From positions 186,001 through 250,000 of the IMG/VR virus record IMGVR_UViG_3300034072_002211: a DNA stretch of 64,000 bases; one strand, written 5' to 3'. The first letter of the stretch is position 1, and the number at the start of each line of letters is the position of its first letter. The notes beneath the pieces are model-generated. The model was not told the DNA's origin. It was given only the letters and a program-made list of their open reading frames with translations, and ran no database searches. Of this stretch, positions 1 to 64,000 are shown piece after piece. A program made the position numbers and the translations under genes.

Positions 1-34
1 TTTGTGCGGCGATTTTGATCTTGGTCATAGGTCC

Positions 35-316
35 TCAGTCGTTGAAGATGATGAGGCGAGGACCATCCGCCGCTCGGCCGAACCCATCGACAGGGCGGAA
101 CAACCACGCCTGGATGTCGCCGATCTCGTAGCGGGCTTTCTCCCGCTGGACATCATAGAAGCAATACCGCTTGGTCTCGCGATCGCCCACGATTTCGAAG
201 GTTTCATAGCGCAGGGCTCGATCCATATCGAACACACCACGCAGGTCACTTTCACAGGCGGAAAGATTCTGCGTTTCCTTATTGTAAGTGAAGGTGCGAA
301 CTGGGACCTGCTGCAT
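35..316 (-). CDS. hypothetical phage protein
   Basis: ORF with AAGGAGG RBS, downstream of the repeated promoter element at 341-375. Confidence 0.8.
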   Translation of the reverse strand: MQQVPVRTFTYNKETQNLSACESDLRGVFDMDRALRYETFEIVGDRETKRYCFYDVQREKARYEIGDIQAWLFRPVDGFGRAADGPRLIIFND

Positions 317-340
317 GAATGCCTCCTTGCTGCCTATGTC

Positions 341-375
341 CCAGTTCTAACAGAAACTGGTTAGCAGTCAACCAG
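341..375 (-). promoter_or_regulatory. repeated early-promoter/hairpin element
   Basis: CCAGTTCTAACAGAAACTGG..GTCAACCAG; on the minus strand TTGAC(-35) and TGTTAG(-10 region) within an inverted repeat. Confidence 0.75.
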
Positions 376-727
376 AATTCTTCAACCTGTCGAGGAAGCT
401 GGCGCCTTTGATGACCTGGATCGGTCGAGCCACCGGTGGCGTCACCTGCAGTCCCTCGATCCAGGCGTCGGTGCCATCGCATTCCAGCGTATCACCATGG
501 GTCTGCTTGACATTTGCGATGATCTGTTGGTGCCAGTCGTCCAGTTGCTTCTTGTTGAACTTCTTCATATAGCCGTCATCCATCTTGCGATGGCCGAGGC
601 ATACGACGTCGTCATTCTCGATGCGGATGCGGAACATCACGCCTTCGAGCAACCGCTCCGCAACCCCATATCCGTCATAGAGGGCTTCTTCCACGGGCCC
701 GTTGTCAGTCATGATCTGTAGGGTCAT
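368..727 (-). CDS. hypothetical phage protein
   Basis: 119 aa ORF, co-oriented, overlapping neighbour. Confidence 0.75.
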   Translation of the reverse strand: MTLQIMTDNGPVEEALYDGYGVAERLLEGVMFRIRIENDDVVCLGHRKMDDGYMKKFNKKQLDDWHQQIIANVKQTHGDTLECDGTDAWIEGLQVTPPVARPIQVIKGASFLDRLKNSG

Positions 728-1083
728 CCCACTACTCCAAAGACAAGTTTTCGCTTGCCATCCAGAGCACTGAAACCCTCCACAGTCAAGTGAAAGGATT
801 CAGCATGTTGGGCCATCCAGCCGCGCTCTACGAGACGACCAACAATCTCGCGCTCAAACGGCGTTTCTGGAGTAAAAGAATTCTTAGAGACTTTGGCAGC
901 TAGGTCCAAGCCTAGGGTGCGCTCCAAGATGAATTGTTCAGGCTTATTGGGCTCCGCTGTCGAGGGTGAAGCCGATTTCCTCGGCTTCGAGAAGCCACAC
1001 GAGCGTGAGCTCTGCGTCTCCACCATGGGCATTGAGATGCTCATACAGCACGTCCTCGATCGGGTAGAAGCTGTCCCGCTCAT
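724..1083 (-). CDS. hypothetical protein (true start probably near 930)
   Basis: fills the gap between neighbours; 5' part overlaps ORF 944..1219. Confidence 0.4.
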   Translation of the reverse strand: MSGTASTRSRTCCMSISMPMVETQSSRSCGFSKPRKSASPSTAEPNKPEQFILERTLGLDLAAKVSKNSFTPETPFEREIVGRLVERGWMAQHAESFHLTVEGFSALDGKRKLVFGVVG

Positions 1084-1219
1084 TGATGAAGCTTCTTACT
1101 TCGCGCGGTAGCTGATCGAACGCTGCCATGTCAATCCGTCGCCCTTCCTCCCAGTGGATTGTGGGCTCGGACTGAGTAGGCTGAGCATCCAGGCTCATAA
1201 AGCGGAGAGGCTGAATCAT
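944..1219 (-). CDS. hypothetical phage protein
   Basis: ATGA overlap with upstream gene. Confidence 0.7.
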   Translation of the reverse strand: MIQPLRFMSLDAQPTQSEPTIHWEEGRRIDMAAFDQLPREVRSFINERDSFYPIEDVLYEHLNAHGGDAELTLVWLLEAEEIGFTLDSGAQ

Positions 1220-1452
1220 CGAAACGAAAACTCCCCGATCTGTTGCTTGAGCTGTTGGATGCCCTGGCTGGTCATCTTCCAGCCGTCACCCTGCGTCTCC
1301 ACGTGGCCCTTGTCCTGAAGGCTCAGGATGAGGGGACGGTCCTTGGCCATGCGGCGCTCCCAATAGTTCTTGGTCGCCTTCATCGACGTGCCGCGCAGGC
1401 CGATGATCCGCATGGCGAGTTTGACCTCGTCGTAGGACATGCCAAAGTCCAT
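1216..1452 (-). CDS. small hypothetical protein, possible winged-helix
   Basis: ORF in operon; LQDKGHVET..W.MT..G pattern. Confidence 0.7.
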   Translation of the reverse strand: MDFGMSYDEVKLAMRIIGLRGTSMKATKNYWERRMAKDRPLILSLQDKGHVETQGDGWKMTSQGIQQLKQQIGEFSFR

Positions 1453-1455
1453 GGC

Positions 1456-1824
1456 TCAGGCCACCGTCTTCAGCGTGAAGTGCCGGGTGTGCTGGCGGGT
1501 GCCCTTGACATCGACCATATCGCGCGGGAGGTCATAGTAGTGCGCGACCCAGCCGCTCTCGCGAACAACCTCGCGGGTCACCTCGACCTGGCCCTTGTTC
1601 TTGCCGCGCGTGATGATGCGCTTGGTCACCTTGACCTTGCGGTTGTGCTTCTCCAGGCTGTAGAAGCGCACCTTACCCGCGTTGGGGCCACCCGGACGAC
1701 CGATCAGACCGAAACCGTAGTGGGTGGAAAAGCCGGTGCGAAAATCACCCTCGAGCTTGCGGAGGATTTCGCCCTTGGTCTTCGCCGTCATCTTGCTCGG
1801 GCGAATCTTGACCACAATTGCCAT
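1456..1824 (-). CDS. basic hypothetical protein
   Basis: AGGAGATCG RBS and promoter element at about 1845-1890. Confidence 0.8.
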   Translation of the reverse strand: MAIVVKIRPSKMTAKTKGEILRKLEGDFRTGFSTHYGFGLIGRPGGPNAGKVRFYSLEKHNRKVKVTKRIITRGKNKGQVEVTREVVRESGWVAHYYDLPRDMVDVKGTRQHTRHFTLKTVA

Positions 1825-1904
1825 TTCCGATCTCCTGTTTTCGTTTCCGATAAACCAGGAATAGCAGAAATAGGTGAGTCGTCAACCAGAATTTCAGTCA
1901 CAGA

Positions 1905-1930
1905 AATGGGGAGGATTTCTCCTCCCCATT
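1905..1930 (-). terminator. intrinsic terminator
   Basis: AATGGGGAGGA-tttc-TCCTCCCCATT perfect 11-bp stem. Confidence 0.75.
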
Positions 1931-1935
1931 TGGCT

Positions 1936-2340
1936 TTACGAGCTCTTGGTCTCGTCGGTGCCGGTGGAATCCTCTCCGCCGGTATCGGTCTCTGTAGCCG
2001 TTTCGCCACCGGTGGTGTCCTCCGACGGAGTTTCCGTGGTTGGCGTTTCCGGCGCAGGCTCATCTGCCACCGGCGTATTGGCAGTCACCGCGCTTGCGAG
2101 CTGGTTGGTGCTTGCGTCGAGTTCATCGGCAAGAGCTGCGATTTCTGCCTCAGCGGCTTCGCCCGCTGCTACCTTTTCCGATAGTTCTCGAAGCTGACCG
2201 GAGATGCTCTGAACTAGCGTGAGAACAGACTGGGTCACAGTCTTATTCTCAGCGATCTCGGCTTTCAGTCGATCTAGTGCGGCACTCATGAGATACCCTC
2301 CAATGATAATGGCGACAATGGTGATGGCTACCGCCCACAT
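1936..2340 (-). CDS. coiled-coil protein with acidic T/E-rich tail (start may be 2288)
   Basis: heptad pattern then low-complexity tail; followed by terminator. Confidence 0.75.
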   Translation of the reverse strand: MWAVAITIVAIIIGGYLMSAALDRLKAEIAENKTVTQSVLTLVQSISGQLRELSEKVAAGEAAEAEIAALADELDASTNQLASAVTANTPVADEPAPETPTTETPSEDTTGGETATETDTGGEDSTGTDETKSS

Positions 2341-2438
2341 AGACTTTCCTTCTGGTTGGCGGTGGGGTTTATCCCCAAGCCAGCTATAAGCTAAGTCTAT
2401 GTGCCTATCAAATGGATCCGTTAACTATACTGAAGATT

Positions 2439-2624
2439 TCAAACAAATAGCGCAAAACCAACACAAATTGTCGCGGCTATCATTAGCCCCAACGAGACTC
2501 TGCCCCATAGCCGCTCTTCAGCATAGCCAGAGAATGGCATGTGGCCACTGGCATGATCAGCCGCCAGAAAGCTTCCCAGGAGCAGCAGTACAGCTACGAT
2601 GAACAGGATGAAGTTGATATTCAT
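2439..2624 (-). CDS. small two-TM membrane protein
   Basis: two hydrophobic segments. Confidence 0.65.
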   Translation of the reverse strand: MNINFILFIVAVLLLLGSFLAADHASGHMPFSGYAEERLWGRVSLGLMIAATICVGFALFV

Positions 2625-3319
2625 CCGTTGGTCAACTTTGCCAAAGTGACTTTGTCCTTGATGTCAGTGCCGTCGATCACCACCAAATCGCTGGGGTAGA
2701 TCGTGGGCGAAATGTTCTCTTCGGTCTTGGCGTGACCCTGGCGCGTTTTGATGCTTTCCACCTTGATCGTGCCCTTGGGTGTGATGTTGGTGATGTAGCC
2801 GAAACGGGTGTGGACGTCACCCTTGCGACCCTCGGGGAAGATGACGAGCTGACCGACCTCGAGCAGCACGCCGAAATGGTCGTAGAGCTTCTTGGCCTCG
2901 ACCTCGGGCTTGGCCTTGGTGGTGTAGGCCCACGTGGTGCCCTCGAGGTCGAAGCGGAGAACCACCCCTTTGGGCCAGAAGCTCTGCCAGCCCTGATATT
3001 CGACCTTGATCACGTTGTCGCGATCGTCGAACACGATGTCCCAGACCTTTTTGGACATCTCGAGTTCTTCGCCGCGCCCGGTGCGAACCACTTGGTAGAA
3101 GTCAGTGACCTCCTCGGCCTTGATGTCGATTCGACCGATAGTGCCCTTGCGCGCACCTTGCGTGAACTCGACCCAGATCTTGTTGCCGGCCTCGAGGTAG
3201 GTCTTGAGGTGGCGCATCACATCCTTGATCTTGTAGGTATCGGACGTGCGGCTGGGGAACAGGTACGCGGGTGATTTGCCCTCGAACTTCAGGCTGTGGT
3301 AGGGGATTTCAAAGGCCAT
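2621..3319 (-). CDS. hypothetical protein, paralogue of 29799..30569
   Basis: shared D..G..l.vG.lV / ..v.vES / C-terminal ..L.KL pattern. Confidence 0.8.
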   Translation of the reverse strand: MAFEIPYHSLKFEGKSPAYLFPSRTSDTYKIKDVMRHLKTYLEAGNKIWVEFTQGARKGTIGRIDIKAEEVTDFYQVVRTGRGEELEMSKKVWDIVFDDRDNVIKVEYQGWQSFWPKGVVLRFDLEGTTWAYTTKAKPEVEAKKLYDHFGVLLEVGQLVIFPEGRKGDVHTRFGYITNITPKGTIKVESIKTRQGHAKTEENISPTIYPSDLVVIDGTDIKDKVTLAKLTNG

Positions 3320-3831
3320 CAGGCAGGTTCTCCCAGAACTTCTTCGATCTTGGCGAGGCGGTTCTTCAGCGCCTCATAGTCTGCGCGGGTGGGTTGCCAG
3401 CTGGTGTTCTCGAGCTTGCGACGGGCGAAGAACGCGCCGTCGGCTGCGAGGATCTGAGCGTCGCTCACGGGATGCTTTGCGATCAGTCGGACGACCAGTT
3501 CGCGCAGGTCGGACATTGTCCGCAGCTTGAGGGTCTTGCCCAGCCATGCGCGCGCCTTGGTTGATGCGGTCTCCCAGGCCTTGTTCTCCTCGTCCAACTG
3601 CTCGTCGTAGGGCAGCTGGGTGGGAAAGCCTTCGACCTCCCGGCTGACATAGAAGACCTCGGTGGAATGCCGTGTCGCGATAGCTTTGACCGCACCATGG
3701 CTGACATTCTCGAGAATCTTGGCCGACCGGCTATCGGCGTTGCGGACGTAGTCTGAGAGTGCGCCGATCCATGCGGAATCCTGATCGCCGAAGCTATCAT
3801 GGGAAACGCTGATCAGTGTGTGGTAGCCCAT
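3319..3831 (-). CDS. hypothetical phage protein
   Basis: GGAGATCG RBS and promoter element upstream. Confidence 0.8.
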   Translation of the reverse strand: MGYHTLISVSHDSFGDQDSAWIGALSDYVRNADSRSAKILENVSHGAVKAIATRHSTEVFYVSREVEGFPTQLPYDEQLDEENKAWETASTKARAWLGKTLKLRTMSDLRELVVRLIAKHPVSDAQILAADGAFFARRKLENTSWQPTRADYEALKNRLAKIEEVLGEPA

Positions 3832-3907
3832 GCCGATCTCCTTGTTGCCTAGCCTCTTGATAACACCAAAGTGGTATCAGTCAACCAGGAGGTGACTGAA
3901 CAGTTCC

Positions 3908-4414
3908 TTAGTCCGACCATTCCATGCGACGCTTGTGCGAACGCTCGAGGTCAAAGTCATAGTTGCGGTTGGCGAACGTTGCGAGGTCCAGCCGATGGTT
4001 GCGGCTACCATACTGCTCCTTGATCAGAACAGTCTTCTCAGTGATCGAGAGGATCTCGCCCAGGTAGTCGAAGTTGTAGGAGTCATAGATCGCGGTGTCA
4101 CCCTCGGTGAACTTGATGTCCACATCCTTCCAGTTGCCATAACGGCCGGTCAGATGGACAACGGTCTTGCCGTCCTCGTTCTTGCTGAACTGTGCGAACA
4201 TGCCGGTGTGATCACCACCGTAGATCGTGCCGCGATGCTTGCGAACCTTGCTGGTGATCGGAACGGGCGCGCTGCGCGGCATTGCCATGAGCTCGCGAGC
4301 GCGTTCAGCCGCAGCGGTGAGAAGAACCTGCTTGCGAGCTTCCAGTGCGGCGATCTGCGCGTCGATGCTCTCGACCGTCTCGACCTTGGTGCCAAACTGA
4401 ATGACTTCACCCAT
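3908..4414 (-). CDS. hypothetical phage protein
   Basis: start reassigned to MGEVI after AGGAGATCG RBS. Confidence 0.8.
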   Translation of the reverse strand: MGEVIQFGTKVETVESIDAQIAALEARKQVLLTAAAERARELMAMPRSAPVPITSKVRKHRGTIYGGDHTGMFAQFSKNEDGKTVVHLTGRYGNWKDVDIKFTEGDTAIYDSYNFDYLGEILSITEKTVLIKEQYGSRNHRLDLATFANRNYDFDLERSHKRRMEWSD

Positions 4415-4477
4415 TTCCGATCTCCTTGTTGCTATGTCACCAGTCCTACACGAAACTGGTGACACGTCAACCGCTTT

Positions 4478-4687
4478 TTAGCTCAACCAGACACCGATTG
4501 CCGTGATGATGATCGCGATGAACAGTGCGTCGATGACGTTGGTCGTATGGCTGACGACCAGATTGCGAGCCAGCTTGGCGCTCTCCGGCGTAGTCACGCG
4601 GAACTTCTTCAGCATCAGGAAATCCCTGACATACTGGTAGATCAGGCCACCCACAAAGGCGCCAATGAAAAGGTAAATGAAGTTCAC
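4478..4687 (-). CDS. small two-TM membrane protein
   Basis: GTGA overlap start, hydrophobic helices. Confidence 0.65.
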   Translation of the reverse strand: MNFIYLFIGAFVGGLIYQYVRDFLMLKKFRVTTPESAKLARNLVVSHTTNVIDALFIAIIITAIGVWLS

Positions 4688-5022
4688 TTGCGCTTTCCCT
4701 TCAGTTTGGAGACAAGGGCCTGCTTGGCCCTCTGGCTCTGGTTGCGACGCTTCTGCCACTCAGGCAGGCCCTCGTCAGGATCCAGGAGTTCGAGATCCGT
4801 ATAGCGGAACCGTTCCCGGAAGGAATAGCTCTTGCCCACACCTGGTCCACCGAGGCCAACGACCAGCGGAGTAGTTGCCGCGAGGGCCAACGCCGCGAGG
4901 TTCACGTGGCTCTTGTGGCCAAAGGGTCCTGTCGGAATAGCATAGTTGCCGACCTTGCGGTCTTCGAGAAGCTGACGGATGCTTTCGGTGAGCTCAGGGC
5001 TTGCGCTGGGGATATTGTCCAT
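4684..5022 (-). CDS. short protein with P-loop (possible truncated kinase)
   Basis: VVGLGGPGVGKS Walker A, LLDPD. Confidence 0.65.
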   Translation of the reverse strand: MDNIPSASPELTESIRQLLEDRKVGNYAIPTGPFGHKSHVNLAALALAATTPLVVGLGGPGVGKSYSFRERFRYTDLELLDPDEGLPEWQKRRNQSQRAKQALVSKLKGKRK

Positions 5023-5285
5023 TAGCGGCGCTCCTTCTGCTCGAATTGGATATAGTCGGCGGCGTCGTAGAGGCCAAGCCGGTTTGCTATTGCGCGGAGA
5101 TCAGCGAGCTGCTCGTCGAGCGCGCGCTGGGTCTGTGCGAAGGACGGAATGCTCTTCATGTCTTCGAAGATGTTGAACGCGCGATCATTCTTAGCGAAGA
5201 GTGCGCGGGCGACCATCCGGTCCTTGATTGCGGCTTGCGCCGCTTCCGGGGAACCTGCTTCGTAGCTCGATGGGGCAGTCTGCAT
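5022..5285 (-). CDS. hypothetical phage protein
   Basis: AGGAGAACG RBS and promoter element. Confidence 0.75.
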   Translation of the reverse strand: MQTAPSSYEAGSPEAAQAAIKDRMVARALFAKNDRAFNIFEDMKSIPSFAQTQRALDEQLADLRAIANRLGLYDAADYIQFEQKERR

Positions 5286-5348
5286 TTCCGTTCTCCTGTT
5301 CTGTTATCCTGGTTGTAACACCAGTTTGAACAGGGTCAACCAGAATTA

Positions 5349-5548
5349 TGGGGAGAGTGTTGCCACCCTCCCCAATGATCTTTTCCTAGCTTCGCGGCAA
5401 ACCCCGTCTTCAGCACCCTTATCCGGACCGCGTTAACCTCCAAGCAAGCATGATGTCCACGTAACGACGAGACTCACTTTTTGGCAGCTAAGACCTCCAA
5501 GCCCATGATCGGCGGACTCTTATGGAACCGGGGGCACCTATCTGTTAA
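5349..5548 (-). ncRNA. candidate ~200-nt small RNA
   Basis: own promoter (TTGACG 5580-5575, TACGTT 5558-5553), no convincing ORF, ends in a GC hairpin at 5349-5374. Confidence 0.5.
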
Positions 5549-5576
5549 CCGCAACGTAACACCAGCCAAGGGTGCG

Positions 5577-6026
5577 TCAAGCCGCAAGTTTGAGACAAAG
5601 GTCATCAAGTGACATTCTCTCCACGACCTTTGCGAAGTCCCTGTGGTAGATGACCTGCGTCTCACCCTTTCGGACTTTGTGATGGGGCACCTCAAGCACT
5701 ACCAGCATCATGGAATCATTGTGCTTCTCTGCGAGCATCTTCATGCGCGCTAGGCCCTCGAGGGGAAACCAAGCCTCCAGCTGCTCCAGAGACTCAAAGG
5801 CGCATTGCCAGGAACGGCGACCCGCGTCGGGCCAGCGACGCATCTCTTTGACAGTGAGGTGAAAGCCAGCCCAGAATCGAGCCAGCTTGTCATCACCGTC
5901 GGGACTGGGGTGGAGATCCTTCATCTGCGGATCGTTGTCGTTGAGGCTCTGCCGGGCGCACTTGAAACCAAAGCCCCGTGCGTAGCAGCCTTCGCCTTCT
6001 TCGTTCTCGAGCCGATAAATGAGCAA
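5577..6026 (-). CDS. hypothetical phage protein
   Basis: GGGAGG RBS, promoter element; C-terminus LKLAA. Confidence 0.75.
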   Translation of the reverse strand: MLIYRLENEEGEGCYARGFGFKCARQSLNDNDPQMKDLHPSPDGDDKLARFWAGFHLTVKEMRRWPDAGRRSWQCAFESLEQLEAWFPLEGLARMKMLAEKHNDSMMLVVLEVPHHKVRKGETQVIYHRDFAKVVERMSLDDLCLKLAA

Positions 6027-6040
6027 GCTGACCTCCCTCG

Positions 6041-6086
6041 TTACCAGTCCTGTTTAGCAGAACTGGTGAGGGAGTCAACCAGTTTT
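6041..6086 (-). promoter_or_regulatory. repeated early-promoter/hairpin element
   Basis: TTACCAGTCCTGTTTAGCAGAACTGGTGA (identical at 6745 and 7162) plus GTCAACCAGTTTT. Confidence 0.85.
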
Positions 6087-6489
6087 AGGCAGCCTGGAGG
6101 CGACCCGAGAGGTCGAGTCCGCGCCGATGCTCCTCGGAGATCAGGCCCTGCTCGACAGCCGCGTCCAGGATGATCTGATCCATGATCGGCTCGGTGACCT
6201 TGTGGATGCCGTTCCAGTCGGTGCGGCGAACACTGTGACGACCACGACCACCATACGTGAAAGCGCCGACGCTAATGCCGAAGATGCTCCGGATCAGCGG
6301 ACCGCGGTTACCGCCGCCATTGTTGTTGATGTCATAGTAGGCGTTCGAAGCCTGGCGGAACTTCTCGAGCTTCTTGTTGCGGCTGCGCGGCGACTCGACC
6401 GCACCTTCTGCGGGAATCAGCTTTTCCAGCTGGTCGGCGAGGGCCTGGTGGACGCCGTTGTTACCCCAGTAGGTCTTCATCTTTTCCAT
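6085..6489 (-). CDS. hypothetical phage protein
   Basis: AGGAGATCG RBS; C-terminus RLQAA. Confidence 0.8.
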   Translation of the reverse strand: MEKMKTYWGNNGVHQALADQLEKLIPAEGAVESPRSRNKKLEKFRQASNAYYDINNNGGGNRGPLIRSIFGISVGAFTYGGRGRHSVRRTDWNGIHKVTEPIMDQIILDAAVEQGLISEEHRRGLDLSGRLQAA

Positions 6490-6513
6490 TGCCGATCTCC
6501 TTGTTGCTTCCTA

Positions 6514-6556
6514 TTCACCAGTTCTAGCAGAACTGGTGAAGGTGTCAACCAGTTTT
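6514..6556 (-). promoter_or_regulatory. repeated early-promoter/hairpin element (perfect palindrome)
   Basis: TTCACCAGTTCT-AGC-AGAACTGGTGAA 12-bp perfect stem, then GTCAACCAGTTTT. Confidence 0.85.
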
Positions 6557-6726
6557 TAGTAGCTTTCCCGACGCGCGTTGCGAGCACCGGCCAGATAGGC
6601 TTCCTCCAGAGCTTTCTTGATCTGCCAGACCGACAGTTCGTGGAAGTCGAGCGAGTCGCTGTTGCGCGTCTCCAGCGTATCGAGTTCCAGGTGCTTCTGC
6701 GCGATCTCTGCCAGCGTCTCGTCCAT
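6556..6726 (-). CDS. DUF6900-like small protein (56 aa, not in ORF track)
   Basis: MDETLAEIAQKHLELDTLETRNSDSLDFHELSVWQIKKALEEAYLAG; GGAGATCG RBS. Confidence 0.75.
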   Translation of the reverse strand: MDETLAEIAQKHLELDTLETRNSDSLDFHELSVWQIKKALEEAYLAGARNARRESY

Positions 6727-6744
6727 GTTCCGATCTCCTCTTGC

Positions 6745-6790
6745 TTACCAGTCCTGTTTAGCAGAACTGGTGAAGCTGTCAACCAGTTTT
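6745..6790 (-). promoter_or_regulatory. repeated early-promoter/hairpin element
   Basis: 29-bp exact copy of the 6041 element plus GTCAACCAGTTTT. Confidence 0.85.
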
Positions 6791-7145
6791 AGAAAGGCAC
6801 CTTGTCGCAGTTTGCGATCGGCGCGCAAAGCGGCTCGCCGTCCTCAGCCGTGCCATAGACCAGCCCGTCGTCGATCTCTTCGACCTTGACCGTCTCGACC
6901 ACGCCCTTGGCATATTCCATGAGGACCATGTCGCCGACCTTGATCCGGCGACCTTCTGCGAGGATCAGCTGATCCTCGGCGATACGCTGCTCCACAATCC
7001 CGTCGATCACCTCGTTGGGCAGGCCGCGCATGTCGTTGGGTTCCACAGTGGCCATCTTGATGTCGATGACGGAGAGACCCAGCTTCTTTGCGAACTGCTG
7101 AACCAGCTTCGACTTAGCTGCCTTGAGGCGCGTTTCCAGGTCCAT
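6789..7145 (-). CDS. hypothetical phage protein
   Basis: start reassigned to MDLETR after AGGAGATCG. Confidence 0.8.
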   Translation of the reverse strand: MDLETRLKAAKSKLVQQFAKKLGLSVIDIKMATVEPNDMRGLPNEVIDGIVEQRIAEDQLILAEGRRIKVGDMVLMEYAKGVVETVKVEEIDDGLVYGTAEDGEPLCAPIANCDKVPF

Positions 7146-7161
7146 GTCGATCTCCTCGTTG

Positions 7162-7206
7162 TTACCAGTCCTGTTTAGCAGAACTGGTGAACACGTCAAC
7201 CAGTTT
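7162..7206 (-). promoter_or_regulatory. repeated early-promoter/hairpin element
   Basis: 29-bp exact copy plus GTCAACCAGTTT. Confidence 0.85.
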
Positions 7207-7456
7207 ATCGCTCGAAAATGTTACCACCGTTGCGATAGTAGGTCATCGTGCGGCTGCGCCGTCGCTTGTAGACATAGCAGGCTTCATAGAGCACGAGCAA
7301 GTCGCGCTGATGTTCCTTGATGCCCTTGCCCCTGGGGTAGCGGGCCATGAAGTCGTTGACCGCATGGTCGGTGCCATAGCCCGGACCCATATAGCCGGAG
7401 AAGCCCCGACGGCGTAGCACCGTCAAGGCTTCCTCCATGGTCATGTTGGTCTTCAC
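7205..7456 (-). CDS. hypothetical phage protein
   Basis: GTGA/ATGA-type overlap with upstream gene. Confidence 0.7.
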   Translation of the reverse strand: MKTNMTMEEALTVLRRRGFSGYMGPGYGTDHAVNDFMARYPRGKGIKEHQRDLLVLYEACYVYKRRRSRTMTYYRNGGNIFER

Positions 7457-7896
7457 CGGCGACGCTTTCCGGCGCCGAGGAAGCTGCCCAGCTCGCTCAT
7501 AAACACCTTGCTGGCATTCTGAGGGTCGTTCTTGATGGCGTCCTTGACCCGCCGCTCCATGGCGTCGGCCTCAGCCTGAATGTCGTCCCGATACATCTTC
7601 GCGTAGAAGTCCTTGTCCTCCTGGGACATTGCTTCTGCGGGGATGGGCTTTGCGCCGACCTCGACGTAACGGGTGCGCTTGCCGTGCGGGATGATCTTGA
7701 GGAAGCCGAACGCCGCAGTGGCTTCGATCAGCCGGACCGCGTTGGGGTTGCCGGTGCCGCTCGTGCCCCAGATCGCCGTGGTCGCTTCGGTCATCGTGAG
7801 CTGCTTCTTGCCGCGAATCTCCATGTAGTTCTCGACATGGGCTGCGGTGGAGGCCGCCTTCTGCGCTGCCTTGCTCATCTCGTTCCAGTTAGCCAT
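7453..7896 (-). CDS. hypothetical protein, possible winged-helix
   Basis: GGAGATCG RBS and promoter element. Confidence 0.8.
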   Translation of the reverse strand: MANWNEMSKAAQKAASTAAHVENYMEIRGKKQLTMTEATTAIWGTSGTGNPNAVRLIEATAAFGFLKIIPHGKRTRYVEVGAKPIPAEAMSQEDKDFYAKMYRDDIQAEADAMERRVKDAIKNDPQNASKVFMSELGSFLGAGKRRR

Positions 7897-7963
7897 CTGT
7901 CGATCTCCGTCTTCGTTTCCGATAAACTGGTGATAGCATCACACCAGAGTTCGTCAACCAGAA

Positions 7964-8059
7964 TTATGAACAAAAGATCAGAACATAGAGCATGATCGCC
8001 AGGGTGCCCAGGGAGAGCACCAGTCCCACGCAACCTGAGAATTCATCCTTGCGTTTCAC
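7964..8059 (-). CDS. 31-aa single-TM peptide (not in ORF track)
   Basis: VKRKDEFSGCVGLVLSLGTLAIMLYVLIFCS; GTGA-coupled to the upstream gene. Confidence 0.45.
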   Translation of the reverse strand: MKRKDEFSGCVGLVLSLGTLAIMLYVLIFCS

Positions 8060-8217
8060 AGGTTGGGCGCGTTGGGATCTTCGATGACGCAGATGGTCTT
8101 CTGCGCCCACGCGCATTCAGTCTTGGTCATCATCTTGGAAATGGAGGAGCCGATGGCACTGATACCCAGCACCGCCATCAGGGCCACACAAGCGAGCAGT
8201 AAAGCCTTCTCAATCAT
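8056..8217 (-). CDS. Flp/type IVb pilin-like protein (53 aa)
   Basis: MIEKALLLACVALMAVLGISAIGSSISKMM resembles the mature Flp (IEY.L..ALIAV....LG..I) pattern; GAGGAGG RBS. Confidence 0.55.
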   Translation of the reverse strand: MIEKALLLACVALMAVLGISAIGSSISKMMTKTECAWAQKTICVIEDPNAPNL

Positions 8218-8275
8218 GGGTTCCTCCTCTTCCGTTAATAGAAAGGTAACACCAGAAAAGGCTGAGTCAACCAGT

Positions 8276-8536
8276 TTATTCCTTGGGTTCTTCGCCCGGC
8301 TCAGGAGGAGTATTGATGTCCTTGAGGAGTTCGTCATAATCCTCAATGCCCAGAAACTTGTTTAGCGCGATGAGGTTCTCCACAAACTTGTGGAGATCAA
8401 CGTCTGTCGGGGAAGATTCCCTTGCCCACTCTAGGCAGCGAAGAAATAGAGGAATGGTCATCTCAACACGATCAGGCCCTTTGTTAGGCTGATCGGCCTC
8501 GAAGAGTTTCTTAATCGCGTCGATATGCTGTCTCAT
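8276..8536 (-). CDS. hypothetical protein
   Basis: ORF directly after TAAATAGG motif. Confidence 0.7.
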   Translation of the reverse strand: MRQHIDAIKKLFEADQPNKGPDRVEMTIPLFLRCLEWARESSPTDVDLHKFVENLIALNKFLGIEDYDELLKDINTPPEPGEEPKE

Positions 8537-8539
8537 GCC

Positions 8540-8547
8540 CCTATTTA
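8540..8547 (-). promoter_or_regulatory. putative late promoter TAAATAGG
   Basis: same intergenic 8-mer at 35675(-), 49649(+), 63309(-); resembles T4 late TATAAATA. Confidence 0.5.
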
Positions 8548-8868
8548 GTGGGCAATGTATTCAGTTTCTGGTTTGCCGTCGATGCGACGCCGTCCACTCT
8601 TGGGATGACGATGCCAATGATCGGGCTCGCCCTCAAAGCCCCTCTCCTTCCACTCAAGGAAGGCGTGCTCCACGAGTAGCTTGTCGTCCACGAAGCGCTC
8701 GTCGAAGCACCAGCGATCATCATAGCCCCAGGGACAATCCATGTGGCCCCTGATCATCGTCCAGTGGAACATGAGCCGATAGTAGGCGACATATTCCTCA
8801 CCGTCACAGATGAGCTCAACGTGCTTGTAATCACGCTTCAGCATCTCAAGGTGTTCTTGGCGGTTCAT
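8545..8868 (-). CDS. hypothetical phage protein
   Basis: 107 aa ORF, co-oriented. Confidence 0.7.
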   Translation of the reverse strand: MNRQEHLEMLKRDYKHVELICDGEEYVAYYRLMFHWTMIRGHMDCPWGYDDRWCFDERFVDDKLLVEHAFLEWKERGFEGEPDHWHRHPKSGRRRIDGKPETEYIAH

Positions 8869-8907
8869 GCCCGTCCACTTAAATCCAAAGTGGACGGGCG
8901 TCTAGCG

Positions 8908-9459
8908 TTACTTCTTACCCTGAGCTTTACGGACCGTGCCAATGCTCACATCGAATTCTCTGGCGATCTTTTCATCGCTGAGACCGCTTTCCAGCTTGCG
9001 CTTGCGAATTCGCCGGTAACGCTCTTCCTTCGCATATTGCTTAGGAGTGAGCTTCTTAGCTTTGGGTGAAGTAGAAGGCGTAGGGGCTGGAGTCGCTCGA
9101 CTGTCGATATCTGCCTGCGTGATCTCCCCTCCCGCGAACAAAGTGTCGAGAAGCTTTTGACCAGAAGTTTTGGAGGTCTTGGTGGGGATTGGCTTTGCGA
9201 TCACCGCTTGACTGGTCTTTGGGGCATGAGCGGCTTTGCTCAACATCCAGGGAGTCGTCCCTTCGGCTTTGTGCTGAACCCAGCGGGCCTTCAGGTAAGA
9301 CCCTTTGCCTCGCAAAGGGCGGTTGTGTTCCTTTACGATCTTGTAGATTCGAGAGCTGTTGAGACCAGTTGCGTCAGTAATTTCGCGGACAGGCTTATTT
9401 TCGTCCCACAGCTTAAGAACAAGAGTCTCAATTGAATTGTTCACAGTTGGTCTCCTCAA
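8908..9459 (-). CDS. double-HTH DNA-binding protein
   Basis: VREITDATGLNSSRIYKIV and SDEKIAREFDVSIGTVRK helix-turn-helix patterns; Lys-rich linker. Confidence 0.65.
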   Translation of the reverse strand: MRRPTVNNSIETLVLKLWDENKPVREITDATGLNSSRIYKIVKEHNRPLRGKGSYLKARWVQHKAEGTTPWMLSKAAHAPKTSQAVIAKPIPTKTSKTSGQKLLDTLFAGGEITQADIDSRATPAPTPSTSPKAKKLTPKQYAKEERYRRIRKRKLESGLSDEKIAREFDVSIGTVRKAQGKK

Positions 9460-9569
9460 AAAGCGCGCTGTTTAGCGCATTGTGCATGTTTAAGGGATGC
9501 TTGGTCGGGCGCCCCTGTGACACCTTTCTGCGCTCAGGTTTTACCCTCGTCAACCGAAAAAATCACAGG

Positions 9570-9601
9570 AAAGGCGGGACCGCAAAAGCAATCCCGCCTT
9601 T
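9570..9601. terminator. hairpin terminator (possibly bidirectional)
   Basis: AAAGGCGGGA...TCCCGCCTTT. Confidence 0.6.
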
Positions 9602-9721
9602 TGTTTGGTATCGGCGCCCGACCAAGGACAATACCAACTGTCCTTTCTAACTAACTCCAATTGGTAGTTTGTCAACAAGTTTGTGTGCGTTACTTTGTGG
9701 TTCTAACTATGCCTAGAACTG

Positions 9722-9793
9722 TGGTTAGAAGTATGGTTAGAAGTATGGTTAGAAGTATGGTTAGAAGTATGGTTAGAAGTATGGTTAGAAGTG
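9722..9793. repeat. 6 x 12-bp tandem repeat TGGTTAGAAGTA in an AT-rich non-coding region
   Basis: five exact copies plus a sixth ending in G. Confidence 0.95.
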
Positions 9794-10091
9794 TGTTTCT
9801 ACCTACTAGTCTATGGAGTGTAATAGGTAGGACAAGTTAGTAGTCTGCAACAGTGTGCCCACTACAGGCCCATGAAAGGCTTGGATTTTTCGGTGACTAG
9901 TTGTTCTCTAACTACCAAAGGTAGGGGCAGTCTTGTAGTGTTTTCTACCTAGTACACTTGTGTATTAGTTTGATAACACACAACTTCAATCTACAATGCT
10001 TTTTTGTGAAGTAGCAGTTGGACTCTTACCAAAGAAATCTCGAAGTCAGACTGCTAAGGTAGTCTGACTTGATGTAGTGTCTGAAGTGTAG

Positions 10092-10802
10092 TTAGAACCG
10101 CTTGGTAACTCCAAGAACAAGTTCAAGAGTAGGCGTGTCGCGAGTCAGACCCACGTTGGCATTGAGGTCGATTTCTACGTTTCGCGAGGCAGTCCACACG
10201 GTTGTGAAGTCTAGGCTGGCTTGTGTTTGCCCCGCGCTATGCTGCGCGAACACTTCAATGGTCCCGCCTATGGGTCCGTAGAGGGTCTGATTCACACCCA
10301 CAGCGCCACTGATCAAGGGAGTGGGCAACACGAATACCGTTGGGCTTGCGTAGAGCTGTGTAGAGGGCGACACATCATAGGTTGCGCCCAGCGCAACGCC
10401 TGCGCCCAAGCGGCCCTGAGAAGCGTTCTGAGAACCCGTAGGCAGCACAAGCATGGGCTGAACTGCTAGGCTCAGCTGATCATCCTTGATGTTGCGACGC
10501 AGGGCCAAACGCAGGTCGCCTTGCCCCACACGCGAACCCTTGCGGACCCAAGGGCTCAAGCCAACTTGGACTTCGGTGTTCTCGTTGAGACCAAGGCGAA
10601 CCACTGTGTCGCCAAGTAAGAGAGTGGAATCAGCATCGTCGAACCAATCAGTCAGGCTGACTTCAACTTGGACATGACCGGGATCAACAACACACGGTTG
10701 GATCGCACCACGATCAGGACAGAGCGGCTTGAGGTCCTGAGCCACGGCAGGACTGGAAAGCATCAAGGCAAGAAGGGCGAGCCTACTTACCAAAACGCTC
10801 AC
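10092..10802 (-). CDS. outer-membrane beta-barrel 'transporter' (MetA-pathway/phenol-degradation family-like)
   Basis: signal peptide, LCPDR...PCVVDPGHVQVE motif, alternating beta-strands, C-terminal Phe. Confidence 0.7.
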   Translation of the reverse strand: MSVLVSRLALLALMLSSPAVAQDLKPLCPDRGAIQPCVVDPGHVQVEVSLTDWFDDADSTLLLGDTVVRLGLNENTEVQVGLSPWVRKGSRVGQGDLRLALRRNIKDDQLSLAVQPMLVLPTGSQNASQGRLGAGVALGATYDVSPSTQLYASPTVFVLPTPLISGAVGVNQTLYGPIGGTIEVFAQHSAGQTQASLDFTTVWTASRNVEIDLNANVGLTRDTPTLELVLGVTKRF

Positions 10803-10903
10803 GCTTGGTAGGAGGCCTCGGTTTCTTCATAGCCATGATCAGAGTATCACTGGGAAACTCAAAGGTCATGACTACCTCAAGCCAGATGCCGAAGTCGCTT
10901 AAA

Positions 10904-11395
10904 TTATCGGTTTGGGTGGTTGTTTTCACGATCTACCAGTCCACGGAGCCTCTCGATGATTCGATCTGTCTCCGGATGCGGCTGGGCCTTGTTGTCCCGC
11001 TTGCCGCTGCCGAGATCGTAAAGCTCTCCCTCGGGAGCCAGACGTCTGAACTCGTATTGCATCCTGCGGCCCAGATTGTCATCTAAAATGAACACCAGGA
11101 TCTTGACATAGCCCCAGCGGTTCTCCTCCAGATAGCGGAGGTCGCTGCGGGGTAGGTAACCTTCCGGCGCATCAGCGAACGCGCTCGCGACATACTGATC
11201 GCGGGAATAGAACCGGTCGTCGAATTGGATGTGGGTGAGTTCTCGGTCTGGCGTAGCTGGAAGGGAAACCTTACCCGTCAGCCAGTTGCGCTTTTCCTTC
11301 CGCCCGGGAATGGTCTTGGTGAAGACCATTATCCCTTGGTTGATCGGCTCGCAATACGCTACGCCGCGGAAGTCCTTGAAGACTGCCCAACACAT
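10904..11395 (-). CDS. hypothetical phage protein
   Basis: GGAGG RBS, 163 aa. Confidence 0.75.
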   Translation of the reverse strand: MCWAVFKDFRGVAYCEPINQGIMVFTKTIPGRKEKRNWLTGKVSLPATPDRELTHIQFDDRFYSRDQYVASAFADAPEGYLPRSDLRYLEENRWGYVKILVFILDDNLGRRMQYEFRRLAPEGELYDLGSGKRDNKAQPHPETDRIIERLRGLVDRENNHPNR

Positions 11396-11455
11396 CGTTC
11401 AACCTCCCGAATTGTTGATACTATTGCCTAACACCAGAACCGTGTTAGTCTACCA

Positions 11456-12202
11456 TTATGCGGGGTAAACATAAAAGGAAAATCGCCCGCTGCCGCCACC
11501 GACCGTCCAAGTCTCGCCGAGGATTGCTTGCACCTGGTCGAGGATTGCCGTCTTTTCCTCGAAGAACTTAATCAAAGCATGGCGAGATTCCTCCAGCAAA
11601 GCCGGCGGAATATGGCGCGAGCTGTCGAAACCATTTGACTTGAGGAATTCATCCATTTCCTCGCAAGCTTCCTTATACTTGTCCAGAAACTTGAACCCAG
11701 GAACTCCGAGTACCTCAATTGCCAAGCGCTTAGTACCCGACTTGGCATTATGGACATCAAACGTCCAGCCCTGCTTCGCCGCGATCACCTCGAATTCCGA
11801 AAGCTTTTCCTCATTGCGGAGGCGCTTTGCAACGCGGGCGCGCTTGAAATAATTGGGGTCGGTAAGGACCGCATCCTGCTTCTCCTCGGGCCAGGCGAGG
11901 AAATCGGTGAGCTTGTGCTTGACACCGTGCAGCATCACCCAGTTCTGACCAGCACCATGGGAGCCGCTCTCATACTTGTGCCAGACCAGACCTTCCGCAT
12001 ACGCCTTAAAGGTCACGAACTTGCGACCACGGGCGCGGCCGATACCGTCCAGGGTGGTCAGTTCCATCTTCTGGAAAAAGAGCTTATTGCGCTTCAGGAT
12101 CTTGTAGAGCGCGCGGTGGTTGTCGGTCTGGCGTTCGAACTCGTGGTGAAGGATGTCACCAGCGCTGAGGATCTGCCCGTCGAACTTGCTGAACTTGCCC
12201 AT
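11456..12202 (-). CDS. hypothetical phage protein
   Basis: start reassigned to MGKFS after AGGAGATCG. Confidence 0.8.
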   Translation of the reverse strand: MGKFSKFDGQILSAGDILHHEFERQTDNHRALYKILKRNKLFFQKMELTTLDGIGRARGRKFVTFKAYAEGLVWHKYESGSHGAGQNWVMLHGVKHKLTDFLAWPEEKQDAVLTDPNYFKRARVAKRLRNEEKLSEFEVIAAKQGWTFDVHNAKSGTKRLAIEVLGVPGFKFLDKYKEACEEMDEFLKSNGFDSSRHIPPALLEESRHALIKFFEEKTAILDQVQAILGETWTVGGGSGRFSFYVYPA

Positions 12203-12324
12203 TACGATCTCCTTTGCTGTTATGAACAACATAGCAGAACAGGTGAGGTAGTCAACCAGTTTCAAAAGGATAACACCAGAATCCTTTCGGACCCTGGTGT
12301 TATATTTCCATCGAGGATGAGCGC

Positions 12325-12486
12325 TTATTCTTCGATGCGCCAGTTGACCACTCGCCCCGCGATGCCGGCCGACTTCGCCGAGATAGCAGCCGCTCGCTTC
12401 ACGGGATCATGGGCGGTCATGGCGTCGATCTCGAAGCTGGTCTCCTTGCGGTGGCGACCATTCTTGTGGGCGATGATGAGCTTCAT
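12325..12486 (-). CDS. small basic protein
   Basis: AGGAGATC RBS before MKLII. Confidence 0.65.
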   Translation of the reverse strand: MKLIIAHKNGRHRKETSFEIDAMTAHDPVKRAAAISAKSAGIAGRVVNWRIEE

Positions 12487-12505
12487 GCTGATCTCCTGAA
12501 GCAGC

Positions 12506-12528
12506 ATACGGGGGCAGAGCCCCCGTAT
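12506..12528 (-). terminator. hairpin terminator
   Basis: ATACGGGGG...CCCCCGTAT. Confidence 0.6.
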
Positions 12529-12532
12529 CTTG

Positions 12533-12853
12533 TTACGCCGAAACCGAAGCCGCCTTGGTCGCGCCGTCGGTCAGAGCCGCCAGGGTGAACCAGCCATACT
12601 TGCCGGGGACCAGCGCCAGCGCCGTGCCGGCTTCCGGCAGGTTCGAAGCGATCTCCGACGGGAGGCCGAGCCGACGACCCGAACCCTTGACGCCGAGGTT
12701 GCGAAGCTGCTCGGTCTTCGGCATGTTGACGGTCGAGGTCCGATCCGTGAAGCGCACCTGCACCGAGCCGTCCTGGACGCGGACGCGCGCCTTGGTCGCC
12801 GAACCGATCACCGAAGCGGCAGTCGCCGCGAGAAAGTTGACGTTCTTATACAT
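12533..12853 (-). CDS. AbrB/MazE-like beta-barrel protein, paralogue family 'KYGWF'
   Basis: RVRVQDGSVQVRFTDR and GKYGWFTL shared with 47478 and 50838. Confidence 0.7.
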   Translation of the reverse strand: MYKNVNFLAATAASVIGSATKARVRVQDGSVQVRFTDRTSTVNMPKTEQLRNLGVKGSGRRLGLPSEIASNLPEAGTALALVPGKYGWFTLAALTDGATKAASVSA

Positions 12854-13040
12854 GCCGATCTCCTTTGTTGCCTCTGGGCACCATTGCCCTTCGTCATATC
12901 CTGGTTCTATACTCTGGTTGCTAGTCGTCAACCGCTTTTTCTACTTTTCTACCAATCTTTTTGATTAAGAGAGTTAAACAAACCAGGTGCGTCAGAGACA
13001 GATGAAGCGGGCCAAGGTCCGCTTCATTGGTGTTGATCTT

Positions 13041-13418
13041 TTAGGCTGCGAAATCGTAGGCTTCGCGGTCTTCGCGCGAATCCGGAATCATCAGCTTGCT
13101 GAGCGCGTGGAGGTAACCGTGGCGTGCTGCCTCACGCCACGCATCGCCAACGCAGGTCTTGACCTTGAATACCTTGGCCGCCTCGCTGATGTCGAGGTCA
13201 TTGTCGTCCTCGTCCAGGCCGGTGCCGTTGAACACGACGAACTGATTGGGAATCGAAGGACCGGCCGGCGCGCACACCGTAACCAGGATCTCATCGCCGC
13301 ACGAAATCTGAAGGAAGTTTTCCACATCGAAAGTGTTCACCGTCAGCGCATAGTTGCGGCGGGCGATCTCGGTATCGATGGTCACTGTGTTGGTCTCCTG
13401 TTTGTGTTGTGCCCTCAC
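13041..13418 (-). CDS. hypothetical protein (start may be GTG near 13385)
   Basis: promoter element upstream; C-terminus YDFAA. Confidence 0.75.
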   Translation of the reverse strand: MRAQHKQETNTVTIDTEIARRNYALTVNTFDVENFLQISCGDEILVTVCAPAGPSIPNQFVVFNGTGLDEDDNDLDISEAAKVFKVKTCVGDAWREAARHGYLHALSKLMIPDSREDREAYDFAA

Positions 13419-13453
13419 CTATAATAGAAAACAGGTGAGGGTCAACATCAGAA

Positions 13454-13687
13454 TCAGAACTTTTTCAGAATCTGATCCATTTCAGTGATCTTGGCTCGGA
13501 GATCATCGAGTAGCGCCTGGTTGCGCCGATCGATCTCTTCACAGGCTTTGCCGAACGCCGGTGCCTGAGTGAAGATAGTCAGCTCAGCCTTGGTCAGCAT
13601 CTGCGCGAACTCATTACGGAGGGTGAGCGCCATCTTCTCATTGAGTTGATGGCGGTTCTCCCACCACTTCTGAACCGGAACGGTCAT
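13454..13687 (-). CDS. small coiled-coil protein
   Basis: ATGA overlap start. Confidence 0.65.
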   Translation of the reverse strand: MTVPVQKWWENRHQLNEKMALTLRNEFAQMLTKAELTIFTQAPAFGKACEEIDRRNQALLDDLRAKITEMDQILKKF

Positions 13688-14028
13688 GCTGCTCGCGCGG
13701 CTCCCTGCTTCGCCCAATCCAGATACTGCTCGTAGACGCGCTCCACGAGCCGCCGCGCCGCCTGCTGCGGAGTGTAGGTGTCACCTTCGAAGCCCAGCAC
13801 GTCCATGACGAACTGTTCCTGGCAGGCCTTGCTCAGCGCCTGGAAGTCGCCGTCGGTGCGCGACGTCTTGTCGCCGTATAAGATCTTTGCGTTCTCGTTG
13901 GCGTCGCTGGCGACCGCCATGACGAGGGTGCGAGCCGACGGCCCGAGGCCGCGAAAGTCCTTGCCCGAGATGAGGTCGTTGACGATATATTCCTGCGCCA
14001 TGAGGACGCTGTCTTCCATACCGGCCAT
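13684..14028 (-). CDS. hypothetical phage protein
   Basis: AGGAGATCG RBS; C-terminus ARAA. Confidence 0.8.
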   Translation of the reverse strand: MAGMEDSVLMAQEYIVNDLISGKDFRGLGPSARTLVMAVASDANENAKILYGDKTSRTDGDFQALSKACQEQFVMDVLGFEGDTYTPQQAARRLVERVYEQYLDWAKQGAARAA

Positions 14029-14089
14029 CTTCGATCTCCTTGTTGCCTATGTTCTGGTGATAACACCAGAATTAGTCGTGTCAACCAGT

Positions 14090-15637
14090 TCAGCGATACT
14101 GCTTCATCCGCATCATCTTTTCGGCGAATCGCTTCTGCGATTCCATTTCCTGAACCATCGTCTTGCGGTGTTCCAGCTCACGCTGCTCATGTTCCTTTTT
14201 GATCTGGGCTTCCGTGGCTTTGCGCTGGCTCTCAAGCCGCTGCTCATAGAGCCACTGCTCTGCTTCTTCCTTGGTCGGGAAACCCCGCACGGTGTTGCCG
14301 TGCTCGACCATGAAGAAGTCACCCTGTTGTGAAGGACTGCGGCGGCACTTTACGCCGACTTTGGGTTTGCTACGCGGTGCTGGGACGCCCTTCTTCTGCT
14401 GGTAGGTTTCATAGTCGTCGGCGCTGTTGCTGAACTCCTCGAGCTCTGCGAGGATCTCATCCAGGATCATCTCCTTGGTCTTCTCGATATACTTGCGCCC
14501 AACCTCCTCAGGAAGCGCCGGGACGATCTCACCCTGCGTCACGTAGGCCGTGTAGAGCTCCTCATAAGCGGAGGAATCTCGTCGTGCCACAGTATAGCCC
14601 TGATTGCTATACTTGCGAGCACCGATGAACGAGTCCACCTCCTGCTGGGTGTGGAGGCCATAGACCACGCCGGTGTCCTTGAACAGTGCCAACCATTCGG
14701 GACGATTGCCACCCGGAGGACCCTGGAGTCCTTTGGTCGGCGGCGCCAGCAGGCTCTTGCCCACAACGTCTTCGTCCTGAATGCGCTGAAGCTGCGCCAT
14801 GATCTTGGGCTGGTAGTCTGCGGGCGGCGACCACCATTCCGGAGCCGGAGTGGGATCAGCAGTTGCGCCCATGGGGTTGAGCCAGAATGCTGTCCCGCCG
14901 CTCATCCAGTAGAGGTCGTTCTGTGCCCGCTGCATCTCCTCGGTCCAGAAGCTCTTAAGAGGAGCCGGCGGACCCTGCTCGATCAGCATCCGCGACACGC
15001 GCTGCTCCGAGGAGAGGATCATCTGAAGGGCGTTGTCGATTTCCTCTTCGCCCTTGCGGAACTCTTCGACGAACTTGGCCATTTTGTAGGACTTGATGGT
15101 GTCACCGTTGGTCCACGTCCAGACCAGCTTGCTCACAGTGGTCATCAGACCATCACGACCCAAGTTGATGTCCAGTTTCTCTTCGACAGTGGGCCGCATA
15201 TTATAGGCCGGGCTGGCCAGCTTCAGAGCAACGAGTTTCTCGCCTGCTCCCTTACAAGCCCTCAACTGCTCCAGCAGCTTCATTCCATTTTCGGTCAGCC
15301 AGTAGGTCCCACCGCCGTCAATATCGATGAGCTTGAGCTTGTGGCGAAGGTTCTTGATGGCCTCAATCTCATGGTTGGGCCAGTGAGAATCGCCCTCATA
15401 GTTGAGTTCCTGACGCGTCCGATGATCATTGTTGAGACGTGTCATCCTCGAGTCGAGGATCAGGTGGATCTGATACTGCGTCATGCCGCGCCCTTCAAGG
15501 GCCTTGACAGCCTTGTCCCAGCGTAGTCCACGAATCAGTTCGTGAAGGGGGCGGATGGTGTCAAGCTCACGCTTCAGTGAATCGGCGACTCCGAACAAAC
15601 CTTCCTCCTGGACCTGCTTGAGGTATTTGATTGCCAT
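14090..15637 (-). CDS. 515-aa hypothetical protein with C-terminal coiled coil
   Basis: long ORF after promoter element at 15640-15675. Confidence 0.85.
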   Translation of the reverse strand: MAIKYLKQVQEEGLFGVADSLKRELDTIRPLHELIRGLRWDKAVKALEGRGMTQYQIHLILDSRMTRLNNDHRTRQELNYEGDSHWPNHEIEAIKNLRHKLKLIDIDGGGTYWLTENGMKLLEQLRACKGAGEKLVALKLASPAYNMRPTVEEKLDINLGRDGLMTTVSKLVWTWTNGDTIKSYKMAKFVEEFRKGEEEIDNALQMILSSEQRVSRMLIEQGPPAPLKSFWTEEMQRAQNDLYWMSGGTAFWLNPMGATADPTPAPEWWSPPADYQPKIMAQLQRIQDEDVVGKSLLAPPTKGLQGPPGGNRPEWLALFKDTGVVYGLHTQQEVDSFIGARKYSNQGYTVARRDSSAYEELYTAYVTQGEIVPALPEEVGRKYIEKTKEMILDEILAELEEFSNSADDYETYQQKKGVPAPRSKPKVGVKCRRSPSQQGDFFMVEHGNTVRGFPTKEEAEQWLYEQRLESQRKATEAQIKKEHEQRELEHRKTMVQEMESQKRFAEKMMRMKQYR

Positions 15638-15667
15638 TCACCAGTCCTAGCAGAAACTGGTGTTACG

Positions 15668-16330
15668 TCAACCGAAAAACACCAGATCCAATCGGGGAAC
15701 CAAATCTTCATGCCCAATCGCGCGAATGAGCTCGATGACCTTGGCTTCAACGCCCTCATACTTGCTATGGAGGACGCTTACAACTTTTTCGCCGGTCACT
15801 GGTGCTTCTGTGAGACGCACAATGGCTTCTTCGGGAAACTCACAGACACCCGCTCGGCAGAGACTCCACGCTGCGCTGAGTAGCGCGCAGGTATGCTCCT
15901 CGCGGTCCTCGTAGACGTTCTTAAGCCCGATACGCTGTCCCTGTGGGGTCACATAGCTGAGAACTCGCTTGCCAGCCTTGCGAAAGGTATCCCAGGTCAG
16001 ACTGTCAGCGGGAAGACTGTGGATGATTGTTTCGGCTACTGGACCCAGCTTGCCTTCGAAGACCACATGATCGGGAGCCAGACCTCGCCGCAGAATACAG
16101 CGGATGAACTCTGTGACGTCGAGGGTGTTGGCCTCTACGTGGAGGTCGTCGATCAGAATAGCAGCCACGACCAATGAGTCGGCGGTGCTCCCACGATCCA
16201 GATACTCCTTCATGACGTTCAGGCTCTCGTCCTGTTCGTCACCGAAGATGCTATCAGCGTAGATGTGCGCGAATTCCACGAACATCGCGGGCCGAGGCAA
16301 GTTGGCGTTATCTGGTAGGTGACTTCCCAT
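15668..16330 (-). CDS. hypothetical protein, possible HUP/nucleotidyltransferase-fold (SCO2522-like)
   Basis: FVEFAHIY, ILIDDL, CALLSAAW..CRAG motifs; family match is from memory only. Confidence 0.6.
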   Translation of the reverse strand: MGSHLPDNANLPRPAMFVEFAHIYADSIFGDEQDESLNVMKEYLDRGSTADSLVVAAILIDDLHVEANTLDVTEFIRCILRRGLAPDHVVFEGKLGPVAETIIHSLPADSLTWDTFRKAGKRVLSYVTPQGQRIGLKNVYEDREEHTCALLSAAWSLCRAGVCEFPEEAIVRLTEAPVTGEKVVSVLHSKYEGVEAKVIELIRAIGHEDLVPRLDLVFFG

Positions 16331-16360
16331 ACGCTCTAGATAGCAAGATCTTGGTGAGCG

Positions 16361-16627
16361 TCAACCAGTTTGTGCGCCGCCCCAGGCAAGCTTGAACAAC
16401 ATGGCGTCATTGTCATCCTTGATGTAGAAGATCACGTTGCCAAAGTCAGGCTGAAACGTCCAGCTTCCTTTGATCATCTCGTTACACCAACGACCCGCAA
16501 GTCCACCATTGGGACTCTTGACACGGAAGGTGTGCCAGTCCTTGAAGCCAAGGGTGCTCTTGTTGCTGACTGGAAGGTTGCGCTTCAGCAACGTCTCCAG
16601 AGGACCAATGGGATCAGGTTGACTCAT
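16361..16627 (-). CDS. small phage protein, DAMLFKL family
   Basis: WCNEMIKGSW...FYIKDDNDAMLFKLAW; tandem paralogue. Confidence 0.75.
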   Translation of the reverse strand: MSQPDPIGPLETLLKRNLPVSNKSTLGFKDWHTFRVKSPNGGLAGRWCNEMIKGSWTFQPDFGNVIFYIKDDNDAMLFKLAWGGAQTG

Positions 16628-16872
16628 CGGAACTCCGGCTTGTCGGTGAACCATGTCAGCTTGAACAGCATGGCATCGTTCTTGTCCTCGATGTAGAAGG
16701 AGTGAAAGGTCATTGAGAGTGGTGGCTGATGTGCCCAACGACCCTTTATCATCTCCTCACACCAATCCAAGACATCCTGTCTGATGGGCACCTTGTGACC
16801 AGTACCCATGGTCTTGAAGCGGAAGATGTGCCACCCGATGACCTTCCCATCGGGATTAACCTTTGTGCCCAT
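16624..16872 (-). CDS. small phage protein, DAMLFKL family
   Basis: WCEEMIKGRW...FYIEDKNDAMLFKLTW. Confidence 0.75.
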   Translation of the reverse strand: MGTKVNPDGKVIGWHIFRFKTMGTGHKVPIRQDVLDWCEEMIKGRWAHQPPLSMTFHSFYIEDKNDAMLFKLTWFTDKPEFR

Positions 16873-17282
16873 CAGATTGCGCCATGCTCCCAGGCTTCGA
16901 TGGTGGGGAGGGGCGAACCCCGGCGATTGAACTCGGCCACGTGGGCGGCGGCTTCCTGCCGCTTGGCCTCTTCGGCCTGCCACTCCGCGTAGTCGCGCTT
17001 TTCTTTCTCGTCATAGTAGTGCATCCAGTTGCGATACTGGATACCGTCACGCTCCGAAACGCGGGCGAGAGCAGCGGCTTCCTCAGCTTCATTTTCCTCG
17101 AACGCTGCCTCGTAGGTGTCGAAGAAGCGGAGCATGTCCTCGGGCGAAGTGTTGAGGCTCGGACGGAAGCCGTGAAGCCCCTTGAAGAGGTCGCTGTAGG
17201 CGGACTGGAAGTCCTGCGTCAGCATGTCCGCGACAGTGAGGGTGCGCTCAGTGCCGGTTCCATCCACATACTGCAGGCCCAT
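16872..17282 (-). CDS. hypothetical phage protein
   Basis: start reassigned to MGLQYV after AGGAGATCG. Confidence 0.8.
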   Translation of the reverse strand: MGLQYVDGTGTERTLTVADMLTQDFQSAYSDLFKGLHGFRPSLNTSPEDMLRFFDTYEAAFEENEAEEAAALARVSERDGIQYRNWMHYYDEKEKRDYAEWQAEEAKRQEAAAHVAEFNRRGSPLPTIEAWEHGAI

Positions 17283-17307
17283 CTTCGATCTCCTCGTTGC
17301 GTTACTT

Positions 17308-17347
17308 GTCCTGTTTAGCAGAACTGGTGAGGGTGTCAACCAGTTTT
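17308..17347 (-). promoter_or_regulatory. repeated early-promoter/hairpin element
   Basis: GTCCTGTTTAGCAGAACTGGTGA..GTCAACCAGTTTT. Confidence 0.8.
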
Positions 17348-19070
17348 AGGAGAAAAGATGCGGCTCCAAGAGGCATCCAACATGCCAGTGGCAGAACTCC
17401 TCCATGAGGGTGTCCTTCTCAAATCCCAGGTAGCTTGCGAACTCCTGGAAGCCCAGGTCGCAATGCCGGATCTTGATGTCAGTGTTCTTGAAGAAGCGCA
17501 CGTTGGCTTGCCAGATGATCCGGCTGATCTCAAGCTCTGCGGCCGCTGGGATCTTTGCGCGAGCGCGCAGGCTCACGTAGGGCGCAGCATAGGGAACGCG
17601 GGCCTTGGCTCCACTACCCAGGATAACGCTGAGCCCGCCATAGTCGGAGCCAACAATGAAGTCCCGGAGGTCCACCACGTCATAGTATTCAGTGCCCGCA
17701 TAGTCACCGAAGTCGCTGAGGATGACCTGATCGACGATCTTCACGCCTTGGGGCAAGAGATCCAAAGCTGAACGGATAGTACCGCCGGTCACCGTGTCAT
17801 CTTCGACCAGCACATATTCACCATCAGGAATGTTCTGCGCCTGCTCCTCGAGAAAAGGAAAACCCACGCGCTCAGCACGGAACTGTGGCTTCCGTTGGGC
17901 TTCACTGACTGCGAAGTAACGGGTGCTCTGAAACATCTCATCACCGGGGAAGAACGGATCCAGGCTGAGAGTTAGGCGGTCACCAACGACCTTCTCAGCT
18001 TGTGCGAGCTGTTCGCTCACTGGAATGAGGTGGACCTTGTTCTGATGGCCGAGACTTTTGAACACCTGTGCGATACCAAGTCGAACCGTGCTCTGGAGTT
18101 GGATCCTGCGCTTCTCGAGTTCGCTTTCATCAATGATGCTGTGCCAGCGACGAATCGCGAGGTTCTCTTCATTGCGGATCAGGTAGGGCAGTTCGCCCGT
18201 GTCCTGCTTGTCCCAGGTCAACAGGTAGTCGCGGACCTTGGTGTTCAGATGGTCATGATTGCCTTCGCGCGCCAACTTGCTCGAGATGTCGCTCCGCGGG
18301 ATCATGATCGACTGGCCGGGAAGAGCCTCACCAAAGCCTTCGTTATCGGAACCGTAGACGTAGAAGACCCGCAGATATTGACCAACATGGAACTTGAGGT
18401 ATTCCTGGAGCCGCATGACCACATCGGTGAAGTTGATCTCGGCGGGCATGTAACGGGCCGCCCAGGGGTCACAGTCCAGCCAGTTGCTCTCTTGCGTGGC
18501 CAGCTCAACCATCGAGCAACGATGCTCTGCGGGGATGGCAGCGGTGCCACCATACTTCTGCCCCACATAGCTGTCGTGACCGGGCGCAAAGTATCCACCC
18601 AGAACGCTGTAACCCTGATCTTCTGCGATCTTGCGCGCCTCGTCCATCATTGCGATGTGGCCGTTGTGGATGGGAGCCATGCCGCCCGTGGTCACTAGCA
18701 CAATGGGCTCACGGCTGCGATCGGACTTCAGCCATGCGATGAAATGCTTGCGGACCTTCTCCAGTGGAGTGGTCATGAAGACAGGATCCCAAGCCTTGTG
18801 CGACATCGCGAGCTGGGGCAAGCCGTCGTCGAAGAAGCCCGCGCGGTAGAGATCCTTGCTGTCCTGAGTCTTCTCATAAACCCGACGGTAGCAGGGATCC
18901 GCGAGAGCTTTCCAGGCATACCGCTGGGCGGTGCTCATGCCCTCCTCCAAAAGCCTACGGCCTGCGAGGTGGATGTCATTGTGTCCACTCAACGGTTCAA
19001 GCCCGAGGAGCTCATAGAGATTCTCCTTGGGACGATCCATTGTGATACCGCAGGCGTAGGTGTCTGTCAT
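17346..19070 (-). CDS. J-domain-like + NMN/NaMN adenylyltransferase + type I phosphoribosyltransferase fusion
   Basis: NLYELLGL...ALADPCYRRVYE; TGGMAPIHNGH (HxGH), FYVYGSD; VLVEDDTVTGGT PRPP-binding loop. Confidence 0.8.
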   Translation of the reverse strand: MTDTYACGITMDRPKENLYELLGLEPLSGHNDIHLAGRRLLEEGMSTAQRYAWKALADPCYRRVYEKTQDSKDLYRAGFFDDGLPQLAMSHKAWDPVFMTTPLEKVRKHFIAWLKSDRSREPIVLVTTGGMAPIHNGHIAMMDEARKIAEDQGYSVLGGYFAPGHDSYVGQKYGGTAAIPAEHRCSMVELATQESNWLDCDPWAARYMPAEINFTDVVMRLQEYLKFHVGQYLRVFYVYGSDNEGFGEALPGQSIMIPRSDISSKLAREGNHDHLNTKVRDYLLTWDKQDTGELPYLIRNEENLAIRRWHSIIDESELEKRRIQLQSTVRLGIAQVFKSLGHQNKVHLIPVSEQLAQAEKVVGDRLTLSLDPFFPGDEMFQSTRYFAVSEAQRKPQFRAERVGFPFLEEQAQNIPDGEYVLVEDDTVTGGTIRSALDLLPQGVKIVDQVILSDFGDYAGTEYYDVVDLRDFIVGSDYGGLSVILGSGAKARVPYAAPYVSLRARAKIPAAAELEISRIIWQANVRFFKNTDIKIRHCDLGFQEFASYLGFEKDTLMEEFCHWHVGCLLEPHLFS

Positions 19071-19108
19071 GTCACCTCTTTGCTACCAAATTGGTGACGC
19101 GTCAACCG

Positions 19109-19507
19109 TTAAAGGTCGAACAGACTCCTGCCGTAGGGGCACTCGATCATGGGTTCTGTGGGACGGACGCCGGCGCTCTGGAGCGCAGCATTCTTGTTCC
19201 TCGCGGCCTCTGCTCGTTCGGCGAGTTCATACGCCTTGCTGTTGAGCTCATGGACCTCACGCGCCGTCAGCCGCCCGTCATTGAGCGCCTTAGCCACGTC
19301 CATTTTGAGGGCCGGACACTTGCCCGAGTCGTAGTCGCTCGTTGGACCGACCTTGGCAGCATCCTCGTATTGGTTGGGGGTAGCTTCTGCGTTTGGACGC
19401 ACGATCCAGTTGGGCAGCGCATACCAGACGCAATAGAGGATGCCGAGGATCAGCACGAGCGTGGTCAGCCACTTGATGGCGTGCCAGCGATTGTAGGGCT
19501 TGCTCAT
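19109..19507 (-). CDS. membrane-anchored periplasmic protein
   Basis: N-terminal TM helix; start MSKPYN. Confidence 0.7.
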   Translation of the reverse strand: MSKPYNRWHAIKWLTTLVLILGILYCVWYALPNWIVRPNAEATPNQYEDAAKVGPTSDYDSGKCPALKMDVAKALNDGRLTAREVHELNSKAYELAERAEAARNKNAALQSAGVRPTEPMIECPYGRSLFDL

Positions 19508-19743
19508 TGGATCGCCTTGATCATCAGCTCGTAGATGCGAGCCTGTGGAGTGTTGGGATACTGGCCGGGAACGAACAGACCGCAGCGACCAGTGGTATGG
19601 CACATCGCAGCCCAGAGAGCTTCATTGAGGCGCTCATTGGATTCCTGCCGCTCCTCGGCCGTTGGGTTCCAGCCTGCCCCACCGGCGCGCATCTGAGCGT
19701 AGATGGTCGCGAGTTCTTCGCGCTCTTGTGGGGTCAGGCTCAT
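19504..19743 (-). CDS. hypothetical protein
   Basis: ATGA overlaps. Confidence 0.7.
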   Translation of the reverse strand: MSLTPQEREELATIYAQMRAGGAGWNPTAEERQESNERLNEALWAAMCHTTGRCGLFVPGQYPNTPQARIYELMIKAIQ

Positions 19744-19937
19744 CGTTTACCTTTCAGACGACCGATCTCGCGACGAATACGCCGCTTGCTGGGCCGCGCG
19801 CCATAGTTGAAATCACGCTGGGCCCAATAGAGGATCCAGCCCATAGTCTCGCGACGACTGGGCCGACGAACGAGGACAACCCGTGGTTTGTTTCGCACAC
19901 CCTTGGGTCTACGATATTGCCACCACCAGATATTCAC
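19740..19937 (-). CDS. small Arg-rich protein
   Basis: GTGA overlap start. Confidence 0.55.
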   Translation of the reverse strand: MNIWWWQYRRPKGVRNKPRVVLVRRPSRRETMGWILYWAQRDFNYGARPSKRRIRREIGRLKGKR

Positions 19938-20233
19938 GCCTTGCTCCTCACGATCTTGCCCTTGGGGGTGAGAGTCAGGCGAAGGCCCATGTGCCGCTGG
20001 ACGCATTGTGTGATGCCGATGTCGTCCAACATGCGAATCTTGCTCCGACCAGGATAGTTGCTATCCGTGCCCCAATGGATGAGGCCCGCACGATATAGCC
20101 TGTCGATCCTGTTCGCAAGATCAGGACCCCAGCGACGGATGTGGAGACCCTTCCGGAGAGAAACCCTCCGGAAGAGCGCCATGTCACGCGGGCTGATCAC
20201 CCGATCACCTTGCGGCCATCGTTGTAGGTCCAC
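19934..20233 (-). CDS. basic hypothetical protein, possible winged-helix
   Basis: IDRLYRAGLI...LTLTPKG pattern. Confidence 0.6.
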   Translation of the reverse strand: MDLQRWPQGDRVISPRDMALFRRVSLRKGLHIRRWGPDLANRIDRLYRAGLIHWGTDSNYPGRSKIRMLDDIGITQCVQRHMGLRLTLTPKGKIVRSKA

Positions 20234-20487
20234 AGCGGCGCGACCGCCTTGCGGATCTCCATGATGCGATCGGCGAACTCGATCGGGAGGCCGGTGTTGC
20301 CCACGATGTCGTGGACATCACAGCCGTCGGTCAGATCGCAGAGAGCGTTGATGAGTTCCTGGACGGACACGCCGGTGCCGCCGGCTGCGAGCGTGTCAGC
20401 GGTCATGACTTCGTGACGGTTGGCCAGGCTGGCAGCAACCTTGATATCGAGACCGTATGTCTCGTTGCGCGCGTCGAGCGTCAGCAT
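20197..20487 (-). CDS. hypothetical phage protein
   Basis: AGGAGA RBS before MLTL; promoter element. Confidence 0.75.
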   Translation of the reverse strand: MLTLDARNETYGLDIKVAASLANRHEVMTADTLAAGGTGVSVQELINALCDLTDGCDVHDIVGNTGLPIEFADRIMEIRKAVAPLWTYNDGRKVIG

Positions 20488-20550
20488 TTTCTGTCTCCTT
20501 TTCCTGTTTACCAACTCTGGATAACAGAAAATAGGATAGCGTCAACCAGT

Positions 20551-20793
20551 TTATAGGCCCACAGGTATCACCGCGTGGCTGCGACACTTGCGGCAGAGAC
20601 GGCCTTCCCTCGGCTTGTTGAGCCAGCCTTCAGGAGGCGGCTTCCACTCGGGAACCCAGCCACATTCCTGACACTTCCACGACGGTGGGACCGTGTCAAA
20701 TTCCCAGTCGTCATCCTCGGGCGTCGATGATCTCACAGGCTTTCTCGTTATACATATGGACGTCTCCCCATATCTCAACGCTTCGCCAGCCAA
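20551..20793 (-). CDS. small Zn-ribbon protein (start uncertain)
   Basis: CQECG and CRKCRS pairs. Confidence 0.55.
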   Translation of the reverse strand: MAGEALRYGETSICITRKPVRSSTPEDDDWEFDTVPPSWKCQECGWVPEWKPPPEGWLNKPREGRLCRKCRSHAVIPVGL

Positions 20794-21058
20794 GACGTTG
20801 CAGGAACGCCTTAAGGTGCGGGTTGTGGGGATGCTCGACCTCGAGCGGAAGCTTGGGCGACCACTCTTTGAGGAAGCGAGTCAGATAACCTTTGCGCTCA
20901 GTTGACGCCTTGATATTGGCGAGCACAATGACGCCCGGATAGCGCACGGAGCGCCTACAGTAGATCACGAGCCCGTAGGCGCGCACATACTCGGACCGCA
21001 TACGAGCGGCGCCCTCAGGGCTTTCGAGGGCATATTCCTCAAACTTCCGATAGCACAT
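20711..21058 (-). CDS. hypothetical protein, possible GNAT-like fold
   Basis: LANIKASTERKGYLTRFL resembles acetyl-CoA motif A. Confidence 0.6.
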   Translation of the reverse strand: MCYRKFEEYALESPEGAARMRSEYVRAYGLVIYCRRSVRYPGVIVLANIKASTERKGYLTRFLKEWSPKLPLEVEHPHNPHLKAFLQRLGWRSVEIWGDVHMYNEKACEIIDARG

Positions 21059-21443
21059 CTCGTTCCTTACGCCAGATCAGTTCCTTGGGGTTCCAGTAGG
21101 CGGGTTCAAAGAACCCTTCCTCTGGGCCGAGACCGTAGAAGCCGCGCGCATGAAGCGTGGCGAGCTCGAGGTCTGCGATGCTCGTGCGATAGTCGGGTGC
21201 CTCGTTCATGGTGAACACGAACTCATGGGCTGTGACGAAAAGACCCTCGGGAATATCGACACCGCCGATGGAGATGCGCTGACCCAGCTCGTTGCGGGCA
21301 TTGAGGGAGAAGCCGGTCCCGCCCATTTCCACACGATCAGCGATCATGCGAAGCATACGGACGATGTGACCCAGCTGATCCCCGCCAACCGCGTCCACGA
21401 GCTCGCTGCGGACCGTGAAGTCGATCCTGACTTGTTCAACCAT
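21039..21443 (-). CDS. hypothetical phage protein
   Basis: operonic ORF. Confidence 0.7.
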   Translation of the reverse strand: MVEQVRIDFTVRSELVDAVGGDQLGHIVRMLRMIADRVEMGGTGFSLNARNELGQRISIGGVDIPEGLFVTAHEFVFTMNEAPDYRTSIADLELATLHARGFYGLGPEEGFFEPAYWNPKELIWRKERDVLSEV

Positions 21444-21886
21444 CAGCCGATCTCCACGATCACTTCGAAGCGTTCACGACCGTCAGGAACCTCGCCGACC
21501 TTGGCCGCGTCCCACCAGTCCTCGGTATCACTAAAGCAATACTTTTTGGACGCATGGGTGTCAACGTCTTTGGCACCAGGATCCTGCATACGCCGCCGGA
21601 GGACCCGCTCCAGCAGACCGTCAACGTAGTTGAGTTCCCAGCCGTTGATCTTGTCGAGGAGCTCAGTGTCAAGCAGGATGTGGAAGTCGCGCAGGACAAC
21701 GGGTTTGTCAAAGTCCTCGTCCATGTACTCCCACTTCTCGCTGATATCAAGGATGGGATAGTGGCCGAAGACTTCGAGGAACTTGGCCTTGATCGCGGCG
21801 CCCAGAACCTCGTCCTCAACATCCTCGAACATGGGCTTCTTGCCGATGACCATGAAGCCACCCTTGCTACGATACGTTGCGAACAT
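21443..21886 (-). CDS. hypothetical phage protein
   Basis: operonic ORF. Confidence 0.7.
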   Translation of the reverse strand: MFATYRSKGGFMVIGKKPMFEDVEDEVLGAAIKAKFLEVFGHYPILDISEKWEYMDEDFDKPVVLRDFHILLDTELLDKINGWELNYVDGLLERVLRRRMQDPGAKDVDTHASKKYCFSDTEDWWDAAKVGEVPDGRERFEVIVEIG

Positions 21887-22068
21887 TAGCCAAACACCAG
21901 TTCGCGAATACTGACAATACCGTCGAGTTCCTCGTCGGTTTCGTTGCCCGTCAGGTCATCCGAGGAGAGGATCACGCGCTTGCTCGCATATTCAGGCTTC
22001 GAGAGCTGATTGATCAGCCATTGCTTGTTGGTGTTCTCCAACAGTTCGAGGACCTTTTCGACCTGCAT
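21886..22068 (-). CDS. small acidic protein
   Basis: AGGAGATCG RBS and promoter element. Confidence 0.7.
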   Translation of the reverse strand: MQVEKVLELLENTNKQWLINQLSKPEYASKRVILSSDDLTGNETDEELDGIVSIRELVFG

Positions 22069-22150
22069 CTCGATCTCCTTTGTTGCCTACTAATCAGGTG
22101 TAGCAGAGACAGGAAAGGCGTCAACCAGTTTCTGGTCAACGCCCTTGCTG

Positions 22151-22339
22151 TTAGTGGTTGCTGACGTCGTCGACTGCCACGTAGCTGGGATTGCTCAGCA
22201 TCGCTTGGCACTGGTATGCCTTGTGGCCGTCGGCCCGACATTCCTGGTAGAGCGTGTAGTTCCAGATCGCGCCGGCGATCATGAGGAGCGGAACGATGAT
22301 GAACATGCCGCCGACGAAATACTTGATGAGCTTGTGCAT
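22151..22339 (-). CDS. small single-TM protein
   Basis: AAGGAGG RBS, N-terminal TM, C-x(8)-C. Confidence 0.7.
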   Translation of the reverse strand: MHKLIKYFVGGMFIIVPLLMIAGAIWNYTLYQECRADGHKAYQCQAMLSNPSYVAVDDVSNH

Positions 22340-22348
22340 GGGGCCTCC

Positions 22349-22684
22349 TTAGTGGCGGGTGTTGAGCTTGCCGCGCGACATTGCGCTGTAATAGTGCGAA
22401 GAGAGGTCCGACATCAGCGTCGGGCAGAGCTCTGCGGTCGTGCGCGGGCCCATCTCGTCATAGCCCTTCGCGGTCTTCTCGCTCAGGGTGTTGAGCAGCG
22501 GGCGGAGACCGCCGATCTCGGTCTTGAACTTCAGGCCACCGTTGCGCCGGCCCCAGAAGCGAACCAGGGTTCCCTGAACGCGGGCGATGCCCCAGATCTT
22601 GTCGTTCTGCGCTGCGCCACCGCGCATGCCGCGCGAACCTTCGTTGAAAAAGCGGGCTGCTGCGATGAGTTCGATCTGTGCCAT
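22349..22684 (-). CDS. WGR-domain-like protein
   Basis: VRFWGRR...EKTAKGY. Confidence 0.65.
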   Translation of the reverse strand: MAQIELIAAARFFNEGSRGMRGGAAQNDKIWGIARVQGTLVRFWGRRNGGLKFKTEIGGLRPLLNTLSEKTAKGYDEMGPRTTAELCPTLMSDLSSHYYSAMSRGKLNTRH

Positions 22685-22771
22685 GTTTCCGATCTCCTGT
22701 TTGCGTTTCCGATAACCTGTTTCTACACTCTGGTGAGAAAGCGTCAACCACTTTCTCACCAGAATTTCGCC

Positions 22772-22900
22772 TTAGACACCGCAGTAGCGTCCCTGGGCGC
22801 AGTCGATTTCGTGCTGCTTCTTCATACCCGTGTCGAAGGCCCAGAGGACCACCGCAGCGAGAACAATCCAGAACGCATACTTGAGGACTTTGTCGCGCAT
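22772..22900 (-). CDS. 42-aa single-TM protein (not in ORF track)
   Basis: MRDKVLKYAFWIVLAAVVLWAFDTGMKKQHEIDCAQGRYCGV; AGGAG RBS. Confidence 0.6.
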   Translation of the reverse strand: MRDKVLKYAFWIVLAAVVLWAFDTGMKKQHEIDCAQGRYCGV

Positions 22901-22943
22901 TGCGCTTCTCCTGTTGGGGGAGGGGTTTCCCCCTCCCTGTTCC

Positions 22944-23255
22944 TTACATCGACCAGTAGGTCTCGCTGTCCACGCGGCAGCAATGCGGGGTGTCGATCGC
23001 CTGCTCGACGGGCTTGCCGCTCATCAGGTTCATCACGATCTCGTGACCCTCGCGGGCAACCGGCATCTTCTGCGCCGACTTGATGAACTGGTGTGCGCCC
23101 TTCGCGGTGCGGAAAGTGCCGCGACCGCCGCGGTTGCCTTCGACGTAGAAGCCGTCCGCCAGGATGATCGTGACCTGCTCGTTGTCCGAGGTCAGGTTCA
23201 GCTGGGCAACGCGCTTGTCGTTTGCGAGCTTTGCGAGGACCTTACCGTTCTTCAT
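22944..23255 (-). CDS. hypothetical phage protein
   Basis: AGGAGATCG RBS and promoter element. Confidence 0.8.
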   Translation of the reverse strand: MKNGKVLAKLANDKRVAQLNLTSDNEQVTIILADGFYVEGNRGGRGTFRTAKGAHQFIKSAQKMPVAREGHEIVMNLMSGKPVEQAIDTPHCCRVDSETYWSM

Positions 23256-23403
23256 TTCCGATCTCCTGTGTGCGTTTCCGATGTCACAGAGATAGCAGAA
23301 ACTGGTGACGCGTCAACCAGAAATCTCACCAGAGTTCAGAAAAAGGTGAGCTGGGAATTCACCTAAACCTTCAGCCTAACATCACCTGAATTGGTGTCAA
23401 GTC

Positions 23404-23769
23404 CTAGAGTTCGCCTGCTTCTTCGGCTCGCACATACTCTGCCCAGGGATCTTCGAAGAGAGCAGCAGGGCAGATATCGTCCTCGCCATACTTACAGGCA
23501 TACCGCTCGGTGGGCTTTCCCGGACCATCGTGGAAGTCATAGTTGAGACCATAACAATGGCGCATGTGGGCGCCATAGGACTGGTCGCCAGGCTTGAGTC
23601 GATTGTCCTTGGTCGCCTGCGCGTTCTCGACCCGAAGCTTGTTCGAGAGCTCGTCTTTACGCCCCTTGAGATAGCTTCTCAGGGTCATGACAGCTTCCAG
23701 CTGATCGCTAGTGCTGCCCACTGCCCCGAAGGCTTTCAGGGCAATGTGGAAGAGTTCGCGGTCGTTCAA
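23404..23769 (-). CDS. hypothetical phage protein
   Basis: overlap-coupled ORF. Confidence 0.7.
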   Translation of the reverse strand: MNDRELFHIALKAFGAVGSTSDQLEAVMTLRSYLKGRKDELSNKLRVENAQATKDNRLKPGDQSYGAHMRHCYGLNYDFHDGPGKPTERYACKYGEDDICPAALFEDPWAEYVRAEEAGEL

Positions 23770-24311
23770 CGTAGGCGCTCCTCGTGGTATTCCTTGTAGC
23801 GGCGCTCGAACTCATCCATATCATCCCGATGGATGCGGACACTGTGATAGTCGCTGGTGTCGAGTTCTCGGGTTTCGCCCCGATAGCCTTTGCCGTTGTT
23901 GAACCGCAGGCCCTCGCCCAGATTGGGATAGCCCTCGAGCCGCCCGTCGATGTAGCGTGAGCCGTATTGGCACTGTTGGCCGAGCCGCGACCGGCAGAAG
24001 TCCCCGAAGGGGCTGAAGCCGTCGTCGTTGAACTCGGGATGGACGATGTCACAGAGTGTGGCGTAGCCGACCTCACTCTCGTCGGTGTTCCAGCCCTCGC
24101 TGGTGACTTCGACGATCTCCGCGCCGGTGAAGATGTCCAGGAACTCGTTGAGGATCCAGACCTTATTGGGGCCCATGTCGGGTGCGCGGCGTGCCGAGCA
24201 ATACGCCTCGATCTCACCCTCGCGGTGCTTCCGTGTGGATTCGAGAGTGAACATATTGCCGTTCTCGTTGAAGCCGACAGTGACCGTCTCGCCGTCGTAT
24301 TGGACTTTCAT
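23766..24311 (-). CDS. hypothetical phage protein
   Basis: AGGAGATCG RBS and promoter element. Confidence 0.8.
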   Translation of the reverse strand: MKVQYDGETVTVGFNENGNMFTLESTRKHREGEIEAYCSARRAPDMGPNKVWILNEFLDIFTGAEIVEVTSEGWNTDESEVGYATLCDIVHPEFNDDGFSPFGDFCRSRLGQQCQYGSRYIDGRLEGYPNLGEGLRFNNGKGYRGETRELDTSDYHSVRIHRDDMDEFERRYKEYHEERLR

Positions 24312-24363
24312 TGTCGATCTCCTCGTTGCCTATACACCAGTCCTAGCATGAACTGGTGACCTG

Positions 24364-24525
24364 TCAACCAGATTCACGCTCCAGTTCACGGATCTCTTCC
24401 TCGAGCGCGTGGATGTCGCTTTCATAGTTGGCGATCGTCTCGTCGTCGAGATCTTCGTAATTGATCGCGTTCTGTTTCTCGTCGATCTCCTGCCGCATCT
24501 CGCGGATTTGCTCCTCGACGCTCAC
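24364..24525 (-). CDS. 53-aa acidic coiled-coil protein (not in ORF track)
   Basis: GTGA-coupled; VSVEEQIREMRQEIDEKQ... Confidence 0.6.
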   Translation of the reverse strand: MSVEEQIREMRQEIDEKQNAINYEDLDDETIANYESDIHALEEEIRELERESG

Positions 24526-24764
24526 GAACAGATCTCCATCTTGCGCTCGTAGAGCCAGCCCATGATGAGCTCAATGTCGGCGCCGCGGAAGCCCTCCATC
24601 TCAAGGCAGTTCTTGAGGTAAGCGAGGAAGCGGACTTCGTCGTCGAAGATCCCGGAATCCTTGCTCAGCTGCCAGAGGATGCTGTTGGCCTTCCAGGACT
24701 TGAGGTAGCCCTGGCCAAAGGAGTTGCTGTAGTTCTGAAAGTCCTGAACCAGCTGACCGTTCAT
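24522..24764 (-). CDS. hypothetical protein
   Basis: AAGGAGG RBS. Confidence 0.7.
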   Translation of the reverse strand: MNGQLVQDFQNYSNSFGQGYLKSWKANSILWQLSKDSGIFDDEVRFLAYLKNCLEMEGFRGADIELIMGWLYERKMEICS

Positions 24765-24910
24765 CGGTTGTCCTCCTTCAAAAGGTTTTCGTAGAATGCC
24801 GCAGTCTTAGGCATGCCGCGCTCACGGGCTGACTCTGCTGCTTGACGCCATCCCTTACGCTGTCGTGAGCGTCTGAGGGCGCTACAGAAGCCTTGATAGT
24901 AGGCGCTCAT
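24761..24910 (-). CDS. small basic protein
   Basis: ATGA overlap start MSAYY. Confidence 0.55.
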   Translation of the reverse strand: MSAYYQGFCSALRRSRQRKGWRQAAESARERGMPKTAAFYENLLKEDNR

Positions 24911-25212
24911 GCGAGCACCTCTGCGACCGGGCAGGGGTTGGTCCAAATGCCGCGGGCGAGATGCTTCACGCGCTCATCGTCGCCCAGTAGGTAGCAGGCG
25001 ATCAGACGCACCATTGCGTGGTAGTTGGAGTGATGGAAAGCCGTGCGGTTGAAGTCGCTCCAGGCTTCATTGCGATTGCGGATGATCTGGACATTCCAGC
25101 GCCGATCTGCTCCCTTGCTGAACGTGCCGACCTTCACACCATCCCGCAGGATGTCATAGTGCCGGTAAGCCGAAACCGGGGAGTCCTTGGTGACCTTGAG
25201 CGCAATGTCCAT
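24907..25212 (-). CDS. hypothetical phage protein
   Basis: AGGAGATCG RBS. Confidence 0.75.
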   Translation of the reverse strand: MDIALKVTKDSPVSAYRHYDILRDGVKVGTFSKGADRRWNVQIIRNRNEAWSDFNRTAFHHSNYHAMVRLIACYLLGDDERVKHLARGIWTNPCPVAEVLA

Positions 25213-25353
25213 CGACCGATCTCCTCTAAAAGCTCTAACAAGACCACGCCGCCCTCTTCCAGTTTCGGGCTCTTTATGCCGGGCTTCAAACCATCACCGA
25301 GCGTCTTGTTATCACCTGTTTAGCGGATTCTGGTGAGGCGTCAACCAGAAATT

Positions 25354-25710
25354 TCAGTCTTCCGAATGTTCACCAAAATAGCGGTCCTCAATGGACTCGT
25401 TAGTGTCCTTGCAGTAGAGCCTGCGAGCCTTGACCATCTCTTCCCAAGCGGGCCAGGTCAGGCTGAGCTCGAGGTAATCCCCGAGCCCGTCTTTGTCTGT
25501 GGTGCTGCGGGTCATGATGTGATCGTCGTCACACTCTATGACCTTCATGTCGTGATTGGGTCCGCTGAACCCTGCCTCGCGCCATAGCTGACCCACTGCG
25601 GGCTCAACTTCCTTAGCCTTGCGCCATTCGTAGAGGCGCACTGGGACCCGCCAGAATTTCCAGACGAGTCCGCCGATTGTCGCAATAGCGCCAGAGGTGA
25701 TTAGAGCCAT
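25354..25710 (-). CDS. membrane-anchored hypothetical protein
   Basis: N-terminal hydrophobic segment. Confidence 0.65.
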   Translation of the reverse strand: MALITSGAIATIGGLVWKFWRVPVRLYEWRKAKEVEPAVGQLWREAGFSGPNHDMKVIECDDDHIMTRSTTDKDGLGDYLELSLTWPAWEEMVKARRLYCKDTNESIEDRYFGEHSED

Positions 25711-25757
25711 TCCCGTGGCCTAACGTGGAATGGCTATCTAATCAATCACTTTACGGA

Positions 25758-26456
25758 TCAGTTGTTAGCTGAACCCTCGGCTACCGGCTGACCATTGTGG
25801 GTCTGCTGGATTGTGGGCTTTGGCTGCGCTGCCGCGAGAGTCTGAGACTGTTGCGCGGGAGCCATAGCCGTTGGCCGCTGGGGCGGCTGGGGAGGTTGCT
25901 GCGGACGATACTGCGGGAGAGAAGCGCCAGCAGGGCCGCTGTTGTAGAGCACGGCCTCGGGAGCAAGCTCGCCGCTTGCGAGCTTGTAGCGACCCGTTCC
26001 GCGCGTTCCAGGGCAGGCAAAGCCGGTGGATGAGAAGAAGGCATCTGCGTTCTTCTGATCCTGGCACATACGCGCCACTGCGATGTTGCTGAAGCCAAGG
26101 GCATGCCATGCCGCTGCGTCACTGCGACGTGTGCAGGCCTCGTCGGATCGGCCAAGGTTGAGTGAGAAGCCAATTGGACCGCCCGCTGCGCCGCCGCCCG
26201 TGCCCACAAGGCAAGGGTTGGTGCCGCCAAAGTAGCTGCCGCCCACAGATGGTGTGGTCCACGTGTGGCCACTGTAGTCGACATCATTCCGTTGCGGGCC
26301 TGTGGGTCCTTGTGCGACTGCCGTGACATTCACAGTATTGGCCGCTTGGGCTTCCGAGGACTGTGTGCCAGTGGCACCAGTCGTATCCTGCGCGAAAACA
26401 GGATGAGCCAAGACCAAGCACAAAACCGAAGCCGAAGCGATTGCGATCTTTTTCAT
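25758..26456 (-). CDS. secreted protein with conserved-looking C..G..G....G.S.....D..C...C domain
   Basis: signal peptide (AHPVFA), three Cys, Gln/Pro-rich tail. Confidence 0.75.
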   Translation of the reverse strand: MKKIAIASASVLCLVLAHPVFAQDTTGATGTQSSEAQAANTVNVTAVAQGPTGPQRNDVDYSGHTWTTPSVGGSYFGGTNPCLVGTGGGAAGGPIGFSLNLGRSDEACTRRSDAAAWHALGFSNIAVARMCQDQKNADAFFSSTGFACPGTRGTGRYKLASGELAPEAVLYNSGPAGASLPQYRPQQPPQPPQRPTAMAPAQQSQTLAAAQPKPTIQQTHNGQPVAEGSANN

Positions 26457-26518
26457 TATTTCCCCCTTTTGGTTTTCGTTATGAACTGGGAGGGCTGTTC
26501 ACCCTCCCAGTCATTGGA

Positions 26519-27040
26519 TCACCAGCTGAAGGCGCCGAAAATCGCCTGGGCGTTGAAGTTGATGTTCGAGCTCTGGAACGACGCAGCGTCGAAGTTGACC
26601 TCCGAGTCTGCCTCATAGTCGAGCGTGAACGAGTTGGTGAACTGGCTCTGGCCGAAGTTGACCACCTGCCCGGTCAGCGATCCGTTGCCCTGGACCGCCG
26701 CGTTCAGATCGGCGGTGTTGCCGCTGAGGCTGTAGGCGTTGCCTGCGATCTGGCCGGCCACCGAACCGGCGAGGCCGTCCATGTGGAACTGAGCCGCCGA
26801 CGCGCCGTTGCCGAGCGTCAGGTTGCCAACGAAGCCGCTGCCGGATTCTGCCGAAAGCGTGTTGTCGATGTTGATATCGATGCTCTGCGACTGCGACGTG
26901 TCGAAGGACGTGCTGGCACCCGACTGCAGATTGCCGTTGACATTGCCAGCGCCAATCACGCCACCGGCGCTCTGAGCTGAAGCCTGTCCCGCGACTGCAA
27001 GCGTCAGAGCCGCAGCGGCCCCCATCAACAGTTTCTTCAT
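26519..27040 (-). CDS. secreted Gly/Ser/Asn/Gln-rich beta-repeat protein
   Basis: signal peptide (AGQASA), curlin-like composition, followed by a hairpin at about 26487-26510. Confidence 0.75.
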   Translation of the reverse strand: MKKLLMGAAAALTLAVAGQASAQSAGGVIGAGNVNGNLQSGASTSFDTSQSQSIDINIDNTLSAESGSGFVGNLTLGNGASAAQFHMDGLAGSVAGQIAGNAYSLSGNTADLNAAVQGNGSLTGQVVNFGQSQFTNSFTLDYEADSEVNFDAASFQSSNINFNAQAIFGAFSW

Positions 27041-27070
27041 TGTCGATCTCCTCTATTGCCTAACAAGTCG

Positions 27071-27085
27071 TTAAGCAAGCGTTAA
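27071..27085 (-). promoter_or_regulatory. CtrA-binding box TTAA-N7-TTAAC
   Basis: minus strand TTAAcgcttgcTTAAC, just downstream of a TTGACA promoter of gene 26519..27040. Confidence 0.65.
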
Positions 27086-27251
27086 GCTGTAACGCCTTTG
27101 GGAGGATGTCAACAGGATTCGCAACTAAAACTTGAATTAATCGTTACATTATCTTTGCGGTCGCAGCAAAGGTGTAATAAAGTTGCTTTATCGCTCTTGC
27201 GTAATGGCTACCCTGTTAAGGAAGGTTAACAGTTCCTAATTTCACCAGCAT

Positions 27252-27530
27252 TTACGGCTTGGTGAGGAACTGGAGTATGATTTCGGCCTTTTCTTGCTCC
27301 TCAGGCTCAACATAGATAACGAATTCCGCCGATTCATCCGTTAGCAGGGCCTCGTCCCCCAGCAGAATTTCGAACATACCAGTCAGCCGTTCGTTGAACA
27401 CTTGAAGCAGCTGATAACGCAAAGCCTGCCAGCCGTCCGTGAACTTCAGCACGAACGTGAGCCGCTTGGCCGTAGCCATGAACTCGATAGGCGCGAGAGG
27501 ATCACGGCCGGGATAGAGAAGGTGGTCCAT
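27252..27530 (-). CDS. hypothetical protein
   Basis: operonic ORF. Confidence 0.65.
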   Translation of the reverse strand: MDHLLYPGRDPLAPIEFMATAKRLTFVLKFTDGWQALRYQLLQVFNERLTGMFEILLGDEALLTDESAEFVIYVEPEEQEKAEIILQFLTKP

Positions 27531-27724
27531 CAGTCGAATAGACAGCAGAAATCAAGGTCTCCGCCGGTCCAGACCAGTAGGCCGAGAACCACGCCGATGA
27601 TGGCCGGAAGCCAATACCAGAAGCTGGCAGTTCCAAGCGTGACGCTGGCGCTGATGCCGATAGCAATCAGCGAGATCATGATACCGACTACCATACAGAA
27701 TAGTCCGCCGAGAAACTGTCCCAT
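27530..27724 (-). CDS. two-TM membrane protein
   Basis: start MGQFLGG; hydrophobic. Confidence 0.65.
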   Translation of the reverse strand: MGQFLGGLFCMVVGIMISLIAIGISASVTLGTASFWYWLPAIIGVVLGLLVWTGGDLDFCCLFD

Positions 27725-27725
27725 G

Positions 27726-28505
27726 TTATGCCCTCTCGAATACGATATCAGTGCGGATGATGATCTTCTCCTTGTCCCACTCCTGAGAGCCCTGCTGGAA
27801 GGGCTCCCCATCGTGAAGCAGCCGATGGTCGAACAATAGCGCATGACCAGCGCGTGGCTTGTTGGCGAAGATGACTTCGTCATCGTGACCTGCTCGGTCC
27901 CAATCACTGAAGTCCATTTCGTCCATACGCTTGCCGACTTGTGGATCCCTGAGGAAGCGTGTGGCCCCATACTCGTTGGTCGTCAGGTAGATGACCAGGC
28001 TCATGAGGGTCCGCTGGGTCTCTGTCTTGGCATAGGTGCCATCATAGTGGGCGACCAGCTGTCCGCCATCCTCATAGCGGATAAAGCGCATCAGCGGATT
28101 GACGCCAATAGGCCGCCAGAGGCTGTGGTTGTCGTGGTCCGTGGGCGTGAATGGGTCACAGACTCGCACGTCGGGAAGGAAGGGCTTGAGGCGCCGCCAG
28201 AGGACGTCTGCGAAGGCTTCGTTGAAATTGCTCAGACGGAAGTTGCCGATCTGCTCATAGGGCTTGTTCGCGTAACCGTCCAGTCCTACCGCCTGCCATG
28301 CGTTGCGACGGAGCCCGTCGAGCAGAACGCTGACGATGCTCGGTGGGAGCAAGTTGCTCGCTGTGAAAGCCTTGGCACCATTCTCGAGGTCATGAGCCTT
28401 GTACGACCACACGGGATCGCAGAGGTAGTCGCCGCCGAAATACCCAGCAGAGATAATCTTGTTGGCGTAGTCCGAATAGTCGAAAGAGTTGACGAATCCG
28501 CTCAT
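27726..28505 (-). CDS. 2OG-Fe(II) oxygenase (prolyl-4-hydroxylase-like)
   Basis: RFIRY..G...AHYDG (HxD), distal LLHDG His, IIRTD Arg. Confidence 0.85.
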   Translation of the reverse strand: MSGFVNSFDYSDYANKIISAGYFGGDYLCDPVWSYKAHDLENGAKAFTASNLLPPSIVSVLLDGLRRNAWQAVGLDGYANKPYEQIGNFRLSNFNEAFADVLWRRLKPFLPDVRVCDPFTPTDHDNHSLWRPIGVNPLMRFIRYEDGGQLVAHYDGTYAKTETQRTLMSLVIYLTTNEYGATRFLRDPQVGKRMDEMDFSDWDRAGHDDEVIFANKPRAGHALLFDHRLLHDGEPFQQGSQEWDKEKIIIRTDIVFERA

Positions 28506-29500
28506 GCTGCCCTCCAGGCCGGGTTATCCCAACCACCCTTAACACCAGCTTGCATGACGTCAAGATGGACAGCGGGCGACCGCCCCAGATACTTGTGCGC
28601 GTTGTAGCGATGCATCCGCTCCAAGTTGCCCACGTATTCGTCATATTGACGATAGTCATCCTCGCTGCCCTTTTCGTCGAGGATTTGATCGACCATGATG
28701 CGGGCATTGGTATGCCACTTCATGTGCGTGAACAACTCCACGAAATCGTAGGGCGCACCGAAGACGACCTCATCCGTGGTCGCGTCGAACATATCACCCG
28801 TGGGCGCACGTTCCAGCACCTCGCGCGGCACGCCGAGGAACTCGCCGATCGCATAGACCTCGGACTTGAACATATCGCTGATCAGCTGGAGATCGACCAT
28901 ACCGTCGCTGGCCTTGCCGAAATAACCCAGGTAACCACCCTCGCTGAGGTTGGTCGTGCCGATGACCAGGCCGGGCTGACCCTGACCGGCCAGGACGCTG
29001 GTGATGTAATAATAGGTCGGAGTGCGGGCGTAGCTGGTGACCTGTCCGCGGCACCAGTAATACTTCTCCTCGACCGCCGATCCCAGCACGGCCTCCACGC
29101 TGTTGATGATTGCCTCGCTGATCGGGGAGATGTCGATCTCCAGCGGGTTGACTGCGAATGCCTCGCAGACTTGCTTGGCCAGATTGGCCGCCTTGGTCTG
29201 CCCCGTTACGCCGAGGTTGGTGTGATCAGGCATGGTGACTGCCACGATACGCTCGATAGGCGAACCCGGTTCCTGCTGAGCCCGTGCGACCAGACCGAGA
29301 ACCACAGCACTGTCGATGCCGCCGGAAACCGCGACCACTGCGCTCTTGAGCCCGCTCTGTCTGTAATAGTCGTTGAGCAGCTTGACCTTGGCCTCAACGA
29401 CTCGCTCTACGTTGAAGCCTCGCTGAAGCCGACACATCTCAAGGGCCTCCTTGAGTGGCTGAGACATCTGCATGTTCGTTGCGTGATTACGAATTTCCAT
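28502..29500 (-). CDS. nadE: NH3-dependent NAD+ synthetase
   Basis: VAVSGGIDSAVV PP-loop, GTTNLSEG..GYFGK.SDG, DMFKSEVY..GEFLGVP...L.RAPT. Confidence 0.9.
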   Translation of the reverse strand: MEIRNHATNMQMSQPLKEALEMCRLQRGFNVERVVEAKVKLLNDYYRQSGLKSAVVAVSGGIDSAVVLGLVARAQQEPGSPIERIVAVTMPDHTNLGVTGQTKAANLAKQVCEAFAVNPLEIDISPISEAIINSVEAVLGSAVEEKYYWCRGQVTSYARTPTYYYITSVLAGQGQPGLVIGTTNLSEGGYLGYFGKASDGMVDLQLISDMFKSEVYAIGEFLGVPREVLERAPTGDMFDATTDEVVFGAPYDFVELFTHMKWHTNARIMVDQILDEKGSEDDYRQYDEYVGNLERMHRYNAHKYLGRSPAVHLDVMQAGVKGGWDNPAWRAA

Positions 29501-29511
29501 GTTGCTATTCC

Positions 29512-29718
29512 TTAGCAGGTGGACTGGAGGACGACCGAACCATCTGCCCGTTCGCAAAGGACGACGCTGACCATGTGAGCCTGGCTCTTGCGCGGCTTGA
29601 AATGCTCGGTAGCCTTGACCTTGGCCTGGTAAAGCGATGAAGCGTAGAGCTCAATCTGCTTGCCGTTGAAAAAACCCATGTAACCGCAGTCGCCGGGGGT
29701 CTTTTCGTTAATTGTCAT
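29512..29718 (-). CDS. small phage protein
   Basis: AGGAGATCG RBS and promoter element. Confidence 0.75.
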   Translation of the reverse strand: MTINEKTPGDCGYMGFFNGKQIELYASSLYQAKVKATEHFKPRKSQAHMVSVVLCERADGSVVLQSTC

Positions 29719-29798
29719 GTCCGATCTCCTTTGTGCCTATGTCCTGGTTGTAACACCTAACTTGTGGGCGTCAACCAGTTTGGAACACAGGATTCAGA

Positions 29799-30569
29799 TT
29801 AGCGGCTCAGCTTCATGAGCATTGCGGTGTCTCGGAGGCTGTTGGGCATCCGCATGATCTTCTTGGTTGCGTTGTTCTCAAGCGGGATGCGGTCCCGCTC
29901 ACCGGTGTCCACGCTCTCGATGACCACGCGGCGTTCGTCCGCAAAGCCCTTGACCATACAGATGTCCAGCCCTGCCCCATAGTTCAGGGCCACCACGACC
30001 AGATCACCGATTGTGACTTCCTGATCCAAACGGTCGGTGAAAGTCAGCGGACGCTTCGCTTCATTGATCTGGAAGACACGATCGCCCTGATAGTCGAGCA
30101 GAACGCTCAGATTGTTGTCCACCTCATTGCCGAAGAACTCAGGGTAGATGGTGGCTTCCTTAAACACGATCGGCTTGGTCCCGCTCAGGGTATAAATCCA
30201 TGCTGCTCGTTTGGACCATGCCCAGCCCTTGTTCTTGTCAAAGTCCTTGACGAAGAAGCTCAGGGGAGTGCCACCGCCCTTGGTCAGACGCACATCGTTC
30301 TTGGGCTCGACCGTTGCCGCGAAGCTTGGACCATAGTCACCAAAGTTGGAACGCGGACCCTCTACCATTGCGGGAAAGATGCTGCCGCGGAAGATGCCGT
30401 TGTTGATCTTGATCCAGACCTCGCCCTTGAGAGTAGCCAGGCGATCCAGCAAAGCATCACGCTCTGCGATCTGCTTGACTTCCTTGGCTGTGAGGTTCTG
30501 AGTGGGCACGAAGTTAGAACTCACATGCCACCAGTGATCCATGTTGGTCTGGCGACGAAGCTCAATCAT
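29799..30569 (-). CDS. hypothetical protein, paralogue of 2621..3319
   Basis: DRLDQEVTIGDLVVV...VIESVD...AMLMKL. Confidence 0.8.
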   Translation of the reverse strand: MIELRRQTNMDHWWHVSSNFVPTQNLTAKEVKQIAERDALLDRLATLKGEVWIKINNGIFRGSIFPAMVEGPRSNFGDYGPSFAATVEPKNDVRLTKGGGTPLSFFVKDFDKNKGWAWSKRAAWIYTLSGTKPIVFKEATIYPEFFGNEVDNNLSVLLDYQGDRVFQINEAKRPLTFTDRLDQEVTIGDLVVVALNYGAGLDICMVKGFADERRVVIESVDTGERDRIPLENNATKKIMRMPNSLRDTAMLMKLSR

Positions 30570-30874
30570 ACAAAGAACTCCACATTGGGATACATAGCCC
30601 GACGATACGCGATTGCCTCGCCGTTGAGCCAGGGTGCGTGACTGGTCAACGCGGGAGCCAAATCAGGTCTCCTAAACGCCCGAGCCCAGCTGTATTGGAC
30701 GTGGGGTTGATCTTCATAGAAGGCGATAAAGCGGCGATCACGCACCTGCTTCGAAAACGATTTGGACCAGCTCTTCCTCGCATGGAGGATCACCAGCGGG
30801 TGAACGTGTGGACTGGCATTCCGGCGCATCGCTGCGACCAGTCCCAAGCTTTGCCCTCTTAGCTGTTTCCTCAT
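30566..30874 (-). CDS. basic hypothetical protein
   Basis: ATGA-coupled to downstream gene; overlaps 30738. Confidence 0.55.
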   Translation of the reverse strand: MRKQLRGQSLGLVAAMRRNASPHVHPLVILHARKSWSKSFSKQVRDRRFIAFYEDQPHVQYSWARAFRRPDLAPALTSHAPWLNGEAIAYRRAMYPNVEFFV

Positions 30875-31214
30875 TGAACTTCCGTAGCATCACTGAGTCC
30901 TGTGTCAAACCCAGATAGTTGCGAATTGATTGGTTCCCGGCCAGAGCCTTCTCCAACTTGCTTGTGGGAAGACAGCTCAGGAACCCGTTGACTTTGGAGC
31001 AATATAGGGCGAGGATCTTTGCGTTCTTCCAGCGCACGATCCACCATGTCTTGGTATTGGATTTGCGGCCCACATAGTTGCTCTTGTGGCCGTTCTTTAT
31101 CTGATCACGCAGGGCTAGCCACTCATGGTGTTCCATATTGTGGATGCCATATCGTTCACCCAAGCGAGCGCGGAAGTGTCTCCAAGCGCCGCGCTGGGTT
31201 TTCTGAAAGTTCAT
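30738..31214 (-). CDS. hypothetical protein
   Basis: 158 aa, lower GC. Confidence 0.6.
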   Translation of the reverse strand: MNFQKTQRGAWRHFRARLGERYGIHNMEHHEWLALRDQIKNGHKSNYVGRKSNTKTWWIVRWKNAKILALYCSKVNGFLSCLPTSKLEKALAGNQSIRNYLGLTQDSVMLRKFNEETAKRAKLGTGRSDAPECQSTRSPAGDPPCEEELVQIVFEAGA

Positions 31215-31339
31215 TCCTTAGCTCTGGTATAACGATATCGCGGATCGCTATAAAGCCAAATGCCAAAGTGAGCAATGTGCCGACCATGTTTCACCCCAGA
31301 AAAGTGACAGAACAGGTGTCTTTCCAGTAAACTGACATC

Positions 31340-31900
31340 ATGGCCAACTGGGAATATATTCTGTTCGATCTGGAGTGTAATGGGTTCAAACCTGACAAGA
31401 TCTGGGTGATCTCGATGGTTGATCTCATTTCACGCGAGAAGGCAAGCTTCGTCGGTGCTGAGGCCATAGCAGAAGCCATCCTGCGACTGCAAGACGCAAA
31501 GCTGCTCGTGGGTCACAATATCAAGACCTTTGATATCAGGGTGATTGAGAAGATCATGGAGGGTGCCGTGACGTTCGATCGCAATCGTGTCCTTGATACT
31601 CTCCACATGAGCAAGGCGCTTGTGAAGATGGACAATCACAAGCTTGAGGGCTGGGGTGAACTGCTGGGCAAACCCAAGCTGGACACACCATTCAGCTTCT
31701 ACAGGTATGACCCCAGGATGGTTCCCTACTGTGAGCGGGACGTGGAACTCAACTTGGATGTGTTCTTGGCTCTCTGGAGCATCATGGAGCAACGCCACGG
31801 AGAGAAGATTCCTCCCAAGTGGCAGATGCTCACTGAGTATAGGCAAAGCCTGCCTAGCGCGACACCAAGCCCAGACCTCCCTGGATCCGGCCATCTTTGA
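31340..31900 (+). CDS. stand-alone PolA/T7-type 3'-5' exonuclease (DEDD)
   Basis: FDLECNG (ExoI), VGHNIKTFD (ExoII), DTL, YCERDV (ExoIII). Confidence 0.85.
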   Translation: MANWEYILFDLECNGFKPDKIWVISMVDLISREKASFVGAEAIAEAILRLQDAKLLVGHNIKTFDIRVIEKIMEGAVTFDRNRVLDTLHMSKALVKMDNHKLEGWGELLGKPKLDTPFSFYRYDPRMVPYCERDVELNLDVFLALWSIMEQRHGEKIPPKWQMLTEYRQSLPSATPSPDLPGSGHL

Positions 31901-32252
31901 TGTTGAGGTCCTGGAGGCGCGCATTGCGCCATTTGTTCGCCTGGTAAGCGCCATCGCATACTTGTAGAACCAGACACCAACCAAATAGTTTACGGCGGGG
32001 TTTGAAGCAAGTCGGCAGGGCATCACTGTCACGAGGACTGATAAGGCTCTGAAGACTCATATTGGTCAGATCCTGTAGTGTGACATCACACCATTCAGAG
32101 CCTTTGAACACCCACCGAGGACTCACGTATCCTTTTACTACTTCAATCCGCATTTCCATTTGCAGGACGATCAACGGATCTCGGAACAGACGACCCTGCA
32201 GTCTGAAACGAAACTGATCCGTTCGAATACGGCGGATATCGCCCTCTTGCAT
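31854..32252 (-). CDS. hypothetical protein
   Basis: TAATG coupling with upstream gene. Confidence 0.55.
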   Translation of the reverse strand: MQEGDIRRIRTDQFRFRLQGRLFRDPLIVLQMEMRIEVVKGYVSPRWVFKGSEWCDVTLQDLTNMSLQSLISPRDSDALPTCFKPRRKLFGWCLVLQVCDGAYQANKWRNARLQDLNIKDGRIQGGLGLVSR

Positions 32253-32797
32253 TAGGGAATAATCTCCACAAAGGCCCGCTTCTTCTTGGGACCCAGTTCG
32301 TGACGGCCGAGCTCAAGAGGCTTGTCCCAGCCGTTCTTACGTGCTTGGCTCACGCTGGGGAAGAAGCCCAGATCCACCATCAGGTGGGCCATGAGGGGCT
32401 TGTTCTCGGCTTCCATTTCAGACTTGCTGATCTTCTGCGCGGGCTTTTGTGGATTGCCGTCGGGACCAATGTCCCACCAGCCCATAGCAGCGCCACGCTG
32501 GATACCTTCCTCATTGCGCCGCTTCAGATCCTCGAGGAACTCTGCCTTGGTCTGTCCACCCCAGAACTCCAGGTCATCGTCACGAACAATCGTGAACTCA
32601 TGATCACCGAAGAAGAATGTGCCACGAAAGCCTTCGCCGGGCATGGGAACGTCCACCCCATGAGTTTCGTGGATCTGATGGATCTTGGTCTCGATGAGGT
32701 TGCCCATCCACCAGATCTCTTCCTCTTCCTCGCGAACCGTCTGAATGGTCTGGAAGCCGGGGCCTATGAAACGGCCAGTTGGGAAAAGAACTTTCAT
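32252..32797 (-). CDS. hypothetical protein with S4-like C-terminus
   Basis: LMVDLGFFPSVSQARKNG resembles the TyrRS/S4 motif. Confidence 0.65.
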   Translation of the reverse strand: MKVLFPTGRFIGPGFQTIQTVREEEEEIWWMGNLIETKIHQIHETHGVDVPMPGEGFRGTFFFGDHEFTIVRDDDLEFWGGQTKAEFLEDLKRRNEEGIQRGAAMGWWDIGPDGNPQKPAQKISKSEMEAENKPLMAHLMVDLGFFPSVSQARKNGWDKPLELGRHELGPKKKRAFVEIIP

Positions 32798-32829
32798 GTC
32801 ACCGCTCCTAAGCGAGGACTGGTGAGTTG

Positions 32830-33222
32830 TCAACCAGAAACTTCATCGCTCACCATAAGTTCCATCAGCTTGGTGCGCTCCTCGGCGGACATCGTGTTGT
32901 CACGGACCAACTTGGTCATCCGATCCCAGATGTCGCGCTGGACTGCCGAGACGCCGTTGACGAACCGACCCTTGTCATCGTGGATGATGGTCTTCCACCA
33001 CAGGTAGTCGGTCACGGTGAGCTCAAGCCGATAACCGTCGGCGAGCTTGCCCTTGATCAGCGTGGGCACCTCGATGGAACCAAACTCTTTGGCCGTCTCA
33101 TCGTCGATGATCTTGACAAGAGCCTGGTAGAACTGAAGGAAGACATCATGCTCCCGTGCTTCGCGTTCACGCGAGCCGGTGATGATGGAAGTAAGCGTCT
33201 CGAATGCGCGGAAAGAAATCAT
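32830..33222 (-). CDS. hypothetical phage protein
   Basis: AAGGAG RBS. Confidence 0.75.
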   Translation of the reverse strand: MISFRAFETLTSIITGSREREAREHDVFLQFYQALVKIIDDETAKEFGSIEVPTLIKGKLADGYRLELTVTDYLWWKTIIHDDKGRFVNGVSAVQRDIWDRMTKLVRDNTMSAEERTKLMELMVSDEVSG

Positions 33223-33267
33223 GGTTTGCTCCTTTGAGCCACCATATATGCGGTGATTGGTGAGAGA

Positions 33268-33561
33268 TCAACTCTCCAGGCTGCGGCGAATGATGTTCTT
33301 GCCGGCCTGGCGCTGCTTGCGCTGGGGTTCCTTGACCTGGCTCTTGCGGTAGATATAATCGTGACCGTTGAGCTTGAAGCCGCCCTCGTTGTCGATGGTC
33401 GCAGTCTGGCACTTGTCCATCTGGATGGCACCGTCCTGACCGCGGAGGATCGCGTCGTCCTTGCGACCGCGCCAGGCCCAAAGACCGGCCGCATCGCGCT
33501 GACGGTTGCGGTGAATGGCCTTGATGAGACCAGCGTCACGGTTGCGGTAGGTGCGAGCCAT
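33268..33561 (-). CDS. basic hypothetical protein
   Basis: AGGAGATCG RBS. Confidence 0.75.
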   Translation of the reverse strand: MARTYRNRDAGLIKAIHRNRQRDAAGLWAWRGRKDDAILRGQDGAIQMDKCQTATIDNEGGFKLNGHDYIYRKSQVKEPQRKQRQAGKNIIRRSLES

Positions 33562-33678
33562 CGTCGATCTCCTAAAAGAGGTTGGGGAATGGCGGATGCT
33601 TAACTCAGCTCTTCGAGCCTATTTCAACACCCGGGCTCCACGCCCCGTATCACCTAATTAGCAGAACTGGTGACTCTG

Positions 33679-34185
33679 TCAACCAGAAAGTTTGTCCAGT
33701 TTGTCACAAAGTGTCTGGAAACGTTCTGAGGTCAATTCCCACTCTTCCCCGGTGGGCTTCAGAGATAGAACGGTGCGGACCGCGTGTTCGCGTTCTTCAT
33801 CCACGATAGCGCCGCGCTTCTCTTGGATGATGCGCGATGTCTCGTTCTTCTTGTTATAACCGCTGCGAAGCTCGTCATAGAGCCCCTCGCCTCGCCAGAG
33901 GTTGATCATCTCGCGCATCAGCGTCTGATAGATTCCAAGGCGCCGCCAAGACGGAAGCGTATAGGCTCCTGTGATGTAGACTTTTCGATGGGCTTCGATA
34001 GGTGCGAAGATCACCATAGAAATCGGTTGGCCATTATAATAGATGGCTGCGAAATGGTATAGTTCGGTGTTGGGCCAGTTGCTGGCCATTCCCCGCCGTG
34101 CCATTTCATTCTTATACCAGAGGTTCATCTCCGCGATCTCGGGAGCATTGCCTATCTGGCTCATTCGGAACATGATTTCACCCAT
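33679..34185 (-). CDS. GNAT-family acetyltransferase
   Basis: GAYTLPSWRRLGIYQTL motif A; N..S. Confidence 0.8.
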   Translation of the reverse strand: MGEIMFRMSQIGNAPEIAEMNLWYKNEMARRGMASNWPNTELYHFAAIYYNGQPISMVIFAPIEAHRKVYITGAYTLPSWRRLGIYQTLMREMINLWRGEGLYDELRSGYNKKNETSRIIQEKRGAIVDEEREHAVRTVLSLKPTGEEWELTSERFQTLCDKLDKLSG

Positions 34186-34223
34186 GTGCCTACTCTAACA
34201 TAGACACATGGGAGGTCAACACC

Positions 34224-34316
34224 TTACTTGAGTTTGCTGAGTAGGTCCAGCATGTCCGAGGGGATGGTTTCCTGGACCCGGAAGCGAGACTGAAGGGTTT
34301 CACCGATCATGGCCAT
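34224..34316 (-). CDS. NepR-like anti-sigma factor mimic (30 aa, not in ORF track)
   Basis: MAMIGETLQSRFRVQETIPSDMLDLLSKLK; GAGGAG RBS; matches IG..L...Y/F...E.IP..M.DLL.KL. Confidence 0.7.
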   Translation of the reverse strand: MAMIGETLQSRFRVQETIPSDMLDLLSKLK

Positions 34317-34357
34317 TTGCTGCTCCTCTTTTGTCTTTGGAGCCAGTTTAACGCACC

Positions 34358-34735
34358 TCATATGGAATCGTTGCGAGTTTTCACCACAAACCTCTCCGGC
34401 TCTGAATCTCCCAACTTGACCAGCGCCGCTATGTCAGATGGGACGATCACATAAAACTCAACACGTCGGAGCGAATCATCGTCCGATCCTGCCACCCTCA
34501 TCATAGGACCAACCGGTCTCCATTCAAAGCCCAGAATGGCATTGTGCTTAAGGAATTCTCCTAACCTAAGTAAGGCAATTCCCGTGGCTCCTCCCTCAAC
34601 GAGCCAGCGCAAATGCCGGTGCTCTGTCTCCCAGTCGCTCGTGTCCGTGTAGATGCCGCTGTAACACACTGTAGTCGCACACAAGTGGACCCGCGTGTGA
34701 CCCTCTGAGAGCTCTGCCAGGGTGCTCATATCCAC
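34358..34735 (-). CDS. hypothetical protein
   Basis: operonic ORF. Confidence 0.6.
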   Translation of the reverse strand: MDMSTLAELSEGHTRVHLCATTVCYSGIYTDTSDWETEHRHLRWLVEGGATGIALLRLGEFLKHNAILGFEWRPVGPMMRVAGSDDDSLRRVEFYVIVPSDIAALVKLGDSEPERFVVKTRNDSI

Positions 34736-35094
34736 GGACGCAGACCCTTGAGGATCTCTTCGCGTTCGTTGACGTCAATGGGCCCAATGCCAAGAGCCGT
34801 GATCATAGGACGCGGGAACACGGTCTTGCCTGCATCCTTGATCAGAGCCGTGCCGCACTTTCCCTTGTAGAGACGGCTCAGCTGATGGAGCGTCTCCTCG
34901 CTGGCGTGTAGGCAAACCTTGCCCACGATACCAGTGTCGCGATAGGCTTTGACCTGCTCTGGATGGTTGTCCATTGCGTCGAAGATAGCCTCGGTGAATG
35001 CGTGACCGATCTGGGCACCCATCTTTCCGCGGTTACCGCCTGCGGCTTTCACTGCTTCGTCGCTCACGATACAGTAGAGTTTGATATCAGGCAC
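34726..35094 (-). CDS. pth2: peptidyl-tRNA hydrolase type 2
   Basis: GKMGAQIGHA, KVCL, IKDAGKTVF, TALGIGP. Confidence 0.9.
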   Translation of the reverse strand: MPDIKLYCIVSDEAVKAAGGNRGKMGAQIGHAFTEAIFDAMDNHPEQVKAYRDTGIVGKVCLHASEETLHQLSRLYKGKCGTALIKDAGKTVFPRPMITALGIGPIDVNEREEILKGLRPWI

Positions 35095-35467
35095 TGTTCA
35101 GTCTTTCCCACATGAGTTCTTGTTTAATACGAGGATTCTTTGCTCCATAGTAGGCAACGCCTGCCCTAAAGAGCTTGATTTCCAATGCATGCCTGGGTTC
35201 TGGATCAAAAGGCCTCATGCCTTTGTCGCAGGCTTGCTTGTAGATCTTTGCTAAGTTCCAGAGTTGTCGCATATTGATTCTCTGGTAGATTTTGAGGACT
35301 TCAAGCGAAGAGGATAATCGCACCACATCACCCAACTGTAGGGCGGTGTTCACCGCAAGCTTTTGCTTGGTGACTAGATGATTCTTAAGGGCGAGGAAAT
35401 GGACCGCTGCTTCGGCTCGCAGGTCCTTGATCTTTTTAGATCGCTGGTGGGTTTCCTCGAATGTCAC
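35087..35467 (-). CDS. hypothetical protein
   Basis: 126 aa, lower GC, GAGGAG RBS. Confidence 0.6.
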   Translation of the reverse strand: MTFEETHQRSKKIKDLRAEAAVHFLALKNHLVTKQKLAVNTALQLGDVVRLSSSLEVLKIYQRINMRQLWNLAKIYKQACDKGMRPFDPEPRHALEIKLFRAGVAYYGAKNPRIKQELMWERLNSA

Positions 35468-35497
35468 TCCTCAGAGTAACAGGAGGTTGATCCTAGA

Positions 35498-35653
35498 TCA
35501 ACCCTTTAGGATGACGCAAGCTTCCTTGCAGCAGGTGCCGCACTTGACCGCGCAGCCTAGGAACTGGTAAGCTTGGTGGGGAGATTTCGCGCCGGCCTGC
35601 TTGGCCTTAAGGATCTTTCCCTCGTTCAGGTTGTTACAAACACAGATGACCAT
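35498..35653 (-). CDS. Bfd-like [2Fe-2S] ferredoxin (51 aa, not in ORF track)
   Basis: MVICVCNNL...GCAVKCGTCC: CxC...CGxC; GGAGG RBS. Confidence 0.8.
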   Translation of the reverse strand: MVICVCNNLNEGKILKAKQAGAKSPHQAYQFLGCAVKCGTCCKEACVILKG

Positions 35654-35674
35654 AAACCCTCCACCAGTATCGCA

Positions 35675-35682
35675 CCTATTTA
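35675..35682 (-). promoter_or_regulatory. putative late promoter TAAATAGG
   Basis: intergenic, upstream of the Bfd-like gene. Confidence 0.5.
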
Positions 35683-35701
35683 AGCGATCAGGTGAGAGTT
35701 G

Positions 35702-35980
35702 TCAAATGCGTTGTAGCTTGAGCATCATGGCGCTCGCCATGCCGTGCTTCTTGGCGTGATAGTAGATCTCGCCTTCTCGATAGAACTGGAGGAGAGGGCT
35801 GGGGATAACCTTTGTGGCATCAGCGCCAGCTACGATAAAGGCTTCAAGAGTTGAAGCCGTTTCCTCCCATGCTTGTCGCATGTTGAGACCTTCGAACCGC
35901 CGCTTCCCAGGGCTGATATAGACTTGGCGGGCCTCGTGACAGGCCCGCTTTGTCCGTTCCCTGAGGTCTTTGAGAGTCAC
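35702..35980 (-). CDS. hypothetical protein
   Basis: GTGA coupling; ends AMMLKL. Confidence 0.65.
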   Translation of the reverse strand: MTLKDLRERTKRACHEARQVYISPGKRRFEGLNMRQAWEETASTLEAFIVAGADATKVIPSPLLQFYREGEIYYHAKKHGMASAMMLKLQRI

Positions 35981-36258
35981 GCCTTGCCGAAGGTCTTGTC
36001 GAGCAGGCCGGTCAGCACCGCGCGCGGCTCATCGTCGGTCGCGCCGGTGTCGCTGAACTGGACCATCACATCGACCACAGCCGTTTCCACGGTGTCCCGG
36101 TCCATGCCGGCGTTGACGCAGTCGGTGAACTTCTCGTTCAGGCGGAATGCCGCACGAGCGAGCCGCGTTTCGGATTTGCGGTCGGCAGCAACGAGCTCCC
36201 AGTCATCCGCCGAGAGGTTCGGGTTCTCGATTTTCGTGCTTGCGGTCAGTGCGGGCAT
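35977..36258 (-). CDS. hypothetical phage protein
   Basis: GGGGAG RBS. Confidence 0.75.
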   Translation of the reverse strand: MPALTASTKIENPNLSADDWELVAADRKSETRLARAAFRLNEKFTDCVNAGMDRDTVETAVVDVMVQFSDTGATDDEPRAVLTGLLDKTFGKA

Positions 36259-36276
36259 TTTGTGTCTCCCCTCGGG

Positions 36277-36570
36277 TTATGCGGTTTGGTTAGCAGGTTG
36301 TGACTTTGCGTCAACCGCTTCGTTGAGAACAGCGCGGAACTTCATGAAGTCCTCGCCGATGTTGTCACCGAGCAACCCCTTAGCGATCTCCGCCAAGTTG
36401 CTGCCCTGAACGTTGGGAGCAAGAGTGAGCACCTTGCTCATGCGGCCCCACTGGATCGGCGCAACGCTGGCAAAGTGACCCCGATATTTGAGGTAGCCGA
36501 GGACGCTGGGGTCCAGTTGCTCCCTGAGGGCCCACTCGAACCACTCGTTGAAGTCTGCTTCGATACGCAT
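36277..36570 (-). CDS. hypothetical protein
   Basis: GGGAGG RBS before MRIEAD. Confidence 0.65.
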   Translation of the reverse strand: MRIEADFNEWFEWALREQLDPSVLGYLKYRGHFASVAPIQWGRMSKVLTLAPNVQGSNLAEIAKGLLGDNIGEDFMKFRAVLNEAVDAKSQPANQTA

Positions 36571-36580
36571 GGAGCCTCCC

Positions 36581-37042
36581 TTATTCCGAAACCCAGCCGC
36601 CGGCCACAAAGCGCGTCTTCGTTGCCTTTGCTGCCTGGGCGGCCTCGATCTTCTTGACCTTCTCGGCTGCGCGGTCACGGCGCGCCGTCAGGGTGCGGAT
36701 AACGCTGGGAGCCTTCTTCTCGCGCTGCGCTGCCCAGAGGATGTTACCGGCCTCACGGACCTTCTCGCGCGCTGCGAGCAGTGGCTTCGTTTCGCGAATG
36801 ACCTTGACCTGGGCCAAGTAGCCGTCATTCTTTTCCTTGTTCTCGAGGAACTTCTCGAAATCTTCGACCGAGTTGAACACGGTGTTGACGAAACGCAGGC
36901 TACCCAGCATCCCGTAGGAGCCGCTGTAGGAGTGGCCGTTCTCATAACGGTCCTGCTCGGCGCGCTTGTCGAAGTCCTTGCGGGCCTGCTCGACCGTCTT
37001 GATCGAGTCCTTGAAGCCGATGATCTGGAGGTTAGCGCCCAT
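36581..37042 (-). CDS. hypothetical phage protein
   Basis: AGGAGATCG RBS and promoter element. Confidence 0.8.
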   Translation of the reverse strand: MGANLQIIGFKDSIKTVEQARKDFDKRAEQDRYENGHSYSGSYGMLGSLRFVNTVFNSVEDFEKFLENKEKNDGYLAQVKVIRETKPLLAAREKVREAGNILWAAQREKKAPSVIRTLTARRDRAAEKVKKIEAAQAAKATKTRFVAGGWVSE

Positions 37043-37114
37043 TTCCGATCTCCTGTCTGCGTTTCCGTATCACCAGTTCTATAGCAAACTGGTGAGCAGT
37101 CAACCAGAATCTGG

Positions 37115-37399
37115 TTAGGCGGCCAACTTTTCTGGGGCGAAGATCATCCATTCAGGGGATCTGACCATTTCACCCTTGATGGGCTCGAACACGATTTCCC
37201 GCAGCACGTCGTCGAAGCGCACATTGAAGCGCCGATCCTTGCTGTCGCTGTCCCTGATGATCTCGAGGGTTTTGCGGGCGCGTTCGATGTTGGCGAGGTT
37301 GCGCGCATTGAGACGCAATTCGATCCCACAGGAGCCGTAGACGAGAGCCAGATTGGACTCGAGAAAATAGATGTCACCTGCGGCGGTGCTAACGTCCAT
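37115..37399 (-). CDS. hypothetical protein
   Basis: AGGAGATCG RBS; ends EKLAA. Confidence 0.75.
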   Translation of the reverse strand: MDVSTAAGDIYFLESNLALVYGSCGIELRLNARNLANIERARKTLEIIRDSDSKDRRFNVRFDDVLREIVFEPIKGEMVRSPEWMIFAPEKLAA

Positions 37400-37460
37400 T
37401 GCCGATCTCCTAGTTATTGCCCACCAATTTAATACAAAGAGGTGAGGTGTCAACCAGAAA

Positions 37461-37700
37461 TCAATCCTCTATGGGACGAAGCGCGTTGGCTTGTTCGGCG
37501 AGGTTCTCAGCGCCCCGCTGGGTCCAGAGAGCAAGCTTGAGCAGCTTGTCGAACGGTTCCCCGCCCATGCTGTCTATGACGCCGGGCGGCATGTCTCGCA
37601 AGCGCGCAAGCACCGAGCCATCAGGCTCAAGGAACAGGTCGATTGATGCCGCGAACTTACCCTGCGGTTGAGGAAATTGAATGATTTTTGCCACGCTCAC
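37461..37700 (-). CDS. hypothetical protein
   Basis: GTGA coupling. Confidence 0.7.
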   Translation of the reverse strand: MSVAKIIQFPQPQGKFAASIDLFLEPDGSVLARLRDMPPGVIDSMGGEPFDKLLKLALWTQRGAENLAEQANALRPIED

Positions 37701-37950
37701 GTGCCTTCTGATCTTCTTCGACTGCGATCACGATAGCGTGGTAGAGAAACTTCTCCAAGCCCTCGCGTGGAGCATCTTGGAAGCCAGTGCTGATCGCGTC
37801 TTTGACTTCCTGCGGGATACCATCCTCGCCGAACTTGGCGCCCTTTGCGACCCAAGCCCCATAGTCGATCTGAGCGATAGCAGCTTCGATCAGCTCACTG
37901 TCAGGCTTGTCTCGGAAGCCCTCGAGGAGAGGATGGTCTCGGTAGTTCAC
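37657..37950 (-). CDS. hypothetical protein
   Basis: operonic ORF. Confidence 0.65.
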   Translation of the reverse strand: MNYRDHPLLEGFRDKPDSELIEAAIAQIDYGAWVAKGAKFGEDGIPQEVKDAISTGFQDAPREGLEKFLYHAIVIAVEEDQKARERGKNHSISSTAG

Positions 37951-38219
37951 TCTTCTTCCTCGTCCTCGTCGTCAGCATCGACGCTGAACTCGATATCGCG
38001 GTTGAGGTCCTCGAGCTGCTGGTGGATGTCGCCCGCTGCCGAGAACTCCCGATCATGCTCCGAGGATTCACCCTCAAACTCAAGGTCGCGCATTTCACCC
38101 GAGACGCCGCCGCTGCCGCACATATCGTAGCCGGCCTCGTTCATGATCTTCTCGATCGCGTCTTCCAGGACTTCGTCGGGTTCCTGTCCTTCGGTGAGCG
38201 GATACTGGATCAGAATCAT
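37947..38219 (-). CDS. acidic small protein
   Basis: AGGAGG RBS; D/E-rich tail. Confidence 0.75.
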   Translation of the reverse strand: MILIQYPLTEGQEPDEVLEDAIEKIMNEAGYDMCGSGGVSGEMRDLEFEGESSEHDREFSAAGDIHQQLEDLNRDIEFSVDADDEDEEEE

Positions 38220-38275
38220 TGGTGCCTCCTTTGTTAAACTCTGGATAGCACCAATGTTCTAAGCGTCAACCGCTA

Positions 38276-38908
38276 TCAGACTAGATCCCAGTCGGGATCC
38301 TTGACGTCCTGACGGGCATCGAAACGTGCGAACATGGCGCGCATGTCCTCGTAGAGCTTGGGATCGCCCTTGGTGAAGCCGACCCACTGCTCCTTCTTCT
38401 CCTGGACCCACTTGACCGCGAAGCCAGGATCCTGCGCGACGATGCTGGGCATGTTGGACTTCATATCCGCCAGCTTGACCGTCTGCTGCTCAGGTTCAGC
38501 GAGCCAGGAATGCTCCTTGTCCATGTTCTTTCGGAACTTGCGGTTGCCATCCTCGGGCTTCGAGACGTCAGTGACCTGATAGACGCCGGCGACGACCTTC
38601 TGGGCCACTTCGCTGCCGAATTCTGCGAATGCCGCACCCACATCGCTGAGCGTCTTGTGAGTGTCCTCGACCACATCGTGGCAGATGGCGACTGCCACCG
38701 TGATCGCATCACCGTGGATCGACCGTGCGACCATCTTGGCCACCTGGATCGGGTGAACCATGTAGGGCGCCTTGCTATACTTGCGGCGCTGCCCACCCAG
38801 CACAGGGTCAGGCTTCAGCGCATGGTTCTCATGCGCGTCTGTGGCGAACTCGATTGCCCGCAGGACAATCGGATCCTTCATCACGTCATAGGTTGCTTCT
38901 TCTGTCAT
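38276..38908 (-). CDS. HD-domain (p)ppGpp hydrolase-like protein (SpoT-HD/Mesh1-like)
   Basis: AIEFA..AH...QRRK....PY..HP..VA, CHDVVEDT, VKLAD..SN. Confidence 0.85.
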   Translation of the reverse strand: MTEEATYDVMKDPIVLRAIEFATDAHENHALKPDPVLGGQRRKYSKAPYMVHPIQVAKMVARSIHGDAITVAVAICHDVVEDTHKTLSDVGAAFAEFGSEVAQKVVAGVYQVTDVSKPEDGNRKFRKNMDKEHSWLAEPEQQTVKLADMKSNMPSIVAQDPGFAVKWVQEKKEQWVGFTKGDPKLYEDMRAMFARFDARQDVKDPDWDLV

Positions 38909-38948
38909 ACCCGTGCTCTAACACAGGCAAACCAGAAGTCAACACCAA

Positions 38949-39611
38949 TTAGATTGTGACGAGGATACGCTCGGGATCAGTCTCGAGGATGGTGCGTTCC
39001 AGATCCAAGTTCGCACGGGCATGATGAACCAGCGCCTTGGCCTGGTGCGTGTAGAACATCGTGTCCGGGTCTACCGTGCTCAGGAAGTGTAGACGACCCG
39101 TCAAGTAGGCGTCACGTCCAAAGCTATGGTATTCACGCCAGATGTTGCGCGCATACTCAAGATAATGTTCGTCCGGACAAAGGAAGATGCTCATGTCCGC
39201 GTCGCTCATGATCCTGAAGCTGAGCGTAGCATTCTCCTCGACCTTGTGCTTGGCCGTCATGCGGATCAGCTCTGCGACTTCTTTGACCTTGAGGCTCTTG
39301 TGTCGGTGGAGACTGCGGGTCATCGCGTAGGTTTCCCACACGATTGCGCTCTCTTCCTCGTTGAGCTTGCTCTTCACATTGTAGATGACGTCATGGTAGA
39401 TCAGCGCCAGAATAACAAGCGGCTGAAATCCATAATGTCGGCGCACGAACAGGCACGTTTCGTAGATGTGCTGCCACGTATGATAGTGGCGATCGGGACC
39501 CTTGTAGATGGTCCTGATACGCTTGAATTCACGCCAGTCAGGCCAAAGGCCTAGCGCACGGTGCGCTAGGAACCATTCCTTGGCAAGAAAGATGTCGTGT
39601 TTCAGGCTCAT
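38949..39611 (-). CDS. HD-superfamily metal-dependent phosphohydrolase
   Basis: RHYHTWQHI, YHDVIY...NEEESA, T..H, DADMSI. Confidence 0.8.
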   Translation of the reverse strand: MSLKHDIFLAKEWFLAHRALGLWPDWREFKRIRTIYKGPDRHYHTWQHIYETCLFVRRHYGFQPLVILALIYHDVIYNVKSKLNEEESAIVWETYAMTRSLHRHKSLKVKEVAELIRMTAKHKVEENATLSFRIMSDADMSIFLCPDEHYLEYARNIWREYHSFGRDAYLTGRLHFLSTVDPDTMFYTHQAKALVHHARANLDLERTILETDPERILVTI

Positions 39612-39634
39612 TACATCATCGTAAAGCTTTTTGT

Positions 39635-41329
39635 CTAAGCGTCAACCTGTTCGTATTGACGTAACAGCGCAATGGTGTTTCTGAGCCCGTAAGCCACTGT
39701 GAAAGCACCGAAACGTGGCCCATCGCTTGAACCCAAGAGACATTCGTAGAGAGCTTGGAACCATGACCGCAACGGCTCAAACTCATGCTTCTTGCCGACC
39801 TCATAGACCTGATACTGATAATGCTCGGCGGTCATGTTTTCGAGCATCAGAGAGAAACGGGTCGCAAGCTCACTGAATGCTGCCCGCTCCTTCTCGGTGG
39901 GTTCTCGGCGAGAACGCTCAAACAGCCCCTTGTCGGTTGCGTAGGCGATGACCTTGGGAGCCATTTCCCGCGCATAAGCCGCGGTCGCGTCGGCGAACTC
40001 ACGACCCTGCATCAAGTAAGCGAGCAGGTTCTCTGGCTGCTTGGCCTGAGCCACAACAGCCAAGTTGAGCATGAGTCCATGGGAGATGTCAGAGCTCAGT
40101 GGCTCAGGCAATTCCACGCGGAAGTGCCACGTGGCGTCATCGGGCGTCGTCTCAGCCTTCTGCCGCAACTTGACATACTGGTCTTCCAGCTGGGGCACGA
40201 TCTCTCTGTAGAGCTTCTTTGCCGCGCGTGGGTTCTGAAACATGAACAGCATCAGGGAGCCAGTCGACCCATAGGTCAACCACTGCTCGACCGTAAAGCC
40301 GTTGCCCTTGCTCTTGCTGATCTTTGCGCCGTTTTCGTCCAGGAACAGTTCATAGGTCAGGTTGAGCGGAGGGGTTCCGCCGAGGATCCGACAGATCTGG
40401 TTGGAAGCCTTGACGCTGTCAATGAGGTCCTTGCCAGACATCTCATAGTCCACGTCAAAGTAGACCCAGCGCATCGCCCAGTCGACCTTCCACTGAAGCT
40501 TGGCATTGCCGTTGTGGCTCATCTGGCCACAGTGCTCACCGTCGTCCGTGACCCAGCCGATGTATCCACGTGCGCCAGTTGCCTCGGCCTTGACCTGCAG
40601 AACAGGGCCCTTGCCACACCAACGCGGCATAAACGGACTGTAGGTCGCCTTGCGATCATCCCCCAGCGTGGCGAGCATGATCTCCTGAATCTTGTCGAAG
40701 TTGTCCCAGACGCGGTTCAGCATCTCGTTGAACTTGCCGGACTTGTAATAGCGCGAGGAGCTCACAAAGCTCACAGTGCTGCGGTCGGGCGATGCTCCCA
40801 CTTGGCCGCCATTGTAGTCCTTGAGGATGCGATCCACAAACTCGCAGAGCTTGTCGTTGTTGGCTTCGGCAAAGGTCATGGGATCAACCATGACTTGCGT
40901 GACACCCGGATCGTTGGAATAGGGCGAAGGAACCTCACTGAGCGGCAGGCCCAGATACTCGTTCATCCACTCGGGCATGTCGTCAGGGACCTTACGCATT
41001 GCGTCATAGTCATCCGAGAACATGATCAGACGGGTCTTGTAGGCGTTCTGCGTGAGCTCATTGAAAGCGCGCATCACCCAGAGGGTGCGGACCACCTCAC
41101 CAAAGGTGCCGATATGCGGAGCGCCCGAGGGACCATAGCCGGTCTCAAAGGTCACCACATCACCAGGCTTCTTGCCCTTCTTCTCGATATGAGCGAGAAG
41201 GCTGCGGGCCTCCTGGAAGGGCCAAGACTTTGCCTGGTCGAAAATGGTAGCCTCCTTTGCCTGCTCTGCTTTGATGGCACGGATCCGCTCGATGAGGGCT
41301 TCCTCTTCCCAGCGGTTCATCATAGCCAT
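39635..41329 (-). CDS. lysS: class I lysyl-tRNA synthetase
   Basis: TGYGPSG.PHIGT, KLQWKVDWAMRW, EMSGKDL, KISKSKGN, GPRFG. Confidence 0.95.
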   Translation of the reverse strand: MAMMNRWEEEALIERIRAIKAEQAKEATIFDQAKSWPFQEARSLLAHIEKKGKKPGDVVTFETGYGPSGAPHIGTFGEVVRTLWVMRAFNELTQNAYKTRLIMFSDDYDAMRKVPDDMPEWMNEYLGLPLSEVPSPYSNDPGVTQVMVDPMTFAEANNDKLCEFVDRILKDYNGGQVGASPDRSTVSFVSSSRYYKSGKFNEMLNRVWDNFDKIQEIMLATLGDDRKATYSPFMPRWCGKGPVLQVKAEATGARGYIGWVTDDGEHCGQMSHNGNAKLQWKVDWAMRWVYFDVDYEMSGKDLIDSVKASNQICRILGGTPPLNLTYELFLDENGAKISKSKGNGFTVEQWLTYGSTGSLMLFMFQNPRAAKKLYREIVPQLEDQYVKLRQKAETTPDDATWHFRVELPEPLSSDISHGLMLNLAVVAQAKQPENLLAYLMQGREFADATAAYAREMAPKVIAYATDKGLFERSRREPTEKERAAFSELATRFSLMLENMTAEHYQYQVYEVGKKHEFEPLRSWFQALYECLLGSSDGPRFGAFTVAYGLRNTIALLRQYEQVDA

Positions 41330-41375
41330 CCTCCTTTGGGGCTAGACTACAGCCTAGCCCCACGGAGTCAACCAA

Positions 41376-41801
41376 TTAGAAGATCTCGCCGGCGAAGATG
41401 CTGCGCGGGTTCGTGGGGTTGGGCTTGGGCTCTTCCCACTTCGTGAAGGGAAGGTGGACTCCGCGCTCCTTGAGGTAAACGCAGAAGTCGAAATCACAGT
41501 ATTGCGGATAGAGCCGCTTGTTGGGAACCAGCTCGTCGAGCGACTCGATACCGTCGCCTGAAACGTCCGCCTTGCGGATGCTCGTTTCCGGCTTGTCCAG
41601 GTTGTTCCGGTAGACGTAGATGTAGATGTGACCGTAGTGGTCCTGGAAGACGTGGTGCGTCTCACGGTCGCAGGTGTAACCGTAAAGGAGCGTCTTGGGA
41701 TCGCGAGTCGCGTTCGATGTGTAGTCCTTGGCCTGGAGATAGATGGCCGTGCGGACCGTTTCCTCATGCCGCGTCAGCGCCTCGAGCTGCTTCTGATCCA
41801 T
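41376..41801 (-). CDS. hypothetical phage protein
   Basis: AGGAGATCG RBS and promoter element. Confidence 0.8.
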   Translation of the reverse strand: MDQKQLEALTRHEETVRTAIYLQAKDYTSNATRDPKTLLYGYTCDRETHHVFQDHYGHIYIYVYRNNLDKPETSIRKADVSGDGIESLDELVPNKRLYPQYCDFDFCVYLKERGVHLPFTKWEEPKPNPTNPRSIFAGEIF

Positions 41802-41858
41802 TTTCGATCTCCTGTTTTCGTTTCCGATAACCAGGTGATAGCAGAAACTGGTGAGGCG

Positions 41859-42314
41859 TCAACCTAAAACCTGAACTCTTTTCTTGCCCCGCTTCATGCG
41901 CTTCTTGAGCACCTTGTTGACCAGCTCATGGTCAGGCTTTTGGCGCAGCGCCTTGGGGTCGAGGTTCAGGTCAGGCCACTTGTCCACCTTGCGCTCCATC
42001 TGTCGAGCGGTGCGCTTCAAATAGCCACGAGCCACGATGATGGTGCGATTATATTCCGCAATGCTCTTATAGTTGCGGCGAACATTCTCGGGATCGGGCT
42101 TTGCGTTGGGGAAACGAAGCCGCCTTTCCTCTGACTGATGAGTGTAGGTGCGATCCTTCTCCAAGCGGTCAAAATACCGCTTCATGGAAAAGTGCTCAGC
42201 AAGCTTCTGCATCATGGCCATGACCTTGGCCTGAGCATTCTCAACGCCAGCTTCGTTTAGCGCCTCGATGATCAGAAGTGGATTGCAGTAAATCTGGTGT
42301 AGCGTGGGGCGCAT
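41859..42314 (-). CDS. basic hypothetical protein
   Basis: TAATG coupling. Confidence 0.65.
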   Translation of the reverse strand: MRPTLHQIYCNPLLIIEALNEAGVENAQAKVMAMMQKLAEHFSMKRYFDRLEKDRTYTHQSEERRLRFPNAKPDPENVRRNYKSIAEYNRTIIVARGYLKRTARQMERKVDKWPDLNLDPKALRQKPDHELVNKVLKKRMKRGKKRVQVLG

Positions 42315-42610
42315 TACTCAACTCGGGTCAGGATGCCAAAGACATTCTTTCGAGGAGTCCACCCATTCACATGACCATGGTTGTTGGAGATCTGATATTG
42401 ATCAGGCCTCACACCGGTCACGAGATGTAGGTATTGAGCACCGCGCACCTTACAGAGCACGATGTCACCCTTCTGTGGATCTCGATCTAGTGGTGCGATA
42501 GTGCAGAGTTGGCCTGACGAGATCCTTCCCGTCATGCTATTGCCCTTGGGCCGACACTGGACCGTCTTGCCTTCTTGAAGTTCTTTGATAAGATGTGTGG
42601 CCCAACTCAT
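42314..42610 (-). CDS. S24/S26 peptidase-like single domain
   Basis: GNSM...I..G, GDIVL, YLHLV. Confidence 0.7.
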   Translation of the reverse strand: MSWATHLIKELQEGKTVQCRPKGNSMTGRISSGQLCTIAPLDRDPQKGDIVLCKVRGAQYLHLVTGVRPDQYQISNNHGHVNGWTPRKNVFGILTRVE

Positions 42611-42750
42611 AGATCCACGTTACAGATCCTTGTCTGTCTTGTCAACTTTGGATCGGGAGACATCTTTGGCTCTCACCTGTAATCCTTTTTATTGAGGAAC
42701 CGTAACCAGATTCTGTATAAAGGTGGTTAGATATCACAGACGGAAACCAT

Positions 42751-43683
42751 ATGCTCGTTGCACCAAAGCAACTCGACACTAGCAAAGACATAAAGATGAA
42801 AGGAGGAAAGATCCTCCTGGTTTCTGGTGATGTCTTGACCCCTAGTCTAAGCTTCACGGATGATCCGTCGACTGGCTTCTACAAAACGTCGTCTGTTGCT
42901 TTGGGATATGCTTATCAAGGGAACAGCATTCTAAGCATTGGAACCAACGGGGTCACCAGTGGTTCGTTCAGCGGCTCACTGAGTGGTAATGCTTCCACTT
43001 CAACCAAGTTGGCCACTCCTCGGACCCTAACTTGGTCTGGTGATGCGAGTGGATCACTGACCTTCGATGGTTCAGCAAATGCTACCGCTACCCTTACTTT
43101 GGCTAATTCTGGCGTGGCCGCTGGCACATATTCTACCGTCACTGTAGATGCTAAGGGACGGGTCACTGGCGGCTCAAAGTCTGCCTATCGTTCCTCAATT
43201 TTATTTGCTGGTAACTTCTTCTCTCCCAACAATACAGATTGGGTTTGTCCCAATCTGGCTCCTGCTAGTGCGGATCCGGCCTCTCCTTCTTTGAACGTGA
43301 GAGCATTTGATGACACCATGGAGACAGGTGTTGGATTCTACCAATATATCCCACCACTGGCTACCACGCTGACGTTGGTCATCAAGGCTCGTCCTACAAC
43401 CAATCCTAGTAGTTCTACCAAGTCAGTTATGCGCCTCTATCATAGAGCAATTCCGGATGGCACGGCCATGCCAGCGTGGTCTGCTCCTATTCAGCTAACT
43501 GACTTGAGCTTCCCGTCTGGCGTGAATTATTATAAGACCTTCACCCAGACAATATCATTGGCTTCAGGCGGATGGGCCCCAGGGAACACCTATTTGTTTG
43601 AACTAACTCGTTTTGGCAGTTCAACAGCTGATACTTTGCTGGGAGATCTTTTGATCATTGAAGTTCAGGCTATTTGGTCATGA
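42751..43683 (+). CDS. tail fibre / receptor-binding protein
   Basis: LSGNASTSTKLATPRT..SGDASGS..FDGSAN and SGVAAGTYSTVTVDAKGRVT fibre motifs; low GC. Confidence 0.8.
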   Translation: MLVAPKQLDTSKDIKMKGGKILLVSGDVLTPSLSFTDDPSTGFYKTSSVALGYAYQGNSILSIGTNGVTSGSFSGSLSGNASTSTKLATPRTLTWSGDASGSLTFDGSANATATLTLANSGVAAGTYSTVTVDAKGRVTGGSKSAYRSSILFAGNFFSPNNTDWVCPNLAPASADPASPSLNVRAFDDTMETGVGFYQYIPPLATTLTLVIKARPTTNPSSSTKSVMRLYHRAIPDGTAMPAWSAPIQLTDLSFPSGVNYYKTFTQTISLASGGWAPGNTYLFELTRFGSSTADTLLGDLLIIEVQAIWS

Positions 43684-44384
43684 CGGTTCTTTTCAATGGC
43701 AGCAATCAATATCTAACTCTGGATACCTCTAGTATTCTAGACTTGAGAGATTTCACGCTGACTTGTTGGATTAATCAAGCCACTGTCACATCGAGCACTA
43801 GGGTTGTTTTTGCCAGCAATTCAGCAGAAAACAACTATCAAGCGCCAATAGCTTTTTACATCCAGAACGGTCGACTAGGCCTCCAGATTACCAGGACTAG
43901 AACTATCCTTTGGTTTTGGACTATTACAGAAACGGATACTCTTCTGGGTAATGCTACGATCCCTGTGAATCACTGGACCCATGTTGCTGCGTCATATGAC
44001 GGTAATACGATGAGAGTTTTCGTAGATGGTGTGCCTGACGGAAGTCTGGTATCTGGTTACCAGCCAATAACAGGCAACATCAATGCTACCGTGGGGGCAG
44101 ACTTGACAGGGTCTTCTTCGGCGCAGGGTTTTTGGAGTGGCCAGCTGGCTGACTTCCGTCTTTATAATCGAGAGCTACATCCTGGGGAGATCAAGACCAT
44201 TGCCACTTTGGGTGGGGCTGATGAGATCCTCTATGGACTCCGGGGACGCTGGGGAATGAATGAAGGGGTAGCTAACTCTACGGTGTCTTCTGGCGTTCTA
44301 GATTACAGTATCAACAGAAACAAGGCAAACGCAAGAAACAATCCCAAGTTTCTTCCTGGTGTCTACGCGAATGGTGAGGACTAA
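43680..44384 (+). CDS. LamG/concanavalin-A-like lectin domain protein
   Basis: FNGSNQYL, FTLTCWI, WTHVAASYDG...FVDG, F.G.LADFRLYNR.L. Confidence 0.85.
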   Translation: MTVLFNGSNQYLTLDTSSILDLRDFTLTCWINQATVTSSTRVVFASNSAENNYQAPIAFYIQNGRLGLQITRTRTILWFWTITETDTLLGNATIPVNHWTHVAASYDGNTMRVFVDGVPDGSLVSGYQPITGNINATVGADLTGSSSAQGFWSGQLADFRLYNRELHPGEIKTIATLGGADEILYGLRGRWGMNEGVANSTVSSGVLDYSINRNKANARNNPKFLPGVYANGED

Positions 44385-44962
44385 TGGCTGCAGTATTCAA
44401 CCGAACGACAAAACAATACCTGATATCAGTTAACACTCCAGATTATAGCCCAAGTGAGTGGTTGATTAACCCTGACATCACTCCAGTTCGAGGCCATGAT
44501 CCTCGAGTCTGGGTCATCAATCCGGATGACACTTTGCGGCTCATGACCGATGCTGAAATGGATGCTGAGTTCCTAGAGGGATATAAGCTCACATGGTCTA
44601 ACAAGGTCAATGAACACCGGGAACGAGTTATTGGTAATGGTATGTGGTATATGGGTTATCTCTTTGATACTGATAATACTGCTCGAGACAATATCGTGGC
44701 AACAGTGAGCGCAATCAATGCGGGCATGGTGTTGCCTCCTGATTTTGTGTGGCGTGATGGATCAAATCACAACGTGCCTATGACTGCCCAGCAGGTAACA
44801 ACTATGGGTATTATGATGCTAGGTTACATCAATCAGATTTATGCTCATTCCTGGACTCTGAAGGCTCAGATCTCTGCTTGCGCTACTCGTGCGGAAGTCA
44901 GGGCTATTGACGTCACACTGGGCTGGCCTTCCAACAACGTAGACGGTTCGCAACCTACTTGA
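44384..44962 (+). CDS. tail fibre assembly protein (DUF4376-like)
   Basis: FDTD...RDNI, WRDGSNHNVPMT, H...LKAQI, IDVTLGWP. Confidence 0.7.
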   Translation: MAAVFNRTTKQYLISVNTPDYSPSEWLINPDITPVRGHDPRVWVINPDDTLRLMTDAEMDAEFLEGYKLTWSNKVNEHRERVIGNGMWYMGYLFDTDNTARDNIVATVSAINAGMVLPPDFVWRDGSNHNVPMTAQQVTTMGIMMLGYINQIYAHSWTLKAQISACATRAEVRAIDVTLGWPSNNVDGSQPT

Positions 44963-45001
44963 CTGTCAATAAATATGGCTGGATCCTAATGGAGAACAGC
45001 C

Positions 45002-45538
45002 ATGGCGTATGTCGTTTTTCGTTTTGTAAAACCAAACAGCTTGACTGGAAAGTTGATCTGCTGGAGACTGGGAGAACCATGGAGTCATGTTGTGGTCCTC
45101 TTCGATGAAGCCGCGTTTAGCTCTGAAATTCCAAAGGTTGTAGAAAGGCCACTGATCCATAAATCAGTAGCAATGCCACCCCGCGAAGGGAGAGATGTTA
45201 TCCTTGAAGTCACTACTTCCGATTATGAAAAGATGAAAGATTGGTGTGAGTCCCAGCTTGGAAAGACCTACGACTTTGCAAGCATTCTCGGATGGCTTTT
45301 TGGATGGTCTTGGCTACAATGTCGCAAGAACACCTATTGTTTTGAATATGTGAGAGAATGTCTAGAGCACATGGGTTGGCTCAAGCCCAATGACGCTTTG
45401 ATCAAAGGCAATCGTCTAATTCAAGACATTGAAGCTCTTATTGAAACCCATGTGACCTCACAGGCCCAATCTCAGATTATGGGCATTGGCTCAACTGTTG
45501 ATACCCGTGACGATGATCAGACAGACAAGGCAGGATAA
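45002..45538 (+). CDS. permuted papain-like amidase (YiiX/YaeF-like)
   Basis: WSHV (His) N-terminal to GKTYD...YCFEYV (Cys). Confidence 0.75.
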   Translation: MAYVVFRFVKPNSLTGKLICWRLGEPWSHVVVLFDEAAFSSEIPKVVERPLIHKSVAMPPREGRDVILEVTTSDYEKMKDWCESQLGKTYDFASILGWLFGWSWLQCRKNTYCFEYVRECLEHMGWLKPNDALIKGNRLIQDIEALIETHVTSQAQSQIMGIGSTVDTRDDDQTDKAG

Positions 45539-45626
45539 GAGAAACAGCTTCTCCCATCCCGCCAGTTTTTCTATGGGCTCAGGAAGTCTCATGCTGCGAA
45601 GTTTTGCGACGCAGCATGAGGTCCAG

Positions 45627-45899
45627 TCAAATGGTTATTGTGATGTCCCGCTTGATGGGATCTTTGACCATGTATGAGACGGAGTGAATCTCGATCTCCC
45701 GATGGAAGTTCTCTTCCAAGCGGTGGAGATTCTCTTGCGCCATCTCACATGCCAGCGACGTGGTAACGCCGCCGCGGGTGCGAATGCCCTTGTAGCTGGA
45801 TCCCTTGGTCACAGTCTTGGTCCAGCGACCCAGCCGAAAGTTCCAGACTTCGTTGTTCCTGACGTCAATGACGACGTAGCGGGGAATAGGCTGGGTCAT
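45627..45899 (-). CDS. hypothetical phage protein
   Basis: operonic ORF. Confidence 0.7.
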   Translation of the reverse strand: MTQPIPRYVVIDVRNNEVWNFRLGRWTKTVTKGSSYKGIRTRGGVTTSLACEMAQENLHRLEENFHREIEIHSVSYMVKDPIKRDITITI

Positions 45900-46313
45900 T
45901 CAGGCCTCCGCGCTCTCAGATGCGCTCTCAGGGAGCATGGGCTTGTGGACGAGTGCGACATACACGAACTTGATATAGGGACTCTCGAGGGCCCGCAGGG
46001 CTTCAGCGAGTCCTTCGAAGCGGTCCAGCTGATCTGCTTCGTCGACGATCACGATGCCGCCATTGTTGAGCTCGATCTGGACCGCTTCCTTGCCGCTGTC
46101 CAGGCAGGCCAGTCGAATATCCGTCACGGGGAAGGGATACTTGGCTTCCTTGCTGGTTTCTTCGAGGCGCGCGGTGGTATAGGTGACCACGCCGTTACCG
46201 ACCGAACGATTGATGAACACCGAGGTCTCGTCGCCGTAGAGTAGCGCCAAGAGAGCCTGGTCGATAGCTTCGAAGCGCGAGTCCTGATATCCGGTTGCGT
46301 CAACGAGCAGCAT
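45900..46313 (-). CDS. hypothetical phage protein
   Basis: AGGAGATCG RBS and promoter element. Confidence 0.75.
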   Translation of the reverse strand: MLLVDATGYQDSRFEAIDQALLALLYGDETSVFINRSVGNGVVTYTTARLEETSKEAKYPFPVTDIRLACLDSGKEAVQIELNNGGIVIVDEADQLDRFEGLAEALRALESPYIKFVYVALVHKPMLPESASESAEA

Positions 46314-46376
46314 ATTTCCGATCTCCTGTTGTTGTGCCACCAGTCCTAGCAGAAACTGGTGGCATGTCAACACCAA

Positions 46377-46895
46377 TTAATATTCGCGGTCGCTGTCTGC
46401 GATCACATCCGAGGCCCAAATGCGAGCACGGTAGATGCCGGCCTTGCGGGTGGGGTTCGTGAACGTGATCCGGTCGGCCGCAGAGTAGCGACGGCCCGCG
46501 GGCAAGCTGATTACCACGCGATGGTTGAAACGGCTCACGTAGTCGCACGAGCTGAGCGGCTGGCCCAGCGTGTCGCAGCGGTAGAGCTCGCCGTTGAGCT
46601 GGAAGGTTTGGATAAATTCACGGCTCTTGTTCTCGAACGTCCAGTTCATGTCGAACATAGGGCTGAACTCTGCGGGGCGATCGCCGCTCATTTCGTTGAG
46701 GATCGGTTCATCGACCGAGAACTCGTATTGGCTCTCAGGAAGAGTCGATTGGCTGATTACCTTGTCCCAGAGGAACATGGCCAGGCTCACGCCGATAATG
46801 AGAACCATGAGGAGCCGGAAAGTCCGGAACATCGACAGGATTCCAACAATAGCGCCGACCGCGATGGGCGTCGCCCAATCCGACTTGTGTGCCAT
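46377..46895 (-). CDS. membrane-anchored periplasmic protein
   Basis: two N-terminal hydrophobic segments; AGGAGATCG RBS. Confidence 0.75.
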   Translation of the reverse strand: MAHKSDWATPIAVGAIVGILSMFRTFRLLMVLIIGVSLAMFLWDKVISQSTLPESQYEFSVDEPILNEMSGDRPAEFSPMFDMNWTFENKSREFIQTFQLNGELYRCDTLGQPLSSCDYVSRFNHRVVISLPAGRRYSAADRITFTNPTRKAGIYRARIWASDVIADSDREY

Positions 46896-46971
46896 GACCG
46901 ATCTCCTCTGTTGTCACCTCCAATAAACTGACCTTAACACCAGTTTGGGAGACGTCAACCAGGATTTCGAC

Positions 46972-47346
46972 TTAGAGGAGTTTGAAGGAAACTGTGATAA
47001 AGAGATCAGCAGATCCCTGGATCTGTAGATCTGAGCCGATGCTGTTCTTCGCAAGAGCATTCGCAAAGTGTAGGAGGTGCGACAGTGGCATACCCGAACC
47101 CGTGTCGATCTTGACCTCACAATCATCCCCGTCGATGTAGACAGGATAATTGTCCCAAAGCTCAACGCCAGTCTGGCGAGCAATGAGCTGAATGTTCTTT
47201 TCAATGCCACGCTCACGAGTCCAGCGGGCTTCCTCTTCGGCATCACGAGCATCATCGGCATCCTGCTGTTCACGCTCAGCCACGATCTGTTCGATCATTT
47301 CCTCTGCGATTCCTGCGAGCTTTAGCATCCTGCGATAATCCGTCAT
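46972..47346 (-). CDS. hypothetical protein
   Basis: MTDYRRMLKLAGI; promoter element. Confidence 0.7.
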   Translation of the reverse strand: MTDYRRMLKLAGIAEEMIEQIVAEREQQDADDARDAEEEARWTRERGIEKNIQLIARQTGVELWDNYPVYIDGDDCEVKIDTGSGMPLSHLLHFANALAKNSIGSDLQIQGSADLFITVSFKLL

Positions 47347-47423
47347 AGTGTTGTCCTTGTCACCAGTTTCTTCTACTTATCTGGCTACTAGAGTCAACAC
47401 CAGTTTTGGATTTTAGTCAAAAA

Positions 47424-47451
47424 GAAAGCGGGCCGTTTCCAGCCCGCTTTC
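47424..47451 (-). terminator. intrinsic terminator
   Basis: GAAAGCGGG...CCCGCTTTC plus T-tract on the minus strand. Confidence 0.75.
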
Positions 47452-47477
47452 CCTTACCCCTCTAGGGTATGTAGCGA

Positions 47478-47831
47478 TTACTCGCTCTTTTCGGCGACCG
47501 TGACCTCGGCACCTTCGACGGCCAGCTTGTCGTCGGCCGACGCTTCACCGGTGGTCAGGGCGAACCAGCCATACTTGTCGGCGCGCAGGCCGAACTGAGC
47601 GGTCGCGCCGAGGATGCCGGCCGCGCCCAGCTTCTCGAGCTGCTTGTCGGTGATCTCGACCTGGACGCCATTCTTGCCCTTGGTCTGGAGCTCGCTCAGG
47701 ACGTGAGGGCCGGCCTTGCGGTCGGTCGGACGAACCATCAGGGTCCCGTCCTTGACGTCCATACGAAGCTTGGCGCCGTTGCGCCCGTGAATTGCCGAAG
47801 TTGCCTGGGTGTTGAAAGTCAGAATACGCAT
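47478..47831 (-). CDS. AbrB/MazE-like beta-barrel protein, 'KYGWF' paralogue
   Basis: GAKLRMDVKDGTLMVRPTDRK; GLRADKYGWFAL. Confidence 0.75.
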   Translation of the reverse strand: MRILTFNTQATSAIHGRNGAKLRMDVKDGTLMVRPTDRKAGPHVLSELQTKGKNGVQVEITDKQLEKLGAAGILGATAQFGLRADKYGWFALTTGEASADDKLAVEGAEVTVAEKSE

Positions 47832-48087
47832 TTCGATCTCCGTGTTACACAACATAGCCGCCGCCGTGCTGTTGTGGACACATTTAGCGGTCCTGTCCTA
47901 AACGTCAACACCTCTGGAAAGGATTTATCGAAGTTTTTCAAACAGGTGTCACCAAAGTCAAGCAAAAATTGCTGTTTCCTGCGGCAAATGTGCTACTTCA
48001 TAGGTAGCAAGAAAGGACCAAAAAGTTGGCTCTGGTGGACAGCCTATTGAACCAAAGGTAAGTGGATTATGTAGCCAGGACCTAAGT

Positions 48088-48528
48088 TTAGGCGGGCTGG
48101 AGGGCGCAGTGCTCTGGCCACGGTAGAACGCGGTAGCCTTCCTCGAAGTCACCGACGCGGAAGATGTTGCTGTTGGGAAACGGTCCGCGGGAATTGCCGT
48201 AGACATCCACGAACTCCGTGCGATAGAACGAATCCTCGCTGGGAATCTGGCACTCGAAATCACTGTAGATGATCAGAGTGTCGTGATGCGAAATGAAGCG
48301 ATTGTCCATCCACCGGAACACCTCCATGAGGTCGGTGCCGCCGAAGACATTCTGAAACAGAGCTTCATGGCCCGCCGCCTTGACATCACGCCAGCGCCGT
48401 GGCTTGCTGACTTCTGTGCCAAACATGATGATCATATCATCATCCTTGGCGTAGGTCCTGAGCGCGCAAAAGACCTTCTGCCTGACCACGTAGAAGCTGC
48501 CACTGTTGTCGATCGCATGGATTCTCAT
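48088..48528 (-). CDS. VWA-like domain protein
   Basis: AIDNSGS (MIDAS DxSxS), GGTD, IIYSD. Confidence 0.75.
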   Translation of the reverse strand: MRIHAIDNSGSFYVVRQKVFCALRTYAKDDDMIIMFGTEVSKPRRWRDVKAAGHEALFQNVFGGTDLMEVFRWMDNRFISHHDTLIIYSDFECQIPSEDSFYRTEFVDVYGNSRGPFPNSNIFRVGDFEEGYRVLPWPEHCALQPA

Positions 48529-48755
48529 CGACTATACTCCAGTGACTTGTCGGCTATCCACAGGACCAATCGGTCCCATTCAAAGGACTTGTTCGGGCGA
48601 TAGCGATCCACCCATGTCTTGTCGATGGTCACTTGGTCCACTGCCCTGCTGAGCAGCTGGTTGTCCGTGGGATCTATGACAGAACCCCAAGGAACCATAA
48701 AGCTGTAGACTTTCTCTTCGCCAAGAAAGACCTCTACTGGAAAGCGGACGCTCAC
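48525..48755 (-). CDS. hypothetical protein
   Basis: AGGAGATCG RBS. Confidence 0.7.
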   Translation of the reverse strand: MSVRFPVEVFLGEEKVYSFMVPWGSVIDPTDNQLLSRAVDQVTIDKTWVDRYRPNKSFEWDRLVLWIADKSLEYSR

Positions 48756-48804
48756 ATCGATCTCCTTCTAATACTACCCAGAGTTAGCACTAGAAGGAAA
48801 TCTG

Positions 48805-49290
48805 TCAACTAGGATGTGCTTCAGCTTCTCCATTACCCTGCGCCTTGGGTTCGAGGTCAGGGCGAGTCACACCCTCGTCGAAACGCTTCTTGACCAGATA
48901 GGCATGGACCCCGGCGGCCATGATGTGCTGTTCACCCGGAGCGAGATTCACGGCGCCTTCCCTGAGCTGTTCCTGGCAGCGTGGATCATAGTAAGGAAGC
49001 GGAATGTCGTCGGAGGTCCCACGACCCTCTTCCTGCATATCGAACCCGTCATCGAGTATCACGTAGGTAGCATTGACTTCATCATCGCCCGGATGGGCGA
49101 GAGCCATCCCTACCTTACACCCCATATTGGCGGGATTCCAGTCGCCGTTGAGGGCTTCGTCAATCGCAGCGCGCAGAGCCAGAAGACCCTTGCGCCCGCC
49201 GATGATATAGGCATTGTGGTGGTAACGCTGCTGGGGAAAGACCGCCAGGAGACGATCTTCAGCACCCTCGTAGAATTCTTCCTTGTCCAT
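48805..49290 (-). CDS. hypothetical phage protein
   Basis: start MDKEEF after GAGG. Confidence 0.7.
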   Translation of the reverse strand: MDKEEFYEGAEDRLLAVFPQQRYHHNAYIIGGRKGLLALRAAIDEALNGDWNPANMGCKVGMALAHPGDDEVNATYVILDDGFDMQEEGRGTSDDIPLPYYDPRCQEQLREGAVNLAPGEQHIMAAGVHAYLVKKRFDEGVTRPDLEPKAQGNGEAEAHPS

Positions 49291-49303
49291 AATGCCTCGA
49301 ATA

Positions 49304-49332
49304 TTGATCTGGTATCCAAGTCCGTATATAAC
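49304..49332 (+). promoter_or_regulatory. sigma70-type promoter
   Basis: TTGATC-N17-TATAAC. Confidence 0.65.
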
Positions 49333-49338
49333 GAGAAC

Positions 49339-49637
49339 AGTTGGGCAGCAATGCCTAACTTGACTAGCTTCCCTGCTCAGTGGGTCCCTCACTTCCTGGG
49401 GTTACGCGGAAGAGCTGGGTGCCGGGAATGACGGAGGCGCAGTAGGGTTGGCCGACTACACTGGAGCCAAGGGACTGCGGGGAACCTGACAGAACCGTGG
49501 GAATACGAGAGCCCGCCCGATAGGGGCTTCTGTGGTTGCTGGACCACGTAAAACTTGGAACCAGCGCGGGGTAATCCGCCGAGGGCAACGCACCCTCAAG
49601 AGCCGGGCAATGGTCTAGTCAACCGTGCGCCCGGCTC
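49339..49637 (+). ncRNA. structured ncRNA with long-range pseudoknot, unknown class
   Basis: 5' hairpin with GCAA loop, several internal hairpins, 3' hairpin whose loop CTAGTCA complements TGACTAG at 49361-49367. Confidence 0.7.
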
Positions 49638-49659
49638 AATACCCTCGCTAAATAGGAAT

Positions 49660-49751
49660 GGAGGAGACGCCTAATGGGTATGGGCATTCTCGCATATGGG
49701 CAGGCGTAACCAGCGAGAAATGGGAAGCGGGTTCAAATCCCCGCCCCTCCA
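49660..49751 (+). tRNA. tRNA-like element with enlarged 23-nt anticodon loop (pseudo-tRNA)
   Basis: acceptor GGAGGAG/CCCCTCC-A, D-stem GCCT/GGGC, TTCTCGC/GCGAGAA stem, GGGTTCAAATCC T-loop; no canonical anticodon. Confidence 0.55.
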
Positions 49752-50090
49752 CTATACCGAGAAGTCCTCGGTCGGCACATAGCCACTGCCAGGCGATTCC
49801 TGTGCCACAGTAATCATCACCAGCGGATCACGATCCACGGGCTGACCCATGCGCTCAGGCAGCGCAAGGGACCACGTGATGTCCTTGATCCGATACTGCG
49901 AACCGTTGAGGAACACATAGGATCCCTCGGCAGGCAGGGTGACCAGCATTGTGTCGCCCATGATGTGCCAGCGATCCACGTCCTTGGGATCGAGACGCTC
50001 GCCCTTCTCCATGGCCTTCTCGACTTCCTGCTGGACTTCGAGATAGTTCTTTTCGCGCCGGAAGATGACTCCCGTGAAAGCCTCGATCAC
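49752..50090 (-). CDS. hypothetical phage protein
   Basis: GTGA coupling. Confidence 0.7.
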   Translation of the reverse strand: MIEAFTGVIFRREKNYLEVQQEVEKAMEKGERLDPKDVDRWHIMGDTMLVTLPAEGSYVFLNGSQYRIKDITWSLALPERMGQPVDRDPLVMITVAQESPGSGYVPTEDFSV

Positions 50091-50287
50091 GACGCGAAGT
50101 CCGGATCCAGAACGCTCGGAGCCTCGCGACTGGCATCGAACCCCATGCGGTAGTCCGCTGTGCCAGTTTCATATTTGGTATAGAGTTCCATGTGACCCTG
50201 ACCGTAAAAGCGCGTTCCATCGCGCAGTCCGGTCTGGTATTCAGCCTGATTGGTAGGCTGGGCGATCTGGGCGAGAAGCTGTGTCAT
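50087..50287 (-). CDS. small hypothetical protein
   Basis: operonic ORF. Confidence 0.65.
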   Translation of the reverse strand: MTQLLAQIAQPTNQAEYQTGLRDGTRFYGQGHMELYTKYETGTADYRMGFDASREAPSVLDPDFAS

Positions 50288-50318
50288 ACGCTTATGATGT
50301 TTCCTTTATTGGAGTTCG

Positions 50319-50648
50319 TCAAGCGACCAAGCGAATGTCCGCTCGGTTCTCGGTAATGCGCTCGCCGCGGACATTGCCGCGCCAGAGGGAAGCGCAACCC
50401 CAGATCTCGAAAGTGTCCCAGTGGCCTTCCTTGGGATCGCTGTTGCGGCGGTTCAGGCCAGAATTCTGCATCTGCTGGATCTTGGCAAAAGCAATCCGGA
50501 AAAGATCGTCGTCCTTGACGAAGCGCGGATCAGCAGCAGGAAAGGAGAAGTGGCCTACCTGCTCACCCTTGAGGAAGAGTCGGACCACGTGCGGTGGGAG
50601 ACTGGGCCCACGACCGATGTTGCGAAAAACGGGATAATCATGTGCCAT
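50319..50648 (-). CDS. hypothetical protein
   Basis: AGGAGG RBS. Confidence 0.7.
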   Translation of the reverse strand: MAHDYPVFRNIGRGPSLPPHVVRLFLKGEQVGHFSFPAADPRFVKDDDLFRIAFAKIQQMQNSGLNRRNSDPKEGHWDTFEIWGCASLWRGNVRGERITENRADIRLVA

Positions 50649-50784
50649 ATTGTCCTCCTACCGGGCACCAGCGCATTGTGCTTCTGGTTTCTGCCCCGCT
50701 GTCTACTTCACCTGGTTCTATATTCAGGCTGTTAACAGTCAATCGCTGAGTAGGGTTAATGTAATTCTTTTCTTCCAGAGACTG

Positions 50785-50810
50785 GAACGGCGCCCCGCAG
50801 GGCGCCGTTC
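50785..50810 (-). terminator. hairpin terminator
   Basis: GAACGGCGCCC...GGGCGCCGTTC. Confidence 0.7.
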
Positions 50811-50837
50811 TCTATCGGCCTAGCCGACGATCGAGCG

Positions 50838-51131
50838 TTACGCGCTGATCTTGACCGAGGCGCCGCGGCCCTTGTGGTCGGGGGTCAGGGCGAACCAGCC
50901 ATACTTGTCGGCGCGCAGGCCGTAGTTGCCGGCCGGATGCTCCATGCCCTCGATCGAGACCTTGCCGCCGACGACGTCGACGAGCTGCTCGTCCTTCTTG
51001 AGGTTGACGCGCGCCTTGCGCTCGGTCGGGCGGATGAACATGATGCCGTCGCGAACCTGGGCACGAATCTTGGAAGCACCCGAGAAACGGTCGAGACCAC
51101 GGGCTGCGGTATTCAGCGTGAGAGTTGCCAT
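50838..51131 (-). CDS. AbrB/MazE-like beta-barrel protein, 'KYGWF' paralogue
   Basis: IRAQVRDGIMFIRPTERK; GLRADKYGWFAL. Confidence 0.75.
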   Translation of the reverse strand: MATLTLNTAARGLDRFSGASKIRAQVRDGIMFIRPTERKARVNLKKDEQLVDVVGGKVSIEGMEHPAGNYGLRADKYGWFALTPDHKGRGASVKISA

Positions 51132-51420
51132 TGTCGATCTACCTTCTATTGCTGTTCACTTCGAAGGACGTTAGTTGCCTACCGCCCTGGGTTGTGAACA
51201 GCGGGATTGCCGTCCACAGCTCAGAACATAAGTATGCGAAACCAAACGTCAACCGTAAAAACACGCTTTTCTGCGGTTTTCTCCTTGGAATTGGGTGTGT
51301 CAAGCACTTTTTCCGCAGATTTGCGTGGTTTATGACACCAAAAAAATTCACATTTTTCTTGTCCTATACAACAGATGTAGTACGCTGTCCTTTGTATTTG
51401 AGCTGGTTGAAAGCAGGTTA

Positions 51421-51939
51421 ATGACCAAAGATCGATCCGAATCGGACAGCACTTCTCCAGTGAAACCAACCCTTCCGGGTCTCATGGGGAATTACTCAGA
51501 CGAGGAACTCAACGCTCATGTGGTAAAGCACGCCAAGTATTTTACGGTGGTGCAGGTTACCCGAGGTGGGTTCGTGGGTGGCGGTAAGAACTATGATCGC
51601 CATCAAGTCGACACGCTCGAGGATGCCCGAGCAAAGGCCAAAGAGCTCTATGATACAGATCCCTCAAAGCGCGGCATTCTGATCTATGCGGTCGCCGACT
51701 TCGCAGGAGCGAATGGTTTCAGCCGACCGGTGGAGAACTATCCACCGACCACGTATATGACAAAGGGCGACAAGGCCAAGCTTGAGAAGAAGCAGAAAGC
51801 CGAAGCTCGTCAGCGACTGCGCGATGCGCGAATGAACCTCGGGGAAGGACGCATCAACAAGCGCCCAGCGAAGCCCGCTGAGATGTCAGACGATGAGTTT
51901 ATGAACAACCCCGAGCCCATGGTGCGGGTGGAGCCTTAG
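51421..51939 (+). CDS. hypothetical phage protein
   Basis: divergent plus-strand ORF; ATG at 51421. Confidence 0.7.
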   Translation: MTKDRSESDSTSPVKPTLPGLMGNYSDEELNAHVVKHAKYFTVVQVTRGGFVGGGKNYDRHQVDTLEDARAKAKELYDTDPSKRGILIYAVADFAGANGFSRPVENYPPTTYMTKGDKAKLEKKQKAEARQRLRDARMNLGEGRINKRPAKPAEMSDDEFMNNPEPMVRVEP

Positions 51940-52310
51940 GGCTTAGAGAGCTTCTTAGCCGTGTCGTAATCGCGCTTCAGCTTGAGCATTGCCTGCGTAT
52001 CCTCCGCCGTGAGCTTACCCTCGCGGTCGAGTTCCATACACTGGTGCTCAGCATCCTGCCAACGAGTGTGGAGAGCATGGAGGAGAGTTTCTTCCTCCGT
52101 GGGCTGAGCTTCAAGCTTGAGCCCAGAGCTACAAATAACTTCATACCAAGGAACGCCTTTGAGCTCCTCGCCCAAGAGTCCCTGGTCGATGATGTGCTGG
52201 AAACCCTTGTCCAAGCGCATATCTGCAGCCGCTCCAAGCTGCTTGAGCGTGAACGCCTTGTCACCAATGTAGATGAACAGATGATCCAACAGTGGGTCGC
52301 GCTTTGCCAT
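51936..52310 (-). CDS. hypothetical protein
   Basis: 124 aa ORF. Confidence 0.65.
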   Translation of the reverse strand: MAKRDPLLDHLFIYIGDKAFTLKQLGAAADMRLDKGFQHIIDQGLLGEELKGVPWYEVICSSGLKLEAQPTEEETLLHALHTRWQDAEHQCMELDREGKLTAEDTQAMLKLKRDYDTAKKLSKP

Positions 52311-52358
52311 GATTCACCTAAATTGACTGATAAGCCATATTGAGCATACCGTTCTGGT

Positions 52359-52691
52359 ATGTCAAATGAGAACAGCCTCACCAGTATTTACGTCATTGGA
52401 CCTGAGGGTGGTCCCTACAAGATTGGTTATGCCCAGGACCCCAAGGCTCGTCTGAGCAATCTACAGGTGGGGCAGGCTGTTGAGCTCAAGCTTCACTATG
52501 AGGAAGCCACGGAGACAGCGACCGCCAAGGTTATTGAAAAGCTGATCCACAAGCAGATAGCCCATAAGCGAGTGCGTGGCGAATGGTTTGATGTTTCGCT
52601 TGAGGAAGCCATAGGTGAGGTCAGGTTCGCATTCATCCGTTGGGAGGACGAACCGAACCTGACCTTTAGGTATAAGAGGAAGTTGCTTTAG
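52359..52691 (+). CDS. GIY-YIG-like (T5orf172/MUG113) protein
   Basis: IYVI...YKIGY...P..RL..LQ, EKLIH, RVRGEWF. Confidence 0.85.
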   Translation: MSNENSLTSIYVIGPEGGPYKIGYAQDPKARLSNLQVGQAVELKLHYEEATETATAKVIEKLIHKQIAHKRVRGEWFDVSLEEAIGEVRFAFIRWEDEPNLTFRYKRKLL

Positions 52692-53140
52692 GCGCTGAGC
52701 AGCGCCTTCACAACACCGCTGGCCTTGCCCTTGTCGAGCGAGGTGCCGAACGTCGCAGCCAGGTGCGCCATGACGCCGCCCATCTGCTTCATGTTGCGCT
52801 CCGGCAGAGTTGCGATGAAGCTCTCGGCCTCGCCGCGAATCTCATCCTCGCTGGCCATCTGCGGCAGCAGACCCTCGAGGATCTCGAGCTCGCGCAGGCT
52901 GTCGGCGTGGTCGGGCTTGTGGCTCAGGGTGTCCTGGACCTGCTTGATGCCCTTCTGGATGGCGCGCAGAGCGTCCTCGTCGTCGGCCTTGACCGTCGAC
53001 AGATCCTGCTTGGCCTTGACCGCGCGCTCCTTGGCGTTTGCGGTCGCTGCGCTCTGAACACTCAGGAGGGCACCGGCCAGCGGGTCACGCGACTTCCGCA
53101 GTTCGAGGGTTTTCGCGTTCAACTCGGCGAGCACACTCAC
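52688..53140 (-). CDS. GatB/YqeY domain protein
   Basis: ELEILEGLLPQMASEDEI...KQMGGVMAHL...LDKG. Confidence 0.85.
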   Translation of the reverse strand: MSVLAELNAKTLELRKSRDPLAGALLSVQSAATANAKERAVKAKQDLSTVKADDEDALRAIQKGIKQVQDTLSHKPDHADSLRELEILEGLLPQMASEDEIRGEAESFIATLPERNMKQMGGVMAHLAATFGTSLDKGKASGVVKALLSA

Positions 53141-53616
53141 AAGGATTCTCCCTTCACATATCCGACGCTAACCTTGACGTCCAGTCCCTCATAGCAGGTT
53201 CTGAGTCGTTCGCAAGCGGAGTCTACCCTATCTCGACGCCTGAATTGCTTGGCCAGTTTGAGCTCATCCACAAGCTTGGGCGACTTGCGTCCGGTGAGCT
53301 CGTTCTTGATCGTCTTCTCAGGGCGCGGCCTTGGCTTCATATAGGTGGGAACCGTGCCTTTGCGATGATCTCGCGCTGAACGATTACCACGGCGCCAAGA
53401 ATTTGAAAAGTATCCATCCCGGTAGAGCCGGGCATTGTAGCCCGGCTTCTTGGAACCGTCCTTGTTGAAGAAACCCAGGAAGGGCTCTTCATTGGAGACC
53501 TCGACCTCTATGGTTTCGGCGACTTCGCCCGCATAAAAGCGATGCCCTACCTGGATGTAGAAGTAGGAACCCCTTGGTAGCTTTTCATCGCTGCGAAGGA
53601 CTGGTAATTGTGACAT
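53137..53616 (-). CDS. basic hypothetical protein
   Basis: GTGA coupling. Confidence 0.65.
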   Translation of the reverse strand: MSQLPVLRSDEKLPRGSYFYIQVGHRFYAGEVAETIEVEVSNEEPFLGFFNKDGSKKPGYNARLYRDGYFSNSWRRGNRSARDHRKGTVPTYMKPRPRPEKTIKNELTGRKSPKLVDELKLAKQFRRRDRVDSACERLRTCYEGLDVKVSVGYVKGESL

Positions 53617-53647
53617 GGCGCCAGCTTAGAACACTGGCGCCAATATG

Positions 53648-53902
53648 TCAAATCAGGGCCCAGGGCGTTCCGTTCTCATCACGGATGCGGGGAAGAGATC
53701 GGTCCCAGATCTTTTCCGCATAGACCGTTGCGTAGGGGTCGCCGAGGTCGATCAGTAATTCGAGGTGCTGGGTTTCAGGATCTTTGCTGGCCTGCCACTG
53801 ATAACCAGCGACGATGACCCAAGCAATGAACGTGAGCCAGATACCAAACGCTATCAACATAGACTTCCCCTTTTTACCTTCGATAAAATCTAGATATAGC
53901 AC
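53648..53902 (-). CDS. small membrane protein (start probably MLIAFG)
   Basis: TM segment. Confidence 0.55.
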   Translation of the reverse strand: MLYLDFIEGKKGKSMLIAFGIWLTFIAWVIVAGYQWQASKDPETQHLELLIDLGDPYATVYAEKIWDRSLPRIRDENGTPWALI

Positions 53903-53915
53903 AACGCCTTGCTAA

Positions 53916-54224
53916 TCAAGACTCCAGATTATCGACATAAGTGAGCTTTGTCAACAACATATCCCGGCCACAATCCAACCAGCATTGAAGCATAGCCATG
54001 AAATCCTTAGAGAGAAGGATCTTCACGACCTCATCTCCTACGACGTCCTCGTTGTCGTTGGCCGCTTTGCGCGCGAAGAGTATGTCCTCGAACAGCTCGT
54101 TATAGCTCTTGCCCGCTAATCTCAGGGCCGCAAGCTCACGAGCCTCATCGCTGAGTGCTTGAAAATCCTTGAAGCTGTCGCGGGCTCTCTGGGGTTCTCC
54201 CGCGGACCAACCAAAGGGAAACAT
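53916..54224 (-). CDS. hypothetical protein, tandem paralogue
   Basis: GEP...SFK.FQ.L; CWLDCG.DMLLTKL. Confidence 0.65.
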   Translation of the reverse strand: MFPFGWSAGEPQRARDSFKDFQALSDEARELAALRLAGKSYNELFEDILFARKAANDNEDVVGDEVVKILLSKDFMAMLQCWLDCGRDMLLTKLTYVDNLES

Positions 54225-54616
54225 CAGTAATCCTCATGCCATGCAAGCTTTGCGGCCAGCATATTACACCCGTGATCCACATAGCAGCGAACCATCTGAC
54301 AACGCACAGGACTATCAATGAAGCGCGATAGTCTCAATGAGAGCTCACCAATGCTAAGAGTCTGGTCCACATCGTAGCGATTGACCATGAATTGGGTGGC
54401 GGTAGTCTCGTCGGGCCAACGGCCGCCCTCCACCCAAGCATCCTGTTGCTTGGTCACATAGACCAGAGCCCTCCGAACTAGGTCCGGAAGGTCCTGGAAT
54501 ACTTTGAAGGACTCACCACGCGGTTCACCCACTTGTGAGATGAAGCCGCTGACGCAAGGCATTACTTGCCATACCAGTGAGGGGTGCGGAGCCGCGGGTC
54601 GAACTGGCCAACCCAA
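54224..54616 (-). CDS. hypothetical protein, tandem paralogue (start probably near 54562)
   Basis: GEP..ESFKVFQDL; CYVDHG.NMLAAKLAW. Confidence 0.65.
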   Translation of the reverse strand: MGWPVRPAAPHPSLVWQVMPCVSGFISQVGEPRGESFKVFQDLPDLVRRALVYVTKQQDAWVEGGRWPDETTATQFMVNRYDVDQTLSIGELSLRLSRFIDSPVRCQMVRCYVDHGCNMLAAKLAWHEDY

Positions 54617-55113
54617 TGGTCCCTGAACTTTGCCACCGTCAAGTGGAGACCAAAGTTGTAGGGCAGGTTGAACTCTTCGGCGCGGAGATCAAGAAGCCAG
54701 GGGCACTTGACGTCCACAAAGAAGAACTCACCCTTGGCGCACTGAACATGCGGGCTGTAGAGGAAATCAACCTCACGGCCCTGATACTTGCCCCACAGGG
54801 CCTGCCGGTGGTGCTTGGGCACATTGCGGAGATCACCCTCGCCGCGCAAGATGCTGATGTGCGCGTCGTAGCTGGGCTGAAGAACACCGTGGCCCTCAAC
54901 GCCAGTCATGTTGATGAGCTCACGGTCGATGAACCAGCGGAACAGCCGCGTGATCTCGCGGTCCACTTCCAGAACCAACCAACCTGTGGTGTTGCTCTTG
55001 TTGGCCCGCTTGGGATCATAGACCAAGCGACCCCGTGACTTGAGCCAGCCGGGCTCGCTCATCATGAGCTTGGGGCGCTGAATCTCGCGCCGAGCGGGAG
55101 AAAGAATCGTCAT
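54562..55113 (-). CDS. 2H phosphoesterase
   Basis: two HxS/T motifs: AHISI and LHLTV. Confidence 0.75.
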   Translation of the reverse strand: MTILSPARREIQRPKLMMSEPGWLKSRGRLVYDPKRANKSNTTGWLVLEVDREITRLFRWFIDRELINMTGVEGHGVLQPSYDAHISILRGEGDLRNVPKHHRQALWGKYQGREVDFLYSPHVQCAKGEFFFVDVKCPWLLDLRAEEFNLPYNFGLHLTVAKFRDHWVGQFDPRLRTPHWYGK

Positions 55114-55158
55114 GTCACCTGTTTAGCACAGGACTGGTGTGAGTCAACCAAAGAAAAA

Positions 55159-55183
55159 GGAGAGCGGGACAAGCCCGCTCTCC
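55159..55183 (-). terminator. intrinsic terminator
   Basis: GGAGAGCGGG/CCCGCTCTCC plus T-tract. Confidence 0.8.
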
Positions 55184-55208
55184 ACCCTGGTGCGACCCTC
55201 AGGGTAAC

Positions 55209-55583
55209 TTATGCGGCTTCGACAAACTTGCGCTTGCCATGATCCCAGTCGTAGGACTTGCCGCCCATACGGAGCGCCACGAGCGCCTCGAGGTTGATGT
55301 TGCGGAACGCGCCCTTCTCGAGCTCATCCTCGCTCTTGCCGGCGTTGTGAGGCGCCTTGGGATCCAGCTTCTGCATATCGAACACAGTGAGCAGGTTGTG
55401 CTTCGCGGGATCGTAGCTCTGACCGACTCCCTTGACACCCTTCTTCACGCCCCGGCGGCAGTTCATCGTGCGGAGGCTGGGCTCACCGGGCTTTGCGGTG
55501 CGCTTGACGAAGTCCACGGTGAAGAGCTGACCGCCCTTGGTGTTCTCGAGGAACTGATCCAGCGTCATTTCGGCGCGTGCCAT
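55209..55583 (-). CDS. SH3/Sm-like (WYL_2-like) protein
   Basis: FTVDFVKR...RTMNC...VFDMQK...FRNINL; ends FVEAA. Confidence 0.65.
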   Translation of the reverse strand: MARAEMTLDQFLENTKGGQLFTVDFVKRTAKPGEPSLRTMNCRRGVKKGVKGVGQSYDPAKHNLLTVFDMQKLDPKAPHNAGKSEDELEKGAFRNINLEALVALRMGGKSYDWDHGKRKFVEAA

Positions 55584-55650
55584 TGTGCGATCTCCCTAAA
55601 GTTGATACAGATCAAATAACAGGGAAATCGCACCTTGTCAACCGCGCATC

Positions 55651-56109
55651 TTACTTCGATCTGCGAGCAGCCTTGCGAGCCGCTGCTCTTGCCCCTGCTC
55701 CCTTGATCATCGCTGCGGGCCGCTGAGCCCTCAAGAGGCGGGAAATGCGAGGAGTTGTGCCTGACGTGCTTGTTTCCTTGGGAGGCATTGAGACGTGCTC
55801 TGCGCCCTCGGGATTGATCCGCTTGATGCGGTCGGAACCCTTGGGAGCAATGGTGAGCTCATGGTCACAAGCCTTCAGCATAGCTCGCACGGTAGCAAGC
55901 TGCGGGAACATCGTTTCCCTGTAGAGCCACTTGCTGATCGTCTGTGGGGTTGGACCCCCGCGTTCATGAACCCGCTTGAAGGAGTGGCCCGAGTTGAGGA
56001 CCACCGCCACACAGTCGTCCCTCAGATCCTCGAGGTCCGTCAAAGGTTCACGCTTCATTGGTACTTTTCGTGCCACCGGTCGATCTCCTAGAGTTGCGGC
56101 AATTCCCAC
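55651..56109 (-). CDS. XRE-type HTH regulator
   Basis: TPQTISKWL...PQLATVRAMLKA. Confidence 0.65.
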   Translation of the reverse strand: MGIAATLGDRPVARKVPMKREPLTDLEDLRDDCVAVVLNSGHSFKRVHERGGPTPQTISKWLYRETMFPQLATVRAMLKACDHELTIAPKGSDRIKRINPEGAEHVSMPPKETSTSGTTPRISRLLRAQRPAAMIKGAGARAAARKAARRSK

Positions 56110-57422
56110 TTGACCTTGATCGTGCCGCCCTTTGTGGGCTTACGCTTGCGGAAAGCAAGGAAGCCCCTAAAGAGCAATTCGATCTTCTGTTCCCTCACAA
56201 TACCACTGAGGTCCATCAGCTTCTCGCGAGTAATGTAGGCCGCGCTGTCAGCTGCGATGTTCACGCCAGTGATGACCTGCTCCAGGAATTCCTTGGCGTC
56301 CTTCTCGTCCACCTTCATGAATTCATAATAGCAGAATCCCACCACACTCGGCGGAGCGAGACGCTTGGCCTTGTTTCCAAACTTGTAGGGAAACTGAGCG
56401 GCTTCGTCGATCAACCGATCGTCTTTGGCCCGCTCATAAACATCTGGTCCCGAGATGCGATTGAGGTTCGCAAATCCTCGTCCCTCGTTGCGCTCATAAG
56501 AGAGCACAAAGCGGCTGATAGCTGCCATCGTGGTGGGCTGAGTGAATCCATCTGCGCTCAACTGATCGTGTGGACCACGGTTGGCACCAGTGTCCACGGT
56601 CTTGCGCGTTTGCCGCTCAACACCAAAGACGAACAGCACGGGAATGCCAATGCCAGTTTCGAGGACCGCATAGCTGCGATGCTGGCCATTGTTCATCAGC
56701 CCTTCCTTGCTGATGATGATCGTCTCGCCGTTGAACTCCCAGCGGTTGTTCGCAATGTCGTCCACATATTGAGCCAACTTTGCGATGCGGATCGGCCGGT
56801 TGCCCTCATTGTTGTCGATGAGCACCTGAGCCAGAGCCGGCGTGAGAATTGCCTGCTCAGTGTGGACTTGCCGATTGCCCATCTTGACGCGAGTGTTGAA
56901 CCACGCCGTTGCGACCTCGGGATCGTTGAGGTCTCCTGCGTCAGCAGTCTGTTCCTCGAGAATGTCTTCCTGGAAGTGGGTGGCGGGGAAGTGATGCTCA
57001 GGATCAGCTTCTCGCTTCAACGCTTCCACATCCATGAACGCGTCGGTCACATTGTCGGGAAGATCTCCCTTGAATGCGATCCGATTGTGCTCAGGATCAT
57101 ATTCACCCATGAGCTTTTGCGCCGTCATCTCTGTCTCTGGCGTCTTGATGCCAGAGAGATGATGCTCGCCCAGGCTTGATGCCCAGGCAAAATTACCCCG
57201 CACCGCATGGCTAAGCTTGACGCCCTCTTGCCCCAGCTGAGCGGTCAGGACACCCGACTGCTGACTGAGCCGGACCTTCTGGTAATCCTCAGGAACGTGC
57301 TCGAGGAACTCTTTGCTAACGCCCAGGCTCCAGACCAGTCGGGGCGTTGCTTTGCTGCCCATTCGCAATGCGCTCAAGCGCATGTCAACTGGGATTGTTC
57401 GTTCTGCCGTGATGCTAGTCAC
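56088..57422 (-). CDS. ParB/Srx-like N-terminal domain protein
   Basis: ILTPALAQVLIDNNEGNRPI...W.FNGETI...NGQHRSYAV. Confidence 0.7.
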   Translation of the reverse strand: MTSITAERTIPVDMRLSALRMGSKATPRLVWSLGVSKEFLEHVPEDYQKVRLSQQSGVLTAQLGQEGVKLSHAVRGNFAWASSLGEHHLSGIKTPETEMTAQKLMGEYDPEHNRIAFKGDLPDNVTDAFMDVEALKREADPEHHFPATHFQEDILEEQTADAGDLNDPEVATAWFNTRVKMGNRQVHTEQAILTPALAQVLIDNNEGNRPIRIAKLAQYVDDIANNRWEFNGETIIISKEGLMNNGQHRSYAVLETGIGIPVLFVFGVERQTRKTVDTGANRGPHDQLSADGFTQPTTMAAISRFVLSYERNEGRGFANLNRISGPDVYERAKDDRLIDEAAQFPYKFGNKAKRLAPPSVVGFCYYEFMKVDEKDAKEFLEQVITGVNIAADSAAYITREKLMDLSGIVREQKIELLFRGFLAFRKRKPTKGGTIKVKWELPQL

Positions 57423-57663
57423 GAGTCTTCTCCGATCTCACAAATGCGACCATGCGGTCGGTAAAAGACTTCTCCACGGATTCACGCTCCGTGGTGAAGT
57501 GTTCAAGGGCTTCAGCGAGGTTGGGGTTCAGTTCTGGGTCAAAGAAAAGCAGAATTGCTCGACTTGCCAGAACTTGCTTCGTCATCCCCGTTCGCTTGCT
57601 CACCACATCGAGGGCACTACTGGCCTCTCTGGTGATGGCTACACTGGTATGGGTTGACGTCAT
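57415..57663 (-). CDS. ribbon-helix-helix-like protein
   Basis: TSVAITREASSALDVVSKRTGMTKQVLASRAI. Confidence 0.6.
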   Translation of the reverse strand: MTSTHTSVAITREASSALDVVSKRTGMTKQVLASRAILLFFDPELNPNLAEALEHFTTERESVEKSFTDRMVAFVRSEKTRD

Positions 57664-57718
57664 GTGGGCCTCTCGTTTGGCCCACAGAACTTATAGAGCT
57701 GCTATAACGTGTCAATAG

Positions 57719-58156
57719 TCAAGCTATAGACGAAATCTCGCGCTCCAAAATGTCATCAGCAACTGAGAAAAGTTGTGCTTTTTGAACGAGTTGTAGAGCT
57801 ATCGGTGTGGAACGGGTAGGATGATTGAGTTCAAGACTGATGAGGCAGGTCCTATAACTGAACAAGTCAGTAGCCTCAACATTACCGAGGTTTATCAGCA
57901 AATGAAAGTGCCTGAACTCGGCTTTGCGAGCCTCAAGAACATCCTTGAACCGCTGTATAAACCACGGTCCACCAGCCCTCGCGATCATGCCTTTGTCAGC
58001 AAAGAAGCGACCCTTGGGCTCATGCTTCATGAGTTCAAAACCCAACATGGGTGTGGTGAGGCAGATGCTTGTGTGATTGTTGGAGAACCTGCCCAGGAAC
58101 TCCTGTCCCCTGAATATGCGGGCAGTATCAACGACGTTAGGAACTAGCTTGCTCAT
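57719..58156 (-). CDS. hypothetical protein
   Basis: 145 aa, lower GC. Confidence 0.55.
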   Translation of the reverse strand: MSKLVPNVVDTARIFRGQEFLGRFSNNHTSICLTTPMLGFELMKHEPKGRFFADKGMIARAGGPWFIQRFKDVLEARKAEFRHFHLLINLGNVEATDLFSYRTCLISLELNHPTRSTPIALQLVQKAQLFSVADDILEREISSIA

Positions 58157-58424
58157 GCGCCTAAGCTACAGATAATGACGGGGAGGACAAGCCTGAGCCT
58201 CTCCTCCCCGTCACCGTTAGCCTGTTTACCTAGCACGTCTATGTCGGGTCGCAAGTCAACATAGACGCTACTATCCCGCACTCCTCTGCGCCAGGCCAAG
58301 AAACTCTAGAGCCCCCGACGCTGGCCTGTTCGTTCACTGTGGCAAACGACACCCTCAACAGGCCACAAGGACACCGTAGAGCAAGATCCACAGATTTCAA
58401 GCGGTAATTGGCGAAATGCTTTGG

Positions 58425-58919
58425 TTATTGCGACGAGTCGTGCACTTTGGCAGATGAGTGTGTGATAATTGCGACACACGTGAGCACAAAGCCCAGGGGC
58501 AAAAACGACCACAATCCGACTCGGACAGCAAGGCTTCCTACCGCCTCGAGGTCTCGGAAAGTCAGATAGCCGGCCATGTGGAACACGAACGCGACAATGA
58601 ATGCCACGAACACTAGCGCCACTGGAATCAGCAGAGCACCCAGCCAGGCTTCGCCGATCTTGCCCATGAGAGTCGTGGGAGCCGGCGGTGCCTGTTCGAG
58701 CACCTTCCAGCCCAACTTCGACGCGGCTTCATCGGCGTAGCGGTCAGCTGATACCTTGTTGCTTGTGAAATATGTGAGGCGCACGTGGACCCCTTCAGGG
58801 GTCTCTAAGTGGCTTTCATAGGACTCTGGCTGCTCCGGCGCGCTGGGCGTCGGAATGAACATCGTGGTCATCTGAGGCCCGTTGGGCCCTTGCGTCACGC
58901 CGAAAGCAATCTGTGTCAT
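58425..58919 (-). CDS. membrane protein
   Basis: two C-terminal TM segments; promoter element upstream. Confidence 0.7.
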   Translation of the reverse strand: MTQIAFGVTQGPNGPQMTTMFIPTPSAPEQPESYESHLETPEGVHVRLTYFTSNKVSADRYADEAASKLGWKVLEQAPPAPTTLMGKIGEAWLGALLIPVALVFVAFIVAFVFHMAGYLTFRDLEAVGSLAVRVGLWSFLPLGFVLTCVAIITHSSAKVHDSSQ

Positions 58920-58954
58920 GTGCCCAAAGATAAACCCTGGGCTCAGAATGTCAA

Positions 58955-59254
58955 CTACATGAAGGTGACACGGAGGTAGGTTGTTTCTTCGGCACGTCTC
59001 GGACCCTGATCTACCACGGGACCCGTGATAGTCTCGAGGTAAGCGAACTCATAGGTGCCGTCCTTGTCCTTGACGGTAGAGAAGAGAAGCTCACGCATCT
59101 GCTTCTTGTTGAGTTCGTTGTCGATGATCATGCGGAAGATTCGCCTACCGTCGTGATCCACAAAGTGGGCGACATTGACATAGATGCCTAGCTTCTCAGC
59201 CACGGCTTCAGTGAGGAGGTGACCAACGGGATAGTCACGCGCGTCTAGGTGCAT
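58955..59254 (-). CDS. hypothetical phage protein
   Basis: GAGG RBS. Confidence 0.7.
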   Translation of the reverse strand: MHLDARDYPVGHLLTEAVAEKLGIYVNVAHFVDHDGRRIFRMIIDNELNKKQMRELLFSTVKDKDGTYEFAYLETITGPVVDQGPRRAEETTYLRVTFM

Positions 59255-59294
59255 AGAGACCTCGTAGGAGAGGGGTTGCTCTCCTACTTAGTCC

Positions 59295-60827
59295 TCATGC
59301 GGCGTAACTGACCTGCCCTTCCCAGTTGCCAACATACTTGTTACCAACCCGCTTCTTGCTGGTCTCGTAAACTGCCAGGACGTCCGGAAGGATGCTGTAG
59401 AGGACATTGATCTGTCCGTCCTGGAAGATCTGCTTACCCGTCTGCCGGTTGACCATTGCGTGAAGGCTGGGGTTGTCAATGGCCATGCGAATCTTGGGAG
59501 CCATGACCTCGAACTCCTTAGCGCCCATCCCGAACCATTCAAAGACCATAGTGGAGATCGTAGCGTTGACCATCACGCCGTGGCCCTTACGGCAAAGTGG
59601 GCAGGTGCTGTTCTGCTTGATGTTGTAAACGTGACCGCAAGGATCGGAGCAGCGAGTCCAGACGTTGTCCTGCTTTGCGTAGGTCTTTGCGCTGATCTCA
59701 CGGTCCTCGCCCTCGAGGACCAAGCCCTTGGCCGCGCGGGGCCACTCGATGGCTTCCACGTAGCCATGCTCCTTGAGGTTGCCCTCGAAGTCGTAGATAA
59801 AGCCTTCGGGCTTGCCCTCACACTTGCGAAGCACTCGGCCGCACATTTGCTGGTAGAACGCAATGTTGCCGACCTTGCGAGTGAGGAAGCAGAACTTGGC
59901 CAGCTTCTCGTCAAAGCCCTCGCAAAGAGCGTCAACGCTGATCAGCACCTCAGTCTCGCCCCGGTGGAAGCGCGCGAAGATTTCCTCACGGACCTTAGCA
60001 GCCTGACGGGGCACATAGTCGACATCACCAACCACACCCTTGCCTGCCGTGACCACCTCGCACTTGATGCCCTCACCCAGGAACTGCGCTTCCAGCATCT
60101 TGCTATGGTTGGTGTCGTCGGTGAAAACAATCGTGCGCTTGTTGGAATGACCAGCAGTGGCGAGCAGCCAGGTCTTCGCCACGTGGGCACCGGGGGTTTC
60201 AAAGTAGCGGGGACGGGCAAGATCACCGCGCGCGATCAGCTCGCTCATTGTGGCCGCGATCACAATGCGATCACCATACCATTCCTCGAGGCTCTCACCC
60301 GGATCGTTCTTCTCACGGTAAGGAGTTGCGGTGAAGCCGACCACCTTTGCGTTGGGCCAGTTCTTGCGAATCTTCTGGAACTCAGCAGCCGTTGCCTTGT
60401 GGGCTTCGTCGAAGAGGATCATTGTGGGAACAAACGAGGGGTCAAAATAGAGATCGTTCGTGACGTTGATGTCCAGGGTGTTGGTCATCGTCTTGGGGAG
60501 AGTCACAAGCAGGTTGCGCTTATAATCACACACAAGCGGATGGCTTTCTGCGCCAACGAGGTAGCTCTCAATTTTGTCGTGGAGGGCGGAGGTCTCAACT
60601 CCAAAGCCATGCTCCATGGTTGCGACCGTCTGGCCCAGGAGGACCTGAAGGTTCACAATAACCAGCACCCGGCCGCCGCGCTGAATTTCCTCATGCGCGA
60701 CATCGCCCATGACCACAGTCTTGCCATAGCCCGTTGGAGCCACCACCAGAGCAGACGGATTTTTCTCTAGCAAGCTAAACACTTGCTTAGTTACGTTGCG
60801 CTGTTCCTCGCGGGGCTTGATTCGCAT
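59295..60827 (-). CDS. SF2 DEAH helicase (RadD/ResIII-like) with C-terminal Zn finger
   Basis: APTGYGKT, DEAH, TATP, EGFD, QMCGRVLR, C..PC..C..C. Confidence 0.9.
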   Translation of the reverse strand: MRIKPREEQRNVTKQVFSLLEKNPSALVVAPTGYGKTVVMGDVAHEEIQRGGRVLVIVNLQVLLGQTVATMEHGFGVETSALHDKIESYLVGAESHPLVCDYKRNLLVTLPKTMTNTLDINVTNDLYFDPSFVPTMILFDEAHKATAAEFQKIRKNWPNAKVVGFTATPYREKNDPGESLEEWYGDRIVIAATMSELIARGDLARPRYFETPGAHVAKTWLLATAGHSNKRTIVFTDDTNHSKMLEAQFLGEGIKCEVVTAGKGVVGDVDYVPRQAAKVREEIFARFHRGETEVLISVDALCEGFDEKLAKFCFLTRKVGNIAFYQQMCGRVLRKCEGKPEGFIYDFEGNLKEHGYVEAIEWPRAAKGLVLEGEDREISAKTYAKQDNVWTRCSDPCGHVYNIKQNSTCPLCRKGHGVMVNATISTMVFEWFGMGAKEFEVMAPKIRMAIDNPSLHAMVNRQTGKQIFQDGQINVLYSILPDVLAVYETSKKRVGNKYVGNWEGQVSYAA

Positions 60828-60911
60828 TTGTTGACTCCGGTTATATCCGATCTCTTGCCACCTGTATAAAGAGGTGAGGCAAGCGAGTCAACTCTGGTTT
60901 TCACCTTTTTT

Positions 60912-61196
60912 TGCTCGATCTAGATTCACCGGTGACTCTATCCCAGCCGAGCCACACCATCCTCCACGAGATCCCGAACCAACCGGGGTACCGCTTCATC
61001 GGACCTCACCGCGCCAGACTACTTTGCTTGGGTCTCGAGCCCCGCCCGTTTCATCTCAGTGAATCGATCTCTGCTGGAGGGGGTCCTCATTCCCTCACCG
61101 AACGGAAGCACCCATGAAAGCAGGATAGGCCGTAGCTAAAGCCGCCGTTCAAAGCACCAAGAACCTGCGGGCTTTCCCCACCTGTTCCTCAGCAGT
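60912..61196 (-). ncRNA. candidate structured ncRNA (~285 nt)
   Basis: promoter TTGACA-N17-TTAACA (61233-61205); long-range helices; GAAA tetraloop. Confidence 0.55.
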
Positions 61197-61248
61197 TATG
61201 GTGATGTTAAGGTGAAACTGCGGTGCTTGTCAAGCTGCCAAACAGAAA

Positions 61249-61694
61249 AGTTTTGGGTTGCAAGACCGGTTTCCCCTCAATCCCGGCACCGCCCCGTCCC
61301 AGGGCCTCACTGATGCGTCCTTGTTGTCGGGCTCAGGCTTTGTCATCATCCCATTTGGCCTAACACGGAAAGCCCTAAGGCTATACCGATGCCGCTGGGC
61401 GTCTTCCTTCCATCTCGCCAGACCACTCATTAGAAAAACACCTGAGCAGTCCCAACGGGGTACGATCCCGTTGCACAACTTGCAACCCAAAACTCCCGAT
61501 TCAATGTCTGGCGTCCACACTACCAGCACCGGCTTGACAGGGCTATTCAAGAACCCCTGGGGACTCCATCCCCTTGCCTAAAGCACCATAGGTGAGCACA
61601 CACTCAACAGGGAATTGAACCCCGCGCCGCTTGAGGATCTGCTTCCACGTCCGGCCGGACCGCTTCCACAGGGCCACGGCCCCATCATCGAATC
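61249..61694 (-). ncRNA. candidate structured ncRNA (~450 nt)
   Basis: promoter TTGACT-N17-TAGAAA (61729-61701); perfect 16-bp inverted repeat 61249-61264/61479-61494; T-arm-like hairpin near 61601-61635. Confidence 0.55.
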
Positions 61695-61725
61695 GTCCTC
61701 TTTCTAAAAGAAAGCCGCGTTCAAG

Positions 61726-61758
61726 TCAAGAAGGGTGGCTAGAAGCCACCCTTCTTGA
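61726..61758 (-). terminator. hairpin terminator overlapping the next -35 box
   Basis: TCAAGAAGGGTGGC/GCCACCCTTCTTGA 14-bp stem. Confidence 0.75.
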
Positions 61759-61760
61759 TA

Positions 61761-62357
61761 TCAGCCGACCTTGACGGTGAGCTGGGCTTCGAGGTAAATC
61801 TTCTCGCTATGGCCGAGCGAGACGCCATCGGAACCACCGCCCTTGGACGTGCTCTCCAGCATCATTGCGGATGCTGCATAGCTGGCACCACGCGCGTTGC
61901 TCATGATGTCGCGAGCGATTGCCTCACCGAACTCGATGCGCGTCACAGTGCCGCTCAGCTTCTCGGCTTCGGCCTTGGCCTTCTCGATGAGTGCAACACG
62001 GAGATCGCTCTCGGCCTTGCGCTTCTCATGGAGCGGGATGCTGGCGTCGATGTTGTTGATTGCGATGGTCAGCTTGCCCTGCTCGCTCAGCTGGTCGCAC
62101 TTCAGTGCCAGCTGGTCGTTCTGCGTGGCGTCGATGCGGGTCGAAGCCTGAACACGGAACGTGAAGCCATCGGGCTGGTAGGTGAAGTTGCTGAAAGCCC
62201 AGCTGACTTCCGGGAAGAGCTTCTTGGCCAGTTCGAGGGCCGCAGCTTCGAGGGCCGGACGATCCTGGCCATTGACGACGCCCTGGATCCAGGCGCTGAT
62301 CTTCACGGTGGTATTGGTGATCGTGACCTCGTCGGTCATGTTGAATTTGATCTTCAT
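61761..62357 (-). CDS. SIMPL (DUF541)-like protein
   Basis: LRVALIEKAKAEAEKL...I.F.E...A..M.....L..V. Confidence 0.6.
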   Translation of the reverse strand: MKIKFNMTDEVTITNTTVKISAWIQGVVNGQDRPALEAAALELAKKLFPEVSWAFSNFTYQPDGFTFRVQASTRIDATQNDQLALKCDQLSEQGKLTIAINNIDASIPLHEKRKAESDLRVALIEKAKAEAEKLSGTVTRIEFGEAIARDIMSNARGASYAASAMMLESTSKGGGSDGVSLGHSEKIYLEAQLTVKVG

Positions 62358-62450
62358 GGATTGCTCCCGCGCGTGATTGCGACTTCGTCTATGCGCGAGC
62401 TCATGCCGAAAAGTCAAGGAAATGGCGGCGTTTCCGCCGCCATTACCGTC

Positions 62451-62762
62451 TTACTTTTTGATCTTGCCGCCGCAACCAATGATGCCAGCTTCCAGGGCAA
62501 TGATGTATGCCTGTTGCTGAGCAATGGTTTCCCTCATAGCAGCCGTCTGTTCTTCCAAGGGCTTACCCTGCTCCATGGAATCCAGTTTGACCTTTGCGCG
62601 TTCGATTTCGACCGTGCAGAGAACTGGGACGGGAATGTTCTGAGTTACGACTTCGGTGTTCTTTGGTGGATTAGGGAGCCTTATGTCTTCCTTCTGACCA
62701 CAAGCTGCCAAGGACATCAGGACAGCGATAGCTAGAATCTTCTTCACTTTGCTTTCCTCCAA
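62451..62762 (-). CDS. o-spanin (Rz1-like lipoprotein)
   Basis: lipobox LAAC, Pro-rich segment, overlaps the 3' end of the i-spanin. Confidence 0.75.
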   Translation of the reverse strand: MEESKVKKILAIAVLMSLAACGQKEDIRLPNPPKNTEVVTQNIPVPVLCTVEIERAKVKLDSMEQGKPLEEQTAAMRETIAQQQAYIIALEAGIIGCGGKIKK

Positions 62763-63274
62763 TCCTTGATGAACTCGTCGTTCGTAGCCTGCTCACGATC
62801 AATACGTTCCTGTGCGGGCTTTGTGTGATCGTTGGCGCGACCATAATCGCGACCCAGCTGCTCGAACTTTGCTTTGTCCTTCTCAGCCCTGCGACCCGCA
62901 GCTTGTGCGTTTGCGAGGGCACGATCAGCGGCCTTCTTCAGATCTGCCACTGCTTCGTTGGACCTCTTGATTGAGGTCTGGTGGTTCTTCTTCTCGGTGT
63001 CAAGGGCCTGAACGTATTCCTTGAGGATCTTATCCTGGCCCTTGATGAAGAGGATCTTCTCTTCAACAATCTTGCGCGTTTCTACGAGCTCCTGGTTTGT
63101 GCCGTAAGCATACCAACCAGCGTAGATGAGAGCGAGGGACAGGACGATCGTCAGAAACTGGAATGGCTTAGCAACGGCAAACTTGAAGATGCCCTTGATA
63201 ACGTCCCAGGCAAAGCCCAGAAGCATCTTACCAAATCCCAGACCCTTGAGCAGAATGCTTAGAGCAATGCCCAT
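62744..63274 (-). CDS. i-spanin (Rz-like)
   Basis: N-terminal TM plus periplasmic coiled coil; followed by a lipoprotein. Confidence 0.7.
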   Translation of the reverse strand: MGIALSILLKGLGFGKMLLGFAWDVIKGIFKFAVAKPFQFLTIVLSLALIYAGWYAYGTNQELVETRKIVEEKILFIKGQDKILKEYVQALDTEKKNHQTSIKRSNEAVADLKKAADRALANAQAAGRRAEKDKAKFEQLGRDYGRANDHTKPAQERIDREQATNDEFIKDWRKAK

Positions 63275-63308
63275 GGTGATCTCCTAAATAGAGGTGTGTA
63301 GTGTGTCC

Positions 63309-63316
63309 CCTATTTA
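63309..63316 (-). promoter_or_regulatory. putative late promoter TAAATAGG
   Basis: directly upstream of the spanin pair. Confidence 0.55.
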
Positions 63317-63333
63317 CCGAGAAGTCATGGAAA

Positions 63334-63357
63334 TGGGGAGAGGTTTCCCTCTCCCCA
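63334..63357 (-). terminator. intrinsic terminator
   Basis: TGGGGAGAGG/CCTCTCCCCA. Confidence 0.7.
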
Positions 63358-63367
63358 CCTTTAACGA

Positions 63368-64000
63368 TTAGCGGCCAGTGTCGCCGGCCTGCTCCTCGTT
63401 CGTGAAGTTGCTCGTGCGAGCAATCACGTTGTCGACCAGCGCGTTGTCGACCTGGTTGCCCTTGGCGCGGGCCAGCTTGATCGCCAGCTTGATCACGTTC
63501 TTGATCTGGCGACCGTTGAGGTCGTGCTCTGCGAGCTTGTCCAGATCCAGGCCAGTGACGCCAGCCGCCGAGGTCAGGTTGGTCCAGATCGCACGGCGTT
63601 TGTCCACCGTCGCGTCGCCGAAGCGCAGACCAATGCTGATACGCGAGTAGAACGCCTTGTCGATGTTCTTCACGCGGTTGGTGGTCAGGAACAGAACACC
63701 CTGGTGGTATTCCAGCAAGCGCAGGAACACGCCGACCATTGCGTTGCGGACGATGTCCTTCTCGTCGCGCTCCTCGAGGAAGATGTCTGCCTCGTCGAGC
63801 AGCAGAACCGCATTCCAGACCGTAGCAACGTCCAGGATCTCGCGCAGAGTATCCTCGAGCGAGTCTGGCGAAGTGCCCAGCTCACCGACCGAGATGCTGT
63901 AGAGCGGACGCTGAAGCTCTTCCGCGATTGCTTCCGCGGTCAGCGTCTTACCCTGACCCGGCGGGCCATGGAGCAGGAAGATCGAGCCGCCGCCCTTGCC
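63368..64000 (-). CDS. AAA+ ATPase (partial; begins beyond the window)
   Basis: in-frame extension: LLHGPPGQGKTLTAE, VLLLDEAD, FLTTNR, DKAFYSRI. Confidence 0.9.
   Translation of the reverse strand, partial: GKGGGSIFLLHGPPGQGKTLTAEAIAEELQRPLYSISVGELGTSPDSLEDTLREILDVATVWNAVLLLDEADIFLEERDEKDIVRNAMVGVFLRLLEYHQGVLFLTTNRVKNIDKAFYSRISIGLRFGDATVDKRRAIWTNLTSAAGVTGLDLDKLAEHDLNGRQIKNVIKLAIKLARAKGNQVDNALVDNVIARTSNFTNEEQAGDTGR

What the first reader, a model, noticed from the sequence alone, without database searches (positions are those of the whole stretch)
341..60895. Genome-wide promoter-hairpin cassette heading ~35+ mostly single-gene modules, with alternative stems over the -10 and -35 boxes
Seen in sequence: a conserved element of form CGATCTCCT...ACCAGT-N-TAGCAGAACTGGTGA-N4/5-GTCAACCAG recurs between genes, with GTCAAC near 367, 1881, 3880, 4466, 5335, 6074, 6544, 6778, 7195, 7953, 12250, 14079, 15667, 17335, 22120, 23311, 24363, 25339, 29770, 33678, 37098, 41858, 46366, 55142 and others. 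A 29-bp block is identical at 6041, 6745 and 7162, and 6514-6540 is a perfect 12-bp palindrome. On the minus strand it reads TTGAC(-35)...GCTANA(-10)...AGGAGATCG(RBS). The central AACTGGT can pair either left, putting the -10 in a loop, or right with ACCAGTT next to the -35. Established knowledge: this matches the Caulobacter-type sigma70 consensus; PeSL promoter-stem-loop cassettes shuffle genes in T4-type phages; N4 vRNAP promoters and integron attC sites are recognised as hairpins. Inference: an integron-like array in which the element is promoter, operator or cruciform switch, and recombination site for gene swapping.
Basis: partly seen in the sequence, partly recalled or inferred. Interest (0 to 1): 0.72.

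Follow-up and report, generated by a model that had tools for sequence, protein, structure and literature searches.

The report
Early promoter cassettes with overlapping hairpins
A giant uncultured phage starts its early genes from about 70 near-identical promoter-plus-leader cassettes of the alphaproteobacterial type, roughly half with a hairpin lying over the promoter; this is the PeSL arrangement already known from T4-type phages, seen here in a new lineage, and not an integron-like system.

Summary
The repeated element is real and far beyond chance. The window holds 44 copies on the minus strand and 1 on the plus strand. It is not genome-wide: the copies fill one early-gene block of about 100 kb in a 277-kb phage record. 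Read on the minus strand, each copy has an A/T tract that usually holds the upstream stop codon, then CTGG-TTGAC, 14 nt, GCTAnAwC, a predicted +1 A, a purine-rich leader, AGGAGATCG and ATG. This matches the Caulobacter RpoD consensus. The same element occurs 28-63 times, again in one block on one strand, in four related metagenomic jumbo phages, and more weakly in Sinorhizobium phage Phosso. Inverted repeats over the -10 box or the -35 box are enriched (47% of copies against 11% of controls). The arms covary, strongly for the -10 stem. Strong -35 and -10 stems almost never share an element, so there is no per-element switch. The stems lack U-tracts and are not conserved between orthologous promoters. 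Synteny breaks are not enriched at the elements, and no integrase was found. Verdict: these are PeSL-type early promoter cassettes, a new member of a known kind. The function of the hairpins is unresolved; the most likely role is on read-through RNA.

The parts
341..58975 (-). Array of 44 promoter-leader cassettes in the window. It is part of about 66-75 copies in genome 166-272 kb. The T of TTGAC lies at 371, 1885, 3884, 4470, 5339, 6078, 6548, 6782, 7199, 7957, 8270, 9675, 12255, 12931, 13445, 14084, 15671, 16364, 17339, 20545, 22124, 22747, 23316, 24367, 25344, 29774, 33682, 34219, 36314, 37103, 37453, 38269, 38942, 39645, 41371, 41862, 46370, 46958, 47397, 47908, 48808, 51252, 55147 and 58954.
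   Evidence: Pattern GTTGAC-N17-TA: 44 minus-strand sites against 1 plus-strand site; nhmmer profile; gene map
6543..6558 (-). Model copy e6548, upstream part: stop codon TAA of the upstream gene inside the A-tract (6558-6556), then CTGG and the -35 box TTGACA (6552-6543).
   Evidence: The stop codon of the upstream ORF starts 9 nt before TTGAC in 47 elements and within -14..-4 in 124 of 248.
6521..6528 (-). Model copy e6548: -10 box GCTAGAAC (consensus GCTAnAwC; the TA is invariant), 14 nt after TTGACA.
   Evidence: Caulobacter RpoD consensus in PMC8144410
6514..6540 (-). Model copy e6548: -10 stem. The arms are 6540-6529 and 6525-6514 (12 bp) around a 3-nt centre. The predicted +1 A is at 6514.
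   Evidence: (RNA fold -18.9 kcal/mol, z -3.9)
6487..6501 (-). Model copy e6548: Shine-Dalgarno block AGGAGATCG (6501-6493) and the start codon ATG (6489-6487) of the 134-aa gene.
   Evidence: The start codon lies 50-64 nt after TTGAC in 202 of 249 elements.
6041..6069 (-). 29-bp block (spacer, -10 box and 3' arm), identical to the blocks at 6745-6773 and 7162-7190. It heads three unrelated genes.
   Evidence: the genes have different orthologues in G003
4435..4464 (-). -10 stem of e4470, 10-11 bp (TGTCACCAGT / ACTGGTGACA).
   Evidence: (-24.6 kcal/mol, z -5.5)
46335..46364 (-). -10 stem of e46370, 10 bp (TGCCACCAGT / ACTGGTGGCA). It differs from e4470 by a compensatory change.
   Evidence: (z -4.2)
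22727..22765 (-). -35 stem of e22747: 17 pairs, with the -35 hexamer in a 5-nt loop.
   Evidence: -28.3 kcal/mol, z -5.8. The orthologues in G003, G004 and G005 carry different hairpins.
48759..48802 (-). e48808: an 18-pair stem in which the spacer and -10 box pair with the Shine-Dalgarno block. The 5' arm lies upstream of the predicted +1.
   Evidence: -25 kcal/mol, z -4.6
6033..6074 (-). e6078: the outer stem CTCCCTC (6074-6068) pairs with GAGGGAG (6039-6033, the SD) and encloses the -10 stem.
   Evidence: -29.3 kcal/mol, z -4.9
1899..1931 (-). Canonical G+C-rich hairpin plus T-rich tail (intrinsic-terminator type), directly upstream of e1885. A second one lies at 5340-5374, upstream of e5339.
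   Evidence: Such separate terminators precede only about 7-12 of 249 elements.

Best explanation
The element is the early-gene expression cassette of a T4-superfamily-like jumbo phage whose host is probably an alphaproteobacterium. It is a strong promoter for the host's principal sigma factor. Its parts are an A/T tract at about -42..-40, an extended -35 (CTGG-TTGAC), 14 nt, a -10 box (GCTAnAwC) and a +1 A. This is fused to a short purine-rich leader of 16-30 nt with AGGAGATCG and the start codon. The cassettes are packed so tightly that the upstream gene's stop codon sits in the A/T tract or in the TGA of TTGAC. About half of the cassettes also carry one inverted repeat centred on the -35 box or on the -10 box. 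The evidence shows selection for pairing as such, not for a fixed sequence. My inference is that the repeat acts as an RNA hairpin in transcripts that read through from the upstream cassette, as an attenuator, a 3'-end stabiliser or, in a subset, a mask of the Shine-Dalgarno site. Transcripts started at the cassette's own promoter would lack the 5' arm. This is the PeSL architecture (promoter-early stem-loop) described for T4-type phages. Shown: the anatomy, the strand and block restriction, conservation across relatives, and arm covariation. Inferred: use by host RNAP, the +1 position, and the RNA-level role of the hairpins.
For: Promoter identity:
- The only invariant columns in 48 copies are GTTGAC and TA, at a fixed spacing.
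- The logo of 249 copies reproduces TTGaCgS / GCtANAWC, including the C at the last position.
- All copies are on the coding strand, immediately upstream of genes.
- Start codons lie 50-64 nt downstream in 81% of copies.
- Two copies precede tRNA genes whose 5' ends lie 37-40 nt after TTGAC, which fits a +1 near position 34.
- No sigma-70 region 2 domain or RNAP beta' was found in this record. No sigma domain was found in two complete relatives.
- The phage has T4-like DNA polymerase and baseplate genes.

Conservation:
- The profile finds 28, 34, 58 and 63 copies in four relatives, each set in one block on one strand.
- It finds 16 weaker copies in Sinorhizobium phage Phosso.

Hairpins:
- Perfect stems of 7 bp or more occur in 42% of elements, 10% of random genomic windows and 3.6% of shuffles.
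- Loop centres cluster at two places only.
- Chimeras between elements fold worse than the real elements: z -3.4 to -7.7 for the -10 stem in all five genomes.
- The cis-versus-trans arm test gives 5.62 against 4.67 bp, 0 of 2000 permutations.
- The count of structure pairs gives covariation 0.238 against 0.160, 0 of 500 shuffles, and all slid controls are lower.
- Orthologous promoters carry hairpins of different sequence and position.

RNA-level hint:
- The region upstream of +1 is more complementary to its own SD than to the SDs of other elements in all five genomes (combined z 4.9). Examples reach 8-18 pairs.

Architecture as in PeSL.
Against: - There are no expression data. The genome comes from a subsurface metagenome and no RNA run holds it.
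- The hairpins are not followed by T-rich tails: 5 or more T in 8 nt in 4% of -35 stems and in none of the -10 stems. They are therefore not canonical intrinsic terminators.
- The G-T against A-C mismatch counts do not favour the sense RNA strand (8 against 7). The terminal mismatches are shaped by the consensus.
- Hairpin presence is not conserved between orthologous promoters (OR 1.18, p=0.71), and the hairpin type is the same in 21 pairs and different in 24. No particular promoter needs its hairpin.
- Hairpins are only weakly commoner where the upstream gene ends at the element (51% against 38%, p=0.07).
- The words TCACCAG/CTGGTGA (TCACCT/AGGTGA in relative G005) are used more often than pairing alone requires. 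This leaves room for a protein site.
Confidence: 0.6

Rival explanations
1. Operator model. The words TCACCAG/CTGGTGA flanking the -35 and -10 boxes are binding sites for a phage-encoded (or host) DNA-binding protein that shuts off or boosts all early promoters together. On this view the inverted repeats reflect symmetric half-sites.
For: The words are about 15-fold concentrated in the elements: 38 of 125 minus-strand copies lie in 2% of the genome. The symmetry centres are fixed relative to the boxes. The preferred word changes by genome: CACCT in 33 of 57 G005 spacers against CACCAG in 1 of 57. The spacer word is commoner than its complement. CTGG before TTGAC is kept whether or not a partner exists.
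Against: Flanking bases covary instead of being fixed, as in TGTCACC/GGTGACA, TGCCACC/GGTGGCA, CCCCACC/GGTGGGG and TTCACC/GGTGAA. Some stems lack the word altogether, for example CTAGTTCAC/GTGAACTAG and the 17-pair stem at genome 169947. The arms occur in both orders (class A and class B) and with loops of 3-12 nt. Half of the promoters have no repeat.
Confidence: 0.15
2. DNA-level structure model. The repeats extrude as cruciforms or hairpins in supercoiled or transiently single-stranded phage DNA. They either tune promoter opening (supercoil-sensing, N4-like in geometry) or serve as hot spots for junction-cutting and recombination enzymes.
For: The symmetry centre of the -10 stem sits at the -12/-11 TA. 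From my own knowledge, this is the geometry of the N4 virion-RNAP promoter hairpins. There is no strand asymmetry in the mismatch types. The best copy has 12-bp arms and a 3-nt centre, which is ideal for extrusion.
Against: Most loops are 8-12 nt and most stems 5-10 bp, which is poor for extrusion. A full -35/-10 pair at fixed spacing points to duplex recognition. No single-subunit RNAP domain was found, although the control for that search rang nowhere. The complementarity to the SD region has no meaning at the DNA level.
Confidence: 0.1
3. Recombination-site model. The element is the junction at which cassettes are gained, lost and swapped, either by a site-specific system as in integrons or by homologous exchange between copies as proposed for PeSLs.
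For: There are about 70 dispersed direct repeats of 40-60 bp, with gene content that turns over fast between relatives. Three neighbouring copies share an identical 29-bp block, while their orthologues in G003 do not. One promoter-plus-gene module lies in different places in G001 and G004, with its ends at elements. PeSL-mediated deletions and mini-circles were shown in RB49/phi1.
Against: Junctions with an element are broken no more often than junctions without one: G000 against G003, 33 of 50 against 61 of 79, p=0.22; the other pairs give p=0.12-1. Orthologous elements are more alike than non-orthologous ones (60% against 49%), and neighbouring elements are not homogenised (p=0.2-0.6). No tyrosine recombinase was found here or in two complete relatives. 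Cassettes carry their own promoters, unlike integron cassettes. The 'joints' in metagenome contigs all come from other, more abundant genomes that carry the element; the phage's own contigs are collinear. The nearest relatives are only about 72-77% identical in DNA, so the test has low power.
Confidence: 0.1
4. By-product model. The inverted repeats have no function of their own. They arise because the consensus is partly self-complementary and because templated (quasi-palindrome) mutation or exchange between copies perfects such repeats.
For: Hairpin presence and type are not conserved between orthologous promoters. Half of the promoters lack a hairpin. The -35 stem in a fixed register is explained by column composition.
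Against: The excess over chimeras that keep column composition is seen in five genomes. Element-specific extensions to 11-18 pairs occur. Strong stems at the two sites are mutually exclusive, which suggests that one hairpin is enough and therefore that hairpins are selected.
Confidence: 0.05

Closest known systems
PeSL (promoter-early stem-loop) cassettes of T4-type phages: RB49/phi1, T4/PST, KVP40/nt-1 (Arbiol et al. 2010, PMC2839356; Comeau et al. 2014, PMC4122927)
   Same: Both are intergenic repeats running from the upstream stop codon in an AT-rich stretch, through a near-consensus host sigma-70-type promoter, to the Shine-Dalgarno site and ATG. Both carry a stem-loop placed variably, most often between the -35 and -10 boxes or over the -10 box. 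Both are densely clustered in a block of small, fast-turning-over early genes. The consensus is lineage-specific in both.
   Different: The promoter here is of the alphaproteobacterial type (GCTAnAwC, no TATAAT); an E. coli-type scan finds only 1 of the copies in 20 kb. The arms are built from TCACCAG/CTGGTGA rather than G-runs and C-runs. No T-tract follows the stems. Only about half of the copies have a stem. An association with indels could not be shown with the distant relatives available. Terminator activity and mini-circles are untested.
Principal-sigma (RpoD) promoters of Caulobacter and other alphaproteobacteria: TTGaCgS, 10-14 nt, GCtANAWC
   Same: The -35 box, the -10 box and their spacing match position by position.
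   Different: The phage copies add an almost invariant CTGG before the -35 box, an A/T tract, a C-rich spacer word and a conserved leader. They are far more uniform than host promoters.
T4 genes e, soc, 49 and I-TevI: a hairpin that masks the ribosome-binding site in read-through early transcripts, with a promoter inside the hairpin (from my own knowledge; T4 post-transcriptional control is reviewed in PMC3014915, a paper only listed and not read here)
   Same: In a subset of cassettes the 5' arm lies upstream of the predicted +1 and pairs with the SD (window 48759-48802, 6033-6074, and 5339 and 13445; genome 252314). Only self-initiated transcripts would then expose the SD.
   Different: In T4 the internal promoters are late promoters and the cases are few. 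Here the promoter is an early, host-type one. The signal is statistical (31 of 237 elements with 7 bp or more) and untested.
Hairpin promoters of the phage N4 virion RNA polymerase (from my own knowledge)
   Same: An inverted repeat is centred near -11/-12 of the start site.
   Different: The N4 promoters have no -35/-10 pair and are read by a virion-borne single-subunit RNAP from an extruded 5-7 bp, 3-nt-loop hairpin. Here a full sigma-70-type promoter is present, the loops are mostly 8-12 nt, and no such polymerase was found (a weak control).
Integron attC sites and cassette arrays
   Same: Both are arrays of short, same-strand gene units separated by imperfect inverted repeats.
   Different: Integron cassettes lack promoters and depend on IntI, attI and Pc. 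Here every unit has its own promoter, and no tyrosine recombinase is found in this record or in complete relatives.

Membership tests
PeSL cassettes of T4-type phages | Near-consensus promoter for the host's principal sigma factor in each repeat | tested here: met
   Invariant GTTGAC and TA at fixed spacing; the logo equals the Caulobacter RpoD consensus. Activity itself was not measured.
PeSL cassettes of T4-type phages | AT-rich stretch upstream of the -35 box that holds the stop codon of the upstream gene; SD and start codon at the 3' end | tested here: met
   Positions -7..-5 are A or T in more than 90% of copies. The upstream stop codon starts at -14..-4 in 124 of 248 elements and is the TGA of TTGAC in 31. 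The start codon lies 50-64 nt downstream in 81%.
PeSL cassettes of T4-type phages | Stem-loop inside or next to the promoter (between the -35 and -10 boxes, or over the -10 box) | tested here: met
   Stems of 6 bp or more over the -35 box (20%) or the -10 box (33%), against 5.5% in controls for each. Covariation is supported. About half of the copies have none.
PeSL cassettes of T4-type phages | Clustering in hyperplastic regions of small non-core early genes of a T4-like myovirus | tested here: met
   One block of about 100 kb on one strand. 165 mostly small genes, of which only 89 have reciprocal best hits in the nearest relative. T4-like DNA polymerase and baseplate genes.
PeSL cassettes of T4-type phages | Indels and replacements between close relatives end at the repeats | tested here: inconclusive
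   No enrichment of synteny breaks at elements. One transposed module is bounded by elements. The nearest relatives are only 72-77% identical in DNA, and no closer one was found.
PeSL cassettes of T4-type phages | The stem-loop terminates or attenuates upstream transcription; mini-circles form between repeats | not testable with these tools
   There are no RNA data. The stems lack T-tracts, so canonical termination is unlikely.
Intrinsic (Rho-independent) terminators | G+C-rich stem directly followed by a T-rich tract | tested here: not met
   Five or more T in the 8 nt after the stem in 4% of -35 stems and 0% of -10 stems, which is no more than in controls. Separate canonical terminators precede only about 7-12 of 249 elements.
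Integron (attC array) | IntI tyrosine recombinase, with promoterless cassettes expressed from a common Pc | tested here: not met
   PF00589 is absent from this record (60% complete) and from two complete relatives, while the controls rang in 14 of 14 genomes. Each cassette carries its own promoter.
N4-type hairpin promoters | Recognition by a phage single-subunit RNAP; no -35/-10 pair; 5-7 bp stem with a 3-nt loop | tested here: not met
   A full -35/-10 pair is present. The loops are mostly 8-12 nt. PF00940 was not found, but its control rang nowhere, so that part is weak.
Two-state (alternative-stem) switch | Both competing stems present in the same element | tested here: not met
   Stems of 7 bp or more at both sites occur in 2 of 249 elements, fewer than independence predicts (OR 0.19, p=0.013).

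The most novel reading that the evidence does not exclude
The hairpins form a systematic insulation device. Because each promoter sits inside a hairpin whose 5' arm is transcribed only from upstream, read-through RNA folds and is stopped, trimmed back or translationally masked at every cassette border. Self-initiated RNA stays open. On this reading the trick known from a handful of T4 genes (e, soc, 49, I-TevI) is used across a whole early region. The hairpins would be replaced so quickly that orthologous promoters carry different ones.
Probability: 0.2. Interest if true: 0.6.

Novelty: new member of a known kind. Interest (0 to 1): 0.4.

Why it matters
The finding extends PeSL-type composite promoter/stem-loop cassettes from enterobacterial and Vibrio T4-type phages to a group of uncultured jumbo phages of 277-462 kb. 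Their promoters are of the alphaproteobacterial type, which also gives a host clue for these metagenomic genomes.

The data set is unusually large: 249 copies in five genomes. It shows that pairing over the promoter is under selection, while the hairpin's sequence, its position (-35 or -10) and even its presence turn over quickly. This constrains models of what PeSL stem-loops do.

The cassettes are also a ready-made set of strong, compact promoter-leader parts for alphaproteobacteria. Sinorhizobium phage Phosso offers a cultured system in which the open questions could be tested.

Tried and rejected
- A megablast of 20 kb against GenBank phages found no match.
- The E. coli-type promoter scan misses the elements because the -10 box is not TATAAT-like.
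- The exact-pattern scan of IMG/VR gave mostly chance hits; only 6 of 119 loci were true relatives.
- G-T against A-C mismatch counts, meant to tell RNA from DNA structure, were uninformative: 8 against 7, and the terminal mismatches are dominated by consensus bases.
- The test for anticorrelation between internal hairpins and separate upstream terminators had too few terminators (12) to decide.
- The synteny-break analysis was run with three different gene calls. None showed enrichment at elements.
- Adjacent elements are not homogenised.
- Searches for closer relatives in metagenome and viral contigs found none.
- Laying metagenome contigs on window 3800-8400 gave 'joints' at elements. These come from other, more abundant genomes that carry the element, so they are no evidence for cassette deletion.
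- Rfam and ARAGORN find nothing in the window.
- Rejected readings: integron, N4-type promoter, canonical terminator and per-element switch (see the membership tests).

Full report
**Where the window lies.** The window is bases 186001-250000 of a single 277,444-bp viral record with 54% G+C. IMG/VR's CheckV estimate rates the record about 60% complete. It was assembled from a subsurface metagenome, and no RNA run holds it. It encodes a 3,699-aa virion protein, a baseplate wedge protein, a family-B DNA polymerase and an NAD-dependent ligase. The window itself encodes a class-I lysyl-tRNA synthetase, an NAD synthase, a cytidylyltransferase-like protein and a helicase. The nearest GenBank phage is Sinorhizobium phage Phosso (469 kb), at only 34% amino-acid identity in the helicase. 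Nothing similar is found at the DNA level. No sigma-70 region 2 domain, RNAP beta' domain, tyrosine recombinase or single-subunit RNAP domain was found. Two complete relatives also lack the recombinase and the sigma domain.

**The observation.**
- All 24 GTCAAC positions, the 29-bp block identical at 6041, 6745 and 7162, and the 12-bp arms around a 3-nt centre at 6514-6540 are confirmed.
- GTCAACCAG occurs 25 times against 0.5 expected.
- The pattern GTTGAC-N17-TA has 44 minus-strand and 1 plus-strand match in the window.

Two descriptors are too strong:
- The element is not genome-wide. A profile built from 55 seeds finds 59 copies, all on the minus strand, and 55 of them lie between 169 and 268 kb.
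- The modules are not mostly single-gene. Of the 44 window modules, 19 hold one gene and the rest hold 2-6.

**Anatomy, on the minus strand.** An ungapped alignment of 48 copies has GTTGAC and TA as its only invariant columns, always 17 nt apart. The logo of 249 copies from five genomes gives these parts, numbered from the first T of TTGAC:
- A or T at -7..-5, then C-T-G-G at -4..-1.
- TTGAC, followed by a C/T-rich spacer.
- G-C/T-T-A-n-A-a-C at +20..+27.
- A conserved A at +34, which is +1 if the TA is at -12/-11.
- A leader almost free of T, then the Shine-Dalgarno block and the start codon, which lies at +50..+64 in 81% of copies.

This matches the Caulobacter RpoD consensus, TTGaCgS and GCtANAWC 10-14 nt apart, as quoted in PMC8144410. 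An E. coli-type scan finds only one copy in 20 kb.

The stop codon of the upstream ORF starts at -9 in 47 elements and at -14..-4 in 124 of 248. In 31 elements it is the TGA inside TTGAC. The cassettes therefore abut the preceding gene. Two copies outside the window precede tRNA genes whose 5' ends lie 37 and 40 nt after TTGAC. This fits the predicted start and shows that the promoter part works without the leader part.

**Relatives.** An exact-pattern scan of IMG/VR gave six true relatives among 119 loci. A sequence-only covariance model of the element then found 28, 5, 58, 34 and 63 copies in five viral records. Two of these are complete, with terminal repeats (436 and 462 kb). In each record the copies are clustered in one block on one strand. 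The simple pattern gives forward/reverse counts of 66/2, 32/0, 40/1, 57/2 and 54/2. Phosso has 16 weaker copies, for example a terminator followed by GGTTGAC, 14 nt, GTTAAA and the same GAGATCGAAATG end. A cultured phage of an alphaproteobacterium therefore shares the design, which supports the host inference.

**The hairpins are real.**
- Perfect stems of 7 bp or more occur in 42% of elements, against 10% of random windows from the same blocks and 3.6% of shuffles.
- Loop centres fall at two places only: +5/+6, so that the -35 hexamer is in the loop, and +20..+22, at the GC|TA of the -10 box.
- With stems of 6 bp or more, 20% of elements have the -35 stem, 33% have the -10 stem and 47% have either. 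Controls give 5.5%, 5.7% and 11%.
- Single copies fold with z-scores of -3.6 to -5.8.

**The arms covary.**
- Arms of one element pair better with each other than with the arms of other elements: 5.62 against 4.67 bp, 0 of 2000 permutations.
- Chimeras that keep column composition fold worse than real elements. For the -10 stem, z is -3.4 to -7.7 in all five genomes. For the -35 stem, z is -4.4 to -7.0 in three of five.
- On the fixed-register alignment the -10 stem has a covariation score of 0.238 against 0.160 (0 of 500 shuffles), and every slid control is lower.
- The -35 stem in a fixed register is no better than its column composition.
- Examples of compensatory change are TGTCACCAGT/ACTGGTGACA against TGCCACCAGT/ACTGGTGGCA, and CCCCACCAGTT/AACTGGTGGGG. 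Some stems share no words with the consensus.

**What the hairpins are not.**
- They are not a per-element switch. Strong stems at both sites co-occur in 2 of 249 elements, fewer than chance predicts (OR 0.19, p=0.013). One hairpin, at either site, seems to be enough.
- They are not canonical terminators, because the tails are not T-rich. True G+C hairpin plus T-tract terminators do exist directly upstream of a few elements (window 1899-1931 and 5340-5374), but only in about 7-12 of 249.
- They are not fixed operators, because flanking bases covary, the arm order flips and the loop length varies.
- They are not tied to particular promoters. Between orthologous promoters, hairpin presence is independent (OR 1.18, p=0.71). 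The hairpin type is the same in 21 pairs and different in 24.

**A hint at the RNA level.** The stretch upstream of the predicted +1 is more complementary to its own Shine-Dalgarno region than to those of other elements in all five genomes. The z-scores are 1.9, 2.6, 3.8, 0.5 and 2.1, combined 4.9. In the window the clearest cases are:
- 48759-48802: 18 pairs, -25 kcal/mol.
- 6033-6074: CTCCCTC with GAGGGAG around the -10 stem, -29.3 kcal/mol.
- The elements at 5339 and 13445.

In these cases the 5' arm would be present only in RNA that reads through from upstream. The cassettes abut the preceding stop codon, so any 3' structure for the upstream message must overlap the next promoter. Hairpins are somewhat commoner where the upstream ORF ends at the element (51% against 38%, p=0.07). 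Mismatch-type counts cannot tell RNA from DNA.

**The recombination claim.**
- The nearest pairs of genomes are only 72-77% identical in DNA. No closer relative was found.
- With three gene-calling schemes, junctions that carry an element are broken no more often than junctions that do not. For this genome against G003 the counts are 33 of 50 against 61 of 79 (p=0.22). The other pairs give p=0.12-1.
- Orthologous elements are more alike than non-orthologous ones (60% against 49%). Neighbouring elements are not homogenised. The elements therefore mostly travel vertically with their genes.
- There are anecdotes in favour. The three identical 29-bp blocks head unrelated genes, and their orthologues in G003 differ. 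One promoter-plus-gene module sits in different places in G001 and G004, with its ends at elements.
- Metagenome contigs laid on 3800-8400 show the phage's own contigs as collinear. The many 'joints' at elements belong to other, more abundant genomes that carry the element.

[quoted passage not shown] These cassettes are clustered in hyperplastic early regions and have a lineage-specific consensus. The present element meets those structural features. The behavioural features (terminator activity, indel association, mini-circles) are untested or inconclusive here. It differs in promoter type, arm sequence, absence of T-tracts and the roughly 50% occupancy of stems.

I therefore file it as a new member of a known kind. 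The promoter identity is close to certain. The hairpin's role is open, and action on read-through RNA is the reading I think most likely.

Noticed in passing
window 51112-51225 (minus strand), downstream of the element at 51252: A structured leader of about 85 nt lies before the 97-aa gene at 50838-51131 and is conserved in relative G003. A long stem (GCTGTTCAC / GTGAACAGC) carries an apical stem with 3 compensatory changes between the two genomes. There is no Rfam match. It is a candidate cis-regulatory RNA.
   Followed up: partly
window 42751-45538 (plus strand): A low-G+C island (about 49% against 56%) holds four genes on the opposite strand, inside the early block. One has a Laminin_G_3 (ConA-like lectin) domain and the next a DUF4376 domain. 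This looks like a tail-fibre or adhesin module, possibly acquired.
   Followed up: partly
L121:3634-3712 (genome about 253.6 kb) and L122 (genome 270-277.4 kb): ARAGORN finds a tRNA with anticodon CTA (amber-suppressor type) directly behind one of the promoter elements. It also finds a cluster of 17 tRNA genes at the end of the record. None lies in the window.
   Followed up: partly
window 12860-12931 (minus strand); orthologues in G003 and G004: The leader after the element at 12931 contains a small hairpin (GGGCAATGGTGCCC). It is kept in the orthologous leaders of two relatives with lengthened or shortened G/C arms. It may be a gene-specific translational operator.
   Followed up: no
window 17346-19070, 28502-29557, 39635-41329: Auxiliary metabolic and translation genes lie in the early block: a cytidylyltransferase-like (NMNAT-type) protein, an NAD synthase and a class-I lysyl-tRNA synthetase.
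   Followed up: partly
window 6418-6571 in run X1: Contig depth over this one element (about 550) is far above that of the phage's own contigs (11-13). A 64-kb contig from another sample of the same study matches only the 48-nt element. Several other, more abundant genomes in that habitat therefore carry the same cassette.
   Followed up: partly
relative G005 (IMG/VR record of 462 kb), early block: The spacer word is TCACCT(A) in 33 of 57 elements, where the other genomes use TCACCAG. In some copies the upstream CTGG is replaced by AGGTG. This is a genome-wide shift of the arm sequence.
   Followed up: partly
window 9570-9601 (minus strand): The strongest canonical terminator-like hairpin of the first 20 kb has 14 pairs and a T-rich tail. 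It borders a gene-poor stretch at 9460-10090.
   Followed up: no

What the first reader, a model, noticed from the sequence alone, without database searches (positions are those of the whole stretch)
7964..8217. Phage-encoded Flp-pilin-like protein plus a coupled TM peptide
Seen in sequence: a 53-aa protein MIEKALLLACVALMAVLGISAIGSSISKMMTK... with its own RBS and promoter element, followed by a GTGA-coupled 31-aa TM peptide. Established knowledge: mature Flp pilins read ..IEY.L..ALIAV.......LG..I, and Tad/Cpa pili are receptors for alphaproteobacterial phages such as phiCbK. This protein lacks the prepilin leader and has K in place of Y. Inference: a dominant-negative pilin mimic that blocks the pilus for superinfection exclusion.
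Basis: partly seen in the sequence, partly recalled or inferred. Interest (0 to 1): 0.6.

Follow-up and report, generated by a model that had tools for sequence, protein, structure and literature searches.

The report
Leaderless Flp-pilin look-alike in jumbo phage
A giant uncultured phage carries an early gene for a 53-residue membrane helix that is a true relative of the mature Flp/Tad pilin but has no leader peptide and lacks the tyrosine needed for pilus assembly. It most likely interferes with the host's Tad pili, although that effect is untested.

Summary
The 53-aa ORF (window 8217..8056, minus strand) is a real gene under purifying selection, with its own promoter and AGGAGG ribosome-binding site. 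It belongs to a family of at least 28 clusters (50% identity), found here only on phage-like contigs.

Its kinship to mature Flp pilin is borderline for this protein alone (Pfam Flp_Fap E 0.049). It is solid for the family:
- A profile search of PDB returns only the two Tad pilins (E about 5e-5; next hit E 4.1).
- 23 of 36 members hit Flp_Fap.
- hhalign against 78 Flp prepilins gives 96% probability, and none of 400 column shuffles comes near the native score.
- The family profile picks out the Flp gene in 5 of 5 whole bacterial genomes.

The register puts phage Glu3 on pilin Glu5. No member has a credible leader, Tyr6 is always Lys or Arg, and a C-x7-C loop has been added. It is therefore not a prepilin.

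The 31-aa GTGA-coupled ORF is really there and looks coding by codon usage. It is missing from all four close relatives examined, so it is not a conserved partner.

The pilus-blocking function is inference. It is backed by published work showing that the N-terminal 17 residues of mature PilA alone cut ΦCbK susceptibility. The host is unknown.

The parts
8056..8217 (-). 53-aa gene (P0001), stop included. It is a leaderless homologue of the mature Flp/Tad pilin: M-I-E-K, a hydrophobic helix (AF2 helix residues 2-37), then a C35-x7-C43 loop and a polar tail.
   Evidence: Translation. Family. Flp kinship. Purifying selection. Model. Cys spacing is 8 in 35 of 36 members.
8223..8228 (-). Shine-Dalgarno AGGAGG, 5 nt upstream of the ATG.
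   Evidence: Read directly from the sequence. GAGGAG or GGAGG sits at the same place in relatives L002, L008 and L010.
8243..8274 (-). Promoter-like element: CTGGTTGACT (-35 TTGACT at 8270-8265), 16-nt spacer, TGT plus TACCTT (extended -10-like, 8248-8243).
   Evidence: Sequence. There are 41 exact CTGGTTGAC copies in the record, all on the minus strand, 25 of them in the window. The consensus is AaaCTGGTTGAC-N11-TtcTGcTA, with a start codon mostly 56-67 nt downstream. The same architecture precedes the gene in L002, L008 and L010. Promoter activity is inferred, not shown; the generic scanner did not call it.
7964..8059 (-). 31-aa ORF (P0002), stop included. GTG start in a GTGA overlap with the upstream stop. 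The product is KRK followed by a 22-residue hydrophobic stretch. It is specific to this lineage.
   Evidence: Translation. Absent from L002, L008, L009 and L010, where the stop codon is followed directly by the next promoter. In-frame codon-usage score is 0.154, against -0.83 +/- 0.42 for off-frame windows; the other five frames are negative. No Pfam, PHROG or NCBIfam hit. No second copy in G000 and none in Phosso. Too short for the word search.
7953..7961 (-). CTGGTTGAC of the next gene's promoter copy (for the 147-aa ORF 7453-7896). It marks the end of the transcription unit's coding part.

Best explanation
The 53-aa gene encodes a phage-specific, leaderless derivative of the mature Flp (type IVc/Tad) pilin.

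Shown:
- It is a real, selected gene with its own promoter-like element.
- It lies in a roughly 55-kb block of small, individually promoted genes in a ~468-kb jumbo phage.
- Its residues 2-38 are homologous, in register, to residues 4-40 of mature Tad pilins.
- It keeps the pilin Glu5 (here Glu3) and the hydrophobic core helix.
- It lacks the leader with its Gly(-1) cleavage site and mature residues 1-2.
- The assembly-critical Tyr6 is replaced by Lys/Arg in every member.
- It has gained an invariant C-x7-C loop.

Inferred:
- It inserts into the inner membrane without prepilin-peptidase processing, in the pilin orientation (N-in, with the Cys loop disulfide-bonded in the periplasm).
- There it poses as a mature pilin towards the host's Tad system, in one of two ways. 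(a) It enters or caps the assembly site but cannot propagate the Glu5/Tyr6 contacts, so it poisons pilus extension. (b) It imitates the membrane pool of retracted pilin that sensor kinases such as PleC read, switching piliation off.
- Either route removes functional Tad pili soon after infection. That would exclude pilus-dependent phages and keep progeny from adsorbing to infected cells.

The adjoining 31-aa ORF is probably a real small membrane peptide of this lineage, but it is not a required partner.
For: Gene reality: family; dN/dS 0.06-0.33; codon usage.

Homology to mature Flp:
- Pfam Flp_Fap is the only recurrent family: 8 of 11 members, then 23 of 36, best E 1.5e-7.
- The family profile against 177,635 PDB sequences returns 8u1k_A PilA (E 4.5e-5) and 8u2b_A Flp pilin (E 5.4e-5), both as query 2-39 to chain 4-41. 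The next hit has E 4.1.
- hhalign against 78 Flp prepilins gives probability 95.9%, P 5.9e-9.
- Native score is 41.6, against 9.7 +/- 2.2 for column shuffles and 12.0 +/- 2.5 for shuffles within the helix. None of 400 shuffles reaches it.
- The close subset and the remote subset each show the match on their own: 75.7% and 96.0%.
- Reciprocal test: the family profile's best hit in 5 of 5 whole bacterial genomes is their Flp gene.

Found only on phage-like contigs:
- Contexts are ~470-480 kb jumbo-phage contigs and ~48 kb siphovirus-like contigs.
- None turned up in 401 Pseudomonadota genomes or in the pattern scan of species-representative genomes.

Motif: E then K/R in 36 of 36 members, against A-T-A-I-E-Y-G-L-I in the 77 distinct mature Flp sequences collected (invariant except position 1: A in 73, V in 4).

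From the literature:
- Glu and Tyr of the Flp motif are needed for assembly but not for processing, and they make the inter-subunit contacts (PMC11067988; PMC10710030).
- The first 17 residues of mature PilA are enough to signal through PleC TM1. As a synthetic peptide they lower ΦCbK susceptibility by 77% and attachment by 71% (PMC7196804).

Early-type expression is inferred from the repeated TTGAC / extended -10 element.
Against: - No experiment has been done and the host is unidentified, so it is not known that the host has Tad pili or that any relevant phage uses them.
- Topology is not settled. The N-flank is net neutral (E-K), the ten residues after the helix are on average slightly positive, and the tail is acidic.
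- A leaderless PilA(15-59) expressed in Caulobacter did not complement, which the authors attribute to lack of translocation (PMC7196804). Leaderless insertion cannot be taken for granted.
- The family profile found no member in Sinorhizobium phage Phosso or in five cultured relatives of the 48-kb phages, two of them Stenotrophomonas phages (DLP_1, AXL_3) that I recall, from my own knowledge, as type IV pilus-dependent. tblastn with two single members found nothing in the deposited-phage collection.
- The best-conserved part among the close relatives is the non-Flp C-terminal loop. The real target could therefore be something other than the pilus.
- P0001 on its own is below Pfam's threshold (13.9 against 32.2 bits).
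Confidence: 0.45

Rival explanations
1. It is a generic small phage membrane protein, such as an injection blocker like T4 Imm, a holin or antiholin-like modulator, or a membrane-perturbing peptide. It descends from a Flp pilin, but its present target has nothing to do with pili.
For: Among the close relatives, the most conserved segment is the non-Flp C-terminal part (S27...T33-E34-C35-A36...C43...P48), not the helix. No tad or prepilin-peptidase genes are present in the 277 kb held. Neighbouring genes differ between relatives, as expected of a free-standing moron. It sits among many small early genes of unknown function.
Against: The Glu at the pilin Glu5 position is invariant in 36 of 36 members, and the order-specific match to the Flp helix has been kept across clusters down to 24-35% identity. 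A mere membrane anchor would be free to drift away from the Flp pattern.
Confidence: 0.27
2. It is a working (minor) pilin. The host Tad machine polymerises it or places it at the tip or base of the host pilus, changing the pilus surface or function to the phage's benefit rather than blocking assembly.
For: It is homologous to the whole mature pilin helix, with length and predicted architecture (one long helix plus a short tail) like the 45-residue Tad pilin. Glu5 is retained. One member (P0022) starts M-S-T-L-E, so its Glu is at position 5.
Against: Tyr6 is replaced in all members, and residues 1-2 (including Thr2) are missing. The structures describe these as the polar contacts that hold Tad subunits in register and as required for assembly. 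There is no leader, so no prepilin-peptidase step.
Confidence: 0.1
3. The Flp resemblance is convergence between hydrophobic helices and the protein is unrelated to pilins.
For: Only about 37 columns align. Identity to any one Flp is about 19%. P0001 alone is sub-threshold in Pfam and reaches only 26% in hhalign. Weak Flp_Fap hits at E <= 10 occur in 8 of 14 control genomes. Foldseek gives nothing, as expected for a single helix.
Against: Shuffling the same columns, even within the helix alone, never gets near the native score (0 of 400, about 12 SD). The reversed alignment scores 16 against 42. Of all membrane helices in PDB only the Tad pilins are hit. Two disjoint subsets of the family both find Flp. 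The register is always the same.
Confidence: 0.08
4. For the 31-aa ORF only: it is not a gene but an open frame that happens to lie in a lineage-specific insertion.
For: It is absent from every close relative examined. It has no SD of its own and a GTG start. No homologue or family hit was found. About 23% of random 31-codon stretches are stop-free ((61/64)^31, my own calculation).
Against: The insertion is filled exactly by the ORF, from the upstream stop to the next promoter. Its codon usage is gene-like in this frame only. The product has the KRK-plus-hydrophobic-helix shape of an N-in membrane peptide.
Confidence: 0.35

Closest known systems
Flp/Fap type IVc (Tad) major pilins: Pfam PF04964; Caulobacter PilA (PDB 8U1K); Flp pilin (PDB 8U2B/8UCR)
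   Same: Homologous over mature residues 4-40. It shares the Ile-Glu start of the Flp motif, the hydrophobic alpha-1 helix, the small-residue (G/S) patch that follows it, the overall size and the one-long-helix architecture.
   Different: It has no leader and no Gly(-1) cleavage site, and mature residues 1-2 are missing. Tyr6 is Lys/Arg and Gly7 is mostly Ala. A C-x7-C loop is added. It is not in a tad locus, and it was found here only on phage-like contigs.
CIP peptide: the first 17 residues of mature Caulobacter PilA (Del Medico et al. 2020, PMC7196804)
   Same: It is a leaderless piece of the mature Flp helix that acts in trans. CIP binds PleC TM1, lowers ΦCbK susceptibility by 77% and lowers attachment by 71%. 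The phage protein covers the same helix.
   Different: CIP is a synthetic fragment added from outside, with the native A-T-A-I-E-Y start. The phage protein is genetically encoded, starts two residues later, has K/R in place of Y, and carries an extra periplasmic loop. Whether it signals through any kinase is unknown.
Phage proteins that disable type IV pili for superinfection exclusion: D3112 Gp05 (Tip) and DMS3 Aqs1 acting on PilB; Pf4 pVII (given in the literature also as PfsE, from my own knowledge) acting on PilC/PilJ (review PMC11436027)
   Same: Small phage-encoded proteins that remove the pilus receptor from the infected or lysogenic cell. This is the biological role proposed here.
   Different: Those proteins are not described as pilin homologues. 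They bind the ATPase or platform of type IVa pili in Pseudomonas. The protein here is derived from the pilin itself and relates to the Tad (IVc) system. No sequence similarity to them emerged from the Pfam or PHROG scans.
T4 Imm and Sp: small early membrane proteins of a large lytic phage that exclude superinfecting phage (own knowledge)
   Same: Small early-expressed membrane proteins of a large virulent phage.
   Different: No sequence relation was found, and they act on DNA injection and lysozyme rather than on pili.

Membership tests
Flp/Fap prepilin (PF04964, type IVc pilin) | Scores above Pfam's gathering threshold (32.2 bits) | tested here: not met
   P0001 scores 13.9 bits, E 0.049. 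Across the family, 23 of 36 members hit at E <= 1, best 1.5e-7. The homology is real, but the model's threshold is not reached by the window's protein.
Flp/Fap prepilin (PF04964, type IVc pilin) | N-terminal leader ending in Gly(-1), cleaved by the TadV/CpaA prepilin peptidase | tested here: not met
   The protein starts M-I-E. The match begins at profile position 10 of 46 and at mature residue 4. No member has a credible leader; the three called proteins with extra N-terminal residues look like mis-called starts.
Flp/Fap prepilin (PF04964, type IVc pilin) | Flp motif with Glu5-Tyr6 (A-T-A-I-E-Y-G-L-I) | tested here: not met
   Glu is kept in 36 of 36 members. Tyr is replaced by Lys (28) or Arg (8). 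Gly7 is Ala in 26 of 36. The 77 reference Flp sequences are invariant at positions 2-9 of A-T-A-I-E-Y-G-L-I; position 1 is A in 73 and V in 4.
Flp/Fap prepilin (PF04964, type IVc pilin) | Hydrophobic alpha-1 helix of mature pilin, about 45-50 residues in all, single-helix fold | tested here: met
   hhalign gives 96% over 37 columns. PDB Tad pilins are hit at E about 5e-5. AF2 predicts a helix over residues 2-37 with mean pLDDT 79.
Flp/Fap prepilin (PF04964, type IVc pilin) | Encoded in or with a tad/cpa locus (prepilin peptidase, TadA/CpaF ATPase, platform proteins) | tested here: not met
   No Peptidase_A24 match and no T2SSE match above its cut-off in the 277 kb held. Neighbours are small phage ORFs. 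About 190 kb of the 468-kb genome was not available.
Flp/Fap prepilin (PF04964, type IVc pilin) | Polymerises into a Tad pilus | not testable with these tools
   Needs pilus purification from an expressing host.
Phage pilus-blocking superinfection-exclusion proteins (Tip, Aqs1, Pf4 pVII/PfsE type) | Phage-encoded small protein expressed in the infected cell or lysogen | tested here: met
   Phage context. Own promoter-like element and RBS.
Phage pilus-blocking superinfection-exclusion proteins (Tip, Aqs1, Pf4 pVII/PfsE type) | Binds a pilus-machine component, abolishes piliation and blocks adsorption of pilus-dependent phage | not testable with these tools
   The one complex prediction (P0001 with three mature Flp of Rhizobium sp. 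Root274) gave no verdict.
CIP-like pilin-pool signal (PilA to PleC) | Contains the first 17 residues of the mature Flp helix in the membrane | tested here: inconclusive
   Residues 4-40 are matched, but residues 1-3 are absent or replaced and Tyr6 is changed. Which CIP residues matter is not known from the paper passages read.

The most novel reading that the evidence does not exclude
Phages of at least two unrelated types (~470-kb jumbo phages and ~48-kb siphovirus-like phages) have captured the host's own Flp pilin and stripped its leader. They have turned it into a self-inserting decoy of the mature pilin that hijacks the pilin-pool sensing pathway (PleC/c-di-GMP-type surface sensing). The decoy would not merely block the receptor but also reprogram the host's cell cycle or surface-sensing state for phage replication, while shutting off pili. 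This would be the first pilin-derived viral effector, and a natural counterpart of the synthetic CIP peptide.
Probability: 0.15. Interest if true: 0.85.

Novelty: new variant of a known kind. Interest (0 to 1): 0.62.

Why it matters
Phage proteins that strip type IV pili from infected cells are known, but the described ones act on the pilus motor or platform of type IVa pili and are not described as pilin relatives. A pilin-derived, leaderless decoy aimed at Tad (type IVc) pili would be a new way of doing this.

It would also define a family of roughly 50-residue proteins seen here only on phage-like contigs that current annotation leaves as hypothetical. It offers natural, genetically encodable versions of the CIP-type peptides proposed as anti-adhesion tools. 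The conserved differences from real pilins (no residues 1-2, Tyr6 to Lys/Arg, added disulfide loop) give direct hypotheses about which contacts drive Tad pilus assembly and pilin sensing.

If the pilus link is wrong, what remains is a well-supported case of a phage domesticating a host pilin helix as a small membrane protein.

Tried and rejected
- Megablast of window 6000-12000 against deposited phages found no match.
- tblastn of P0001 and P0025 against deposited phages found no match even at E 10. The low-complexity filter and short length limit this test.
- Pattern scans for the close family found nothing confirmed in viral contigs, genome contigs or metagenome contigs. The 36-member alignment was too diverse for that tool.
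- The family profile found nothing in Sinorhizobium phage Phosso, nor in Variovorax VPv64, Pseudomonas PSASB_03, Sulfitobacter M39, Stenotrophomonas DLP_1 and AXL_3.
- I looked for a conserved neighbour. The 107-aa genes upstream in jumbo and 48-kb phages share a length but are unrelated. Downstream genes are unrelated too. The two-gene module idea is rejected.
- Lipoprotein reading of 'LLLAC': rejected. The Cys is not conserved (P0004, P0006 and others lack it) and the would-be signal peptide is only 9 residues.
- An upstream in-frame TTG start (96-aa ORF) as a hidden leader: rejected. It would run through the promoter and the SD, it ends in E-E-E-E-P rather than Gly, and most relatives are called from the same Met.
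- Foldseek against PDB with the AF2 model gave no match, as expected for a lone helix.
- NCBIfam gave nothing relevant.
- ESM Atlas gave leads only, including 'putative Flp family type IVb pilin' at 0.84, below the level that counts. Nothing came back for the 31-aa peptide.
- The 31-aa peptide is too short for the search for homologous proteins.
- Complex prediction of P0001 with three copies of a mature Rhizobium Flp gave no verdict (score 0.13 against a mark of 0.34). This is evidence neither for nor against binding.
No expression data or habitat could be obtained, and read laying was not used.
- Host assignment is unresolved. Two other window proteins gave no consistent cultured relative.

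Full report
**What is in the sequence.**

Both ORFs lie on the minus strand.

The 53-aa ORF:
- It runs from ATG 8217 to its last sense codon at 8061-8059, with stop TGA at 8058-8056.
- AGGAGG (8228-8223) sits 5 nt before the ATG.
- Upstream lies CTGGTTGACT (8274-8265), then a 16-nt spacer, then TGT-TACCTT (ending at 8243).

The upstream element is one of 41 exact CTGGTTGAC copies in the virus record. All 41 are on this strand and 25 lie in the window. The consensus is AaaCTGGTTGAC-N11-TtcTGcTA, and a start codon behind GGAGATCG follows mostly 56-67 nt downstream. The gene therefore sits in a dense block of small genes that each have their own sigma-70-like promoter. I read that as an early region. 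This is an inference: the generic promoter scanner did not call the site.

The 31-aa ORF starts at GTG 8059-8057, overlapping the upstream stop as GTGA. It ends at TAA 7966-7964, immediately before the next promoter copy.

**The replicon.**

The window is bases 186001-250000 of a 277-kb IMG/VR record labelled 'provirus'. However, the identical protein is on record on a 468,011-bp contig, and close relatives sit on contigs of 470,746 and 480,938 bp. I take this to be a ~470-kb jumbo phage and the provirus label to be a trimming artefact.

The block carries phage helicase, NAD-synthetase-like and tail-fibre-like genes. No deposited phage is close. The best helicase hit is the 469-kb Sinorhizobium phage Phosso at 34% identity. 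Two other window proteins gave no consistent relative. The host is therefore not established.

A class I lysyl-tRNA synthetase in the window is 47% identical to that of a Caulobacter genome and 44% to a Bradyrhizobium one. It was not found in a Rhizobium, a Variovorax or a Paraburkholderia genome. That is a weak alphaproteobacterial hint.

**The 53-aa ORF is a real gene and a family.**

- The word search found 10 relatives at 54-75% identity.
- The exhaustive profile search found 28 clusters at E <= 0.001, mostly 47-58 residues long and starting at the same Met.
- dN/dS against three relatives is 0.06-0.33.
- Codon usage is gene-like in this frame only.
- The family signature is M-x-E-[KR]-[AG]-L-L, a hydrophobic stretch, then C-x7-C-[IVL] and a mostly acidic tail. 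Glu is invariant and the Cys spacing is 8 in 35 of 36 members.
- Members occur on the ~470-480 kb phage contigs and also on ~48-kb contigs. The terminase and primase of the latter resemble siphoviruses of Variovorax, Pseudomonas, Stenotrophomonas and Sulfitobacter.
- No member was found in 401 sampled Pseudomonadota genomes. The single hit below 1e-6 is an ordinary Flp prepilin with a leader.
- Neighbouring genes are not conserved, so the gene travels alone.

**Is it Flp-like?**

For P0001 alone the answer is only borderline: Pfam Flp_Fap E 0.049, 13.9 bits against a 32.2-bit threshold, residues 1-33 on profile positions 10-42. Weak hits of this kind are common in whole genomes.

The family-level evidence is strong and consistent.

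- Flp_Fap is the only Pfam family hit repeatedly: 8 of 11 close members and 23 of 36 overall, best E 1.5e-7. No other family is hit by more than 3 members.
- As the profile grows, the PDB search sharpens. PilA 8u1k_A goes from E 0.41 (4 sequences) to 0.017 (11) to 4.5e-5 (36), and Flp pilin 8u2b_A reaches 5.4e-5. The next hit stays at E 4.1. The alignment is always query 2-38 (or 2-39) to mature chain 4-40 (or 4-41).
- I collected 78 alphaproteobacterial and other Flp prepilins, starting from the pSymA Flp gene. hhalign of the family against them gives 95.9% probability and P 5.9e-9 over 37 columns.
- Controls: the reversed alignment scores 16. Two hundred shuffles of all columns give 9.7 +/- 2.2 (maximum 19.2). 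Two hundred shuffles confined to the hydrophobic helix give 12.0 +/- 2.5 (maximum 22.3). The native score is 41.6. Composition alone does not explain the match.
- The 11 close members alone (75.7%) and the 20 remote members alone (96.0%) each find Flp. Profile drift is therefore not the cause.
- Reciprocal test: the family profile run over five whole bacterial genomes puts their Flp genes on top in all five (the places coincide with loci L045, L051, L058, L081 and L097).
- AlphaFold2 predicts one helix over residues 2-37 and a coil over 38-53, mean pLDDT 79. This is the Tad-pilin architecture. Foldseek cannot score a lone helix.

**How it differs from a pilin.**

The register maps phage M1-I2-E3-K4-A5-L6-L7 onto mature pilin A3-I4-E5-Y6-G7-L8-I9.

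- The 77 distinct mature Flp sequences in my set read A-T-A-I-E-Y-G-L-I and are invariant from position 2 to 9; position 1 is A in 73 and V in 4. The phage family has K (28) or R (8) for Tyr6, and mostly Ala for Gly7.
- There is no leader and no Gly(-1), and mature residues 1-2 are missing.
- The two cryo-EM studies place Thr2, Glu5 and Tyr6 at the inter-subunit contacts in the pilus core. They note that Glu and Tyr are needed for assembly but not for processing (PMC11067988; PMC10710030).
- The C-x7-C loop has no counterpart in Flp. Among the close relatives it is the best-conserved part of the protein.
- The 277 kb held has no Peptidase_A24 match and no T2SSE match above its cut-off.

On these tests it is a relative of Flp but not a member of the prepilin family.

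**Mechanism.**

Shown: homology, leaderlessness, the conserved substitutions, phage-restricted distribution, and purifying selection.

Inferred: the protein inserts N-in/C-out like a pilin (the invariant Cys pair suggests a periplasmic disulfide) and presents a mature-pilin-like helix to the Tad system.

Two versions fit.
- A poison or cap subunit that docks but cannot continue the Glu5/Tyr6/Thr2 contacts.
- A mimic of the membrane pilin pool.

The second version has direct precedent. The first 17 residues of mature PilA suffice to signal via PleC TM1. As a synthetic peptide they reduce ΦCbK susceptibility by 77% and attachment by 71% (PMC7196804).

The same paper gives a caution. Leaderless PilA(15-59) expressed inside the cell did not complement, which the authors attribute to its not being translocated across the membrane. 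The phage protein must therefore have a leader-independent insertion route.

Charge distribution does not settle the topology. I put 0.45 on 'acts on the Tad system as a pilin mimic'. Kinship to Flp itself I rate at about 0.9.

**The 31-aa ORF.**

It is present and GTGA-coupled, as described. Its product has a KRK head and a 22-residue hydrophobic tail. Its codon usage is gene-like in this frame alone: 0.154 per codon, a value reached by only 0.18% of off-frame windows, and the other five frames are negative.

In relatives L002, L008, L009 and L010 the stop codon of the 53-aa gene is followed directly by the next promoter. The ~93 bp that hold the ORF are simply absent there. Other relatives have unrelated genes downstream. 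No homologue could be found, and the ORF is too short for the word search.

It is probably a real lineage-specific small membrane peptide (about 0.6-0.65), but it is not a conserved partner of the Flp-like protein.

**Comparison with what is known.**

Known phage proteins that remove type IV pili are D3112 Gp05/Tip and DMS3 Aqs1 acting on PilB, and Pf4 pVII acting on PilC/PilJ. They are not described as pilin homologues and act on type IVa systems (PMC11436027). My paper searches found no report of a phage-encoded Flp-like protein. That is absence in the library searched, not proof of novelty.

I class the finding as a new variant of a known kind: pilus-directed host manipulation by phage, and a new derived branch of the Flp superfamily.

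**Limits.**

- The single complex prediction returned no verdict.
- The host is unknown.
They passed, and I did not repeat it.

Noticed in passing
window 375-46962, minus strand (25 copies); G000 169.5-268 kb (41 copies): A repeated promoter-like element, AaaCTGGTTGAC-N11-TtcTGcTA, followed mostly 56-67 nt later by GGAGATCG and a start codon. All copies are on one strand. Many carry TCACCAG just after the -35, which is an inverted repeat of CTGGTGA and could be an operator.
   Followed up: partly
whole record G000 (window = G000 186001-250000): The record is labelled a 277-kb 'provirus', but the same protein is on record on a 468,011-bp contig. Relatives sit on contigs of 470,746, 480,938 and 958,096 bp; the last is about twice the genome size and may be a concatemer. 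This looks like a clade of ~470-kb jumbo phages, with the provirus call a trimming artefact.
   Followed up: partly
window 39635-41329, minus strand: A phage-encoded class I lysyl-tRNA synthetase (PF01921, 315 bits). It is 47% identical to a Caulobacter sp. gene and 44% to a Bradyrhizobium one, and was not found in Rhizobium, Variovorax or Paraburkholderia genomes. The only deposited-phage hit is the archaeal virus HGTV-1.
   Followed up: partly
window 9696-9795: A tandem repeat of a 12-nt unit, TAGAAGTATGGT, 6.6 copies at 97% match, in an intergenic-looking stretch downstream of the HTH gene 8908-9459.
   Followed up: no
window 42751-45538, plus strand: A low-GC island (0.485-0.49, against about 0.56 elsewhere) on the opposite strand. 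It carries a tail-fibre/Ig-like PHROG match, a Laminin_G_3 lectin-fold protein and a DUF4376 protein. It may be a receptor-binding or decoration module of different origin.
   Followed up: no
window 8908-9459, minus strand: A 183-aa protein with two helix-turn-helix regions (HTH_23 at residues 14-46; HTH_7/sigma-70 region 4-like at 143-179), two genes upstream of the Flp-like gene. It is a candidate regulator.
   Followed up: no
window 28502-29557 and 17346-19070, minus strand: Auxiliary metabolic genes: an NAD-synthetase-like protein (phrog_11189) and a 574-aa protein with a cytidylyltransferase-like domain.
   Followed up: no
L020 8001-8156, L021 8001-8153, L022 223-375: Remote family members lie in ~48-kb siphovirus-like contigs, placed after the replication module. 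Their start overlaps the stop of the preceding gene (in L020 and L021 an unrelated 107-aa gene). The terminase is 63-69% identical to those of Variovorax, Pseudomonas and Stenotrophomonas phages, including Stenotrophomonas phage AXL_3.
   Followed up: partly
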